A stretch of 60,466 bases of DNA, counting the filler. It is 7 parts of 7 records of this genome, joined end to end, with 100 filler letters (N's around TTAATTAATTAA, not from the genome) between each part and the next. Parts side by side here need not be neighbours in the genome. Positions count along the whole stretch, not along the records: positions 7,624 to 28,997 come from SRR31147125_122820; 6 more parts are not named here. The stretch is one strand, 5' to 3'. The stretch's first letter is position 1. Each line of letters opens with the position of its first letter. Under the pieces are notes generated by a model that saw only the letters and a program-made list of their open reading frames with translations, had not been told where the DNA came from and searched no databases. Both the position numbers and the translations under genes were made by a program. Below are positions 1-60,466 of the stretch, one piece after another.

Positions 1-193
1 TTTTGTCAGGTGCCTGGTTCAATCTTTGAATAATAGCCTGAATATATCGTGAGAAAATCCATTGTAAAGCTTGTCCAGCGCTCCTCTCCTTTGAGAGCCA
101 TTCCGGAACATATCCGGACCGCCTGACATTTAGTTCTTTAAAAATATTATCAGCATCTCGTGTGTCGACTGCTGGTTTCGACTTTGCTTTCAT
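1..193 (-). CDS. eCIS baseplate J-like protein (Afp11/Pvc11-like), N-terminal part, truncated by window edge
   Basis: Not in the ORF track. ATG at 193 overlaps the gp25 stop (ATGA). It translates MKAKSKPAVDTRDADNIFKELNVRRSGYVPEWLSKERSAGQALQWIFSRYIQAIIQRLNQAPDK, matching the DDR..YVPEW..RLNQAP N-terminus of baseplate J proteins, and sits in the expected position after gp25. Confidence 0.85.
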   Translation of the reverse strand, partial: MKAKSKPAVDTRDADNIFKELNVRRSGYVPEWLSKERSAGQALQWIFSRYIQAIIQRLNQAPDK

Positions 194-606
194 TCCTGCT
201 CCCCTTCTAGCAAATAGAATGGGTATACCAAATTGTGTCGTGCATTTGTGGCACGAATACGATAACTGACATCAATAAATAATTTGTTTCGCTCATTTGG
301 ATCCAATGTAACTTTTACCTCTTCCAGATCAATTCGCGCTTCCCAATCAGTGAGAGCTCTTTCAACCCGATGTCTTACCATGGCCATTGTGGTTGTATTT
401 GCAGGCTCGAAAACAAGCTCATTTAATCCAGCTCCAAAATCCGGACGCATAATCCGTTCACCTGGTGCCGTTCCCATAATAATCATAATCGCCTGGCGTA
501 TATCCTCCTCAAACTCAACTTTGTCCAACTCTCCAGATGGCTGCACATAAAGAGGAAAAGCCCAACCAACACCAAGAAAGGATTTTTTAGGATCCACCTG
601 GTTCAT
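190..606 (-). CDS. GPW/gp25-family baseplate wedge/sheath initiator (Afp9-like)
   Basis: FLGVGWAFP, GERIMRPDFG, WEARI and NLVYPFYL motifs typical of eCIS gp25. Confidence 0.93.
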   Translation of the reverse strand: MNQVDPKKSFLGVGWAFPLYVQPSGELDKVEFEEDIRQAIMIIMGTAPGERIMRPDFGAGLNELVFEPANTTTMAMVRHRVERALTDWEARIDLEEVKVTLDPNERNKLFIDVSYRIRATNARHNLVYPFYLLEGEQE

Positions 607-610
607 TTAT

Positions 611-892
611 TTATCCTCCTATTTCAACAGTTGGCATACCTGATATTATTGGTGCTCCGCATCCAGTCATATCGCCCACCCTTGCTGCCGGACGGCCACC
701 GATGAGCACGGTTGCGCTCCCTTTGGTTATGGGAGTGGGTGGATGCGGTCCGGCGGTGGGAGGCATGGCACATGTGTGGGTGTCTCCAACCACAGCAGCA
801 GGCAAACCACCAATTAGGACTGTAGCTACCCCGGGACCGGCTATGGTTCCCGGATGGCCTGTTGGATCTCCGATTCTTGCTGCTGGTGGCAT
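611..892 (-). CDS. PAAR spike-tip protein (Afp10-like)
   Basis: MPPAARIGD, PAAVVGD and PAARVGD repeats with His/Cys metal ligands. Confidence 0.95.
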   Translation of the reverse strand: MPPAARIGDPTGHPGTIAGPGVATVLIGGLPAAVVGDTHTCAMPPTAGPHPPTPITKGSATVLIGGRPAARVGDMTGCGAPIISGMPTVEIGG

Positions 893-903
893 TTCATTCC
901 CTC

Positions 904-1557
904 TTAATTTATCTTGACTGGATTACCCTGAATGTTACATATTGCATTGGATTTTATATTAATAGCCGCGCCACTAATTTCCACAGTTGCCGTCCCATTA
1001 ATTTTGATATTAGTAGCTTTCAATTCCAAATTCACAGCAGATTCAATTCTTAAAGTTTGCGAAGAATCATCCATAGAAATTATCAATGTACCAGCCTTAT
1101 TGCTGAGTTCAATTTTTAAAGGATCCAATGTTATTTTCTGCTTTGTACTGGTTGTAATGGTGATGGATTGTTTTAAATCATCGAACTCTAACACATGACC
1201 CTTTTGTGTCTTTATGAGGCTTTTTCCTAAAATAGGCGTTAATTCCGGTGGCATATCCTTAAGGTTCCAAAGGCTACCTATGATGTAGGGTTGTTCGATA
1301 TCGCCCTGTTCAAAAGCCACCAAAACCTCATCATCCACTTTTGGTATAAAGTAAATGCCACGATTTCCGCCAGCTGATGGTGTAACCACCCTGGCCCATG
1401 CCGTCTCTTCATCTCCCGAGAACCATGGTAATTTTACCTTTATACGGCCCTGCATTAGGGGATCAACCACATTGGTTACAATCCCAACTGCTACACCATA
1501 AAACCGTTTTTGCACAGCCTCTAATGCTGTTTCTTCAATTTCATTATGCAAATTCAT
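904..1557 (-). CDS. VgrG/gp5-like spike (baseplate assembly protein V, OB-fold plus beta-helix)
   Basis: GIVTNVVDP..GRIKVKLPW..WARV..PKVDDEVLVAFEQGD..PYIIGSLWN. Confidence 0.92.
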   Translation of the reverse strand: MNLHNEIEETALEAVQKRFYGVAVGIVTNVVDPLMQGRIKVKLPWFSGDEETAWARVVTPSAGGNRGIYFIPKVDDEVLVAFEQGDIEQPYIIGSLWNLKDMPPELTPILGKSLIKTQKGHVLEFDDLKQSITITTSTKQKITLDPLKIELSNKAGTLIISMDDSSQTLRIESAVNLELKATNIKINGTATVEISGAAINIKSNAICNIQGNPVKIN

Positions 1558-2648
1558 AGACTCAAATCCGGTACAATTTGTTGATATCCTTGAAAATTAA
1601 CCTTATAACCACCCGTATCAATGGTATGACTGGCACTATTAATACGATAATTACCACTAAAAACATTACCTACTCCATTTAGTTTAACAAGTGAACCCTT
1701 GCGAATTCGAACATCTCCAATCATACTTCCACTACCGGTAATCATGTTATTGAGCTTTTTTTTAAGCTCTGATAGTGCTTTGGTCATGACCTGGACAAGG
1801 TCAGTTGGATCTCGTATGGGTTGATTTACCAATTTTAAAATTGCCTTGCCTTTTGTGACGGTTTTTTCTGCTTTGCTTGGTACAACATTGATATTTAATC
1901 GCTCATTATCGAAATCCCAATTTAGGGTAATAACCAGATCAAGCTTGAGTTCTTTGAGCCAGAGTTTTATGGCTACACCATCTATTAGACCGACAGTTGA
2001 CAACCGGGGACTAAAACTAATTAGATTTTGACCCCAATTTCCCTGAATGGCTGCCACGTTTTCAAGGAACTTTTTCACATAAAGTGTATTTCGGTCAACC
2101 CATAATTGAACACCCATTTCTGTGGCTATTTCTTGTAAGAATTCATAATCGCTTTTGTTGGTCTGTTTCCTGGGATGACCCAATAATGCTGCCAGCGCTG
2201 CAAGAAACGCTGATTTGGAATCCACAACAGGAATCAAACCGTTCTCGATGGCTGTGTATGCGACAATTGCGGAATCCGGCAGAAATCCAAAATCCTGTTC
2301 TTTGGTGCCTCCCATCAGACGATGCGATTTATCCATAGCTTCAATTGTAAGCGAAACACCACCACCTTCCAAAAAGGAGGCATTCTGACCTGTGATTTCT
2401 CCGAAAAAAACTTCCGGCAGAGGATCAGGCGCATAACCAAGTGCCAGGGATATTTCATTTTCCGTTTCTAGTAATGGTTGCTTAAACCAATACTCATTTG
2501 GATCGTGTATCGAAAATTCAATCTTGTCGGCCGCTTCAATATCACTATTCCAATCCACTTTAGTAATGGCAGCTCTAAGTGTAGCAGGAATTGGCTCGCT
2601 GTTGATTTTGATTAGAAACTCTGGGGCATAGTATGAATGTCTGGCCAT
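1554..2648 (-). CDS. Phage late control D / gp27-like baseplate hub protein
   Basis: LGYAPDPL..FFGEIT, QTNKSDYEFL and FSGNYRINSASHTI motifs; lies directly upstream of the spike with a 4-nt overlap. Confidence 0.88.
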   Translation of the reverse strand: MARHSYYAPEFLIKINSEPIPATLRAAITKVDWNSDIEAADKIEFSIHDPNEYWFKQPLLETENEISLALGYAPDPLPEVFFGEITGQNASFLEGGGVSLTIEAMDKSHRLMGGTKEQDFGFLPDSAIVAYTAIENGLIPVVDSKSAFLAALAALLGHPRKQTNKSDYEFLQEIATEMGVQLWVDRNTLYVKKFLENVAAIQGNWGQNLISFSPRLSTVGLIDGVAIKLWLKELKLDLVITLNWDFDNERLNINVVPSKAEKTVTKGKAILKLVNQPIRDPTDLVQVMTKALSELKKKLNNMITGSGSMIGDVRIRKGSLVKLNGVGNVFSGNYRINSASHTIDTGGYKVNFQGYQQIVPDLSL

Positions 2649-2649
2649 A

Positions 2650-3339
2650 TTACTCTATTACCTCCCCGCTTTGAGGATCAGTAAAGGGCAAAGCGGGTAT
2701 CATCAACTTTTGCCCGGTAACTATACTTCGCGGATCGTCGATATTGTTCTCAATGGCAATCGGGCGCCAGAGTGCTGGATCCTCATATAGTTGAGCCGCA
2801 ATACTACTGAGCGTTTCACCTTGTTTCACCAAGTGCAATTTGGTAAAATCGGCTGTGTGCCTGGGATCACGAGCCAATGTATTAGCATCAACGTATTCAT
2901 TAAAGGTAACTGTTATTCTGGCACGTACAGGAACTCCCTCAGCCTTAAACATAATGAACTCTTGTCTTGCCTTTGCTAACACACAGGTAAAAGACAAATC
3001 TCCGTAAGTGAATAATAATACCGGGGGTGCATGAGTTTCCGGATTTATCTCGAGTAACTCGGTAACTTTATTCGTTAACTTGCGCACATCCTCACCAGCA
3101 TCATTGATCATTCGTCCGCCTTCGACATGTTTTTCATGAGTATCAAAGAGAAGCTCCATATCCAGAGTGCGCATACTACCATGAACAAATTGGAGGATTG
3201 GCGCACGCATACCGGGTATATTCACTTGCGCGAAATTGTTATCACGATTGAGAGTATACTTTTCCGGATTGAAAAGAACCGGAATCCGATCGCCAGTGTC
3301 TGTGTTCACGATTACAGCTTTCTCCATAGCCATTATCAA
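2650..3339 (-). CDS. CIS tube-initiator protein with C-terminal LysM domain (Afp7/Pvc7-like)
   Basis: VLFNPEKY..APILQF..G.PVRA N-terminal domain and HLVKQGETLSSIA..WRPIA..NNIDDPR LysM domain. Confidence 0.92.
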   Translation of the reverse strand: MIMAMEKAVIVNTDTGDRIPVLFNPEKYTLNRDNNFAQVNIPGMRAPILQFVHGSMRTLDMELLFDTHEKHVEGGRMINDAGEDVRKLTNKVTELLEINPETHAPPVLLFTYGDLSFTCVLAKARQEFIMFKAEGVPVRARITVTFNEYVDANTLARDPRHTADFTKLHLVKQGETLSSIAAQLYEDPALWRPIAIENNIDDPRSIVTGQKLMIPALPFTDPQSGEVIE

Positions 3340-3404
3340 GCTTCCTTAAAGACGATAATATCTTTTAGATAACATTTTTTGATTTCCTATTTTTTCAGAT
3401 AACT

Positions 3405-3716
3405 TTAGACTCTACCAGTGCGCTCCTTCCAGATCAACAGTTTGCGGTCTATTTGCTGAAGCACTTTATCCGTGAGCTTTTCAATATTAACCGGCGGAGA
3501 TGATCCCTCAATAGATCTCGAATCGTAACGCTCACTTTCGGAAGTATATGAAGATTCTGATAGGGGTTTCATGTCCGTAATATTTTGCATTGTGGACCTC
3601 TTGAACACCATTTGTAAAGAGTGTAAATCTGCATTATAAAGTTCATTTTTAACATCTGAATCATCTCGTTTATATTGTTGTTTCCTGACTGAATCTGGCC
3701 ACATAGAGAAACCCAC
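3405..3716 (-). CDS. eCIS hypothetical protein, possibly the C-terminal part of a split gene
   Basis: Ends IEKLTDKVLQQIDRKLLIWKERTGRV, resembling the C-terminal helix seen in the eCIS gene preceding the LysM gene; overlaps the upstream ORF by 148 nt in another frame. Confidence 0.6.
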   Translation of the reverse strand: MGFSMWPDSVRKQQYKRDDSDVKNELYNADLHSLQMVFKRSTMQNITDMKPLSESSYTSESERYDSRSIEGSSPPVNIEKLTDKVLQQIDRKLLIWKERTGRV

Positions 3717-4336
3717 TTTCCAGATTCAGGGAAGATTAATTTCGAAACGTTGTTCGGATATATATGAGATTGAGAAGTGAAGTTTAAATTCGAAAAGGTG
3801 TTCGGATGCAAAGGAAATTGCAGCTTTTCGCCGCCAATTTTATTTACATTTAGTTTGGTATACGAAAATTTGAGCTTAATTGATCGAGTCTTTAGTATCG
3901 AGTTTATAATCGATAGATTTTCTTGCTGTTCATATCCCAAATATGTCGATCGTTTGTTCTGTATTTTTTTGTTACTAAATTTTCCAAGGATCGTACCAGA
4001 CAGTAATTTTGAAGCGTCAATGATATCTGTTATGTGTGAGCGCTGAATAGGAGTTAACTGCAATGATCTTAATAAGTAAGTAATATTATATTTATGCGCA
4101 AACTGTTGTCGAAAAAACAGGTTCACTCTCTGTGGTACTAAAAAATACCTTTCAATCGGGAAAAATCGCACAGTTATTTTTTGGAACTTGTTAACTATGG
4201 ATTTTACCCACTCGCCACAACGATATAGACCTGCGAGAGAACGATTAGACAAGCCACGATTTGGCAATTGTAATCCGATCACCGACCTAATGATTTTCTT
4301 AAAGGCGATATTTTTTGTCAACAATATTGCTTTCAT
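3569..4336 (-). CDS. Hypothetical basic protein at the tape-measure position of the eCIS
   Basis: ATG overlaps the stop of the DUF6760-like ORF (ATGA, 4333-4336); AT-rich with no recognised motif. Confidence 0.5.
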   Translation of the reverse strand: MKAILLTKNIAFKKIIRSVIGLQLPNRGLSNRSLAGLYRCGEWVKSIVNKFQKITVRFFPIERYFLVPQRVNLFFRQQFAHKYNITYLLRSLQLTPIQRSHITDIIDASKLLSGTILGKFSNKKIQNKRSTYLGYEQQENLSIINSILKTRSIKLKFSYTKLNVNKIGGEKLQFPLHPNTFSNLNFTSQSHIYPNNVSKLIFPESGKWVSLCGQIQSGNNNINEMIQMLKMNFIMQIYTLYKWCSRGPQCKILRT

Positions 4337-4491
4337 TCATTATTTATCCGTTTATTGATTGCAGAAATTTCTTCAACCCATTTTTGCCGCTCCGTATGCT
4401 CCATGTTCATGATCTCGTTAAAAGACCAATGAAAATGATAGGCAATAAAGGCTACCTCCTCATAGATAGCTTTGAGGGGGTAGCCTGTCAC
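4333..4491 (-). CDS. DUF6760-like small eCIS protein; probable -1 frame extension of the upstream chaperone
   Basis: Not in the ORF track (52 aa): VTGYPLKAIYEEVAFIAYHFHWSFNEIMNMEHTERQKWVEEISAINKRINNE. The YEEVAFIAYHFHWS..H.ER..W..EIS.IN motif is characteristic. Its GTG overlaps the TGA of the upstream gene. Confidence 0.88.
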   Translation of the reverse strand: MTGYPLKAIYEEVAFIAYHFHWSFNEIMNMEHTERQKWVEEISAINKRINNE

Positions 4492-4497
4492 CCCCCC
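4449..4497 (-). promoter_or_regulatory. Putative programmed -1 ribosomal frameshift signal (slippery heptamer plus stimulatory hairpin)
   Basis: mRNA reads AUG GGG GGG UGA C, giving G_GGG_GGG at 4497-4491. After a 4-nt spacer comes the stem AGGCUACCCCCUCA / 10-nt loop / UGAGGAGGUAGCCU with 13 of 14 pairs (4486-4449). Confidence 0.72.
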
Positions 4498-4850
4498 ATT
4501 CCGTTTAGACCTGTCTCAAACTCATTTTCACACTTTGGACACTGAATCTTGATTTTAGCCTGACCATTGCTATTAATATTGCTATAAAAGTTCTGTAGAT
4601 AAGCCATATCCTCTGCGAAAAGTCCTTCGATAACTTTAGGATTGATGTGTTCCAAATTGCCCAACTTTGTTATGACTCGAGAAAGCAGGATAATAATCAA
4701 ATATGCCTCATTAGATTTAACCCGTGGATCTTTAAGAGGTAGAATCTCGTCTGCAGCTGTGGCCAAACGCATGATACCCTCCCGATGTAAATTGCCATCT
4801 TCATTGACATAACCTTTAGGCAAACAAAATTCATATTCCGTCTCAAACAT
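4488..4850 (-). CDS. eCIS tail-assembly chaperone-like protein with C-terminal CxxC
   Basis: TEYEFCLPKGY..G.LHREG.MRLATAADEI.P..DPRV..N.AYL..LLSRVIT..CPKC; directly follows the tube gene. Confidence 0.85.
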   Translation of the reverse strand: MFETEYEFCLPKGYVNEDGNLHREGIMRLATAADEILPLKDPRVKSNEAYLIIILLSRVITKLGNLEHINPKVIEGLFAEDMAYLQNFYSNINSNGQAKIKIQCPKCENEFETGLNGMGG

Positions 4851-4852
4851 GA

Positions 4853-5299
4853 TTAAGCCCTTTCAATTCCTTCATGAACAATCTCTAATGTCTCGATTGC
4901 AATATCACTTGCTTTGGCATTAAAATCAGGACCATCCCACTTGGAGGGCCAGCCATTGAAGAAATTCCAACGAACTTTTTCATTCCCTTCCAAGTCTAAT
5001 AACACAATCGATCCATTTTTACGCTCGATTTTGCCTTTTGAAGTATTTCGGTGCCAATCGTACAACTCTTTGGAGTCGGTCAAACCCCATTTCAAACTAA
5101 TATTAGAATATTTTGTTAGACCAGGCAGTTTGCGGATTGTATGACCATGCTCAGGCGCATAACCACCTTCACGGTATTCAGTGACATCGATATCAGATCC
5201 GAATCCACTGCACTCCTGGAATCCTGCTTGCGTGATCCCATCTATCTCAACCAGGAAGTTAAAATTACGATATGGATCAACTCGTTCACCTGTTGGCAT
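4853..5299 (-). CDS. Tail tube protein (T4 gp19-like, Afp1/5)
   Basis: DPYRNFNFLVEIDG..F.ECSG..EYREG..KLPG..WPSKW.GP..AIETLEIVHEG; RBS AAGGAGGT at 5315-5308. Confidence 0.96.
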   Translation of the reverse strand: MPTGERVDPYRNFNFLVEIDGITQAGFQECSGFGSDIDVTEYREGGYAPEHGHTIRKLPGLTKYSNISLKWGLTDSKELYDWHRNTSKGKIERKNGSIVLLDLEGNEKVRWNFFNGWPSKWDGPDFNAKASDIAIETLEIVHEGIERA

Positions 5300-5328
5300 A
5301 ATAATTTACCTCCTTAAATACCATAAAA

Positions 5329-7523
5329 TTAGGCTAATTCTGTAACTTCTGCCCCGCCTACTTTTTGACCAATTCGGAATATTATAAATTCTGCAGGAAA
5401 GGCAATACGTATTCCTACTTCAATTATCAACTGACCAAGCTGGCGCACTGGATCTGGATTCAACTCCTCATCGACCTTGACGTAAAATGCCTCTTCAGGT
5501 GTATTTCCAAAAAGTGCGCCGTCGCGCCAGACTCTGTTTAAAAAATCAGTAACAGTACGATTTATTTTACCCCAGAGGGCGGGTGTATTTGGCTCGAATA
5601 CAGCCCATCTAGTTCCTTCTTGAATTGATTCCTCCACTAATAGAAATAATCTACGGGTGCTAATGTAACGCCAGGCCGTTAAATGAGAAATTGTCCGTGC
5701 GCCCCATATAGTCACTCCTTGAAGTGGGAAAATCCTGAGTACATTAATTCCTTGCACGTTTAGTTCCCCCTGTTCGGCATCTGTAATTTTTCGACCGTCT
5801 TTCAGGGCTAAACCCAACGCTCCTTCAATTTTAACATTAGCAGGTGCTTTATGTACTCCTCGTTCTCCATCCACTTTCGCATAAATCCCAGCAATATGCC
5901 CTGATGGGGGAACTGCAATATGTGCTTGCCCGTTAGGTACTGGATTTTGAATTTTAATTCTAGGATAATATAAAGCTGCTCTCCCATCCGCTGAAGCTAC
6001 ACTTAATCGTTGTGCTAAAATACCCGTATCATCTAAGGGATCTTTACTAGCTAACGATTCACTTTCAGCAGTTTTATCAACTGGATCTAAAATTGCGAAA
6101 CGATCTTTCATCTTTTCACAATGAGAAATAAGAGCTGACTGGACTGAAACCTGTAAAGAAGCATTATCCGCAGCATCAGGAACGCAAAGTATATTCACAT
6201 CGTCGATCTGTTCAAGTTTATTAATTCCTTCTATGAAATGTGGTGCATCAAGTTCTTTAACATTATCATTTTGACCCTTTTCAAGAGAAAGATTATTTAC
6301 TTCCGCAGGTTGGTTGTTTGGAGGTGGAGCGACACTTGGTTCATCAGGAGTAAGTACATTAACCAATTTCGAGTTAACTGCATTCTCATAATAACCGCTA
6401 TGATCTTTACTCATAGAAAGGCCCTCAAAAGTCTCAGTTCCACCCTGACCCTTAATTACTAATTTAAATTCTTGACTTTCTATTGCAGGAGAATCAATGT
6501 CATATAAATCATAAGCATTTTTAAGACCTTTTTTCAGAGTAATAAAGCCATGACGAGAGCTGTCTATTTCAGGTGGTAATAGTTGAGTATTTGCAACTTC
6601 TCCATATTCTTCTTTTCCATTATGACTTATCTTAATTACGCTACCACGTTCCAGCTTTCTCGCATCTTTTACTCGAAATTTTATTTCTCCAACTTTTAAA
6701 TTAGGAATAGCTATCTCTCCATCAGTATAGTCATCTTCCAAATTAGTAGTGAATATAAGAGTACTTTCCACAACTCTCGCTATAACTAATTTAGCTTTTG
6801 GAATGGTTTCTGTTTCAGGGGCAGGTGTTGGAGGAGGTGTCGGTGGAGGACCTCCTTCAGAATAAATAAATACAGTATCACCGGCTCGAAACTCGCTTTC
6901 ATCCCTAACCTTGGCTGCGTTACTACTTGCCCAAATGATACCACCAGAATATTCATGTGAGAGTTTTCGATCCAAGGTGATCTTTTCTTTTTGGATACTT
7001 AAAATAATTGCTTTCTCAGATTTAACATTTAAAGAATCCGTTAATTTAATTGTTAAACCTGTACGAAATTTCTTGGCTTCATCTGAGTTTTGTAGTATCA
7101 CTTCCTTACTACCTGCTTCAGCTTTCACGATTTGGGATCGAATTCCAGCCTCTATAATGGTTGTCTTGGCGCCGGCGATTTCACTTTCTTGTAAATGCTG
7201 ATGCTGAACTGTAATGGACCTTTGATTTCCAATCGTGCCTTGTTCTTTTGCTTCAATGCGTAAAGCTTTATTTGCAGAGGAGATTCTATCGTCCAATTCA
7301 CGATAAGCATGCACACCAGTTCCGACTCTAACAATATAGGCGATTTGTCCCCCATTATTAAAAAATCCTCGCACTGCCATCGGCATGCATAATATTTTCG
7401 GATAAAAGCTATATGGACTCATTTCCTCACGACCATTAACGGTGATTTCATTACCGAATTTTTCCACAAATGAGTTCCAGTTGGCTATCTTCGTTGGCTT
7501 GAACATGGGCCCGGCGACAGCCA
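5329..7523 (-). CDS. Contractile tail sheath protein with large inserted domains, 5'-truncated
   Basis: GFFNNGG..AYIVRV, PPSGHIAGIYA..RGVHKAPAN, WGART, WAVFEPN and PAEFIIFRI motifs; the frame stays open to the contig end (..AVAGPMFKP). Confidence 0.96.
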
Positions 7524-7623
7524 NNNNNNNNNNNNNNNNNNNNNNNNNNNNNNNNNNNNNNNNNNNNTTAATTAATTAANNNNNNNNNNNNNNNNNNNNN
7601 NNNNNNNNNNNNNNNNNNNNNNN
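7524..7623. other. Artificial contig spacer
   Basis: N44-TTAATTAATTAA-N44, with stops in all six frames. Confidence 0.99.
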
Positions 7624-10600
7624 ACTCCCACATTAGTGGGAGCGACCACATACGAATGGATTGGAAACGCCGATTGTTCTGGGGAGTGGACTCTGACAGA
7701 TCCTTCTGTCTGGGAACCCAGCACAGGGGTTCCGGGTGCTGGGGACACAGTTGTCCTGCCACATCCTGGTTTGTCAGGATGTGATATCACAATTCCCGAC
7801 TCGGTTCGCCTCCCTGCAATCGAACAGGTCTCCCTTCAAGCGGGGGCAACACTCAATATCCTATCCGGTCTCACGGCCACAACCTTCATCCACGACGGCG
7901 GACACGTCAATGGAGGGGGAACCCTCCAGATCGCCACCTCGGGTACCTACCACTGGAAGCAGGGCGATGTGCGTGGAGTGGGTGGAACAACGGTAGTGTT
8001 GGGTGAAATTGTGGTGGATTCGACGGGGCCGGATCTTGTTTGGGTGGAGCGGCAACTGGCTCTCGTCAAGACAGGGATCGGGAATAATGCCATGAATTGG
8101 TTACAAGGAACCGTTCTTCTGGGACAAGATGCTCTGTGGGACCTGCAAGCCACGGTCAATCTCAATCCGAACAGTGGAGGTTCCCTTTTCAAACCACCTC
8201 CTCTACCCTTCAATGCAACGGGTGTCCTGTCTTTCTCGAGTGGATCCACAACTCATCTTGGCAAGAACAATGTTCCAGAAACATCAATTGAGATTCAGAC
8301 AGAGAACAAGGGAACCCTCATCATTGAAGGTCCTTCCGTCTTTCAAGGAAGCGTAGGTGTCCTCACGAACAAGAGAACACTTCAAATTCTGGAGGATAGA
8401 ACATTGCGCTTTGCAAGTCAATCCATCCTCGACAAAGGAAGTGAGACAAGTGGTAATGGTGCCATTCTCGTCGAAGGCCATCTTACAATTGCAGAACGTG
8501 CTTCGTTTGACGTGGTGGGGGCCACGACAATAACGGGGAACGGGTACATGCAGATTGAGAGTGGTGCCACGGTCGCCTTGGGCGAAACGACCATCGTAGA
8601 GGGTGCTGCAACGCTGGAAGATCCACTCGAGTTCGATATTCAGAACCTGATTGTGAAAGATGAAGCGGTTGTCATGCTGAGTGGTGTCGGGAATGTTCGA
8701 GAAAACTGTACCCTTGCGAACAATGCTACTCTGACTGTTGAGACTCAACTCACCGTGCTGGGTACGCTCAATTTGGAAGGAGGAACGCTGGACGGAGATG
8801 GACAGGTTCAAGTGGACGGAGTTACTCGCTGGACGGGATCGTCCGTGTACGGATCAGGAATTCTACTTCTGTCCGAGGGATCTGTCTCAACTATCAGCGG
8901 ATACACACCCAAGTACTTAGCAAGTCGTAGTGTTCAGGTTGCCGGAGCACTCTCCTGGAGGGAAGGTGACATTTATGTCAGTGAAGCAGCCTTGTTCGAT
9001 ATCAAAGACACAAGCATTGTAGAACTGAGTCCGGGAGGGCGCTATGTAGAAACGGACACAGACCCCAAGGCCAAGCTCAACAATCTTGGAAACATTGTGA
9101 AGACGGGTCCCGAGGTATTAGAGATGTTTGTGGAGGTTAACAGTGCCGGCACGATTGATGTCCTGGAGGGAGTGTTTAACTTCTCACGAGGTGGCAGTAT
9201 TTCGGGGGATCTGACATTTGCAGAAGGTACATTTGACTGAGGGACGGGGGGGGGAAAAGAGTTTGCATGCATTCGTTTGATATTGACATGAATTGTCTGT
9301 CAGGTACTGAGATCCTGTTCACCGGAGGAACCATGGAGCTGAAGCCTGTTGCCAAATTCGTGGGAGCAGGTCGTGTAGAGATGGGGGGCGCTTGGGTGAA
9401 GGCCGAATGCCTCTACAATGTGTCGGCGGAAACGGGCGAACTTGTGGTGTCGGGAAGGAAGGCAGATTTCTTATCGACCATTGGGAACAAGATGATGTCA
9501 ATCGGGCGTTCGATTACTGTGACGGGCGGTACCTTAACGCTGGAGAACTTCCCACTGGGCGTCAAGAGTCTCTTTCTCACAGGTGGAGAACTGAAGAGCG
9601 GTGGTACACTGAGTATTGGATCGAAGGTAAACGTAACGGGGGGTACTCATTCAATCACAAACAAGCTCATTGTTGCGGGTACGTAAAGAGGACCACCGAG
9701 AAAGTGAAAGTACATGCGCTGACACTTCCTTTTCGCGCTCGCTCTAGGTGATCTCCACGTCTATGATGGTGTTCTCGGTGGTTCAGGAACTCTCAATGTC
9801 ACGGGGCGGGCATATCTCCACGGTGGAGAGCTAGGAGTCCACTTTGTGAATGCACTGGGAGGACTGAGTATCGTAGATGCCCATCCCAAGAGCATCACCT
9901 ACGGTCGAGTGGTCCTGTTCAAGTCCAGTGTGTGGGAGGACGGAGATCTCACAACACAATACGGTACAACCATTGTGATCCCGGCCAACCTGACCTTTGA
10001 ATACTTGTACGGTGGGAATTTGTATCAACTACCGTCCCCTACCACCACCACGATCCGAAATGAGGGGTGCGTTGTTGTACATTCTGTTGTAGAAAACTGA
10101 ATTGTGCATGTATCCATCCAGAACATTCATTATTCGATCGGTCAATGCATCACATCCCATTGCACTCCAAGCCTTCATTGAGAACAATGGCGGACAAGTG
10201 GATGTCTTTGCACATGCAACATTGGAGAAGGGTGGTTCCTTCAGTGGTGGAGCTTTGACAATTTTCGAAGCGGCCTATGTCACCTTTGCTGGGTCGGAAG
10301 AGGTTGAATTTGCTATGGACTCCAGTTCCGAATTGCGTTCCGAGGGTGGAATGCAGTTTGCTGGCGGTGCGGTAGATATTCAGGGTGTCTTCGAAAACAC
10401 GAACAGTCTTGATATCCAAGGCGGCACCTTGCGCTTCAAGCCGGGTGCATCGTTATCTCGAATTGGTTCCTCGGTATCCATCACCGGAAACGGCGTGTGT
10501 GTGGCAAGCGGTGCTGAAGCAGAAGACGCCATCTACGGTATTCTGGATTTCACATCCAACACCATGGTGGCATCCGACGTTGTTGTGGGCACGTGCGGTC

Positions 10601-13600
10601 AACTTCTTAGCGATGGTGGAGAGGCCGATGTGTCGGATGCAGTTATGCTAGAGTCGGGGTCTCAGGTGAATTGGAATGCACAGTTTGGGGGAACAGCGAA
10701 CATGACCATTCGCGGGGGCACCCACTTCATCAAGAACGTAGAAACTACAGGATCCAGCTTTGCTATGTCCGACGGACGTCTCACTGGAGAAACGGCAACG
10801 ATTGTCTCCCCGTTCCTGTGGGAGGGCGGTCAACTCGAGGGTGCATTCACTGTTGTTGCAAAAGCTGGCGCTCAAATCGATGGTTTTCTGCCCAAGAATG
10901 TCAGTACCGTTCAGCTGGAACTGGAAGGGACATCGCGTTGGACGGGGCAAGGTTCCATTATGGCAACGTTTGCGGCCACGATTGTCCTAAAGGAGGGTGC
11001 GGTGCTCGAGATTGACAGCATGTCGGATGTATCGTTCGAAGATCGTCTGGGCAATCCATCCACACTGGAAAATCGCGGGACGATTCTCAAGAAGAATGTA
11101 AACACAGCTCGCATCGACGTGATTCTCGAAAATAAGGGTGAGGTAGAGGTTCAAGGTGGTACATTGATCTTGGGGGGCGGATCTTTCGACAGCACTGGGA
11201 ACTGGGAGGTATCCGAGGAAGAGGCGCGCCTCGTGTTCACTGTTGCGGGATCAACTGCCGATTACACTATCAACGGAGGCACCATGACATCAGCGGGTAT
11301 TCTTGCATTCACGGGCGGTGAAGTAACGTTTGGGGGCACGCTGAACGTTGCACCAAGTGGCGGGATTACAGTGGGAGGAACGGGGAAGATCAACTTCCTG
11401 GAATCAGCAACCATCCTCTCAATGGGCCACATTACAGTGGAGGGCGGCACCATGACCATTCGGCTGGCTCCTAGTCAAAAACTCAATATCACTGTGACCG
11501 GAGGATTGCTAGATCTGCAATGTCTCGATTTGCATCTCGAACAGGTCAGTATGTCCTGTGGTGAGATTCGCAGCCTTGGTTTTCTGGTGGTGGATGAGCT
11601 CGTTTGGAGTGGCGGCAAGTTTGCCGGACAGGGACAACTGAGCGTCATTGGCCTCGCCACCATTGAAGAGGGAACGTGTGCTACAGATACGGAGATCGAT
11701 CAGATGCATCTTGTCCTCGCGTCAACAGTATTGTACCGTGGTGGTATTCTGAAGGGCTATCGAGCTGCTATCGTGGAGCTGGGTCCGAATGGTATTCTGA
11801 CCTTGGATCAATACAGCACGCTCACCCCGGCAATCGATCACGTAATGTACCTCAAGAACTACGGTACCATAGTTGTCACCGAAAACACCATGGATGTCCA
11901 ATGCATCCTGGAGAACTATGGAAATATCACCATTCACGACGCTGGAACACTCTTCGTTCGCAGCGATGTCGTCAACATCGGGAATGTCCTTGTCAATGGT
12001 ACTTTCCACGTGGAATCCGATGGTTTCGTCGCTCTCAAAGGAGGATCCGGTGTTATGGGTGCGGGAACTATCGCAATTTCATCGGGAACAGTCAATGTCG
12101 CCAGTACGCTCAGCATTACTGGTACAGTGGTTGTGAGTGGTGGACAAGTAGACTTTGCAAGCGAAGCATCCCTGACCAACATTGGAAATCCACTCCGCAT
12201 CACGGGCGGAACCTTGAATTTCAATTGTTTGGATGTGAAGGCGGGATCCATTCTGCTCGAGACGGGAGGAACTGTTGACGCCCTCGGCGACTTTGTTCTC
12301 CCTTCCCTGACGCTTGCAGGGGGAACACTCGAAGGGGCGGCTGGTGTACTTGTCACCCACGACTTTGTGTTCCAATCTGGTTTCATGGCTGGCACAGGAC
12401 ATACGAACCTGGCTGCCACATGCTCAGGCGAGATCTCGCAGGCGTGTACCCTTACAGCACGAACTCTTGTCAATGAGGGAACCTTTAACATCATGGCTAC
12501 GGTCAACTTGCAAGAAGGAGCTACCCTGCTGAATCGTGGTACAATGTCCCTGATTCCGCCTGCTGGGCTGAGTGAGGGGCAGCCGGGAGTGGCTTCCATG
12601 TTTATCAACGAAGGAGTGATGGACGTGAATCGGGGAACAGAGTCCGGCATGCCCCAGATCACATCTTCTGTCCTCATCACCAATGATGGTTTGATTCACA
12701 TTGAAGAATGTGAATTCATTCTCACGGAAAGCAGTGACAGCTCAGGCCAGTTTGATGTGACTGAAGGAGCACTGCTCACTCTGTCCGCGGGGCGTCACAC
12801 ACTGGATGACAATGCCATGATGTTCGGAGGAGGTGGTGTGACAATCTCGGGGGCCGTAACATTCCTTTCCTTCGGTACTTTCGCACCTGGTCACGTTGTG
12901 TTCACCGATGCATCGGATACAAACATCTTGGGGGTATTTAACGTCTCGGGAACGACAACACTGGACGGTGCAGATTGCTCCGTCACGTTCGACTTCAACT
13001 CTGTGCGTCATTCACTCGGATCTGAGGTCCGAATCATCTCTGGTACAGCGGTCTTTGGATTCCAGCATACGAGTGAAGCTCTGGCTCCGATTGCGCTGTT
13101 AGGAAGCTCCGCCACTCTCATATTGGGAAATCTCGAGATCGTTGTCGAAGACTTGGTTCTCGAAGCCGGAATAGTCACAGGAGAAGGAGTTCTGACCATT
13201 TTACGCTCTCTGACGTGGACAAGTGGAAGTTTCAGGAGTACAGGCACAACAAAGATTGCTGCCGATGCAGTCATGACCATTGGTGGAACCGCAGCAACCA
13301 AATCCATGGCCAAACACACGATTATCAATGAGGGCACCATCCTCTACACGGGTGGAGATATCCTTGTCAGTGAGGGGGCTCTTGTGGTGAATCATGCGGA
13401 TATGGTGCTCACGGGTACGGGTACCTACGGGATCCGTTTCAGTCCCTACACAGGTGCCCTGCCGACATTGGACAATCGCGGCCACATTACTGGCAACTTG
13501 GTTCTCACGACTGATAAAGTAGATGTGGAGGCTTTCTTGCTCAACTCTGGCTCTGTAGACATCGTCAGTGGTCAGATTCAGTTCCAGGGTGGCTCTGAGA

Positions 13601-16600
13601 CAATTGGTCTTTTCAATGTATCTTCTGGTGCTAAGGTTGCCTTCACACATGGGGATCACTTCTTCCGGAGTACCTCACGTGTTACGGGACAAGGAGAGGC
13701 AGAGTTTAACAGTATCACAGAATCCAGTGAGCTTTTTGGGACTGTGGACGTTAGTACGTGTGCTCTGGGTGGCTACACAAGTATTTTCGGAGAGTACGAT
13801 GTTCCTGGAATAACAAAAATCGTGCAAGCAGTGGGAGGAGCCCAGGACGGCATTGTTGTATTTGGGTATTCATCTCATGTGCTTGGATTCGGGGCAGAGC
13901 TTCGTGTGGAGGGCTCAACCGTGAAAGTTCTTCAAGCCGACATCCCGGAGGGCAAGTTTTCGCCTATCTTCGTTACTGCAGGAACGCTTGACTTTGGTTC
14001 ACGAGACGTATCCATTGCAGGTATTTCAATGAGCGGCGGAAGCATACGTGTGGAGGGAACCCTCACGGCAAATGGGAACTCCGTACTGAATGGAGGAGTG
14101 ATCGACGGAAAGGGCACCATGATCTTTGCGGGCGGACTAAGTATCACAGGAGACACAGAGATCCGATATACTCGGGTGGTAAATACCCATACCGTTGTGT
14201 GGACGGAGGGATCCCTGTCGATCGGGTACGGTGGTCGTTTTAGTAACAACGCTGGGGGAATCGTTAGCATTCATGCGGACAGTGAACCTCTCAACTTTGC
14301 ATACGATCCCTTGAAGGGAGAGATCGGTATTGTGGAGAACAATGGTACCATTGAGAAGTATGGGGCCGCCCATCCGTCCACTTTCACTGATGTGCTCCAG
14401 AATCATGGAGTGTTCCATATCGTAGAGGGCTCTGTGCATCTGGATATGGGTCAGGAAAGTGATGGAAGCTTTGTCGTGGAGGAGGGATCCCTTCTGCAGT
14501 TCAGCTCCGGTGATCACTTTTTGCGCGAGGAGGCCACCATTGATGGGGCTGGACTGCTATCGTTCGGGCCCTCCGCAGTTGTGAAAGCCTTTGCAACGCT
14601 GGACTTTGGTACAATTGAAACGGTTGGTGCCGCCGCCGAGGTGACTTTCTACTCTCCGGTGCGCGTTGCTACGGCCCTCCTGCAAGGTGGCACGATCACG
14701 GTGATGAACGAATACGAGGCAACCAATGCCACTGTAGTGAGCGGTGCGAGCCTGATTGTGGATACCGCTTCCACTCCGATCTCGTTCGGGCGAGCAAACG
14801 GTCTGACTGTATCGGCGGGGATCGTCACATTCCGTACTCTCCCTCTCGGTGCTCTCGGCCAGCTCTCTGTTGTGGGTACGGGTCATGTTGTTGTGGATGG
14901 TATCACGGGATCCGTGGGAGATGTCACTCTGGATTCACCGGATGCCATTATTACAAGTACCAGTGCACTGAATGCCACGGGTTACATTGTTCTGAACACC
15001 GGTCTGTGGGATGGTTCCGGTGAAACGACTGTTTCGAATGTATTGAGGTTCCGTGGTCCCGTCTACGTGAAGAGTCACACGTTCATCAATGCCGGCAGTG
15101 TGGAGTGGAATGGAAACAGCGACATGTTCTGGGGAGATAGTGCACACCTTATTAACATGCGGGATCACGTTTTCACAATTCATCACACAGGAACGGCATC
15201 TGAAACGTATTCCCTGATCCTGGACAGTGACACATCCCTAAACGTGGCCTTCGTGGAGAATGATGGACTCATTCAGAAGATGGGACTCAATACGGTGCAG
15301 TTGTTCTCGTATGTTCTGAACAAGCACGAGGTTCAGGTGACGGAAGGAAAGTTGGCCTTTGCCGGTGCGGGAGAGAATCTGGAAGTCATCGACTCCGGTG
15401 TCTTTGGTCGAGTTGCCTTTGAGGGAACAGATTTTCTGTTCTCGCCTGGCTCCCTTATGATGGGAGAACAAGATCTCGTGCTGGGGGTCGAGACCGAAGT
15501 CCATTCGGATATCATCCGACAGTCTGTGACGGTCACGAATGGTAAGACGCTCCATTTCTATGGACCCGTTGTTGTCGAAACTCTTACTGTGGAGGATGGA
15601 GCCATTGCGATTTTCCACGGCATGGTCAATATATCCAACCACCTCACCGTGAGCGGGGCAACAACCGAGGTGTGGTTCTACGATGATTCACAACTTGTTC
15701 GTCTGGGCGAGACTCTCACCCTGACGGAGGGACTGCTTTACATTCGGAGTCCAATCGAACTGGTCCCACAGATTCTGTTGTCTGGAGGACAGATGGATTG
15801 TGGAGCAATTCCTCTGCGTGTCCACCGCTTCACACTCTCGGGTGGCGTTTTCACCTCAGACGCCACCACGACCGTTGTGGAAGGATTCACATGGGAGCAG
15901 GGTACACTCACCGGATTGGGCCGTGTGGTGCTGGGTCCTGCTTCACAAAATATCATTAACGGCACGTCGGGTGAGCGAAGGATCTCATACAGCACACTTG
16001 TTCTCCAAGAGGCCGGCACCATGACGTGGATGGTTGGCGATGTAATGGCATCCCGTGGGGCCTCCTTTATCATCGAGAAGGAATCCAACTTCACCTTGTC
16101 TCCTGCCAGCACAACCTGCCTTTCGTTGTTGTTCGAGTTTTCGGATGTACGAACTCATCGTACACAAACGGCACAATTCCTTGTATCCGGAGTCCTCACG
16201 AAGGAAGGATCCGGTCACGCCACAATGGATGCATTTGTGAGGAACGAGGGAGAAATCATCGTTGCCAACGGATTGCTGGAATTGGTTGACGCGAGTCACC
16301 ACACCGGCTCTATTCGTCTCACAACACCCGATGCAACGTTCTCAGTGGTACGCGGAGAACATGTCTTTGAAAGTACCAGCACCATTGAGGGTCCAGGGAC
16401 TTTGGAAGTGTACGATGGGGCGAATGCTCATTTCTACGCTACAGTCACAGTCGATCATGTTATCGTATCCCATGCCGCACTGGCTCAAGTACATCGTGCG
16501 TTCCTTCCCGGTCTTGATGTGCTCGTTCACCATGGTGGACATCTGTTGGTGGCGAATGACACAGAGGCACGGATTGATGGATTCGGATTGTACGGCTTGG

Positions 16601-19600
16601 AAGTCCAGAGCGGCTGGGTTGGATTATATCAACCCGTTGCTGGAACCTTGACATCGGTGCGCCTTACAGGAGGCACACTGGACATGGGCGTCCAGAATCA
16701 TACAGTGGATTCACTCATTCTTGGGGGCGATGATGGCTCGCGCACAGCCACATCTCTCATTGTGAATGGCACTCTATCCATCCAGAGTGTCATGGAGATT
16801 CGTGGAGGTGCTCTTCAAGGAAGTGGCCAGACAGTGCTCTCCCCCACCACAACACTGACGATCGCCCTGGATCATGATGCGTGGATGTTCGGACGCCACA
16901 CCATTCTGAACAATGGAGGCAATATTACATGGATGGGAACATCAAACGTGTTCTTCATGTCGGATGGCGTACGGCTGATTAATCAGGTAGGGGGCAGGAT
17001 CACCATGGACCATTCCAGTGGCAATATTGAGATTCGCCATGCTGATATGATCCCGGAAGTTCCGTCTATCGAGAACTGGGGTACTCTGGAGGTGATAGGA
17101 ACGGCAGACAATCAGGCACATCTCGATGCAGTGGTTGTGCAGCGTCCGCATCTCGAGGCCCGCATCTGTGTGCTGGAGGAAGGTGTGTTGTCGTTTGGAA
17201 AAGACACAGATCTTGCCAGTGCTTTGGATGTTGGATTAAATGCTCAAGTGCAATTCACGAGCGGGGACCATACGTTGCGCCAAACAGCAAGTGTGGGCCT
17301 TTCGGGTCTTTTGCGTGTCCGCGATGATGCGCACGTTACGGTCCAGTGTGAGGTTGTTTCCGCGACGGGGATGCTGCACGTACACGGCCCGGATGCTTCC
17401 GTTGCGTTCCATTCGACAACAGCACTTGCAAGACTGGATGTTGAAGGCGGACAGGTGTCTGCATTCCATGAGATCAGTTTATCGTGTGCCACACCTCAGC
17501 CGTGCACGGTGACTGGGGGCGGATATCTGCTGTTTGGGCGTTACTCAACTCTGCAATTGCCAGCACCTAGTTTGGATATCACTGGAGGGCGTGTTGAGAT
17601 ATTAACACCCACCAGTGTGCGGATTGACGAGCTATCGCTTCATGAAGGCTCTGTGGATCTCGGTTCTGGAGAGAGTACACTGAACAAACTCACACTAGAG
17701 GGATGTAACGTCGATACAAGCACCCTGACCGTGGGCGGGCTGTTGGAAATAGAATCCGAGTGGCACTGGACAGGAGGACTGCTCCTGGGCCCAGGACACA
17801 CAACGATCAGCCAGGGAACCCTTGTTATGATAGACGGTGCGTGTGACAAGTGGATGGGGGGACACCATGTGCTGGACAATAGCGGCAATATCGTCTGGTC
17901 CCAGGGACACATGCAATGGTTTGACGGAGCGAATCTTATCAATCGTGGTGGTGTAAATCCCGGCTTTTTCCAGGCTGTTAACGCAAAGTCTGTGATTGAA
18001 GGACACATACGAAACAGCGACACCCGCCAATCTATTATGAGGGCAGAACGTGGCGGCGACACGTGGGAGGAGGTGCTGGAGATTAATCACTACAAGGGCA
18101 CTGTCTCCCGTGGAGCACTTCGTCATCAGGTGTGGTGGTCCTACGGCGATCCGGAATGCGAACTTCCGACCGGTGTACCTTTTGCGGACCCCGATTTCTC
18201 CGGCTCACTGAGTGGACCCCTGAACACGGCTATCAATGGAGGAAATAGAGATCAATTCTCAACCCACACTTCAAAGTTTATGGAAAAACTTACCGGATAT
18301 GTGAATACGAGTGTCTCGGGTGTGTACACCTTCACCTTGAGTACCAATGAGGGTCATCGTATGTGGTTGGATGGGCGTAACGTGGCAGACAACTGGTCCT
18401 CCAACTGTGACGTGTGTTCGTGTGGTTCGTGCTCGGGATGCGACTGCGCTTCGTGTGAACGGACGTCTTCCTTCAGCACATACCTCGAAGCAGGTGTTCA
18501 CTACTACGTAGATATTGATCACTACAATTGTGACGGTACCTGGCACTGCTGTGGAACCGAGTGCTCCGACACACAGAACAATCTGGCCCTTACATGGGCA
18601 TGTAGCGACTGTGGCATCTCGACGGAAGTTATTCCCGCTTCTGCGATCTCCTATGGTACAGGATATCCTCTCGTTGATTCCGAAGCGCCGTTTATTCAGA
18701 ACGATGGATGGTTCATCCGTCCCAGTGGGGGTCATACCACAGTGAACGTGTTCCTGCTGAACAACGGCCTTGTGTGGACCACAGACATCACGGACGACTT
18801 GGCATGGGACAACTTCGAGTTCCGATTCACTGGCGGTGGGAGTGGATCGGGTATTTGGTGTTCCGACAACGATCAAGTCCTCAGCTTTGCCGACGGGACG
18901 TACGTGTTTGAGGATGCGTCCAACCTCTTCCTCCCCAGACTAGAGAATGGATTCTTCCCGTGCCGACAAGCAAGTCTCACCGGGAATGCAACGGCTGCTG
19001 TGGTGCGGCACGGTCATGTACAAATCTTGGGAACGGTTGACGTGGAGAGCATGGAGTTCGGTGGTGGGGTTACGGAAATTAGTGGTACATACAATGTTGG
19101 GAGCAATACGAATGTGGGGCATCCTGTCGGGGATTGTAGGGCCGGTGGTCATGTGCATTTCTTGCGCGAAGCAACGATTCAGAATTTCGGCAACGATTTC
19201 TTTGAAATTTCTGCAGGATATGTCCTCATTGATGCGCTAAGGATTAGTGATGTGATCCCACGTGTTGATGTGTTGGGAGGTGTCCTCGAACTGAACCGAG
19301 AAGATGTTACTCTTCCACAGATTCGGGTGAGTGAGTCCCAAACCGGTGACTGCCCCGTCGAATCGGGAACCCTGCGTGCCCACGGTACACTGCATGTGAC
19401 TGAACTCTTCTGGCTGGAAGGTGGCCGTGTTACAGGGCACGGAACGACAATCATCACATCCTCGGCGACATGTACCATTGATCGGGGATTGAACAAGTAT
19501 GTAACGGAGCACACATTCCGCAACTTTGGATATTTGGAATGGCGAGAAGGACAGATGTACTGGGGCGATGGAGCAACTTTGGTGAACGAAGTGGACGGAG

Positions 19601-22600
19601 TCGTCGAGATTATGACAACAGGAGTCACCTACCTTCACCATGCTCCTCAAATGACAGCAGTACCCGTCTGGATCAATCGTGGAACCATTCGCAAACTGGC
19701 AGGCGGTGAAGATGTGCATATGAGTGCATTCATCCAGAACGATGGTTATGTCCACGTTGTGGGACGATGGCAACTGAGTCGAGGTGGAGAGAACACACGT
19801 GTGATGCAGTGTGATGGTGACTACTTCAATGAGATTGATCTGGCGGGAGGAGAGTGGATTCTTCGAGAGGGTTCCGTTGTCACGGGCACAGGCAAACTTC
19901 GTTTCAGTACAATGGTCAACGCCCATGTTTTTGGACGGATCGAGACAGAAATATTGGAGTTCACGGGTGGATACACACACATTCGTGGAGAAGTGGCCAT
20001 TCGTAACTGGACCCATGTGGCGTCTTTGGACAATTATGCAGGACATGTGTGGTTCGAACCCGATTCACATGTCCTGAGCTTTGGTGATCGTCTCATTGTG
20101 GAAGCGGGGGAATGCTACCTGAGTGAAGGGGTGGAGGAAAATGTTGTTGATTTTGTACAGATTGCAGGTGGACTGTTGGACTTTGGGTTCGCAAACTACA
20201 CCTTTAATCGCTTTGAGCTTGATGGCGAGCGTATTGACAAGTCGACGTACCTGGCCGAGGGTGTTGTTACGATCCAGGACTTCTATGTCATTGGGGGACA
20301 CATCATGGGGAACGGAACCACGATTGTCCAGAATCAGCTTCTCATGAACGCAGACGGAGATGCCTGGATGGACTATCACACGATTGATATGCATGGAGAG
20401 TTCTTGTGGCGTCAGGGCGATCTGGAGTGGGCCAATGGCGCTACATTGATTATTCGAGAGAGTGGAGTTCTTCGGTTGGAGGACAATCTCTACAAGTCTG
20501 TGAAGTTCCTTGACCACTACAAGCTGGGGACCGAGGTTCCTATGCTTATCAACTACGGAACCATCGCAAAGGAGGGCGAACACGATGCCCAGCTGAGTAT
20601 ATTCCTGAAGAACATGGCCGGGGGTACGATCCATGTCGTGGAGAATTTCATTCAGTTCCAAAAGGGAGGCGTGATTCGTGACGGTGCGATTCTTCTCGAA
20701 GAGGATAGTTTCATGGATTGTTCCGGAGGCGAGCTCTATATTGGTCCCGATGTGACTATTTCTGGTGATGGGATCCTTCGATTCAGCTATGAGGTCCTTG
20801 CAAATGTGTACGGAACCATTATGTGTAATCGTGTGGAATTCTTGGGTGGCATTACACACATTCACGGCCGATACAACGTCCCGGGCTGGACTGTCGTCAT
20901 GGATATGCAACTGGATCGTCCTGAGCTTGGAAATTCTGGAATTCAACTCTACAAGGGCCAAGTCTTCTTCCACAACGACTCGTTTGTAGAGTCATTTGGT
21001 CAGAACTTCACCGTACAAGAAGGCCACGCCTTTGTATATCGTGCCGAACCAGGAGCATTCCATAATCTCTTTGTTATTGATGGTTTCTTTGATATGGGAA
21101 TCACCAATGTCACGATCCCGTACATTCGGCTCGACGCACAAACCGATGGTCCCGACTCCAGTATCTTGAAATCCTCGGCAACCATTACCGTGTCAGAACT
21201 CTTTGAGCACATGGGTGGCACGCTGACGGGCAATGGGACCACGGTGATTGAGAAGCGAATGAATATCTACAATCCCGAGTGCGATGATCTCACGGGAGAC
21301 GCATGCCGGAGCAAGTGGGTGCGCTACCACACCATTCGTAACCGTGGTGCGATCCACTGGACAAAGGGTCACATGCAGTGGGACAACGGCGCCACACTGA
21401 TTAACGAAGAGGGGAGCGTGTTCTACCTCGAGGCTGAAGCCAATTGGTATCTCTATCACTACAACATGCTGAACACATCGGCACCCGTCCTCGTCAACTA
21501 CGGGGACATTATCAAGCGAGGACTGAATCCCGACGCCTGGCAACAAATCACTGTGTATCTGGAGAACCACGGACGTGTTCTTGTCGAGTCGGGTTATTTG
21601 CAACTTCACTTTGGCGGAGTGGGGCATCCCGGATCCGAGTTCCGGACTCTCGGAAACTGTGTCGCGGGAGGTGGAACATGTCTAGACTTCTCGGGTGGGG
21701 ACTGGATCCTGCAGGAAGGTGCCCTTATCACTGGGGATGGAACGCGTTTCAACGGGGCTACGTCGTTCGTTTACTGTCCCATTGAGGCCAACTATGCACG
21801 ATTCACAGACGGAACGACATACTTGTACGGAGCTGTTCGTGTCTCGAATGCGCACTTTTCACCCTTCCCAACCGTTTACATCCTCGGATCCTACGAGGTC
21901 TACAATCAGACAATCGTGCAAGGCGGCGACGTATGGGTGACGGGCACGGCCCAACTCAATCACACGGGAGACTTCTTGCTTCTTGACGGCACACTGCATC
22001 TTCGCGCACCATCTCAGGACGGCTTCCCTCAAGTGTGGACCGTTGGCGGTATGGGGTCACTTGTTGATCCCGTCCTCGACGTCGGAGCGACTCGTGTGGC
22101 TGTACGTGAGCTACTTGTCTACAAGGGAACGGTATTGGTGGACGGGGAGCTCACGGTTACGGGATTCTACGATTTTGTCGGTGGGAAGCTGACGGGTGCG
22201 GGACGGACCATTGTGCAAGGGACCGGCATGTTATGGCACGAGATCAATCCCAAACTGGTAGATGGCCATGTTGTGGAAGTGGATACGCTGTTGCAATGGC
22301 AACGGGGCGACTTGAACATGAGTAATGGTGCCGTGTTGCAGATCAACAAGAATGCCGTCTTTGAAATCAACACGGTCAATCCGGACGTAGTGCTCCTGCA
22401 CCGTGACGGAGAGGCGGGAATTAACTTTGCGGGACAAGTTCCTGTTCTGCTCAATTATGGTACAATTCTGAAGAGGCAATACGGAAGCATATACTCCATG
22501 ACATATCTCCAAACCCACTTGGAGAACTGGGGAACTGTTCATGTAGAGAGTGGATTGATCAGCTTCGAGAACGGTGCTGACTGTCAGGATGGCGACTTTC

Positions 22601-25600
22601 TGATTGAGTTCGGGGCTGCATTGCAGTTTGGAAAGTTCTTGGACATCACCAGCTATATTCCCGGACTGGAGCCCGGGTCTCCCCTTGCTCTGGGGGGTAG
22701 CCACATAATACGAAACGGAACCCTCATCCACGGTGAGGGTATTCTGTTTTTCACAGGGGCCAGTACAACCTACATGTACGGAACTGTTGCTCTGAGCAGC
22801 AACTACTCCAAGATTGAAGTGAACAATGCACTTGTTTACTTCACTGAGGCGATGAACCTCGTCAGCTGGGGTAACCAACTCTCCGTAAGTGGGACGGGCA
22901 AAGTTATTTGGGACGTGCCCAATGCCGTGTTTCCCTACCTTCTCGTGACGGATCGGGCCACGCTGGACGGAAATGCTGATATGGAGATCACACGTCAGTT
23001 CACCTGGTTTGGAGGAACGCTTGAGGGTCAGGGTTCCCTCGTTGTCAGTGGTCAACTTGTGCTTCCTCTGTGTCCGTGCCCGGAGCTTTGTCCGGGGGAA
23101 ACAGACAAGATATGCCCGGAGGACTGCCCGGAGATCGAAGGGTGCCCTGTACCTCCAAGCACGTGTCCCACACCAACAAGCAGTTATGTGTTGGATACGT
23201 TCCGCTGTACGGAGAGCCATGATCGGCATCTGCGACGCAGGCTGGTGCACACCTACCAGGGCATCAGTGATTACAGTTCGTTTATTGGTGGCGGGGCGAT
23301 CGAGTGTGACGAGAATGGGATGCTGGATAATCGCGGTGTCCTGGTTCTTATTGATCCTATTGGATTCACTGTAGACGGTTCCAGCCCCACAAGTCGACTC
23401 CTGAACGCTCCGGAACAACAAGGTCTTCTGCGCAACGCACCGGAAGGGACCTTTGGTGTGTTTCTGCAGGAGGAAGGTGCCGAGGCCGAGGTGGAGTGGC
23501 GCATTGAGAATGAGGGAGAATTCAACCTCTACTTCGGCACTCTGCATCCCGACCCTGGTGGGTTCCATCAGACGAACGGCACCCTCTATGTCGTGGGTGG
23601 AACCATTCGCCTTCACACACAAGAGGACTTCCACAGTTCTTCGTTCATCAATATTGGGGGCGGCACGATGGAAGGGTTCGGCCAAGTGAAAGCCAGTGTC
23701 CGGGTGTTTGGGGGCGGCGTCTTCAGCCCGGGCAATCCACCCACCGAGTCCATCCATTGCAGTTATGTCGATCCGGTCACTCTTGAGGATACCGCCGGGA
23801 AAATAGCCTGCCTCAACGACTATCTTCTGCCCTACATGATGCAGATTGAGGGACATCTTCTCGTGGAGGAAGATGGATATGTATTTGTGGAAGTCAAGGG
23901 CTACACTCCCGTGACCCAATACGATGTCGTATACGTCAAATACTATGCATGGCTCTTCGGAACGCTCCGTGTGAATTCAACTCTTCAGGTCGATATAGAC
24001 AGTCTAGCACCCGACTACAACAGTCTTGTGTCTGATCTGCAATTAGTCCATCCCGCACGGTATCGGTACCAGTGGTTACATGCGGGGAGTTACAGTATGG
24101 ATTGGAAACGATTCGTTGGTGGTGTACAATCGAACTTCTTGTACGAAGAGAGCATGAAGGTTCCGTTTACCGAATTCAACATGGTCAATCAACGAGTTCG
24201 TGCTTTCGATGCATGGACGCCCTGGGAAGGTGCCAAACTGATGGATATTGGTAGATATCCACCGGAGGGATATCTGCTGAAGGATTTCTTCGGAGCAACC
24301 GACATGATGGTGCTCACATACGACACGTGCCTCAGTTACAACCCAGAACCCATACCTCATAACTGGCACGGGGAGAATGCACCCATCTATCCCTTCTTTG
24401 CTCAGTGTTCGGGATTTGGTTACTGCGAACCACCCCTCTACAGTGTAGTCGACTATCCCTATCGGATTGGCACGTGCAACTGTGTCTCAGGCCATTCTGG
24501 TGCTGGTTGCAACGCAAATTGTCCCACCAATGACACGGATACATGGACTCTTCCGTGTTCCGGTGCCGGTGCATGTGCTCGCCCCAGTGTGGACCAACAA
24601 GATTTCGCCGAGTGCCATGCGATGGAAACGATGGTCGATGAGGACTTCTTCACTGCATTCGGTGATGTGAGCACAAAGTTTGCCTATATGCAACCCCTCT
24701 CGGACTCTGATCTCTCCATTCTACGACCAATGCCATGGGTGCGTCTGGAGTTTGAGCGCGACGGAGATCGAGTGAAGAATCGGGGTGCCCCGGAGGTCTA
24801 TGCGCGATTATTCGGCCTGGATGAGGAGAATGACATTGGAAAGATCAAATCCGACAATGCTCAGTATTCTAGTGCTGGAGGACGATGTGGACGGTCAGCA
24901 CTCTTCCTGGGAGACGTGGGCTACTTCGACCTGGACTACAAAACAGTTCCACCCCAGAATGCAACTGCTTGTTGCTCCTTAAGCAGTGGGGACCCTATGT
25001 TCATAACACTGGACCAGGAATCTGCTATAACCGGTTGGTACACGTATGAGGAGTGCACTGAGGTGGAAGGATGCTATCCCATTCCCGAAGAATACTACGA
25101 CCTTCTTTGTGTACCCAATGGCTACGGTCGGTGTCCCGTGCGAGCCGATTTCGGGGCTTGGAAAGACCTAGGCCACGGTAAGGAGTATACATTTGCATTT
25201 TGGTTGCAGTGGCCCTTGGCAAACAAGACGAAGAGGCGGCTGTTTGAAACAACACATGGTTCTGTTTACTTTGAGAATGATCAAATGAACTACGAGCTGA
25301 CTGAGGACCGATGGACGTTCTGTTCGGCGAATTATGGTGATCATTGCAACTCGGACCAAAATATGGAGTATGGGCCCTTGGGGCCGTGCTCTGGTGTGTG
25401 TACCGACTCGTATGTTTCTCATCCGCCGTGTTGTAAGCATAGTCGTCTGTGCGACCACACCGTCGAACCATGCGACTCTTGTACGTGTGGCGAATGTTGC
25501 ACGGCATACACCAGCGCCCGAGATGCGATTCCGTATGATGAACAACCACCTGCCGGGTGTGGAGGTTGTTGTGGAGATACCAGTGCAACGTGTGCGCAGT

Positions 25601-28600
25601 GTCGCCGTGGGATCTATGAAGGGCCTGATCTGTCCGTGCTGAATGATCAACCGGGGTGGCATCACCTCGCCCTTGTGAGTGTGGACGAACCGTGCCCACT
25701 GCCCCCCAAACTGAACTGTGGCCGGACGCTCTTCTATCTGGACGGGCAGCGTATTCACACATCGGAACTGTGTGGTCGACTTTCTGGGGACTGGACAAAA
25801 CTGATGACCGAGCTGGGTACAGCAATTGACGATTTGCAGTTCTATGATATGGCTCTGACGGAGCATCAGGTATACTATCTCGCAAGTTCAGAGAATCCGT
25901 TGGTATCACTCTACGGACCCAGCACCATGGCTGTTGAGGCACTGGGACTTCCCGCTGGAAACGACGACATTGAGATGAAACCCTCTACGTGTCTCTGTGC
26001 TTCCGGATATAGTGGGGATGATTGCAGTGCACACAACTCTCCGGGAGCGGTGCTCCACTGGGTGACCCCGGGTGGCGGCTACTGGGGCGATCCCGTTAAC
26101 TGGGATTTGGGATACGTCCCTCGGGAGCACGATACGGCTATTATCGAATCCCTTTTCCCGAATGCTCGGATCTACATACGCATAAATGCGGCAGTCGTAG
26201 GCAGCATCACTCTAAAACAGGGCTTCTTGGACCTTGCTGGACACACCTTGACGGTATACCGTGATCTTGTATTAGATGGACTCCGAGCAACCCTGACATC
26301 CCAAAGGGACCATTTCTACTACTCACCGAATCTCTCCAGCTCAGTGCATGTCTACGGGGACTTTGTGTGGCGCGATGGCGTTCTCTCAGGACCGGGAGCC
26401 CTCTATGCACACGGTAATGTTCGCATCGAAGGTCCCGAACCCAAGTACCTCGTTGGTCATTCCTTAATTACTACCTCCACAAGCAATGGAACATGGTCCG
26501 CGGGCCAGATTCATCTCGTAGACCAGGCGTCCCTTCGCAACGAGGGGTCCTTTACGATTCAAGTGACAGGAACCTCATTGATTGGCGACGGCAACGATCA
26601 CCAACCGACAACGCTTCACAATACGGGACATCTCACATTCGAGAAACCGTTCGTTCTGGTGAACCACCATGTCTTCACGAATGAGGGTACCCTAACTCTG
26701 GCAGGAGAGGCCACTGATGTCGATTTCTACGGTCCAGCCCAGTTCACGGGCGGTGAGCTGACGGGAGACGGACGAGCACGCATCCATAATACGGCTGAGT
26801 TTGGTACTGAGAGCACAGTCAGCTGCCGTATCTATATATCAGACGGAGAGACACAGACCAGTGGCCAATGGACAGGCGGGTCCCTCGCCGTGAATGGTGG
26901 GGCTGTGTACTTCCACAGGCCGTCATCTTCCGTGTATATTCTATCCCTTGAGCTACAGAGCGGTTTGTTGGATTTGGGCCCTGTGGAGGCCACTGTGGCC
27001 AGTGCCGTCCAGTCGAGTGGAACGTTCCGCAGTAGTGGCCCGATGACCGTCGATGGAACCTACTCTTGGACAGGGGGTGTGATCACAGGTGTCGGAACGA
27101 TCTTTGTTGATGGAGAGTTTCGTGTGAGCGGTGCAGTTGAACCAAAGCTAATGTATGAACGCCATGTAGTGAATCGTCACCTTGTAACATGGCTGGAAAG
27201 CACGTGGAACGTGTTCAACCGAACCCTCCTCCTGAATGCCCCAGGAGCAGAGTTCCGTATGAGTGGTAATGTGAATATGCGTCACAATCCACTCCCAGGA
27301 TCATCTTACGGTACACCGGATGTTGACTTCAAGCTGCCAGGACCGAAGATCCTTAATGCAGGAGAAATGGTAGTGGAAACAGGACAGGCCCTGTTTGCCG
27401 GCTGTCGTGTATACAACTTGGGCGTGTTCCGTGTACGCACGGGGGCACATGCTGAATTCGATCGCGAGGGCCTCGAAGTGTTTGGAGACCAATTCTCGAC
27501 AGTATCACATCTTTTGTCGCAGCACTACGGGTACAATTTTGGGCCTTACGTGGACACAGTACAACACAATGTCACGGTATCGTGCGGGAACGAGACGTGC
27601 ATCGAAACCATTACGGAAGAGATTCTGGTCCCGCCGTCCCACGGCCTTGTGGGAGAGCTGAACATTGAAGGTGGAGCCACCGCCACACTGCGGGAGGGCC
27701 ATCACTTCCTGCGGGAGGGAAGCCGCACCGTTGTTGCGGGGCTGCTCTCGTTCCGTGGAACTGTTGACATCGACGGCACACTGGACCAGGGACCCTCGGG
27801 CGAAGTTGTACTTGAAGATGCGGCCCATGTCGGGTTATTCCATGTCAGTTCTACCACCCGGGATGTGCGTGTTGCGGGTGGTGAACTGCACATTCAGGCA
27901 CCAGACGGCGTTCTCGGTTCCCTACATGTGCTGGGACGCGGTGCCGTGTATATGCCGTGGACGGACCTGGCCGTCGACAACCTTTTGGTTGAGGAGAATG
28001 GTGTTCTGTCTGGAGAAGGACCACTTAGCGTCGGACTTCTTACTTTGAAGGACGCAGGTGATGTCCTTGGTTCTGGTTTGTTACAGGTAAGTGATGTTCT
28101 GCAAACGGGAGGATCCTTTGCGAGGTTGTCTGGAGTGACACTAGCGGGAATGTGGTCGTGGAGTGGTGGTGCCATTGTTGGTGCCGGTGTCCCATTAATC
28201 GTCGCCGAGCCGGGTATCCTCGATATCAACCCTTGCGCCGACAGCAATACTGTATGGCGATGTTCCCCTCTCACAGGTCCACTTCTCTTACAGGAGGGCT
28301 TTAACTCGAGCAGTGTTGCCGATCTCTCCGCCCCGTGTCCGGATGACGAATTTCATGTTGGCCAGTTCACGGCCAACTCGTATCAAGACGTAGTACCAAC
28401 TGTGGATCTCAGTACGACGGACTATACGATCACCGCTTGGTTCCATATTTCCTCCAACTCCCATGCGGATCGAACTCTTGTGTCGGCTTTACCTGCTGAT
28501 GACATTGTGACGATTCGCTGGCATCCCCGAAGTTATCCAGATGATGGTATTTACATTGCAGATGTCGGAACAGCTATTGGCGGTGCCTTCCAGGGCACAG

Positions 28601-28997
28601 GAGTCGACATCAATGGCCTTGCCGAGGGTTGGCACTTTTTGGTTGCCATTGGACGGAAAACGGACTTCCGCTCCACTTCTGTGTTGCGGACAGTGCTCTA
28701 TCTTGATGGAACTCCACTTGGAGAAACGGAACAGAAGGCAACCGCCTTGTCTCGAATCGGTAATTCCATTGATGGTTCTCGTCCGTGGGGTCTGGTGGAT
28801 GAACTCCACATTTACGGGCGTGTGCTTACATACCAAGAAATTCTCTTGTTGGCTTCCCAACGTAGCGGACTGCATGCTCGTACCCTTTTGAACCATGGAA
28901 CTGTACAATGGCGAGGTGACTCGGTGAATTTGTGGGGCCGACCTACACTTCACGTCAGTGAGAATGCCACCCTCAATCTCGAGGCGAGCGAGGGATC
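7624..28997 (+). CDS. Giant (>7,000 aa) spliced eukaryotic secreted/surface beta-solenoid repeat protein with PA14, LamG and EGF modules; partial at both ends. Exons 7624-9226, 9304-9678, 9748-10066, 10122-28997
   Basis: Three GT..AG introns join four track ORFs in frame (21,173 coding nt). It contains about 20 W.GG.l.G.G..N.G.i.W..N.G...K repeats, a PA14 domain (~18076-18655), LamG-like domains (~25186-25870, ~28390-28860) and EGF-like Cys motifs (~24406-24575, ~25990-26025). Confidence 0.88.
9227..9303 (+). other. Spliceosomal intron (77 nt)
   Basis: GAAG|GTACAT...TGTCAG|GT; contains an in-frame stop, and removal gives FAEG-TEILFTGG in frame. Confidence 0.9.
9679..9747 (+). other. Spliceosomal intron (69 nt)
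   Basis: GCGG|GTACGT...pyrimidine-rich..CTCTAG|GT; removes a TAA and gives VAG-DLHVYDG. Confidence 0.9.
10067..10121 (+). other. Spliceosomal intron (55 nt)
   Basis: GAGGG|GTGCGT...ATCCAG|A; restores the repeat motif IRNEG-TFIIR and switches into the 6315-aa frame. Confidence 0.9.
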
Positions 28998-29097
28998 NNN
29001 NNNNNNNNNNNNNNNNNNNNNNNNNNNNNNNNNNNNNNNNNTTAATTAATTAANNNNNNNNNNNNNNNNNNNNNNNNNNNNNNNNNNNNNNNNNNNN
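28998..29097. other. Artificial contig spacer
   Basis: N44-TTAATTAATTAA-N44. Confidence 0.99.
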
Positions 29098-29381
29098 AAT
29101 ATACACCAAACACCCTGACAACCAGCGAATCTTTTCAGGCTGCCTTGAGAAAAACCCGTCAGACAGGTTATGCCTTCGACAACGAAGAGTGTGAACTGGG
29201 AGTAAAATGTATAGCCTTTCCAGTCCGCAATTTTACCGGTAAAGTTGTTGCCTCCATCAGTGTTTCCGCCCCTGTATCACGTATGGGAGCAGAACGGGAA
29301 ACTCAGATTATTGATGTAATGTCCCGCATTACTGACGAAGCTTCCCAAGAGCTGGGTTATGTCCCGCCGACAGCTACCTAA
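29098..29381 (+). CDS. IclR-family regulator, C-terminal fragment
   Basis: GYAFDNEECELGVKCIAFPV..ASISVSAP is the IclR effector-domain signature. Confidence 0.9.
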
Positions 29382-29451
29382 TACCCTGTCAAAATCAACC
29401 ATTTGACTTATCTTGCTCCTCGATACGATATTCTTATAAGAGGAGTAACTT

Positions 29452-29826
29452 ATGTCTAAAGTAGTGCATTTTGACCTGGCCGCAGTTGATCCTGAGCGTG
29501 CCATCGCTTTTTACTCAACAGTATTTGGATGGAAATTCGACAAATGGGATGGTCCCATGGATTACTGGCTGATAACCGCAGGACCGGAAGAAGAACATGG
29601 TATCGGCGGAGGTTTGTTCAGGATAAGAAAAAACCCTGAAGAACTATCAAGTAATTTAACAATTGGCGTCGATGATGTGGATGCCAAAGTTAACGATGTC
29701 GTTTTCCAGGGCGGATCCATCTATCGTGAAAAATCGGCCATTCCGGGTATCGGATGGCTTGTCTATATCTATGATACCGAAGGTAATATTCTCGGACTCA
29801 TGCAGAACGATCCTAAAGCGCGTTAA
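29452..29826 (+). CDS. VOC/glyoxalase-family protein
   Basis: VVHFDL..FYSTVFGW..GIGGG..DTEGNILGL; RBS GAGGAG upstream. Confidence 0.92.
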   Translation: MSKVVHFDLAAVDPERAIAFYSTVFGWKFDKWDGPMDYWLITAGPEEEHGIGGGLFRIRKNPEELSSNLTIGVDDVDAKVNDVVFQGGSIYREKSAIPGIGWLVYIYDTEGNILGLMQNDPKAR

Positions 29827-29902
29827 TTCAAGCTGCTAACAGCCGCTGTCATGAATATCTAACTTAACTCTTTTCGTTCCAGACTTTTTAGCATATTTTT
29901 GA

Positions 29903-30868
29903 TTATTGCCCAGTTAACGAACTGTCAAAGTCGAATAATTTCGTAATAGTTTTTATAACACTTTCCGGGATTTTGGGCGCGTTCAACGCGTTGATATTGC
30001 TGCTGACATGGTGCGGATTACCGGTGCCGAACAGTACGACGTGTACCGCTTCCTGGTCCCGGCAGAACTGATATGCCAGATCGGGAAATTTCAGGTTTGG
30101 ATATTTCGCAAGCAGTCCCCCAATGATTGTGATAATCTCTTCGGCACTTGTACTGCTTTCCTGAAGTTCCTGATTGTGTTCTTTAAGATAGGTCGATAGA
30201 TATTCCATGGAAACCAGAGCTTTGCGGGTGGCAAACATATTCATTATCACGGTATCTTTGCTTTGAGCTTCGGGAAAGATGGTTTTGGCAGCGTTCTGAT
30301 TCAGGATATTGTATCCCACCATCAGCACCTCCCACTCCGCATCGAGAACAGCCCTGGAAAGTGTTTCATGGTATGGGTCCGTACTGAATCCTTCAGTAAT
30401 CCCGATGCTGCGGATTTTCCCCTCATCTTTCAATTTCATCAGTTCCGGTAGAACCTGCTCTCTTGCTATGTCGTAGTCTTTGGCGTGACAGGCATGCAGA
30501 TAATAGATGTCCAGGTAATCGGTTTTCAGTGTTTTTAATGACTGCTCGCAGGATTTCCTGATCTCCTGACTTGATTTTATACCGACAATCTCTCCATTGG
30601 GGTCTTTGCGTTCATAGGTCAGTTTTGAGCACAGTGTGAAAGAGTTGCGGGGGTAGCTGTTTAGTGCTTCCCCGAAATATTGCTCGGTTCCGTATACTTC
30701 GGCCGTATCGAAACAGCGGATACCTTCTTCATACGCGAGCCGTACTATATCCTGTGCGTTCTCTCCACCGCTGGTTTTTCCCAGTTTACTGAAGCCCCCG
30801 CCACCCAGACCTGCTCTTGTTGTTTGTATGCCGGTTCGGCCTAATGTAATAGTATCCAGATTCTGCAT
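29903..30868 (-). CDS. Aldo/keto reductase
   Basis: LGRTG..FDTAEVYG..SL..LKTDYLDIYYLH..GKIRSIG; likely ATG at 30868 preceded by GGAG. Confidence 0.92.
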   Translation of the reverse strand: MQNLDTITLGRTGIQTTRAGLGGGGFSKLGKTSGGENAQDIVRLAYEEGIRCFDTAEVYGTEQYFGEALNSYPRNSFTLCSKLTYERKDPNGEIVGIKSSQEIRKSCEQSLKTLKTDYLDIYYLHACHAKDYDIAREQVLPELMKLKDEGKIRSIGITEGFSTDPYHETLSRAVLDAEWEVLMVGYNILNQNAAKTIFPEAQSKDTVIMNMFATRKALVSMEYLSTYLKEHNQELQESSTSAEEIITIIGGLLAKYPNLKFPDLAYQFCRDQEAVHVVLFGTGNPHHVSSNINALNAPKIPESVIKTITKLFDFDSSLTGQ

Positions 30869-31032
30869 GGTGAACTCCAATGTGGATTGCAGCCTGTAAT
30901 ATTTTTGGGCGTACTACTGGCTATTTTTGTTTCTATTATTGAAATTCAATTGTAATATGTGAACTGTTGTCGTGTCAATCTTGGTTTCTACCCCCTGGTT
31001 TCGCCCCAAGAATCTATGAGTTCGTGAAACCA

Positions 31033-31407
31033 TCAACCTTCATACAGCTTTTTGACTGCAGCGATGATATCGTCCAGCGACAGCCCCATCTCACGATAGT
31101 AGGCAAGATCCTTTGCCATCCGAATAGTTACCAGATCTTCCCTTTTGGACAACCTGTCTCCTTGCGTAAGTTCGGCCACAAAACAGCCCCTGCCAACAAC
31201 AGTGTAGATAAATCCTTCCCGCTCCAGCTGCTCCCAGGCCTTTTTCACGGTGATGATGCTGACCCGCAGTTCTTTTGCCACAGTACGGATAGGCGGCAAC
31301 CCTTGACTGCTGGCAAGTTCCCCCTTCACTATTTGGGCACTCACCTGGTCAAACAGTTGCTGGTAAATGGGCTTATCCGATGTGTTCGAAATTACTATCT
31401 GGAGCAT
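31033..31407 (-). CDS. GntR-family (YtrA subfamily) regulator
   Basis: PIYQQL..LPPIR..A..L.VSIITVKKA...LE..G.I....GRGCFV with a short C-terminus. Confidence 0.93.
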   Translation of the reverse strand: MLQIVISNTSDKPIYQQLFDQVSAQIVKGELASSQGLPPIRTVAKELRVSIITVKKAWEQLEREGFIYTVVGRGCFVAELTQGDRLSKREDLVTIRMAKDLAYYREMGLSLDDIIAAVKKLYEG

Positions 31408-31442
31408 CTTTCTATACTTCTACCTCTATCCGGATCGACATG

Positions 31443-32081
31443 TTACATATCCACTTTATCAAAAAGCCTGACTGATATCTTGTAGGCCACGATTGCGATA
31501 CCGATAAATATCAGGATGCCGGCAAAGAGCACAAATTTCTGAAATCCGACCATCTGCTCCATATATTTGTTGAAGACAGGACTGAACATAGACAACACTT
31601 CCATACCAATCCCGAAAGCAACCGCAACGACAACCGCCAGTATAGACGGCAATCCCATCTTATACCCCGAAGTGTAGTAAATTGGCAAGAATACTATATT
31701 ATACAAACCGTACATGACAAATATCAGGCCGAAGAAGGCGGCATTCGGATCGAACGCGAAATTCCCCGGTTTATACAACGCTTTATTGGCCAGCGAGAAC
31801 AGGAAGATAATCAGTATCTGAGCGACCTCCAGTGTAACCAGAGAGATAACCCGGGCCTTCACTATGTCACTTTTTCTTACCGGCAGCATGGCTGAAAAAC
31901 TGAGGTCATTATTGGTTTTAAACATACTGAACATATTGGGGACAACCACCATGCACAGGTAGAGCGGAACCAGAAAAAAGAACCATTCCGGTATGAACAT
32001 CAAGGCTCCGAAAAAAACGATAAGTATATAAAAAAGCGGGTTAATCGCCATTCTGAATTCTTTATAGAGCAGGTTTTTCAT
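31443..32081 (-). CDS. ABC-2 type transporter permease
   Basis: About six hydrophobic segments; MKNLLYKEF start and LPVRKSDIVKAR motif. Confidence 0.88.
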   Translation of the reverse strand: MKNLLYKEFRMAINPLFYILIVFFGALMFIPEWFFFLVPLYLCMVVVPNMFSMFKTNNDLSFSAMLPVRKSDIVKARVISLVTLEVAQILIIFLFSLANKALYKPGNFAFDPNAAFFGLIFVMYGLYNIVFLPIYYTSGYKMGLPSILAVVVAVAFGIGMEVLSMFSPVFNKYMEQMVGFQKFVLFAGILIFIGIAIVAYKISVRLFDKVDM

Positions 32082-32083
32082 TT

Positions 32084-32932
32084 TCAGGCTCCTTTTTTCG
32101 CAAAATAGATCATAATTTCTTCCAACGTGGGAACTTCAACCGTTAAACCTTCCAACCCTTCTTTAGCATCTTTAGCAATAAGTCCCGAAAATCCAAAACG
32201 GTTCTTCTTAACTGCAATCATGTGTTCCCGCAGGCTGCCGGACAGTTGATCCTCCGTCCCCTTTACAACCCGATATGAGTCTATGAACTCATCCCGCGCC
32301 GCACTGTTTACAATCTCACCTTCGTGGATGAAGGTGATGTAGTCGGCACATTTTTCCAGATCGCTGGTTATGTGGGTGGAAAAGAGAATGCTTTTTTCTC
32401 CATCCTCAACCAGGGATTGGAACAGCTCCAGCAGATCGTCCCGGGCCGCGGGGTCCAGGCCGCTTGTCGGCTCATCCAGAATCAGCAGTTGAGCATCGTG
32501 TGACAGAGCCAGAGCCAGAGCATATTTAGTCTGCATACCCTGGGAGAGTTCACACACCTTCTTTTCCTGATCTAAATTGAAGAGCTTGCTGTATTTTTCG
32601 TAGAGGGCATCATCCCATTCCGTAAAGAACCGTTTATAGACATCGGTAATAACTCTTACTTTTGTTTTTGAGTAATAATCCACGTCACCCAGCATGAGTC
32701 CTATTTTCTGTTTCAGTTCGATTTCGTTGGGGTTGAACTCCTTACCGAGAATGGTTACCTCACCGCTGTCAGCGTGCACGAGATTGAGCATCGACTTCAG
32801 GGTTGTGGTTTTTCCCGCCCCGTTTATGCCGATGAATCCCATGATGTATCCTCTGTCCAGAGAAAAAGAGACGTTGTTCAGATGGAATTTCTCATAGCGC
32901 TTGCTGAGATTCTTTACCGTTAAAATCGACAT
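32084..32932 (-). CDS. ABC transporter ATP-binding protein (YtrB-like)
   Basis: Walker A GINGAGKT, signature LSQGM and Walker B LILDEPT; ATG at 32932 with GGAGG at 32942-32938. Confidence 0.95.
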   Translation of the reverse strand: MSILTVKNLSKRYEKFHLNNVSFSLDRGYIMGFIGINGAGKTTTLKSMLNLVHADSGEVTILGKEFNPNEIELKQKIGLMLGDVDYYSKTKVRVITDVYKRFFTEWDDALYEKYSKLFNLDQEKKVCELSQGMQTKYALALALSHDAQLLILDEPTSGLDPAARDDLLELFQSLVEDGEKSILFSTHITSDLEKCADYITFIHEGEIVNSAARDEFIDSYRVVKGTEDQLSGSLREHMIAVKKNRFGFSGLIAKDAKEGLEGLTVEVPTLEEIMIYFAKKGA

Positions 32933-32949
32933 ATACACCTCCATGTATA

Positions 32950-32974
32950 ATTGTGTATATTGAGCATACACAAT
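32950..32974. promoter_or_regulatory. Palindromic operator, probable binding site of the operon's GntR/YtrA regulator
   Basis: ATTGTGTAT-N7-ATACACAAT perfect 9-bp inverted repeat overlapping the -10/+1 region. Confidence 0.75.
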
Positions 32975-33000
32975 ATATTTCCATTACAGGGATTTGTCAA
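32972..33000 (-). promoter_or_regulatory. Sigma70-type promoter of the ABC-GntR operon
   Basis: TTGACA (33000-32995), 17-nt spacer, TATATT (32977-32972). Confidence 0.8.
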
Positions 33001-33123
33001 GGATTTTTTACGTAACTTTTCTTTTTTCTATTGAACACAAGAATATACTGCTTTTGTTTATTGCCAACTGCTCTTAGATAACCGATACTGAAACAACAGT
33101 TTCCTGATGAAGGTTGGTACATA

Positions 33124-33903
33124 ATGCGTTTTGAATTGGCACTAGCCCAAATTTCCCTGAAAGAGGGTGATAAAGCCCACAATATGCAGAAAGCCGAGAG
33201 AATAATTGCGAAAGCTTCAGAACACGGAAGCAGCCTTATCCTGCTGCCAGAGGCAATGGACCTGGGATGGACTAACCCCGCCAGTCTGACGGAATCGGAA
33301 CCTGTTCCCAACGGTATGCCGTACCGGCGAATCGCCAAGGCGGCACAAGATAATAATATCATAGTCTGCTGCGGGCTTACCGAAAAGAGCCCGGATGGCA
33401 ACGTCTACAATGCAGCAGTTCTGGTCGACAAGGACGGCACCCTGCTTATTCATCATCGCAAGATCAATGAACTGGAGATAGCGCGCCCCTACTATGCCGT
33501 TGGCGGAAACCTGCACGCAGTTGATACAGAATTGGGAAAAATAGGGTTGATGATCTGCGCCGATGCTTTTGTGGAAAACGAAGTCATCAGCCGGACCTTG
33601 GGATACATGGGAGCAAAGTTGATCCTTTCCCCCTGCTCCTGGGCGGTAAGAAGTTCACATGACAACTCGTATGATCCTTATGGTGATTTCTGGCGAAATG
33701 TATATATCCCTGTCGCAAAAAAATTCTCACTTACCATTGCCTCTGTCAGCAATGTCGGCTGGCTGTCTGAAGGACCCTGGGCCGGTAAAAAGTGTATCGG
33801 CAGTTCACTGGTTATCGGCCCGGATGGAGAGGATATCTATCAGGCACCGTATGGTCCTGAGGCAGAAGAGTTGTCATATATTACTAGTGAAACGGATCGA
33901 TAA
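33124..33903 (+). CDS. Carbon-nitrogen hydrolase (nitrilase superfamily)
   Basis: Glu-Lys-Cys triad motifs LPEA, HRKI and MICAD. Confidence 0.93.
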   Translation: MRFELALAQISLKEGDKAHNMQKAERIIAKASEHGSSLILLPEAMDLGWTNPASLTESEPVPNGMPYRRIAKAAQDNNIIVCCGLTEKSPDGNVYNAAVLVDKDGTLLIHHRKINELEIARPYYAVGGNLHAVDTELGKIGLMICADAFVENEVISRTLGYMGAKLILSPCSWAVRSSHDNSYDPYGDFWRNVYIPVAKKFSLTIASVSNVGWLSEGPWAGKKCIGSSLVIGPDGEDIYQAPYGPEAEELSYITSETDR

Positions 33904-33905
33904 TG

Positions 33906-34118
33906 CTACCAGGCTGTCCAGCCTCCATCCACAACAAGGTTTGATCCCGTCATGTATCGTGACGCATCGGAAGCCAGAAATATCATCGCTCCATTATACT
34001 CATCGGCATTAGCCATTCTACCAATAGGTATGCGGTTCGTATAGTTTGCCTGAAATTCCGCGTCCTGAGTATCCCGATGAACCCCGGACGGTGACAATAT
34101 GTTCACACGAATCCCTTT
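33906..34118 (-). CDS. SDR-family oxidoreductase, C-terminal fragment
   Basis: [37 protein letters not shown]. Confidence 0.92.
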
Positions 34119-34218
34119 NNNNNNNNNNNNNNNNNNNNNNNNNNNNNNNNNNNNNNNNNNNNTTAATTAATTAANNNNNNNNNNNNNNNNNNNNNNNNNN
34201 NNNNNNNNNNNNNNNNNN
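34119..34218. other. Artificial contig spacer
   Basis: N44-TTAATTAATTAA-N44. Confidence 0.99.
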
Positions 34219-34422
34219 GGAGGCTTTGGATCATTTCCTTCTTTTCTCTGAGAAACAGGTCCGTATGTGGTATCGGAGTATATCGAATACGACAACGGAT
34301 ACCGTCCCCATCATGGAGCTATACGTATACCAGCTGGAAGAATGCCGACAGGTGATAGTAAAATTGCCAAACTCCCAATTCTATCTGGATTACATCATAA
34401 CTATTACCGGAGCTGTGCTTGA
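34219..34422 (+). pseudogene. Frameshifted remnant of an integrase-core (rve-type) transposase C-terminus
   Basis: EALDHFLLFSEKQVR, frameshift at ~34265, then VSEYIEYDNGYRPHHG..PILSGLHHNYYRSCA*; matches the E.LDH..EY..YYN..RPH.G..LGGLHH.Y consensus. Confidence 0.75.
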
Positions 34423-34478
34423 CAACAGCCCAGATGTGAAAAACCGACACCACGGGTGGGCGGTGCTCCGTAAACTCG

Positions 34479-35273
34479 CTACATGCCTTTCCAGAACCGA
34501 CGATTCATATCTTCCACTTCCCTCCAGGCGGGCATGCGGAAGAAGCGATGCTCCCCACGGCAGGCGAACATGAAGCCGTGGCGCACCATGCGATAAGGGA
34601 TTTCATCGAACGAAGAATCCAGCAGCAGTCCCTTGGAACCCTTGTTCCTGGACGTCATCAGTTCCAGGATGGCATCCCGCAGCTTTGAAGGGTGGAGCTT
34701 CGCCACCGGAGGCGGCATCAGAGGATTCCTTTCGAAGTCCTGGAGGAACTGCTCTGCATCAGATTCCAGCTGTGTGTAGAAAAGTGACGGGACACTTCTG
34801 GCATGTGTCCCGGCGGTGGCGTCGTCACCGAATTCGAGGTAGTTCATGGACGTGAGAACCAGCATGCGGAGGGGGCTGATCTGGGCGAAGATGCGAAGCA
34901 GTCCCGGTTCCCTGGTCTGAATGCCGTTGTCGCCGGGATCCAGGGTCAGCACTTCCCCTTCGGGGCTGGTCAGGTAGAGCCGGCGGATAGAATCCAGATC
35001 CAGGTGTTCCAGGACGCGGTAGACGGAGATGAATTTCGTCGCCTTCGGGCGTCCGTCCTCATGAGCTGTCACTCTTCCCAGGTACTCATCAAGAGGAAAG
35101 AACTCATTGCGAAAGTCGGGATCCAGTTCTGCGAAGATTATCTTCCCGGAATAGTGCCTGACCGATCCCGAAAGATAGTGTCGCGCGAAGGCCTGGGGGT
35201 TGAGTTGGGATCCTATCAGGGCCGGACTGGGATGGAAGATCGCGTAGAGACGTTTTGTGTATTCACCACTCAT
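34479..35273 (-). CDS. Conserved hypothetical protein (264 aa) downstream of hppA
   Basis: Likely true start MSGEYTKRLY at 35273 with RBS AAGGAGGAG; the track extension overlaps hppA. Motifs ALIGSQL.P..FARHY..GS and HEDGRPKATKFISVYRVLEH. Confidence 0.82.
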   Translation of the reverse strand: MSGEYTKRLYAIFHPSPALIGSQLNPQAFARHYLSGSVRHYSGKIIFAELDPDFRNEFFPLDEYLGRVTAHEDGRPKATKFISVYRVLEHLDLDSIRRLYLTSPEGEVLTLDPGDNGIQTREPGLLRIFAQISPLRMLVLTSMNYLEFGDDATAGTHARSVPSLFYTQLESDAEQFLQDFERNPLMPPPVAKLHPSKLRDAILELMTSRNKGSKGLLLDSSFDEIPYRMVRHGFMFACRGEHRFFRMPAWREVEDMNRRFWKGM

Positions 35274-35302
35274 AGTTTGCTCCTCCTTACAGGATAATCC
35301 TG

Positions 35303-37366
35303 TTACAATCCCCGAGCCATCAGCATCGGCGCCAGGACAATGGAAACCACTGACATCAGCTTGATCAGGATGTTCAGGGCCGGCCCGGCAGTGTCTTTGA
35401 ATGGATCGCCTACAGTATCGCCGATCACAGCCGATTTGTGTGCTTCGCTTCCCCGGCCTCCGGCCTCGCCGGCTTCGATCATCTTCTTCGCATTGTCCCA
35501 GGCGCCTCCTGTGTTCGCCAGAAACACCGCCAGCACAACACCACAGGCAGTAACACCTACCAGAAGTCCCACGAGCATATGGGCGCCGCCGAGAAAACCG
35601 ACGGCTACCGGAGCTGCCAGGGCGATAAGCCCGGGAAGCCGCATCTGATCCAGGGCGCTCTGCGTTGAGATACCGATGCATCGATCGTAGTCCGGAGATT
35701 CACTGCCATCCAGGATCTCGGGTGTTTCCCTGAACTGCCGGCGAACCTCTTCGATCATCTCGAAGGCAGCGGTTCCAATGGAATTCATCGCCAGGGCGCT
35801 GAAGACGAAAGGCAGCATCGCCCCGATCATCACGCCGATCAGTACCGGCGCGGAAGTCAGATCTATAGCTCCAAGTCCCAGAGTGGTCCGAAAGCTGTTG
35901 AGCAGTATGATTGCCGTCAGAGCGGCGGATCCAATGGCAAAGCCCTTCCCGACCGCCGCGGTGGTATTGCCCACGCTGTCGAGCTCATCGGTAATCACCC
36001 TCACCTCCGAGGGATAGTCGCACATCACTGCCAGACCACCGGCATTGTCGGCGATGGGCCCGTAAGCGTCCACCGCCAGCTGAATACCCAGAGTAACCAG
36101 CATTCCAACGGCGGCCACCGCCACGCCGTACAACCCGGCAAGGGCATTCCCGGCAAGAATCGCTGCGGAGATAAGCAGGATGGGAAGACAGGTTGACAGC
36201 ATGCCCATCCCGACTCCGGTGATTATCGTAGTAGCTGGTCCGGTACTCGCCGACTTGACGATGGATTTCACAGGCCCGGTCCCGGTTCCGGTGAACCATT
36301 CAGTGGCGAGTCCGATACCGGTTCCTGTGACCATCCCGGAAAGAATGGCGAAGTAGATCCGATTACCGGACATGCCTGCGGGGAGCCCGCCATGGCGGAA
36401 AAACAGATGCAGCAGCGGATACGCAGCAGCGGCGGCGAAGAGCGCTGAACCGAAGGTACCGAAGTTCAACGCCGCCTGGGGCGACCGTTTCCCTCCGGTT
36501 CTCACCAGCAGAGCCCCGATGATGGAGGCGACGGCACCGACGGCTCCCAGCAGAACCGGCAGGGCCATGAGTTTCAGCTTGCCTTCGAAAGAGGTATCTA
36601 CGGCGAATGCCAGAATCATGGCTCCCAGCAGCGAGCCGACGAAGGATTCGAAGAGGTCGGCGCCCATACCGGCGACATCCCCGACATTGTCCCCTACGTT
36701 GTCGGCGATGGTGGCCGGATTCCGCGGATCGTCCTCGGGTATCCCGGCCTCGACTTTGCCGACCAAGTCAGCTCCGACATCGGCGGCTTTGGTGAAGATC
36801 CCTCCTCCCAGCCGGGCGTACAAGGCAATGGACGAAGCGCCCAGGCTGAATCCGCTGAGTATTGGAAGGACAGTATCCCTGACAACCCCTTCATCGGCGC
36901 CGAAAATGCCGGTGGCCAACCAGAGAGTGACCGACATGCCGAGCATAACGAGTCCGACGATACTCATGCCAATCACGGAACCACCGGTAAAGGAAACGCT
37001 CAGGGCGTTGTCCATTCCCGACAACGCCGCATGGGTGGTCTTTCCGTTTGCCGTCGTGGCCACACGCATCCCGATAAAACCAGCCAGAGCGCTGGCCGCA
37101 GCCCCGATAAGGAAGGATATCGACTGCATTCGCAGGGCGCCTTCGTTGCCCAGGTACAGAAAGACGGCCACGACCAGCACGAAGGGAACCAGGGACTGGT
37201 ATTCTTTCTTCAGGAAAGTCATCGATCCGGAGCGTATGAATCCGACAATGGTGGCCAGCCGGGGATTATCCGCCGGCCGACGGCGTATCCACGCACTACG
37301 GACCAGTGCATAGAGCAGGGAAATAATCCCCGCGATGATTCCGACTGCTATGGTCAGATTGATCAC
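35303..37366 (-). CDS. hppA: Membrane-integral pyrophosphatase, K+-dependent, Na+-translocating signature
   Basis: [40 protein letters not shown] and [10 protein letters not shown] motifs; GTG start at 37366 after GGAGG. Confidence 0.96.
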
Positions 37367-37565
37367 TGTGTTCCTCCATTGCCAGCGGCCCACGCTTCCG
37401 AAGGGCCTCGCATCTTGTGGATGCCCCGGGTCCATAGGTGAATAGAGTCTCCAGCCGGGCAAAACTGCGTGTAGAAACACAAGAGAATCGTCCTGACATG
37501 TCTCAATCCGTGTACCCACAGGCTTCGAGGTACCAGAGAAGGCTTTAGTCTGTACCGAAGATCCA

Positions 37566-39524
37566 TCAGAGAATGTCCATTGCCGCCATGAATCCCTCGT
37601 AGACGGCTTCTTCAACGGTCCGGGCACGAACGCAATCACCAGTGGAGACGAACCAGGGAACAGTCCCGCGAAGCTCCTCCACAACGGTGCTCTTCGGCTT
37701 CAGACCAACAGCGTAGATGACGGTATCCGCCTTGATGAGCCGTTCCTTTCCCTCTGAATCGGCCACCCTGGCACCGTCATCGGACACTTCGATGCACCGG
37801 GTATTCACATCCCAGGTGGTGTATTTCTCCATCCTCGGAATCAAGGCGCGACGATGGCTGTCATTGCCCTCAATGATGATGTCATCGAGCATTTCCACGA
37901 TGTGGACTTTCTTGCCCTGTTCACCGAGCCAGTACCCAGTCTCACTTCCGATGAGTCCACCACCGATGACGACGATGTTGTCACCCAGGCTCTCGAAGTC
38001 CCTGTACACGTCCCATATCGGCCGGGCTTTCTCGATTCCCGGGATATTCGGGACAATCAGCTCCGAGCCGACAGCGCAGACGACGGCGTCGGGATTCTCG
38101 GCCCGGATGAGTTCAGCGGTTACTTCAGTTTCCAAACGAATCTCTGCACCTGAACGCCCGAGCCGGGTGATCAGGGAATCCTTATATCGCCTCAGGTCGT
38201 CCTTGTGCTCATCTACTTCGGTCATCCAGAGAATTCCGCCGAGGGAAGCTTCTTTCTCGGCCAGGACAACCTCATGGCCGCGCTCGGCCGCCGTGAGGGC
38301 CGCGTACATACCTGACACGCCGCCGCCGATCACCATCACCTTCTTCCGGGACCGGGGACCGGGCTGCATCCTGGTGCGCAGTTCCCGGGAAGCCCGGGGA
38401 TTCACACGGCAGGACCAGGGTTTGGGCACCGGACGCGCCTCCTTGCTGGAGGCAAGGGGATTGAAGCAGCTGCAGCGCAGGCACGGCGCGATTTCGTCGC
38501 TCCGACCGGTGAGGGCCTTGTTGACGAATTCGGGATCGGCGAACTGCTGGCGTCCGACCGCGACAAAGTCGCATTTTCCTTCGCCGATCACCTGGTCGAT
38601 GAGTTCCGGATCGTTATAACCTCCGACGGAAACGACCGGAACCGATACCTTCGCCTTGATGGCTGCGGCCAGATCCAGGTTGCATCCGTGGTCATCAAAC
38701 ATGGATGAGAATGCCTTGGATTCCACGTGATTGTGATACATCCCGGAAGTCACGTGAATCATATCCACCTTGTCGTTGATGATGGAACAGAACTCGGCGG
38801 TTTCCTCCAGCTTCATGCCGCCCTCCACTCTTTCGTCACCGGATACCCGGTATTCGATGACGAAATCCTCACCCACCTCCTTTCGGATGGTATCCAATAC
38901 CAGTCGGGCGAAGCGTGAACGTTTTTCCAGGGATCCGCCCCAACGATCGGTCCGTTTGTTGGATAACGGAGAGGTGAACTGGGACAGCAGCCAACCGTGA
39001 CCTCCGTGGAGCATCACCATATCGAAACCCAGGGCCTTGGCCTGACCGCAGGCGTTGGCGTAATTGTCCGCTGCCTGCTGTATCATCTCTTCGTCCATTT
39101 CGTCGATCTGAACGCCATCGGGACGAAGCATTGCCGAAGGTCCGATGGGATTCCGACCGCCCAGAGCATCCGGATGATTGACATTGCCGACATGATTGAG
39201 CTGGATGGAAGCCACTGCACCGTGGGCCCTGATTGCTTCGGCGAGGATGGAGATGGATTCCATATGGTGGGTAGTCAATCCGGGGGAAACCAGATCAAGG
39301 CCGTGTTCGTGCCGGGCGGCGTAGTCGAAATCGACAAAGGTCTCGGTGATGGTCACCTGAGCAAAACCACCGCGTGCGCGGGTTTCATACTCATCAATAC
39401 CCTCGGCGGTGGGAGCGCCGTCGAGGGCGATCCGGTTAGTGGTGACAGGCGCCGCCAGGACCCTGTTCTTGAATCGTAGATTCTTGATCTGATAAGGGCT
39501 GAACATATGGGAAAACTGGCTCAA
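37566..39524 (-). CDS. NADH:flavin oxidoreductase (Old Yellow Enzyme TIM barrel plus Fe-S and FAD/NAD domains, BaiCD/2,4-dienoyl-CoA reductase-like)
   Basis: [26 protein letters not shown], Cys cluster, GGGVSG and GGGLIG; TTG start at 39524 after GGAGG. Confidence 0.93.
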
Positions 39525-39772
39525 TTTCAGGTCCTCCGGGTATACAGCGGCAGGATGGTCATCCTGCCGGGAATTGTAAGTTTCCTGTATTACGATACTC
39601 GTGAAAACACCGACCATGGGGTGTCTTTTTTATATATCCGACAGTCTATTTTGCTCTTGCACCTTATTATTTGGATGACGCCGGAGCATACTGTCTTTGA
39701 ACCATGCCTGCAGGGGTCTGCAGGAGACAATGCGCTTTGTGACTAAAAGTAGTTATGGTAGGTATCGGTACC

Positions 39773-40663
39773 ATGGATATCCGGAGCATCGAATCCTTTC
39801 TCACCCTCTCTGAAACACTGAATTTCACCAAATCGGCCCAAAAGGTCTGCATCTCCCAGTCGGCCTTCAGCCGGCAGATAACGGCCCTCGAGAACGAGTT
39901 CGGATGCCCGCTGTTCAAAAGGAACAAGCGGAAGGTGGAACTGACCGAGTATGGCCGGGGCTTCCTTCCCTTCGCGAGACGGATCATCTCCGAATACAGG
40001 CATTGGGAAAGGGTTCGCGAGGATATCAGGGCCGAAGGGAACCGGGACGAACTCCGAATCGGATTCCTTTGCGATCTTCCCGCCGAGGTGATTCCAGGCG
40101 CTATCAAGAATTTCAGAACCGATCATGGTTTAGTAGATCTGATATTCTCCGACCTGGGTATGACGGGCATTATCATGGGTCTGCTGCAGGATGATTTCGA
40201 CTGTGCATTCACCCTCACCAACGACGCGGAGAAGCTCGACAGTTTCGAATCGATCCGCCTTAAGGATTACCCGATGTGCGTCGTTCTTCCCGAGTCCCAT
40301 CCTCTGGCCGCCAGGGAAAGCTTGTCCATGTCGGAAATGGCTTCTGAGGATTTTGTCGTCGTGGAAGATGAATCCTATAGCTCGGGAAATCGCTTCGTCC
40401 AGCGACTATGCAGCGATGCCGGATTCCGTCCACGGATATCCGCCCGGGCATCTTTCGTGCCCAGCATGCTCACACTGGTGAAAATCGGAACAGGTATCGC
40501 CATCATATCGGATGCCGCCCGGACCATCGCGCCGAACAATCTGGTGTTCGTCCCTCTCAGTGACGAAGAGGCAGTGACCCACCTGGTGCTGTTCTGGAAG
40601 AGAACCAACAGGGACGACCTGCTGAGAGAATTCATTGAAAGCATCAGAGAGCAGTTCCGGTAG
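39773..40663 (+). CDS. LysR-family regulator, divergent from the oxidoreductase
   Basis: LNFTKSA..ISQSAFSRQI..LE..G..LF.R HTH. Confidence 0.95.
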   Translation: MDIRSIESFLTLSETLNFTKSAQKVCISQSAFSRQITALENEFGCPLFKRNKRKVELTEYGRGFLPFARRIISEYRHWERVREDIRAEGNRDELRIGFLCDLPAEVIPGAIKNFRTDHGLVDLIFSDLGMTGIIMGLLQDDFDCAFTLTNDAEKLDSFESIRLKDYPMCVVLPESHPLAARESLSMSEMASEDFVVVEDESYSSGNRFVQRLCSDAGFRPRISARASFVPSMLTLVKIGTGIAIISDAARTIAPNNLVFVPLSDEEAVTHLVLFWKRTNRDDLLREFIESIREQFR

Positions 40664-40683
40664 CGATTAGTCGGCATACAATC

Positions 40684-40723
40684 CGGCGGCGGCCGGAACA
40701 CACACCGGTGGGGCCGCCTGCCG
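40684..40723. terminator. GC-rich hairpin between convergent genes
   Basis: CGGCGGCGGCC...GGCCGCCTGCCG imperfect stem; no U-tract. Confidence 0.4.
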
Positions 40724-40768
40724 TCTGATTCACACCCGGCAGACATGGCCGCTCACCGATTCGTTTCG

Positions 40769-42006
40769 CTACTTCACCTCAAGGACAATTGCACCGGCAT
40801 AGCTTCCGGGAGCAACAGCGGTTTCAACACCGTCTACGAACAGGGCCAGAGTCCTCCCGTCGACGGCTCTGATTTCGGATGCATCGTCGATGTTCAGACT
40901 GCTGAGAAAGCAGGTACCTTCCACCGTCCACACCGCACCGTCGATTACCGACACATCCACATCGTTGGCACCGTTGTAGAAGTGCCTGTTGGCCACATGA
41001 CCGAGGTAGTAGTACTCGTCGATGGTGAAGTATGTGTTCTGATCGCCATTCTCATCCACATGGATGACTGAAGTAGCGCTGATATCACCTTCCAGGGTGG
41101 CGCCGGAACCGAGAACCACCTTCAGCGCATCTCCGGCCTGGCCGCCGAAATACCCGGAACCGTTGTACAGGTGGCCGTCAAGATCCACATCGGTGGCCAT
41201 GAACCTGTAGGTGTTCCGCCCTTCGGTTGTGACATCCACGTCGTAGTTGATTCCGGGGTAGCCCTCCTTCTCGAAAAACTCAGTGTTGAAATTCGGTGGT
41301 CCCTGGGAGAAGTCGGCGCCGATAATGCTGTCATCGTTGTCGATGATCTGAAGCAGGACGCCGTCAGCGGCATTCAACCGGGCACCATCGCTGACGGTCA
41401 TGTCCACATTGCCGGCTTTCATCAGGAACACAGCGTTGTCGGTGTTCACCTCGGTGCCGTCGGTGATGATGAGGGTGCCGTTGTTATGGGCCATGAACCC
41501 GAAGGCATCGGAGTTAACGACGGTATTCCGCCCTTCACCGGTGATTCCGGAGAACACCGGCTCCTCGGCATTCTCTGTAACGTAGGCGTCGAAGGGATTT
41601 CCCATCCAGTCGTAGGCGGTTTCACCGGTGAGGATCCTCTTTAGCGGATAGACATCCAGGTTTCCGTCGAAGTTCGAAGAACCATAGTAGCCGAAACCCT
41701 CGGTGATGATGGATGCGTAGGTGCCCACATTGAAGGTGACGCCGTAGAAGTACTCCTTGGCATCGCCGATGATGTAGGAGCCGTAGCCGCTGCCGTAGTT
41801 GGTGCTGAAGGGATCGTCTTCCTGACCGTCGCCCTTGAGGGTGAGCGTGGAATCCACGACGGTGAGCACCATGTCCTTGCCGGAATCAGTGGACAGGACG
41901 CCCCACTGATTGGCCGAGGCATCGGTGCGTACGACAGTAGTGGAGGACAGCTCGCCCATAAGGTTGGTCGTACGGGCATTGCCGGTGATACCCAGAACCC
42001 AGGGGG
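40769..42006 (-). CDS. Acidic beta-strand-rich hypothetical protein (beta-helix-like), 5'-truncated
   Basis: Frame open to the contig end (PWVLGITGNARTTNLMG..WGVLSTD); GC3-biased codons. Confidence 0.8.
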
Positions 42007-42106
42007 NNNNNNNNNNNNNNNNNNNNNNNNNNNNNNNNNNNNNNNNNNNNTTAATTAATTAANNNNNNNNNNNNNNNNNNNNNNNNNNNNNNNNNNNNNN
42101 NNNNNN
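42007..42106. other. Artificial contig spacer
   Basis: N44-TTAATTAATTAA-N44. Confidence 0.99.
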
Positions 42107-44264
42107 AATGGTACCCACACGAGGCAATAGGCCCAGCGGCATACGACCCACTGGAGGCCACCCATATCCCTCATGCATCTAAGAATTCTGTAGAGGTGTG
42201 TGTCCGAGGGAGTGCGTCTGTCTCGTTTCACACGGTAGACAGATCGAGGAGAACGGACCAACTGACCACTGGGCCGTGAAGCTGGCGGATGGTGTGGATC
42301 CTGCTGAGTTTGTGAAGGAACACGGACTAGAAGATCTTGGGCCCATTGGCGAGCTCAAGGGGTATCGTCTTGTTGGGCTACCAAATCATGCACACGTGGG
42401 TCGCGATCTGCACACTGTAATGGAAGCACGAGAGGCACAACTCCGAGCGGACGCCATGGGAAAGAAGCAAATCGCATGGATGGAGCGACAAGTACGTGTT
42501 CTGTGTGGGGAAACGTCCATGCACATCCTCACTGGTTCTCCACAGGTTCGGCAACGGCGTGTGAAGCGTATCGATCCCTCAGATCCCCTCTTTAGTGATC
42601 AATGGCATTTGAAGAATACAGGGCAACGTGGAGGCACGGCAGGCATTGACGTCAACTGTGTAGGCGCCTGGGAGAAAGATCCGCCCATTACAGGCCGTGG
42701 TATACGCATTGCGGTTGTTGATGACGGTGTGGAGTATACACACCCGGATCTTGGTGTGTTGGGGCAAGGGGCGCACGGTTGAGAACAACACTCATCCCTT
42801 CCCCACAGCCACTGCCTACGACTCCGAGTACTCGTACGACATCAACTATAATGATGCTAACCCTGCACCGGGATACGGAGATGATCATGGCACTTGCTGT
42901 GCGGGAGCAGCCACTGCGCGATCGGACAACAACTGTGGCGTGGGATCGGCCTACGAGGCTCGTCTTTCGGCCATTCGCCTCATTTCGAGGGTAATGCGTG
43001 TCTGGGTCTTCGTTTTTTCTTTATTCACTTACACACGGATGGCACTGGATCAGGGTACGACCGACGCCGATGAGGCTTCGGGACTCTCCTTTAAGATTCA
43101 AGACAATCACATTTACACGAACTCCTGGGGACCAACGGATGACGGACGCCGCCTTGAAGCCCCTGGTCCCCTTACTCGGATGACCATGGAGGATGCGATC
43201 ACACGAGGCCGCGATGGCAAGGGGTTCGTCGTCTTCTTCTTCTCCGTCCCCTCCTCCTTCCTCCTCACGCCGCGGTCGGCTAGATCCATCTACCTGTGGG
43301 CCGGTGGCAACGGTCGCACCTCAAGGGATCGTGCAGACTATGACGGATATGCCAATTCGCGCCTCACCATTGCTGTGGCGGCAATAGGAAACGATGGAAA
43401 ACAATCCTACTACTCCGAACCTGGTTCGTGCATTCTCATGTCGTGTCCGAGTTCGGGCCACAGTGCGTGGTTGTTGTTGTTCTGGTGTGATCGTTGAATG
43501 TGGTTCCATTCAGCTGCGGGAATCACCACCACAGACCGTGTGGGACACACGGGGTACGACTCAGGCTCGTGCACCAATCGCTTTGGGGGTACATCGGCAG
43601 CCGCTCCTATTTGTGCGGGTGTTGCAGCTTTGGTGCTTCAGGCGAATCCGCAAGTCACATGGCGCGATCTCCAACATGTATTCATCATGACAGCTGTGCT
43701 AACCGATGCACACGTGCGTTTGTGTTGATGACACGCTGAAGGGTGATTCATTTTTCGTTCCAGAGTTCTGAGTGGTCTACCAACGGCGCTGGACTTCATG
43801 TGAGTCACATGTATGGATTCGGACTGGTGGACGCAACCGCTGCTGTCGAGATGGTCCAGTCCGCAACGTGGACTCCCCTTCCACCTGCTCTTGCTCCCCA
43901 CACAATTCACAAGCAGGATAATAAGGCCATTCCAGACAATTCGCTTGTTGGGGTGTCCTCAACGGCGATTGTCACTGATGTGTTCACGGTGGAACATGTG
44001 GAAATCGTTCTGCATGTAGAGCATCAAAGACGTGGGGATCTGGGCATTCAGCTTCGTTCTCCCTCTGGTACTCCCAGTGTGTTCATGCGACCTCACAACG
44101 ACTACAGCACGGGGATTGATGGATGGACGTTTGTGTCGGTTCGCTGCTGGGGGGAACGGTCCCAAGGCGAGTGGACCCTACAGATCACAGACGAGAGTCC
44201 ATCGAAAGCGGGAACGCTTGTATCGTGGGATCTCGTGGTGTATGGACACACGAATCAGGAGTGA
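42107..44264 (+). CDS. Eukaryotic kexin/furin-like proprotein convertase (S8B: prodomain, catalytic domain, P-domain), 5'-partial. Introns 42196-42242, 42492-42545, 42754-42808, 42991-43053, 43224-43283, 43463-43513, 43714-43763
   Basis: RVKR pro-cleavage site, VVDDG (Asp), HGTCCAG (His), SWGPTDDG, GGNG (oxyanion Asn), GTSAAAP (Ser), YGFGLVDA and RRGDL P-domain; seven 47-63 nt GT-AG introns restore the frame. Confidence 0.93.
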
Positions 44265-44302
44265 AAGAGAATCGCGTGTCAGTTCCTTTCTCCTGTGGCT
44301 CG

Positions 44303-47058
44303 ATGAATGGTTGGGATGGCGTTCTAGTGGCTGTCCTTATAGCATGGCTTGTGGGTCTCACCACTGTCACGTTTCATGACCACTGGCACACGTCTCCTCA
44401 GACGCCGCATGGGCACACTACTACAATGAAGGAGCTTATCACGATTACAACCGATCTGGACGTCGAGGAAGAAGGACACGAAGCTTCCGTCCAGGATTCC
44501 TTGACCATAGAGAAGTGAGTCCGTGAGGATGGCACGGGATGTGCGTGACGCGGGCCCAGTGCGTCTGTTGACGTCCAAGATGTCTCATTCGTTGAAGAGG
44601 AAGAACTCCACACCATTCACATTGTTGTAGAACAAGAGTCCGGTATGTGTGTACGGCGGGCCAGAGCAGCAAACGGACACCGGAATATCAGAGACCACTG
44701 CGCTTGTGACGCGTGCAATCCGTGTCGTCAGTGGGGCCGCTACGCTGGCCCAAGGTGGAATTGTGTCTGTACGACTTGTGGCACACGACATGGTGGAATG
44801 CGATCGTGCAGGTGTGTGTGTGTGTTGTGTGTGACACGGACGAAACACATCTCTTCTGCAGATTTGACGATGGAGGCCTCCTGGTTGGGTCTTCCTGTGG
44901 CATTAACACGGGTTGAACTGGTACGCAATGCTGAGAAACAAGATGGATCAGACAGCAGGCGGATGGGAACCGCGTGGACGACAACGTTGCGTCTTCCCCC
45001 TCTTCCACGGGTACGATTCCCTTGCCATCCTCCACACACATACACCCACCCACTTCGTGTCATGTCAGTATCCAATGAATCCTTTCGTCCCATGGAAACT
45101 GGGGAATTCCTCCTCGACTCTACTGGTACCGTCAGACGAACAGCACACGTTTCACCTGGAGATCGAAGCCGTACAATGGGTTATGACCCATCTACCCATT
45201 CCTAGCGTCTTGATCCAGGTGAGTTTCCACCCTCGTATTCCCACGCCGATTGAGTTTGCCCTTACAGATCGGAGGATACACCGACGCCTCACTTGCCCTT
45301 GCCCAAGCACTTGCATCGGGTTGTCAACTGCTTCCTTTCCCATCGGAGCTGTATATTGTTGTGACGGGAGATGTATGGGATGCCATACCACGCTTCAAGG
45401 AGGGATTGCGAGACGTTGAGACGAATGTGTCGGTATCCACCGAGGAGGCCTTTTCTGCCGAACAAACGCTTCCTTGGAGTTTAGTGGCTGTGATCAATCC
45501 TCCCACGGAAAGTAATGACGTACTTCAACGCTACTGGGGATGGATGGAACGCCGTCTCGAGAATGGAGGAGTTGTGTTGGTCGTGGCCGACGAACCCTCG
45601 CGGGAGCCAGCACTTCTCCTCACCCGGTCAATGGTTCAGCATGGAGGATATGAACATGTGGAGCGGACGCTGAAGAAGGATCAGTGGCTCCTCATCATGC
45701 TACAAAGAAAGCCTCGGGACATGATGATGTTGAGTCCCCTTGTCTTGCGTATGGAACGATCACGGAACGGCACGAACAAGCAAGAACTCACAATCCCGAT
45801 GCCTAGACGTCCATGGTTGTGTGTGTGTGTGTGTTCCTCGTTTGATCATCTGACGAAATGTAATGGGACCAGGGAAGAGCAGCATATACCGACGTCCTTT
45901 TCTGTAGTGGTACGTTACCTCCTCGAGAAAGGGATGCTCATCCGTGTGTGTGTGCGTGTGTGTGTGCACTACGTAAGGTGCCATGCCACAACTGTGCCTC
46001 TACCATTCTTGCGACGCTGGACAGTATTGTTGTGAGCATTTCCGGATTTGATGCATTGGTCGAGTCACATCAAAGTTCCTATTTTGTTGACGGAATTGTT
46101 ACGAAGGAGGCATGCGTGCTGCACACACGAGATGAAGACAGAATCTGAGAGTTCTGTGCAGATCATCCTGGTGGACGATCGCAGCACGGATGGCAGTGCG
46201 TCACGTGTGTTGGAGTATGCTACACGGAATCCTCTCCTGCGTGCAATCCTCCGTATTGTGAATATTCCTCTTCATGAAAGCACAAAGACAGCAGCTGGAT
46301 CACGTAATGTGGGAGCAAAGAACGCCCGTGGAGAAGTTCTGTTCTTTTGTGACGCGGATGATCGTTATCTCCCTCATCACATCAATGTCCGTCCGTCCGT
46401 CTGTCTGTCTTGTTGTGTTCGTCCTATTGATCATCATTTCAGGTTACTATGCACATATTAGCCATGTACGATTGTGCTTCTGTGTCTACGGAAATCGTTG
46501 TTGAGGAGGGGGTGCGTTGCACGTTAGGAGATGATACGTGAATTGAAACAGGGCCCAAGGTGATTCACGAGGACTGGAAGATTCCGATTAGTGAGACCAT
46601 TCCTTCGACACTAGGCCTTTGGACGTGGGTATTCAATCTAATTGGAGGGTTTCCCAGTCTCGAGTACGTTCAGACATCTGTCCGAATCATCCTACTCTTA
46701 CACATCTGGACAGACGAGGAGAAGATGCGGTCTTCCGAACACTTCTGTTCACACACTTCAAGGAGTGTCATGTGAACAATTCTACTGTGGAGTTCACGCG
46801 ACATGCTGGAAGTAGTTTCGACCGACAGCTCGTGAAATTTCAGCACCCCATTGCTGACCGAGATGTATTCGAGGAGGGGGACTGGGAGGTGCGTGGTCTC
46901 TACTTGTTGGCCGTTGTATCATGTGTGTTTTTGAAGCAAGCGTTCATCAGATTCGAGAACGTGGGACCGCACTTCTCTATGAGATGCAAGCATCCGTACG
47001 GGCAAGATGGAGCGACACAATGAATCAGCAACGACGGAAACGATGTAACGAGGTGTAG
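44303..47058 (+). CDS. Multi-exon eukaryotic glycosyltransferase family 2 protein with N-terminal signal anchor (exon structure approximate)
   Basis: Hydrophobic start MNGWDGVLVAVLIAWLVGL; GT-A motifs IILVDDRSTDGS, SRNVGAKNARGEVLFFCDADD, IGGFP and GED; several short GT-AG introns. That the 5' part and the GT2 domain form one gene is an inference. Confidence 0.68.
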
Positions 47059-47785
47059 TGTCACAATAGACGGTTTCGGAAGATCCAATGGTTCGGTGAA
47101 GTGTGAAGATGATACTGATCGACGTACTCGTGTGTACTCACTTCGTGCTCGATGCCGAACTCATTCCGAAAGACCTATCCCCCTCCGATTGATAAGCGTG
47201 CACACGATGCCGTACCAAGAGTTGCTACGCACAGCGCCATTCGAGGCCAGGGAGCTTGCCGTAAGCATATGGCGCAGAATCACGGGTTCCTATGTGCAAA
47301 TGATCTCAACACGCACACACAGAAGAGAAAGAAACGCACTTCCACAGGAACCGGATCACCACGTACTTCCGTGCCCAAACGTTTTGTGGGATTGATATGC
47401 AACACTTGCCTTGATGTGGGGCTGTTTAGTGTTTCATGCACATCCATTGATCCGACCAACCAGAGTGCGCCCGAGGAGAAGACGGGTGCGAAGCCCGCGA
47501 TTTGATTGCTGCGTGTAACCCTGGCTCGACGTACAGGACTTCGTATCTGGAGAAGTGTTCAGGACTTCAAATGAGGACGCGGATACGGACGGACCTCGGA
47601 ACAAAGATAGAGCGGTCCAAGAGACGACGATGACGCGTTGACCGTAATCGCGATCGCGTCCCCGTAGCGAACGGGTTGCGAGGCAGATGGCTGTGCGGGT
47701 TGAGCGTCGACGGAAAAGGGAAGAAGACGCAGTGTGTTGCGAGCAATCGGTGTGCCTTCTGTGCTGGCCGTTGCCTCGAACGAGG
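47030..47785 (-). CDS. Probable 3' part of a multi-exon eukaryotic hypothetical gene
   Basis: GTACG/GTGAGT donors and AG acceptors on the minus strand only; no recognisable product; boundaries uncertain. Confidence 0.3.
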
Positions 47786-47885
47786 NNNNNNNNNNNNNNN
47801 NNNNNNNNNNNNNNNNNNNNNNNNNNNNNTTAATTAATTAANNNNNNNNNNNNNNNNNNNNNNNNNNNNNNNNNNNNNNNNNNNN
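47786..47885. other. Artificial contig spacer
   Basis: N44-TTAATTAATTAA-N44. Confidence 0.99.
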
Positions 47886-48641
47886 GGGGGTATTTTCCTT
47901 AAGATACGTCAAACCGGCTTCTTTAGTTTCGAACACGTTTACCAGTTTGGTGATTCCTACCATTTTAAAGATCTCTTGGTAATTTTCTGAGATTCCGGAA
48001 ATGGACGTGTGAAGTCCTTTATTTTTGCATTCCGTCAGTATCTGGATCAAAATTGCGATGCCGGCCCCGTTAACGGAGATGTTTTCGCAAAAATTAACCA
48101 GCAGCTTTGTAGGTTTGTCTTCATTCTCATCTGTACCTGCATCTGGAAAGGCATCATGAAAAACAGTCTTTAGCGGCGCTTCGGCAGCGGCATCGATGTC
48201 CCCCATAATTTCAATGATCGCTATTTCATCTTCCATAATAAATCGAGCGATTGAGACAAGGGGCTCCGTGGATTTGAGGCGCTGCTCCGCCCGATTCAGG
48301 GCCGCATCCAGGGCCATTCTGCTGATGGGTTTATTGATGAAATCGGTGGCTTCATGGTTCAATGCCTGTACCGCCAGATCCATATCTCCGTGTCCGGTGA
48401 TGATGATCACTTCCGTTTCCGGGGCATCGGCCTTGATCCGGTCCAACACGGTAAATCCGTCCATACCGGGCATTTTGATATCGGTAAAGACAATGTCCGG
48501 TTTCTCCCTTTTGAACAGAGCCAATCCATCGGTTCCGTTTTCTGCAGCCAGAAAGTCATAGCCATAGGCCTCCAGAAACAGCTCGAACATGTCCAATGTG
48601 GGTTGCTCGTCATCAATGACCAATATTTTACGGGGTGCCAT
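47886..48641 (-). CDS. Response regulator with REC plus STAS (anti-anti-sigma-like) domains; stop beyond contig end
   Basis: ILVIDDE..TDIKMPGMDG..ITGHGD..DFINKP followed by GDID..VNGAGIAIL..IFKMVGI. Confidence 0.92.
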
Positions 48642-48708
48642 TTCATTCCTTTATTTGTTGCGTCACTTCCATTTCTCTTGCTTTTGAGACAACGGAATCG
48701 GAGAAGTT

Positions 48709-48738
48709 TTTGGCTTTGGCTTTGGCTTTGGCCTTGGC
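48709..48738. repeat. Hexanucleotide tandem repeat (TTTGGC)4-CTTGGC
   Basis: Directly visible in the kinase-regulator intergenic region. Confidence 0.9.
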
Positions 48739-48777
48739 ATCTGATTGTTTTCGAAGATGGATAAGCAAGATGATTCT

Positions 48778-50686
48778 TTAGGCTGCAGCCGGAAAACTCA
48801 ACCGGAATGTGGTGCCTTCTCCCTGGGCACTCTCAATATTGATCCTACCGCCGTAATCCTCCACAATCCCGTTGGTGATAGAGAGGCCGAGCCCCATGCC
48901 TTCACCCATTTGCTTGGTGGTGAAAAACGCTTCGAACATTCGTTTTTTCACGGCGATGTCGATTCCAAGACCGGTATCTTTTACCACAACCATGACCTGG
49001 TTTTCCCGGGTGAAGGTTTCTATGAGAATTCGATAATCGTCACCCGCTCCCCTGTTCTCCCCTGATTCCCGTTTCTGATTGATGGCATCCCGTGCATTGG
49101 TCAGAAGGTTGAAAATCACCTGTTCAATGCGATTGCGATGGGCCAGAATGGGAGGAATACCGGCATCCAGATTCAATTGGATCTCGATGTTTTGCAATTT
49201 TAACTGCTTACCGATAATCTCAAGAACACTTTGTACCGGTTGGTTGATAGTCACTTTTTCCTTTGTAAAATCAGCCTTTCGACCAAAATCCCTGAGCCGT
49301 CGGATGATGTCCACGGCCCGATCCACTTGACTGCTCACCTCTTTGACCACTTTGGCAAGTTTGGCATCGGGGATTTTTTTCCCGGTTTCGATCATCATGT
49401 CGATGAATTCATTGCCCATCTTGATGGCATTGAGGGGTTGATTCAGTTCATGGGCGATTCCGGCGGACATCTCTCCGAGGGTGGTCATTTTACTGGCCTG
49501 AATCAGCTGGTTGTCCTTTTCCACCATTTTGGTGATGTCGGTGGTGGCCAAAATGACGGCATCCTTCTCCTGGTACCTGACCGGACAGGCGTGAACATTC
49601 ACATAGAGAGGACTTCCGTCTTTGGTGATGCATTGAACTTTGGAGTCCACTGTTTTCACTTTTCCGGTATGACGCCTCTGGAAATCGGGTCTTTGAATTT
49701 CATCGAGTTCAAAGGGGCCGAGATTGGTAATGGGCGTTCCCAAAAGGTTTTCTCTGGAGATGCCGTAGGTCTTCTCCGCACTGGGATTGGCGCTGAGGAT
49801 GGTGAGGTGTTGTCGATCCAGGACAAAGATGGGGTTGGGGCCTCCCACAAATAGAGAGCGGTACTTGCTTTCCGACTCCTGCAGTTTTTTTCTGGAATCC
49901 ATGATCCGTTGGGTCATCTTCATAAAAGAGAGACTCAACTGCTGAACTTCATCCCGCTCATCTTTATCCGCCTTGGCTTCTGCCTGAACCGGGAGGGAAA
50001 GGGGGGAGATGGGTATGATCGATTTCAAAATTTCCCCGGCTGATTTCGTCCGACAGTGTCGTCAACTCCGAAATGGGGCGGGTGATATACTTGGCCAGAT
50101 AGTGACTGATGATAAAAAAAAGAAGGGTCACTGCAGAGGCAAATCCCAGAAACGTCGTCCTGAGTTTTTCAATGAGATGGTCGATGTGCTGTTTTTTCAC
50201 CCCCACATGAACCGATCCGATGCGATAGATTCCTTCGTTGACCGGTACGGCCACGTCATACACGATTTTGTCGCCCAGATGCAGCTCGGAAACGGTATGG
50301 GGATTCTCCGGTGGGATGGGGACTTCATTGTGCCGTTTCAGCACTTGGGGAAAGTCGATGGTAAAGGTGTGAGCCAGAACATTTCCCTGTTTGTCCGTAA
50401 TGTAGACATAATCCAGAATTTTTTCGACACCCAGGCGGGCATCGAAGATCAGGCTGATGAGTTGGGGCGTATCTTCTGTCAGGATGAATCCCCTGGAGCT
50501 TTCGGCAATGCTGTAGCTGATGCCGATGCCGCGCTCCTTCAGTTCCGAGGTGAGACTGGAGATGAGCATCCAGCGGGTAAACAGGGCAATCACCACACTG
50601 AGCATCAAGGTCACGGCAGTGGTGGAGAAGAAAATCTTGTTCTTCAGTGTGGTGCGCTTAATCGGATGGATCAGTCGTTTAACCAT
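48778..50686 (-). pseudogene. Sensor histidine kinase (TM-sensor-TM-HAMP-PAS-HisKA-HATPase) split by a single-base frameshift near 50001-50006
   Basis: HAMP helix 1 (ITRPISEL..ISRGNF) lies in ORF 49964-50686 and helix 2 (DEVQQLS.SF..M) in ORF 48778-50028. Removing one C from a C6 run gives one 635-aa protein with AHELNQP and GMGLGL motifs. Confidence 0.85.
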
Positions 50687-51945
50687 ACGAACTTCCCGTT
50701 TTTTAAATAGGTGAAGTAGACCCGTTCCAGCCCTTGATGATCCTGGGAGTTAAATGATAGGGAGTTGGCGATCCCCAGATCCAGATCCCGGATGGTCTCT
50801 ATGGCATCAATGAACTTCTCCCGATCCAACTCTCTTCCTGCCCGTTTGAATCCTTCCACCAGTACCTTTGCGTTGAGATACCCCTCCATACTGACGAAAT
50901 TGGGAGGGTCTCCGGGAAAATATTTTGCCAGCATCTCCGTGTATTCCTTTGCTCCCCAAAGGGCGGGATCGCTTTCAAAGATTTTGGGAGGCGGCACCAC
51001 CTGGGTGACAATGATCTGCTTGTCGGTATCCCCCAGGATTTTGGCCAGCTTGTCCGCACCGACAAATGAGACATTGTAAAACACCGATTCGAATCCTCTG
51101 GAGTGAGCCAATCTGATAAATTTGGCGCAGGGCTCGTAGGTTCCGATCATCACCACGGCTTGAGCCTCTTTTTCCATGATTTTTTCAAGCCCCTCCTCCA
51201 CATCCAGTGTGCCTCGAATGTAGGTGCCGGTAGCCACAGGGACAAGTCCATAGGATTTCAGGGCGATTTCAGTGCCTTTCAGGCCATCGAAACCGTAAGC
51301 ATCATATTGATAAAAAACGGCGATTTCCGACAGGTTCAGCTCTTCCACCAGATGCTGTACCGCAGCACCGGTTTCCTGATAATAGGATGCCCGAACATTG
51401 ATCAGGTAGCGATTGAGGGGCTCTCTTAGGGCATTGGCACCGGTAAACATCCCTAAAATGGGAATTTTTGCATCCTCCACCAGGGGAACGATCTTTACGG
51501 TGGTTGGAGTTCCCACATAACTGAAGAGACAAAAAACTTTGTCCTGAACGATCAATTTTTGCGTGTTGGCCACACACCGGGGAGGATCGTATCCGTCGTC
51601 ATAGGCGATAATTTCGATTTGTCGTCCGTGGATGCCGCCTTTCTCATTGATATGATTGATATAGGCAAGGGCACCGTGGAGGGTTTGGGTTCCTAAATAT
51701 CCGGTGTGGCCCTCCAGGGCCAATGATGAGCCGATTAGAATACGGTCATCGGTCACACCCGAGGTTCGGGATGCAGTGATATCCGTATTTTGGGGGGCAT
51801 TGCAGGCGCTGAACAAAAATAAGAGTGAGATCAAACAAAGAAGTCGCGTGAGCCGTAAAATAATCTTGAAAGACCCACTGCTGCAATGATGCATGAACAA
51901 ACCCTTTTCATCAGCAGTGAGCTTATTCATAAGATCTTTATTCAT
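50671..51945 (-). CDS. Periplasmic type I (LivJ-like) ligand-binding lipoprotein; start may be downstream
   Basis: Lipobox LFSAC, GGIHGRQIEII.YDDGYDP, VGTPT and NVRASY; overlaps the kinase start. Confidence 0.9.
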   Translation of the reverse strand: MNKDLMNKLTADEKGLFMHHCSSGSFKIILRLTRLLCLISLLFLFSACNAPQNTDITASRTSGVTDDRILIGSSLALEGHTGYLGTQTLHGALAYINHINEKGGIHGRQIEIIAYDDGYDPPRCVANTQKLIVQDKVFCLFSYVGTPTTVKIVPLVEDAKIPILGMFTGANALREPLNRYLINVRASYYQETGAAVQHLVEELNLSEIAVFYQYDAYGFDGLKGTEIALKSYGLVPVATGTYIRGTLDVEEGLEKIMEKEAQAVVMIGTYEPCAKFIRLAHSRGFESVFYNVSFVGADKLAKILGDTDKQIIVTQVVPPPKIFESDPALWGAKEYTEMLAKYFPGDPPNFVSMEGYLNAKVLVEGFKRAGRELDREKFIDAIETIRDLDLGIANSLSFNSQDHQGLERVYFTYLKNGKFVWLND

Positions 51946-51974
51946 CAGATGGCCCCAGGTTGATGTTTTTTTAG

Positions 51975-52913
51975 TTACCGGTCAATAACCGTTGAAAAGC
52001 CCTGTTCCATGGCTTGCATGTCTAAATGTAATGTGGCGATCAACTCAAGCTGGGGATAAAAGGAGCGGTGCATCTCCCGCAGGTCGACCAGTTTCAAATA
52101 TTTTTTGCAGTGAAAACAGAGATCCACGCGATACTCTTTTTCTTCTTCACTGTAAAAGTAGTGCTGCCGGTCTTTGTCGGTGTTTCTGCATAACGCGCAG
52201 CCGTTTCGGCCGATCTTCCAGTCGTGGAGACAGAATCCGCAGATCAGATGGCGCTCCCCGTTTTCGTTGAGATACCCTATCTTGGGAAGACTTCCGCAGA
52301 TCGGGCAGCTCCCTTTGTCCCAGTGAAGATCCGGGGGAAGATAGGTACCGAGTTGTTCCGCGCAGGTTTCAATTGCCGGAGTGATGGCGGAAAAGGCCAA
52401 TAACACCAGATGTTCTTCAAGCACTTGAAGTTCTTCCAATGAGCTCTTGAGGCGCTCCATGTCATGGGCGATGAGGCCTTGAAACAGCTTGTCGGGATCA
52501 AATGGCAGAGGGGAGGTTTCTTCCCCATCGCTTCTCTCTTTCATTTCTTTTTGTTCTTGAAGTATCTCGCAAATGCTTTCGGCACTCTCCTCGAGAGCCG
52601 GGGCTTTTTTTTGTGCAATCAAGCAGATTTTTTCGAGAAGGCGTGTGGCATGATTGGGATCGATAATAAATTCATCCGTCCCGATCAGGGGAAGCCCACT
52701 CTCATGTTTTTGTTTGAGTGTCTCTTCCGAAATGATGATGGGGGGAAGATCCAGTAGTTGTTTGCTCTCTTCCTGAGCTAAAATGAGCTCTCGGTAAAAG
52801 GGGATGATTTCCTCGTAAGCCGGTCTCACGGCAATTAACTCCTCGGCACTTTTTCGGATCCGTTCCATTGGGTTGAGGGCATCAGTCGTCATACGCTTTA
52901 CTCTTTTCTCCAT
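51975..52913 (-). CDS. fdhE: Formate dehydrogenase accessory protein
   Basis: CPICGS, CGFC, CALC and CFHCKKYLK motifs; exact start uncertain (52946/52913/52892). Confidence 0.92.
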   Translation of the reverse strand: MEKRVKRMTTDALNPMERIRKSAEELIAVRPAYEEIIPFYRELILAQEESKQLLDLPPIIISEETLKQKHESGLPLIGTDEFIIDPNHATRLLEKICLIAQKKAPALEESAESICEILQEQKEMKERSDGEETSPLPFDPDKLFQGLIAHDMERLKSSLEELQVLEEHLVLLAFSAITPAIETCAEQLGTYLPPDLHWDKGSCPICGSLPKIGYLNENGERHLICGFCLHDWKIGRNGCALCRNTDKDRQHYFYSEEEKEYRVDLCFHCKKYLKLVDLREMHRSFYPQLELIATLHLDMQAMEQGFSTVIDR

Positions 52914-53010
52914 GTGGATACCGGGGAAGATTGATGAAGCCATCATCCTTTCCCGGTATCGGTTGAACTTCAGCGTTTCGTTTCTGTCAATTCTTCTAGG
53001 AAGTTTTTTA

Positions 53011-53727
53011 TCACACGCGCATCATGGAAGTAAAGGGACGCAGCATTCGGCGCATGGCCACTTTACGACTGACTCCTCTTTGTCTCATGGACGGAGCCAT
53101 GGCAAACTCATGGTAGAGGGTGGCGTTGTATGTGACCAGATAGATCACATTGACATCATCGGGGTCGATCAGCGATGCCTCCGGGAACTTCTCTTTGACG
53201 GCACCAAAGCGCTCTTTGGCAAGGGCGACCATCTCTTCTCGTTCTCCGAAATTCATGCTTCCGGTGGGGCAGCTGGTGACACAGGCCGGTTTCAGACCGT
53301 TGTGGATTCTGTCGTTGCACATGTCGCATTTGGCCAGCGTGCCGTCTTCGGCTTGCCGTGGGATGTTGTAGGGGCACGACTCGATGATGGCATCGGCATC
53401 CAGATTTTTTGTGTTTGCCGTGAAGATGACGGCATCGGTATCCGGATCCCGATAGATGGCGTCACTGTCTTCTGCAGTCTCCAGACAGGGCGCTTCGATG
53501 CAATGGCGGCACTGTTCCGGGAAAAAGAGCCATTTCAGTTTGTTGTCGATCACCTCTTCGGTCATTCTGACCAGTTTGTAGGTGGAGAAGGACAGATCCG
53601 GAGGATTCTGGAATGAGCCTCGGTTTTCAGTCGTTTCTGCGGGCAGGTCATGCCACTGCTTGCAGGCGACCTGGCAGCCTCTGCATGCGGTGCAGAGCGT
53701 GGTGTCGATAAAAAATGATTTTGCCAT
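53011..53727 (-). CDS. fdhB: Formate dehydrogenase iron-sulfur beta subunit
   Basis: Likely true start MAKSFFIDTTLCTACRGCQVAC after GGAGG; CRHC..C, CP and CDMC..C..CP motifs. Confidence 0.95.
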   Translation of the reverse strand: MAKSFFIDTTLCTACRGCQVACKQWHDLPAETTENRGSFQNPPDLSFSTYKLVRMTEEVIDNKLKWLFFPEQCRHCIEAPCLETAEDSDAIYRDPDTDAVIFTANTKNLDADAIIESCPYNIPRQAEDGTLAKCDMCNDRIHNGLKPACVTSCPTGSMNFGEREEMVALAKERFGAVKEKFPEASLIDPDDVNVIYLVTYNATLYHEFAMAPSMRQRGVSRKVAMRRMLRPFTSMMRV

Positions 53728-53740
53728 TTCAGTCACCTCC

Positions 53741-54547
53741 TTATAGTTTGACCACATTGACCATAAAGGCCTTGGTTTCCGGAATACGGGTATTGGGATC
53801 TCCGGCAGGGGGAGTGAGCAGATTGGCGCTCTCCTCCTTGCCGTCGGAGGGCCATCGCCATCCAAAGTGCCAGGGTACGCCGACTTGATGGACGATGTTT
53901 TTTCCCACCTTAAAGGGCTTGAACCGTTTGGTAACGACGGCGGTACACTCCACATCGGCCCGGGCACTGGTCACTTTGACCCGCTCTCCGTTCTTGATTC
54001 CCCGAAGTTCGGCCAGCTCTTCACTCATCTCGACGAACATCTGGGGCTGCAGCTCCATGAGCCAAGACTGGGGCCTTGTCATGAGACCGGTTTGCCAGTG
54101 CTCACTGACCCTGTAAGTGGTGCCCACAAAGGGGAACCTTGGATCGCAGGTGGCATGGGCATCTTCCTTACTGGTGTAGACCACGGCAGTGGGGTTGATG
54201 AGCTGAGGATTGAGAAAGTTTTTCTCCACCGGACACTCCAAAGGCTCGTAGTGCTCGGGGAAGGGACCGTCTGCCCGGCCGGGACCGAAGATCTGACCAT
54301 GACCGTGTTTTCTCATGATAAAGGGGTGCTTACTGTCCGTCCGTTTGGAGCCGTCTGGGTTCTCCAAGGGATACCAGCCGCCGTCGGGCACATCGCCTTG
54401 CCATTTTTTAGAGACATATTTTCCATCTTTAGCCTCTCCGGTAAACTTGATGACCCAATGCTTTTTATCCCAGGGGATGCCTTTGGGATCCACGGAGGCC
54501 CGGTTGTAGATGATACGGCGGTTGACCGGCCAGCACCAGGCAAATTC
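53741..54547 (-). CDS. fdhA: Formate dehydrogenase alpha subunit (Mo/W-bis-PGD), C-terminal fragment
   Basis: WCWPVNRRIIYNRAS, GPFPEHYEP, TTYRVSEHW and NLLTP..GDPNTRIPETKAFMVNV. Confidence 0.95.
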   Translation of the reverse strand, partial: EFAWCWPVNRRIIYNRASVDPKGIPWDKKHWVIKFTGEAKDGKYVSKKWQGDVPDGGWYPLENPDGSKRTDSKHPFIMRKHGHGQIFGPGRADGPFPEHYEPLECPVEKNFLNPQLINPTAVVYTSKEDAHATCDPRFPFVGTTYRVSEHWQTGLMTRPQSWLMELQPQMFVEMSEELAELRGIKNGERVKVTSARADVECTAVVTKRFKPFKVGKNIVHQVGVPWHFGWRWPSDGKEESANLLTPPAGDPNTRIPETKAFMVNVVKL

Positions 54548-54647
54548 NNNNNNNNNNNNNNNNNNNNNNNNNNNNNNNNNNNNNNNNNNNNTTAATTAAT
54601 TAANNNNNNNNNNNNNNNNNNNNNNNNNNNNNNNNNNNNNNNNNNNN
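54548..54647. other. Artificial contig spacer
   Basis: N44-TTAATTAATTAA-N44. Confidence 0.99.
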
Positions 54648-54992
54648 GAGCGACAACAAGAACCACAAGAGCGACAAGAGCAACAACAAGAACGTCCAAT
54701 CCCTGATGCAGATCCCTCCCATTTACGACGTACCCTTGAGGCATTGCATGAGCCTCCGCCTCGTTCGCCTGGAAAACTTCATAGCGAAATGCGTCGTCAG
54801 GTAGATGCATTACGAGAACGTGGATCTTCCCCTGTGTGGGTGACCCGTAAGGAAGAAGTTGTTGTTCGAGACGCATCGCGCCGCCCTGCCGTACGGATTA
54901 TGGAGGAAAGATCTGATATTGTCTCGGAGGAGGTCGTGGAAGAAGAAGAGATCGTGGAGACAGGCTCGTGTGAGATCATTGGACGATTGTAA
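54648..54992 (+). CDS. 3' end of a eukaryotic hypothetical gene (Q/E-rich)
   Basis: ERQQEPQERQEQQQERP low-complexity exon, a probable intron, then ..EEVVEEEEIVETGSCEIIGRL*. Confidence 0.45.
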   Translation, partial: ERQQEPQERQEQQQERPIPDADPSHLRRTLEALHEPPPRSPGKLHSEMRRQVDALRERGSSPVWVTRKEEVVVRDASRRPAVRIMEERSDIVSEEVVEEEEIVETGSCEIIGRL

Positions 54993-55042
54993 CATCCTCA
55001 ATTCCTCATTCTCCTCATACACCCCCCCACCCCACCCCACGA

Positions 55043-58000
55043 ATGGGATCACCGTCGCCTGATCTTCATGGACGAATGATATGCGCACTCGTACGCGATC
55101 TCAATAACCTCGAGTTGGCATGGCTCGCACACGTAGAAACCACTCTAGCAGAGTACCTGTCGCGTATGTGTCATAGCTTCGCATGGCTCGTACCCCACAC
55201 GTCTGCTGTTGTTCAGGGGTTCTATGTTCTGCTGCCGTTGAAGTGGCGACCCAAGCAGCTGTGTTGACACTGCTAGAACGGACACGTCGCGTTGCAGGGG
55301 ACCGTGGTGTTCTCTTCTTGCCTATCCACCTTGATCCGACGTCTGTCCATGCCATGCGAACGCCTCAGCCGCCTGGTGAGGGGGGAACAGGCGTGGAGGA
55401 ACCCACTGACCCTCTATCCCTCCACCAGGGAAGAGTCTCCCGCCTCGTTTTGTTGTGGCGGTTCTCCACGCAGCACCATCGGGTCGAAACGGCCCTTCGT
55501 CCTTAGCTCTCGTTGACGCTACAGATGATATTGTGTGTGAGTGTGCTACGGTGGATCCCTCCTATCTCGACGCGGTGTGCCTTGTGTCGTCATGGCGTTG
55601 GGTACCATGGTTGGACGTGCCCGCCCAGGGCTATGTGGAGATCTTTGGAGAGGACGCTATTCTTCCGCTGGTGAGACGCGATGGGACCGCTGTGTTGTGC
55701 GGATGGAAATCGGTGGAGCGTGCTCGTGGGGCAGGTGATCCCGTTCTGTGTGTGGGGGAGGGTTCCGTCCCTGTGGGTCCACGACGCTTCGTACAACAAC
55801 ACGGATGTATTCTCGTGGGTGTTATCATAGCTCGAAGCCCAGTACGTGGACTAGGAGGACCGAATCCATGTTTTTTTGTAGAATTCGCGCCCCCTGAGAC
55901 ATCACATGGGACGGTGGGACGAGAGATTATTGTATTTCAAGGAGAACGTTGTGTGCGTTGGTATTCTACGCTGAGACCAAAGATCTGTGTGAGTGTTGCA
56001 CCTGTACGGAGAGCGGTTATCCCTGCGGCGGTATCCAAGTATGTCTGGACGGCGGGTGAAGATGTTCACATTGATGCCCTGGTGGTAGAAGGGGTTGATC
56101 GTCCCTTGGGTCCGAAGCGCCCCCAAACGACAGCACAATCTGTCTCAACGAGACATCTTATGTGTGCCAAGAACCTTGTGAATTATGTTGGAACCGTCAC
56201 GGGCATGTGGTCGGACGACAAGAGGACCGAGTGGGATGGATGTATTGGCCTGGACGATTGTGTGCGTGTCTTCCTTCTTCGCGACCAAGTAGGCAATCGT
56301 GGAAGAGGGATTCACGTGGGTGCAGTGTTGGAACTGTGGCATGTTCATCCAGTGATCTACCGGGAATGTGTTGTGGTACGAGTTCGACGTGAGGGATCAA
56401 AGGCTGATCAATGGGGTCCAGGGTTTTGCGTGTTGTTCGCATAGTCATGTGCACATACTGGAACGCCGATTTCCTGCCGTGCCCTTTGTCCCTTTACCAC
56501 TGGCTTCTCCGTTGGATTGTCACCGAAGGCGGTTGCCTGTTCCAGCATTCTTGTGGTAGGACGTGGGATGGATGTGTCTTTGTCCCGCCCGCCCGCCCGC
56601 CCGCCCACCCACCCACCCATCTCGTGACATAGGATGAAGGAGATCTACGGAGCGTTCTGCGAGAAGTTTCGTGATGTCTTGAATGACAGGGATTTCTTGG
56701 GGTACAAGGTGTGCATATCAATCGCTGGCATGCATCTACGTGTCTCAGTTTGTCTCCACGTTAGAACTCTCGCCTTTTGCGTGAAGCAGGGTTTCTTCGC
56801 CTCTTCATGGAGTCTGTTGGCTATCATTTCCCAGAACGCAGTCTGAGTGGGGAATTTCTAGATCATGACACATGCCGCGTTGCGTATGTGGATTGTGATG
56901 TTCTTTGTTTCTGTCTGAGGCTCGTGTGGCACGTGCAGGGAGCCACTGTCCCCAACACCTCCTTACGTTCCCACTATGAAAGAGTTGTTTGCACTTGGAC
57001 CCATTACATCTGCTGTGCACGAGTTGCGGGAGGACGAGTGGGGCTACCGTCTTCTTTCCTCAGCACATCTCCCATCCATGCAACTGGTTGGCTTCTTGCG
57101 AGGATCCCTGGTGGATGGGAACTTGGTACTCCAAGATCAGACGGGGGCCATTCCTATAGCAACGGATGAGAAGGTATGGTGCATGAGTGAACCCGATTCC
57201 GATCCGATTCCGATCCGATTCCGATCCCCTCAGATTGATCCAGGCCACTTGAACCACGTATGGCGTTTCGATCGGTTCTCAGTGGCCATAGAAAAACTGG
57301 GACGTCGGAGTGTTGACGGACCAGGAAGGAGTAGTATGCTTGTGGGATCTGTGTGGCACACGGTACGAGATTCTTCTCGTGTGCAGTTCCATTCACTCCT
57401 TGAAAAGGTGTATCTTCAGTTACGCTTGTCTGAGGGGGCGTGTCTCTTGGAACACGACCCTATTCGACGCTCGGGCGCGTGTCGAGATGCATGGCTATGG
57501 GTGTGTTGTTTTGCCTGTCCGAGAACCTTTAGGGACGATTGTACGGGCAGATTCAAAGCAAAGGACCTCCTATGCTGGAGGACTCGCGATGTCACACACG
57601 ATCGGTTTGCTTTGTGGTTGAGGCAAAGCTTCTAGGGAAGGGAGGAGAGGTACGAGAGGTGTACGGGAATCCAGATCACCACTCCTTATTCAGCAGGATC
57701 TTCAGGAAGATGAACGGCCGCATGGAAAGAGGCCACCCCCTCTCTATGTGTCTGTACCACCCACAAAGAAACCCACCCTGCGGCATGTGCGTTGCGTGTG
57801 TGAATGTGTGTGAATGTGTGTGTGTATGATTGTCGTTTAGCTGTGTATTACTGGCGATCCTGGTGATTTTTCTCAAGCACGGACGACCATTGTGAAGTTC
57901 CATTCGACATCGTTCTCTGTATTTCCTGCAGTCATGGTGTGCTTCTGTGTATTCGTATAGGAGGGATGGGGTGACGTCTTCTTGCATTCTCAGGCGGGAG

Positions 58001-59983
58001 AGTGTTATCGCGTGTACGGGGTAGATCCCGATTTTGGGACTAGTCCCAAACGCAAGAGGGGACTAGACGCGCAGTTCGTGCAAGGAGAAGATCTCCAAAG
58101 TGGTGTGTGTGTGTGTGTGTGTGTGGGATGATTCGCCGTCTGCCTTAGTTGTACGCCCAGCACAGCTAGAGCATCTCACCGTAAGCGCTGGCTTGCAAGA
58201 CGTCCAACCGTTTCCACCCCTTCCTCCTCCCCAGGTTTGGGACGCATTCTATCCCCTTCTTTCATTGTCTCACGGGATTCACTAGGCCCAGGCTCGCTTC
58301 GGTGCGTATGTGGAAGAGACACCCGCCCGGATCATCCAATACCACGACTTATTTCATGAGTGGAGGCTTGGCAACCCGTTGTATAAGTGTGTCGCTTGCC
58401 TTTTTCGGTGGTGATTGATCGTCTCATACCTCGCACCTAGTGTTGACGAAATGCTCACATTGCCGTATGACGCTGTATTCACTGAGGATCGAAGGTCCTT
58501 TTTTTGTGTAATTGTCTGGAAGGAGCTGAGAAGAACAGAAAGGAGGTGCACGATTGGTTCTGTCTCCTTACAGCCCACTTTTTCTTACTTCTTGATGAAT
58601 CCTGATGAAAGTCCTCGCGGGGAGGTATCATTCTGTGTCCATTGTCGCGCTGTCGAGGGTCCCAGTACGATTTGTCTGTATCTGGGTATTGCCAAACACT
58701 TCCTTCCTCTTGGCTTGCTCCCTGGTGCCCATGTAACATTTCATCGTGTCCTTCGTAAGATATCCGGCAAGAGTGGACGGATCTATGCCGTGGGAACACC
58801 GGGTATGCACCGCCTTGTCACGAATCGTTGCGATGGTTCATGTATGGGGGGACACAGACACAACGGTCACCCTCGACCGACTTGCTGTAGAACCACTAAC
58901 AAGTTCCCAGTCGGAGGAGCAGGGCCTGCGGTCCGTAGAGTGTCTCTGTTCGTCGCCATTGGTTCATTCTGGTCTGGATCTCCCTACAGACACCTGGCTG
59001 CCCTTTCCTCAACGTTCTTGGTTCAATTATGGAACACAGCGTATTTTTCACAGGTATGTCACACCTTGTACTTGATATCTTCCCATTGGTGATGGATTGT
59101 GCAGGGTATTTTGCGTATTCGATGTGGGCTTGTGGCAATTCAACGGGTGTTCTTATCATGGAGGTGTGTGGGGTGTGCTTTGGTGATACTGACAACAGCT
59201 CAACCAACAAGATGTGCCCTGTGCCATCGTGCCCTGGAGACAGGTATTGCATCCTGTTCTCCCACCTGCACACCCTTTCGACGAAAATTTAGTGCGGAAG
59301 TGACATGTCTTGTGGACGACGGAACAGACCAGGCTCTGCTGTGCGAAGTGCCCTCTCCCTCCCTTGCTCTCACGTATTCTCCTATTTGAAAGGTATGCAC
59401 ACGAGGACACTGTGTGGGATCTATTTGGAGTCCCCAAGTCGTATCCCTTTCTCTTTCTTTTCTTTTTGCGGCTTTCGGCTTCTCGTCCTCCTTGACTCGT
59501 GTATAGAAAAGCTGCTCATTTTGAGAACATCTGTTTACAACACGGCAAATTTCACTATCAGAAAGGTGATGTTATCGGAACCGATGCAGGCACAGAGGTC
59601 TGTATGTGCTGTTGTAGTATGTGGTGGAGCCAATGGTGCACCGATTCAACAGACCGACGAGTTTGTGTGCATGATTGAGAGACATGGTATGCTCCGATCT
59701 CTTGTTGTGTTTTGCCATCAGCTTCACAGGGTGCGGGGAAGGGTGATTGTCGCGTTGGGACTGAGTTCATGTGTGTCCCGTTAGGCGCGGCCGAGTGGAC
59801 AGGATGGCCGCTCCTCTGATGTATGCGATTTCTCTGCTTACCTCCCTCATATCTCCTTGGTTGCAGATGCAAATTTTCGACAAGCTGAAGTTGCGCGCAA
59901 TACGAATTGAGGAGGTGTCGGCCGCAGCCGAGACAACACGACAACTGAACAAGTTAACCGAAGACGGGTCCGAAAGGGGATAA
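55043..59983 (+). CDS. CTC1: CST complex subunit CTC1 (multi-OB-fold telomere protein), many short introns
   Basis: Ordered CTC1-like motifs: ELAWL, LVDATDDIVCE..WRWVP..GYVEI, WYSTLRP, LVNYVGTVT..LDD..GAVLELWHVH..FACC, LQDQTGAI, PLGLLPGAHVTFH, Zn-type CGVC..CP..C, CLVDDGT and LRAIRIEE. Confirmed introns include 55164-55216 and 55376-55428. Confidence 0.85.
57193..57227. repeat. Intronic (CCGATTCCGAT)3 microsatellite
   Basis: Directly visible inside a CTC1 intron; other introns hold (GT)n and (CCCG)n(CCCA)n tracts. Confidence 0.75.
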
Positions 59984-60082
59984 TTGTACGAAAACAGCGC
60001 AAGGTTGTGCTCTACACGCTACCATAGTATTGGCGGTTGCGATAGAGCTTGGTATACCTGATCGACCACACATCAAGATGTA

Positions 60083-60466
60083 TCACGAGTGTGCCCTGCT
60101 CACGTACGCGTAGTAGCAAATGGCGAAGAAAGCCGCAATGAGTGCAAGAATTCCAATAATGCCAATCCCCTTCCACTTGTCCTCGGTCTTCGTCACCGTG
60201 CGAATCACTTCAATCTTGCAACTCTCGACCACGACTGGATCGCCACACGAGAAATGTAAGGACATTGTCACACGAGAAAGGAAACGACGTACAATTCTTG
60301 GCCTCAAGGAAGGGTCCATCATCGGCTTCCTTGCTGAATACCAACGGGTTCGCCTAGAAGAGGCCATATTCCGTCAGGTCACGCAACAAGCGAAGGAGAA
60401 TTCCACAGAACCGCACGTCCTCTGATGTTTTTGTAACTAAGGTGAGCCTGATGTACTGGTGGAGAA
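60083..60466 (-). CDS. 3' end of a multi-exon eukaryotic gene with a C-terminal transmembrane helix
   Basis: Spliced reading ..TKTSED/ANPLVFSKEADDGPFLEAKNF/VVESCK..KWKGIGIIGILALIAAFFAICYYAYVSRAHS* across two GT-AG introns. Confidence 0.6.

Follow-up and report, generated by a model that had tools for sequence, protein, structure and literature searches.

The window, which is the whole 60,466-nt stretch of DNA analysed, consists of seven contigs joined by N/TTAATTAATTAA spacers (six are present, versus 0 expected by chance). A single gene occupies the contig at 7624-28997, which is bounded by spacers at 7524-7623 and 28998-29097, where TTAATTAATTAA is flanked by runs of 44 N. One stop-to-stop open reading frame (ORF) has 6,318 codons (10093-29049, + strand), and another has 554 (7576-9240, + strand). 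With three GT-AG introns of 77, 69, and 55 nt removed, the four exons join into 21,173 nt, giving exactly 7,057 codons with 0 stops. This agrees with the spliced frame of ~7,057 codons, open at both ends, described in the initial annotation. The gene is open at both ends because the contig stops there. Its parts are as follows:

7624-9226, + strand: exon 1, an in-frame ORF from the contig start, with the 5' end cut by the contig end
9227-9303, + strand: intron 1, 77 nt, aag/GTACAT...GTCAG/gt, with TTGAC at -21
9304-9678, + strand: exon 2, in the joined frame
9679-9747, + strand: intron 2, 69 nt, cgg/GTACGT...CTCTAG/gt, with CTGAC at -29
9748-10066, + strand: exon 3, in the joined frame
10067-10121, + strand: intron 3, 55 nt, ggg/GTGCGT...ATCCAG/aa
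10122-28997, + strand: exon 4, 18.9 kb uninterrupted, with the 3' end cut by the contig end

The giant gene has a GC content of 52% and a GC3 of 0.545. Tandem repeats at the DNA level are limited to one 21-nt, two-copy match on the contig, and a search of the contig against Rfam returned no family. The antisense strand has five long ORFs, the largest of 581 aa; Pfam gave no family for any of them, and they are taken as by-products of codon make-up.

Intron 1 contains stops in all three frames, and its GC content is 0.455, compared with 0.523 in the flanking exons. Its junction falls within a conserved motif without an indel. The length of intron 2 is divisible by three, yet the intron carries an in-frame stop, and its removal restores the LTVxxxFxWxGG spacing. 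Intron 3 (GC 0.40) shifts the frame, with the upstream frame stopping at 10098-10100, and its removal restores the P.L.N.G.I.K motif. At all three splice junctions, the alignments with the repeat profile and with P0007, the nearest homologue, are free of indels. The introns are lower in GC than the exons, and two of the three have a CTRAY-like branch site 21-29 nt before the acceptor. A search for a strict intron-like pattern found two in the first 2.5 kb, each exactly at a frame break, and two more in the remaining 18.9 kb. Searching sequencing runs with the contig sequence matched one DNA run and no RNA run. The matching DNA run has a depth of 2-4; it yielded 42 pieces, none less than 99% alike, and no joints. 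No contig of this run spans 9622-10287, so introns 2 and 3 are without a second assembly and are neither confirmed nor questioned by it.

Another contig of the window (42107-47785) holds a kexin/furin-like gene with Peptidase_S8 and P_proprotein domains, which matches kexin (E = 4.5e-26) and furin (E = 8e-26) in the PDB. This gene forms one 600-codon ORF only when five 50-63-nt GT-AG introns are removed. Its introns share their 5' style with those of the giant gene (GTGCGT, GTTCGT, GTAATG), and its GC3 is 0.537 compared with 0.545. The two genes differ in intron density, with five obligatory introns in 1.8 kb (about one every 300 nt) in the kexin-like gene versus an 18.9-kb intron-free exon in the giant gene. 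Judged by the restored frame and by homology, the giant gene is most likely a eukaryotic nuclear gene with spliceosomal introns. The eukaryotic assignment made initially thus gains from junctions that restore motif spacing and from introns of the same class in the kexin-like gene.

The encoded protein contains the following features:

7651-7764, + strand (aa 10-47): cap 1 (W..G..W..W....VP...D), which starts module A (sequence, BLAST, regex)
7771-23736, + strand (aa 50-5304): module A, repeats 1-17 (profile E 1e-36 to 4e-91)
17968-18624, + strand: PA14 and Cys-rich insert in the variable loop of repeat 12, with the PA14 core at 18217-18540 (Pfam, alignment)
19141-21894, + strand (aa 3773-4690): the three most alike neighbouring repeats, with 28-31% mutual identity, in a clade of their own (support 95)
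23659-23982, + strand (aa 5279-5386): GG..G.G..FSPGN...YD...LFGTL segment, a single copy at the end of the 17-repeat run
23983-26049, + strand: Cys-rich linker, with EGF-like signatures at 24475-24522 and 25990-26031 and a weak LamG-like stretch at 25726-25872
26059-26133, + strand (aa 6079-6103): cap 2 (W....GG.W....NW..G.VP...D), which starts module B (regex, BLAST)
26161-28995, + strand (aa 6113-7057): module B, repeats 18-20 (profile), with the last repeat cut by the contig end
28375-28842, + strand: Laminin_G_3 (ConA-like lectin) domain in repeat 20, with repeat motifs on both sides (Pfam)

Iterated profile searching gave 22 matches, which correspond to 20 repeats of ~240-325 aa (~280 typical), two of them split by inserted domains. 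This count bears out the approximately 20 copies of a 250-330-aa repeat reported before. Self-comparison of the protein with phmmer produced 767 off-diagonal matches (best E = 2e-33), whereas the corresponding blastp comparison at E 1e-5 returned the self-match only; phmmer and profiles were needed to reveal the repeats. In a 16-repeat alignment, the invariant or nearly invariant positions are glycines and one asparagine only, with no conserved acidic or basic residue that could serve in catalysis. The repeat, the caps, and the end segment had no match in Pfam. An NCBIfam search gave nothing meaningful, and the repeat has no NCBIfam model.

The AlphaFold2 (AF2) model of the repeat (pLDDT 87.3, pTM 0.86) is an all-beta, right-handed parallel beta-helix. 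VIA-align matched this model to 127 chains at Z ≥ 8, and the named proteins in the best 50 of these 127 are all beta-helix proteins. At the top are Vag8 (Z 17.6, rmsd 3.9 over 273 residues) and pertactin (17.1), followed by the toxin VacA (16.3), UpaB (16.2), and EtpA (16.1). Beta-helix enzymes are close behind, including tailspike depolymerases (15.8-16.0), polygalacturonase (15.7), and the AlgE4 epimerase (14.9). Since these enzymes score nearly as high as the adhesins, the fold alone gives no function. Foldseek found no match in the PDB at E ≤ 0.001, and the best of six weak rows in a PDB sequence search was a 'possible adhesin' (E = 6.7e-4, 22 bits). The model and the VIA-align matches together support the beta-solenoid scaffold that had been proposed from the letters of the DNA.

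Both caps, expected at ~7650 and ~26060, were located within the intervals given above, and BLAST aligned both to the N-termini of homologues. Cap 1 matches residues 29-60 of P0080 and residues 20-54 of P0111, and cap 2 has 48% identity to residues 42-74 of P0070. A loose cap regex matched within the first 150 residues in 81 of 152 members of the family. The GG..FSPGN..YD..LFGTL segment also exists, in one copy. Its supposed likeness to the end of autotransporter passenger domains gained no support. The segment had 0 Pfam hits at E ≤ 10 and four weak phmmer matches, all within the unnamed family and near the beta-helix end of bacterial homologues, and there is no beta-barrel on the contig. The passenger-end (autochaperone/PATR) feature of Type Va autotransporters was not found in it.

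The linker contains two C-x-C-x5-G-x2-C signatures, at aa 5551 and 6056 (regex), which we take to be EGF-like according to the PROSITE patterns. Pfam matches to EGF (E = 0.11) and EGF_Teneurin (13 bits, cut-off 24.3) are below threshold, so the EGF assignment depends on the pattern. Thus, of the EGF motifs claimed initially, the signatures are present, but they are not backed by Pfam. A Laminin_G_3 match in the linker (E = 0.015, 15-16 bits) is also below the cut-off, and an Atlas LamG lead stands at 0.90. For aa 5395-6074 of the linker, no homologue was found among giant or shorter proteins.

Two inserted domains are above their Pfam cut-offs. PA14 (PF07691) scores E = 1.1e-12 and 48.4 bits (cut-off 24), and Laminin_G_3 (PF13385) in repeat 20 scores E = 1.1e-11 and 45.5 bits (cut-off 27.6). 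The alignment reveals repeat 12 as a complete repeat interrupted by an insert of ~230 aa. PA14 and LamG would project sideways from the rod. In the AF2 model of repeat 12 with its insert, the two helix halves are confident and the insert has a pLDDT below 50, so the sideways display of PA14 is drawn from the alignment.

The repeat belongs to a large family. At E ≤ 1e-3 its profile matches 10,874 protein clusters, of which 2,570 also pass E ≤ 1e-30, and listed family proteins have 4-23 profile-matched stretches each. Named members come from Magnetococcales, Verrucomicrobia, Okeania, and three strains of the metamonad Skoliomonas, and all named matches are bacterial except Skoliomonas. The profile search taxonomy therefore agrees with the earlier view of a repeat familiar from bacterial proteins. 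In a word-index search with this profile, the 17 hits were unnamed or labelled 'hypothetical' and told little about taxonomy. Of the other top hits, 136 gave a BLAST match, and every one is nearer the bacterial-type than the eukaryote-like set (0 of 136 show the reverse). An alignment search of metagenome, genome, and viral contig collections found no relatives of the locus.

Bacterial giants with the same ~250-280-aa repeat include MBF0368285.1 (Magnetococcales), WP_293138047.1 (Okeania), MGV3771475.1 (Verrucomicrobiales), and HVY69332.1 (Verrucomicrobiae), which have profile scores of ~390 to 860 bits. They are annotated as 'beta strand repeat-containing', 'tandem-95 repeat', or 'LamG-like jellyroll'. 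These proteins share the N-terminal W..NW..P..D cap, and some also have LamG-type accessory domains. However, their other partners differ (T9SS sorting domain, dockerin, Big_9/cadherin-like, DUF11/PKD, and PEP-CTERM), they lack introns and an EGF-like linker, and their identity to the giant protein is ~22-26%. In the repeat tree, each bacterial protein has its repeats in a single clade, a sign of recent growth or homogenisation of the bacterial arrays.

The eukaryote-type branch of the tree includes the giant protein, two metagenomic proteins, and the proteins of three Skoliomonas strains. The latter, KAL0223599.1 (TZLM1-RC), KAL0228205.1 (TZLM3-RCL), KAL0242624.1, and KAL0249382.1 (GEM-RC1), are 4,500-4,900 aa long, or 1,950 aa in the case of KAL0249382.1. 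They carry the same repeat in a eukaryotic host, with ~22% identity to the giant protein over 1,971 aa, and their repeats are old and position-conserved between strains. Pfam found no domain in Skoliomonas P0011, P0050, and P0132, and hence no PA14 or LamG. The Skoliomonas genome report gives a GC content of 36-37% for these genomes, compared with 52% for the giant gene; these proteins are not discussed in it, and adhesin, beta-helix, and surface protein have 0 mentions (PMC11316075). A full-text literature search listed no paper on eukaryotic family members; most 'PA14' hits concerned the Pseudomonas strain so named. The nearest relative is the metagenomic P0007/P0153 (3,558 aa), with 27.9% identity over 2,569 columns by BLAST and 32% globally. 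P0007 has its repeats in matching order and a PA14 domain at the corresponding place. It stops shortly after PA14 with a tail unlike the family, which may be read-through into an intron. Eight of its 10 repeats pair one-to-one with those of the giant protein in the tree, seven pairs in the same order, and most of the array thus predates the split from P0007.

Giant beta-helical adhesins typify the surfaces of bacteria. The autotransporter and TPS passengers Vag8, pertactin, UpaB, Ag43, and EtpA form the same right-handed, three-faced parallel beta-helix as the giant repeat (Z 16-17.6 over ~243-275 residues) and serve as long surface rods for adhesion. Unlike the giant protein, they belong to bacterial hosts, and no significant sequence relation to it was found. 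Pfam found no autotransporter barrel, PATR, or TPS domain: Autotransporter had no hit in the 7,057 aa, with the C-terminus lying off the contig, and TPS had none in aa 1-534, with the extreme N-terminus off the contig. The Chlam_PMP repeat (GGA[ILV], FxxN) had no Pfam hit in the whole protein at E ≤ 0.01. In yeast Flo/Epa proteins and the Marinomonas RTX ice-binding adhesin, a PA14 lectin sits on a very long repetitive stalk. Those stalks are Ser/Thr-rich or Ig-like, with PA14 as a terminal or in-line module, whereas the stalk of the giant protein is a beta-helix that has PA14 inserted in the loop of one repeat. Eukaryotic surface adhesins with a beta-helix are represented by the Candida glabrata Awp1/Awp3b A-domains and the Hyr/Iff family. 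These fungal structures score Z 13.8 (7o9p) and 13.2 (7o9q) in VIA-align, and an Atlas lead to Hyphal_reg_CWP stands at 0.91. However, each has one short A-domain instead of a superrepeat in 20 copies, and the Pfam search of the giant protein gave no Hyphal_reg_CWP hit.

We assign a probability of roughly 0.6 to the reading that a nuclear gene of a microbial eukaryote encodes a secreted or surface beta-helical rod with lectin inserts, used for adhesion or as a coat. The locus would be a single nuclear gene of a protist, on a contig from the low-depth assembly of a mixed sample. The 20 diverged repeats would stack as two right-handed parallel beta-helices, A with 17 repeats and B with at least three. 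Each module opens with the family's N-terminal cap, and the Cys-rich EGF-like/LamG-like linker lies between them. Together, the modules would make a stiff rod with a length of the order of 100 nm, with PA14 (repeat 12) and the LamG/ConA-like domain (repeat 20) in surface loops. The protein, of more than 7,057 residues and presumably secreted or surface-bound, most likely mediates glycan-dependent adhesion to a substrate, prey, or other cells, or builds a fibrous cell coat. Neither gene end is on the contig and no signal peptide or membrane or wall anchor was seen, so we infer the surface location. Observation thus covers the gene structure, repeats, fold, inserted domains, and family distribution, whereas secretion, rod length, glycan binding, adhesion, and transfer history are inferred. 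The lectin-type inserts fit the adhesin or coat function suggested by the initial annotation.

A non-adhesive coat or matrix fibre (glycocalyx, scale, or theca), in which the lectins cross-link the cell's own glycans, would have an anatomy identical to that of an adhesin. EGF-like and LamG modules are commonly seen in matrix proteins. Since no sequence feature separates coat from adhesion, this is a variant rather than a true alternative, and we regard it as unlikely. A eukaryotic array of polysaccharide-degrading or -modifying enzymes, with PA14 and LamG as substrate-binding modules, is somewhat less probable still. In such an array, lyase, hydrolase, or epimerase active sites would lie on the beta-helix, as they do in pectate lyases and phage tailspikes. 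Tailspike, polygalacturonase, and AlgE4 beta-helices score almost like the adhesins, and PA14 and LamG also occur in glycosidases. However, the repeats conserve no acidic or basic catalytic residue, Pfam identified no glycoside hydrolase or lyase family over 7,057 aa, and an array of twenty tandem copies suits a structural rod better than it suits an enzyme.

The eukaryotic origin itself has two competitors. The gene could be that of a bacterial giant surface protein, with the three interruptions arising from assembly or sequencing damage or from pseudogene decay that resembles introns. The overwhelmingly bacterial family and the uniformly bacterial-type affinity of the 136 top hits would suit this origin, as would the four of the window's seven contigs that look bacterial or phage-like, the depth of 2-4 in the only matching run, and the lack of a matching RNA run. 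However, the interruptions are 55-77-nt insertions that begin with G/GTRC, end with YAG, and restore motif spacing on removal. The kexin-like gene, of the same GC3, has five obligatory introns of the same class, and the repeats are old and position-conserved as in Skoliomonas, unlike the homogeneous bacterial arrays. A bacterial source is thus improbable. A large DNA virus of protists is more improbable again. Spliceosomal introns and fibre proteins are known from some of these viruses, and short introns with a very large fibre-like protein would be compatible with this origin. However, the viral contig collection yielded no relative, the contig bears no viral hallmark, and GC3 and intron style match the cellular-type kexin gene in the window.

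For the protist gene that we favour, lateral transfer of the repeat family is plausible. More tentatively, and less likely than not, an old, eukaryote-specific branch of the bacterial family may have been acquired once and then retained as an ordered giant rod in distant protists that are anaerobic or poorly known (skoliomonad metamonads and at least two metagenomic lineages). Under this scenario, the protein would belong to a class of lectin-bearing extracellular fibres of protists not recognised before, serving prey capture or attachment, and the long intron-free exon would be a lasting trace of bacterial ancestry. The contrast between the intron-rich kexin-like gene and the 18.9-kb exon could mark foreign origin or an unusual gene history. 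In the eukaryote-type proteins, the repeats remain ordered at ~30% identity, which suggests that rod length and insert positions are under selection. These ordered arrays offer a way into studying the construction of long extracellular fibres by protists.

What distinguishes the locus is a bacterial surface repeat in a eukaryotic protein of more than 7,000 residues with introns, an EGF-like linker, and lectin domains in the loops of the helix. No major concept would change; the locus would be one more case of a bacterial surface module taken up by protists. The family of more than 10,000 clusters is without a Pfam or NCBIfam model, and the 16-repeat alignment could seed one. Expansion after transfer, as first proposed, is borne out in part: most repeats pair with those of P0007 and are older than that split, but the three at aa 3773-4677 look like a local triplication.

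The window consists of seven contigs parted by six copies of TTAATTAATTAA (0 expected by chance), each with 44 N on both sides and stops in all six frames.

Contigs and spacers of the window
1-7523: contig 1
7524-7623: N44-TTAATTAATTAA-N44 spacer
7624-28997: contig 2, exactly the giant gene finding, 21.4 kb
28998-29097: N44-TTAATTAATTAA-N44 spacer
29098-34118: contig 3
34119-34218: N44-TTAATTAATTAA-N44 spacer
34219-42006: contig 4
42007-42106: N44-TTAATTAATTAA-N44 spacer
42107-47785: contig 5
47786-47885: N44-TTAATTAATTAA-N44 spacer
47886-54547: contig 6
54548-54647: N44-TTAATTAATTAA-N44 spacer
54648-60466: contig 7

Because these are separate contigs, adjacency within the window carries no information on linkage or genomic context, and the giant gene is open at both ends because contig 2 stops there. 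GC content is 0.51-0.55 all along contig 2 versus 0.40-0.42 in contig 1.

Contig 2 has a stop-to-stop ORF of 6,318 codons that begins at 10093 and continues to the contig end, and one of 554 codons that spans the contig start to 9240; two shorter ORFs in other frames lie between them. Taking out three intervals leaves 21,173 nt, or 7,057 codons with 0 stops, the same figure that the initial annotation gave for one spliced frame open at both ends.

Introns of the giant gene (slash, splice junction)
9227-9303 (+): intron 1, 77 nt, 5' aag/GTACAT, 3' GTCAG/gt
9679-9747 (+): intron 2, 69 nt, 5' cgg/GTACGT, 3' CTCTAG/gt
10067-10121 (+): intron 3, 55 nt, 5' ggg/GTGCGT, 3' ATCCAG/aa

GT-AG bridges between ORFs easily arise by chance, so other evidence carries the weight for these introns. 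Compared with homologous sequence, all three intervals are insertions. Their junction residues lie inside the conserved repeat motifs ..eGa.l.F..G.., LTV...F.W.GG..G.G, and P.l.N.G.I.K, and splicing regains exact motif spacing against the repeat consensus, the closest outside homologue (the metagenomic protein P0007), and the repeat profile, which was built from about 20 repeats including the two tested. The P0007 alignment is gap-free at junctions 2 and 3; at junction 1, a second alignment has just a one-residue gap immediately before the junction. Interval 2 is in frame and contains a stop; the other two are frame-shifting. Interval GC is 0.455, 0.507, and 0.40 (introns 1, 2, and 3) versus 0.505-0.523 in the flanking exons, and in two of the three a CTRAY-type branch site lies 21-29 nt upstream of the acceptor. 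A search for the strict intron-like pattern GGTRC .. YTRAY .. YAG (50-90 nt) finds two instances in the first 2.5 kb, each precisely at a frame break, and two more in the other 18.9 kb of the gene.

Similar introns occur on contig 5 (GC about 0.52-0.53), where a subtilase ORF and a proprotein-convertase P-domain ORF in a different frame both match kexin and furin in PDB (E 4.5e-26 and 8e-26).

Eukaryote-like features on other contigs
42183-44264 (+): kexin/furin-like proprotein convertase gene, Peptidase_S8 and P-domain
55410-56441 (+): CTC1-like match, profile positions 268-347
58415-59089 (+): CTC1-like match, profile positions 871-921

Removing five obligatory GT-AG intervals (55, 63, 60, 51, and 50 nt; 5' ends GTGTGT, GTAATG, GTTCGT, GTGCGT, and GTGCGT) yields a single 600-codon kexin-like ORF, closed by a stop, in which an RRVKR pro-site and the expected catalytic motifs are present. 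Removal of a sixth candidate, an in-frame interval of 54 nt, is optional. GC3 is 0.537 in this gene and 0.545 in the giant gene, compared with 0.26-0.68 in bacterial-looking genes of other contigs, and the two genes are probably from the same eukaryote. Contig 7 bears two weak colinear matches to CTC1, a eukaryote-only telomere protein family (25.5 and 18.1 bits, cut-off 27.8), and may hold an intron-bearing CTC1-like gene of that eukaryote. Together, the kexin-like introns, the GC3 agreement, and the CTC1 matches indicate that the window includes a eukaryote with short introns (50-77 nt) and a GC3 of ~0.54 amid bacterial and phage-like contigs. On this sequence evidence, the giant gene is very probably eukaryotic (probability about 0.9), as initially proposed, given its motif-restoring introns and the kexin-like gene with similar introns and GC3. 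The + strand ORFs of contig 7 are fragmented. Contig 5 also carries a Glycos_transf_2 fragment (46036-46458, +; E 3.5e-12) on a short ORF amid many broken + strand ORFs, probably a further intron-split eukaryotic gene.

The remaining contigs look bacterial or phage-like (tail sheath, histidine kinase, periplasmic binding protein, FdhE, ABC transporter, H+-PPase). A phage-type contractile tail sheath gene at 5332-7521 (-), with Phage_sheath_1 (E 5e-22) and a C-terminal domain, is cut by the contig end; its contig has a GC of 0.40 and a GC3 of 0.26, and it is unrelated to the giant gene. At 35306-39629 (-), an H+-pyrophosphatase (825 bits) adjoins an Old-Yellow-Enzyme/pyridine-nucleotide-disulphide oxidoreductase fusion, with an overlap of ~130 nt between the two ORFs; their contig (GC 0.57-0.59) is bacterial in look.

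Compared with itself by phmmer, the giant protein shows a period near 300 aa across 767 off-diagonal matches (best E 2e-33). An iterated profile gives 22 matches, namely 18 full-length units and two pairs of half-matches around inserted domains. The total is 20 repeats, in line with the earlier estimate of about 20: 17 in module A (aa 50-5304) and 3 in module B (from aa 6113 until the contig ends). Within a 16-repeat alignment, the other repeats share 19-31% identity with the first, and no residues are invariant or nearly so apart from glycines and one asparagine. The gene has no DNA-level tandem repeat, and thus the array is old.

With the 16 repeats as alignment, AlphaFold2 models the repeat as all-beta, with 31 strands in 300 residues (pLDDT 87.3, pTM 0.86). 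Foldseek finds no match to this model at E<=0.001, and its weak rows are mainly beta-helices. VIA-align against 48,161 chains gives 127 matches at Z>=8.

VIA-align matches of the repeat model
Vag8: Z 17.6, rmsd 3.9 over 273
Pertactin: Z 17.1
VacA: Z 16.3
UpaB: Z 16.2
EtpA: Z 16.1
Tailspikes: Z 16.0 and 15.8
Polygalacturonase: Z 15.7

The repeat is thus predicted to be a right-handed parallel beta-helix. Sequence searches link it to no solved structure significantly, the best being a 'possible adhesin' (E 6.7e-4). Parallel beta-helices rise ~4.8 Å per turn, so 20 repeats of about ten turns each would form a rod of ~100 nm.

Two caps had been noted, and both are present. BLAST aligns them to residues 20-74 of family members, and the cap pattern falls within the first 150 aa in 81 of 152 members; the cap is the N-terminal element of the repeat family. 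Cap 2, at aa 6079, starts module B. Cap 1 lies 10 residues from the start of contig 2, so the missing 5' part may be little more than a signal peptide, and further modules upstream are possible because cap 2 is internal.

Several repeats accommodate inserts. Repeat 12 is complete, with a ~230-aa insert of PA14 (18217-18540; 48.4 bits, Pfam cut-off 24) and a Cys-rich stretch, in a loop that is short, variable, and low-confidence in other repeats. Laminin_G_3 (28375-28842; 45.5 bits, cut-off 27.6) occupies a different, second loop in repeat 20, and the same loop in repeat 17 holds a Cys/Pro-rich insert. The FSPGN..YD..LFGTL segment reported earlier is confirmed, as a single copy directly after repeat 17. 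Its presumed likeness to an autotransporter passenger end finds no support: Pfam has no model for it, and its four outside matches, all weak (E 3.5e-4 to 0.064), sit toward the end of the beta-helix part in bacterial family members. A ~690-aa Cys-rich linker follows, with a weak LamG-like stretch and the two EGF-type signatures noted previously (by pattern; below threshold in Pfam). A word-index search with the linker returns no homologue.

Pfam and NCBIfam have no model for the repeat, and none of 30 scanned members has a family covering it. Nevertheless, 10,874 cluster representatives match a 16-repeat profile at E<=1e-3; the number is 6,998 at E<=1e-10 and 2,570 at E<=1e-30. This large family is described by no curated library. 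Among 20 clusters looked up, the named members come from Magnetococcales, two Verrucomicrobia, Okeania, and Eukaryota sp. TZLM1-RC, TZLM3-RCL, and GEM-RC1, along with three JGI entries that have generic names alone ('hypothetical protein', 'DUF11/PKD-like domain'). TZLM1-RC is Skoliomonas (PMC11603281). According to the genome paper, Skoliomonas assemblies have 16-21 contigs, an N50 of 2-3.7 Mb, and a GC of 36-37%, with bacterial contigs removed (PMC11316075). The 2.5-3.9-Mb contigs that encode these proteins are therefore the protist's own; the genome paper does not mention these proteins. Partner domains of bacterial members are T9SS sorting (2/30), dockerin (1/30), and Big_9/cadherin-like (3/30), as well as DUF11/PKD or PEP-CTERM.

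The closest protein to the giant protein is P0007/P0153 (27.9% identity over 2,569 columns by BLAST, 32% by global alignment), which has PA14 at the corresponding position. In a FastTree analysis of 139 repeats from 19 proteins (local support only; long branches flagged), the repeats of each multi-repeat bacterial protein form their own clade, except for three closely related T9SS/Big_9 proteins that share one. Eight of ten P0007 repeats pair one-to-one with giant-protein repeats, seven in the same order, and among the three Skoliomonas strains repeats at equivalent positions pair up. P0003, an unnamed protein that matches EGF and, weakly, G8, supplies the partners of two module-B repeats. Only aa 3773-4677 form a within-protein clade (three repeats, support 95). 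Given the ordered pairing with P0007 and this lone triplet, the proposed expansion after lateral transfer does not stand as stated. Homology to P0007 (3,558 aa) ceases soon after PA14, and its last ~45 residues are a hydrophobic tail of AT-rich-looking origin. This tail could be read-through into an intron, in which case the closest relative would be eukaryotic too.

Of the other top hits, all 136 with a BLAST match lie closer to the bacterial-type set than to the eukaryote-type one. A quick IQ-TREE analysis used 64 repeats hand-picked from the 139: all from the giant protein and P0007, every second or third from P0003, P0011, and P0050 (the last two from Skoliomonas), none from P0171 or P0132, and no more than the two terminal repeats per bacterial protein. 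Constraining the 21 bacterial-type repeats to the same side of a branch gives a likelihood 41 units above the free tree (p-AU 0.92), which is compatible with one split between bacterial-type and eukaryote-type repeats but does not prove it, because the groups were named after the first tree was seen and the tree is unrooted.

Within 1.8 kb, the kexin-like gene is split by five or six introns, about one per 300 nt. The three introns of the giant gene lie within its first 2.4 kb, and no frame-breaking intron follows over 18.9 kb (exon 10122-28997), where the kexin-like density would predict several dozen. This skew fits a foreign gene that started out intron-free and later gained introns toward its 5' end, or intron loss from the 3' side. 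Since repeat order is conserved with P0007, the gene is old in its lineage.

The two capped modules and the hinge-like Cys-rich linker would form a long, stiff beta-helical stalk, with PA14 and one or two LamG domains, all lectin-type, held out sideways. Such a design is most likely that of a glycan-binding adhesin or coat fibre. The domain anatomy is shown by the sequence; contig 2 carries no signal peptide and lacks the 3' end of the gene, so secretion and anchoring are inferred, as are glycan binding and the biological role. The VIA-align lead of adhesins over beta-helix enzymes is narrow; an enzymatic role for the repeats is less likely, as no catalytic residue is conserved across them and Pfam finds no enzyme family in the giant protein. 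All particulars of the initial observation are confirmed. Of the initial interpretation, the eukaryotic origin, the bacterial-type beta-solenoid (a beta-helix by model and structural matches, in a largely bacterial family), and the adhesin- or coat-like character stand; the autotransporter-like end and the expansion after transfer do not as stated. Giant beta-helix adhesin-type proteins are an already known kind; this one, very probably from a protist, has extra domains set into loops of the helix. Opposite the giant gene lie an antisense ORF at 22231-23976 (-) and four others (up to 581 aa). Pfam finds no family in any of the five, which are probably a by-product of the Gly/Val/Thr-rich codon make-up of the giant gene.
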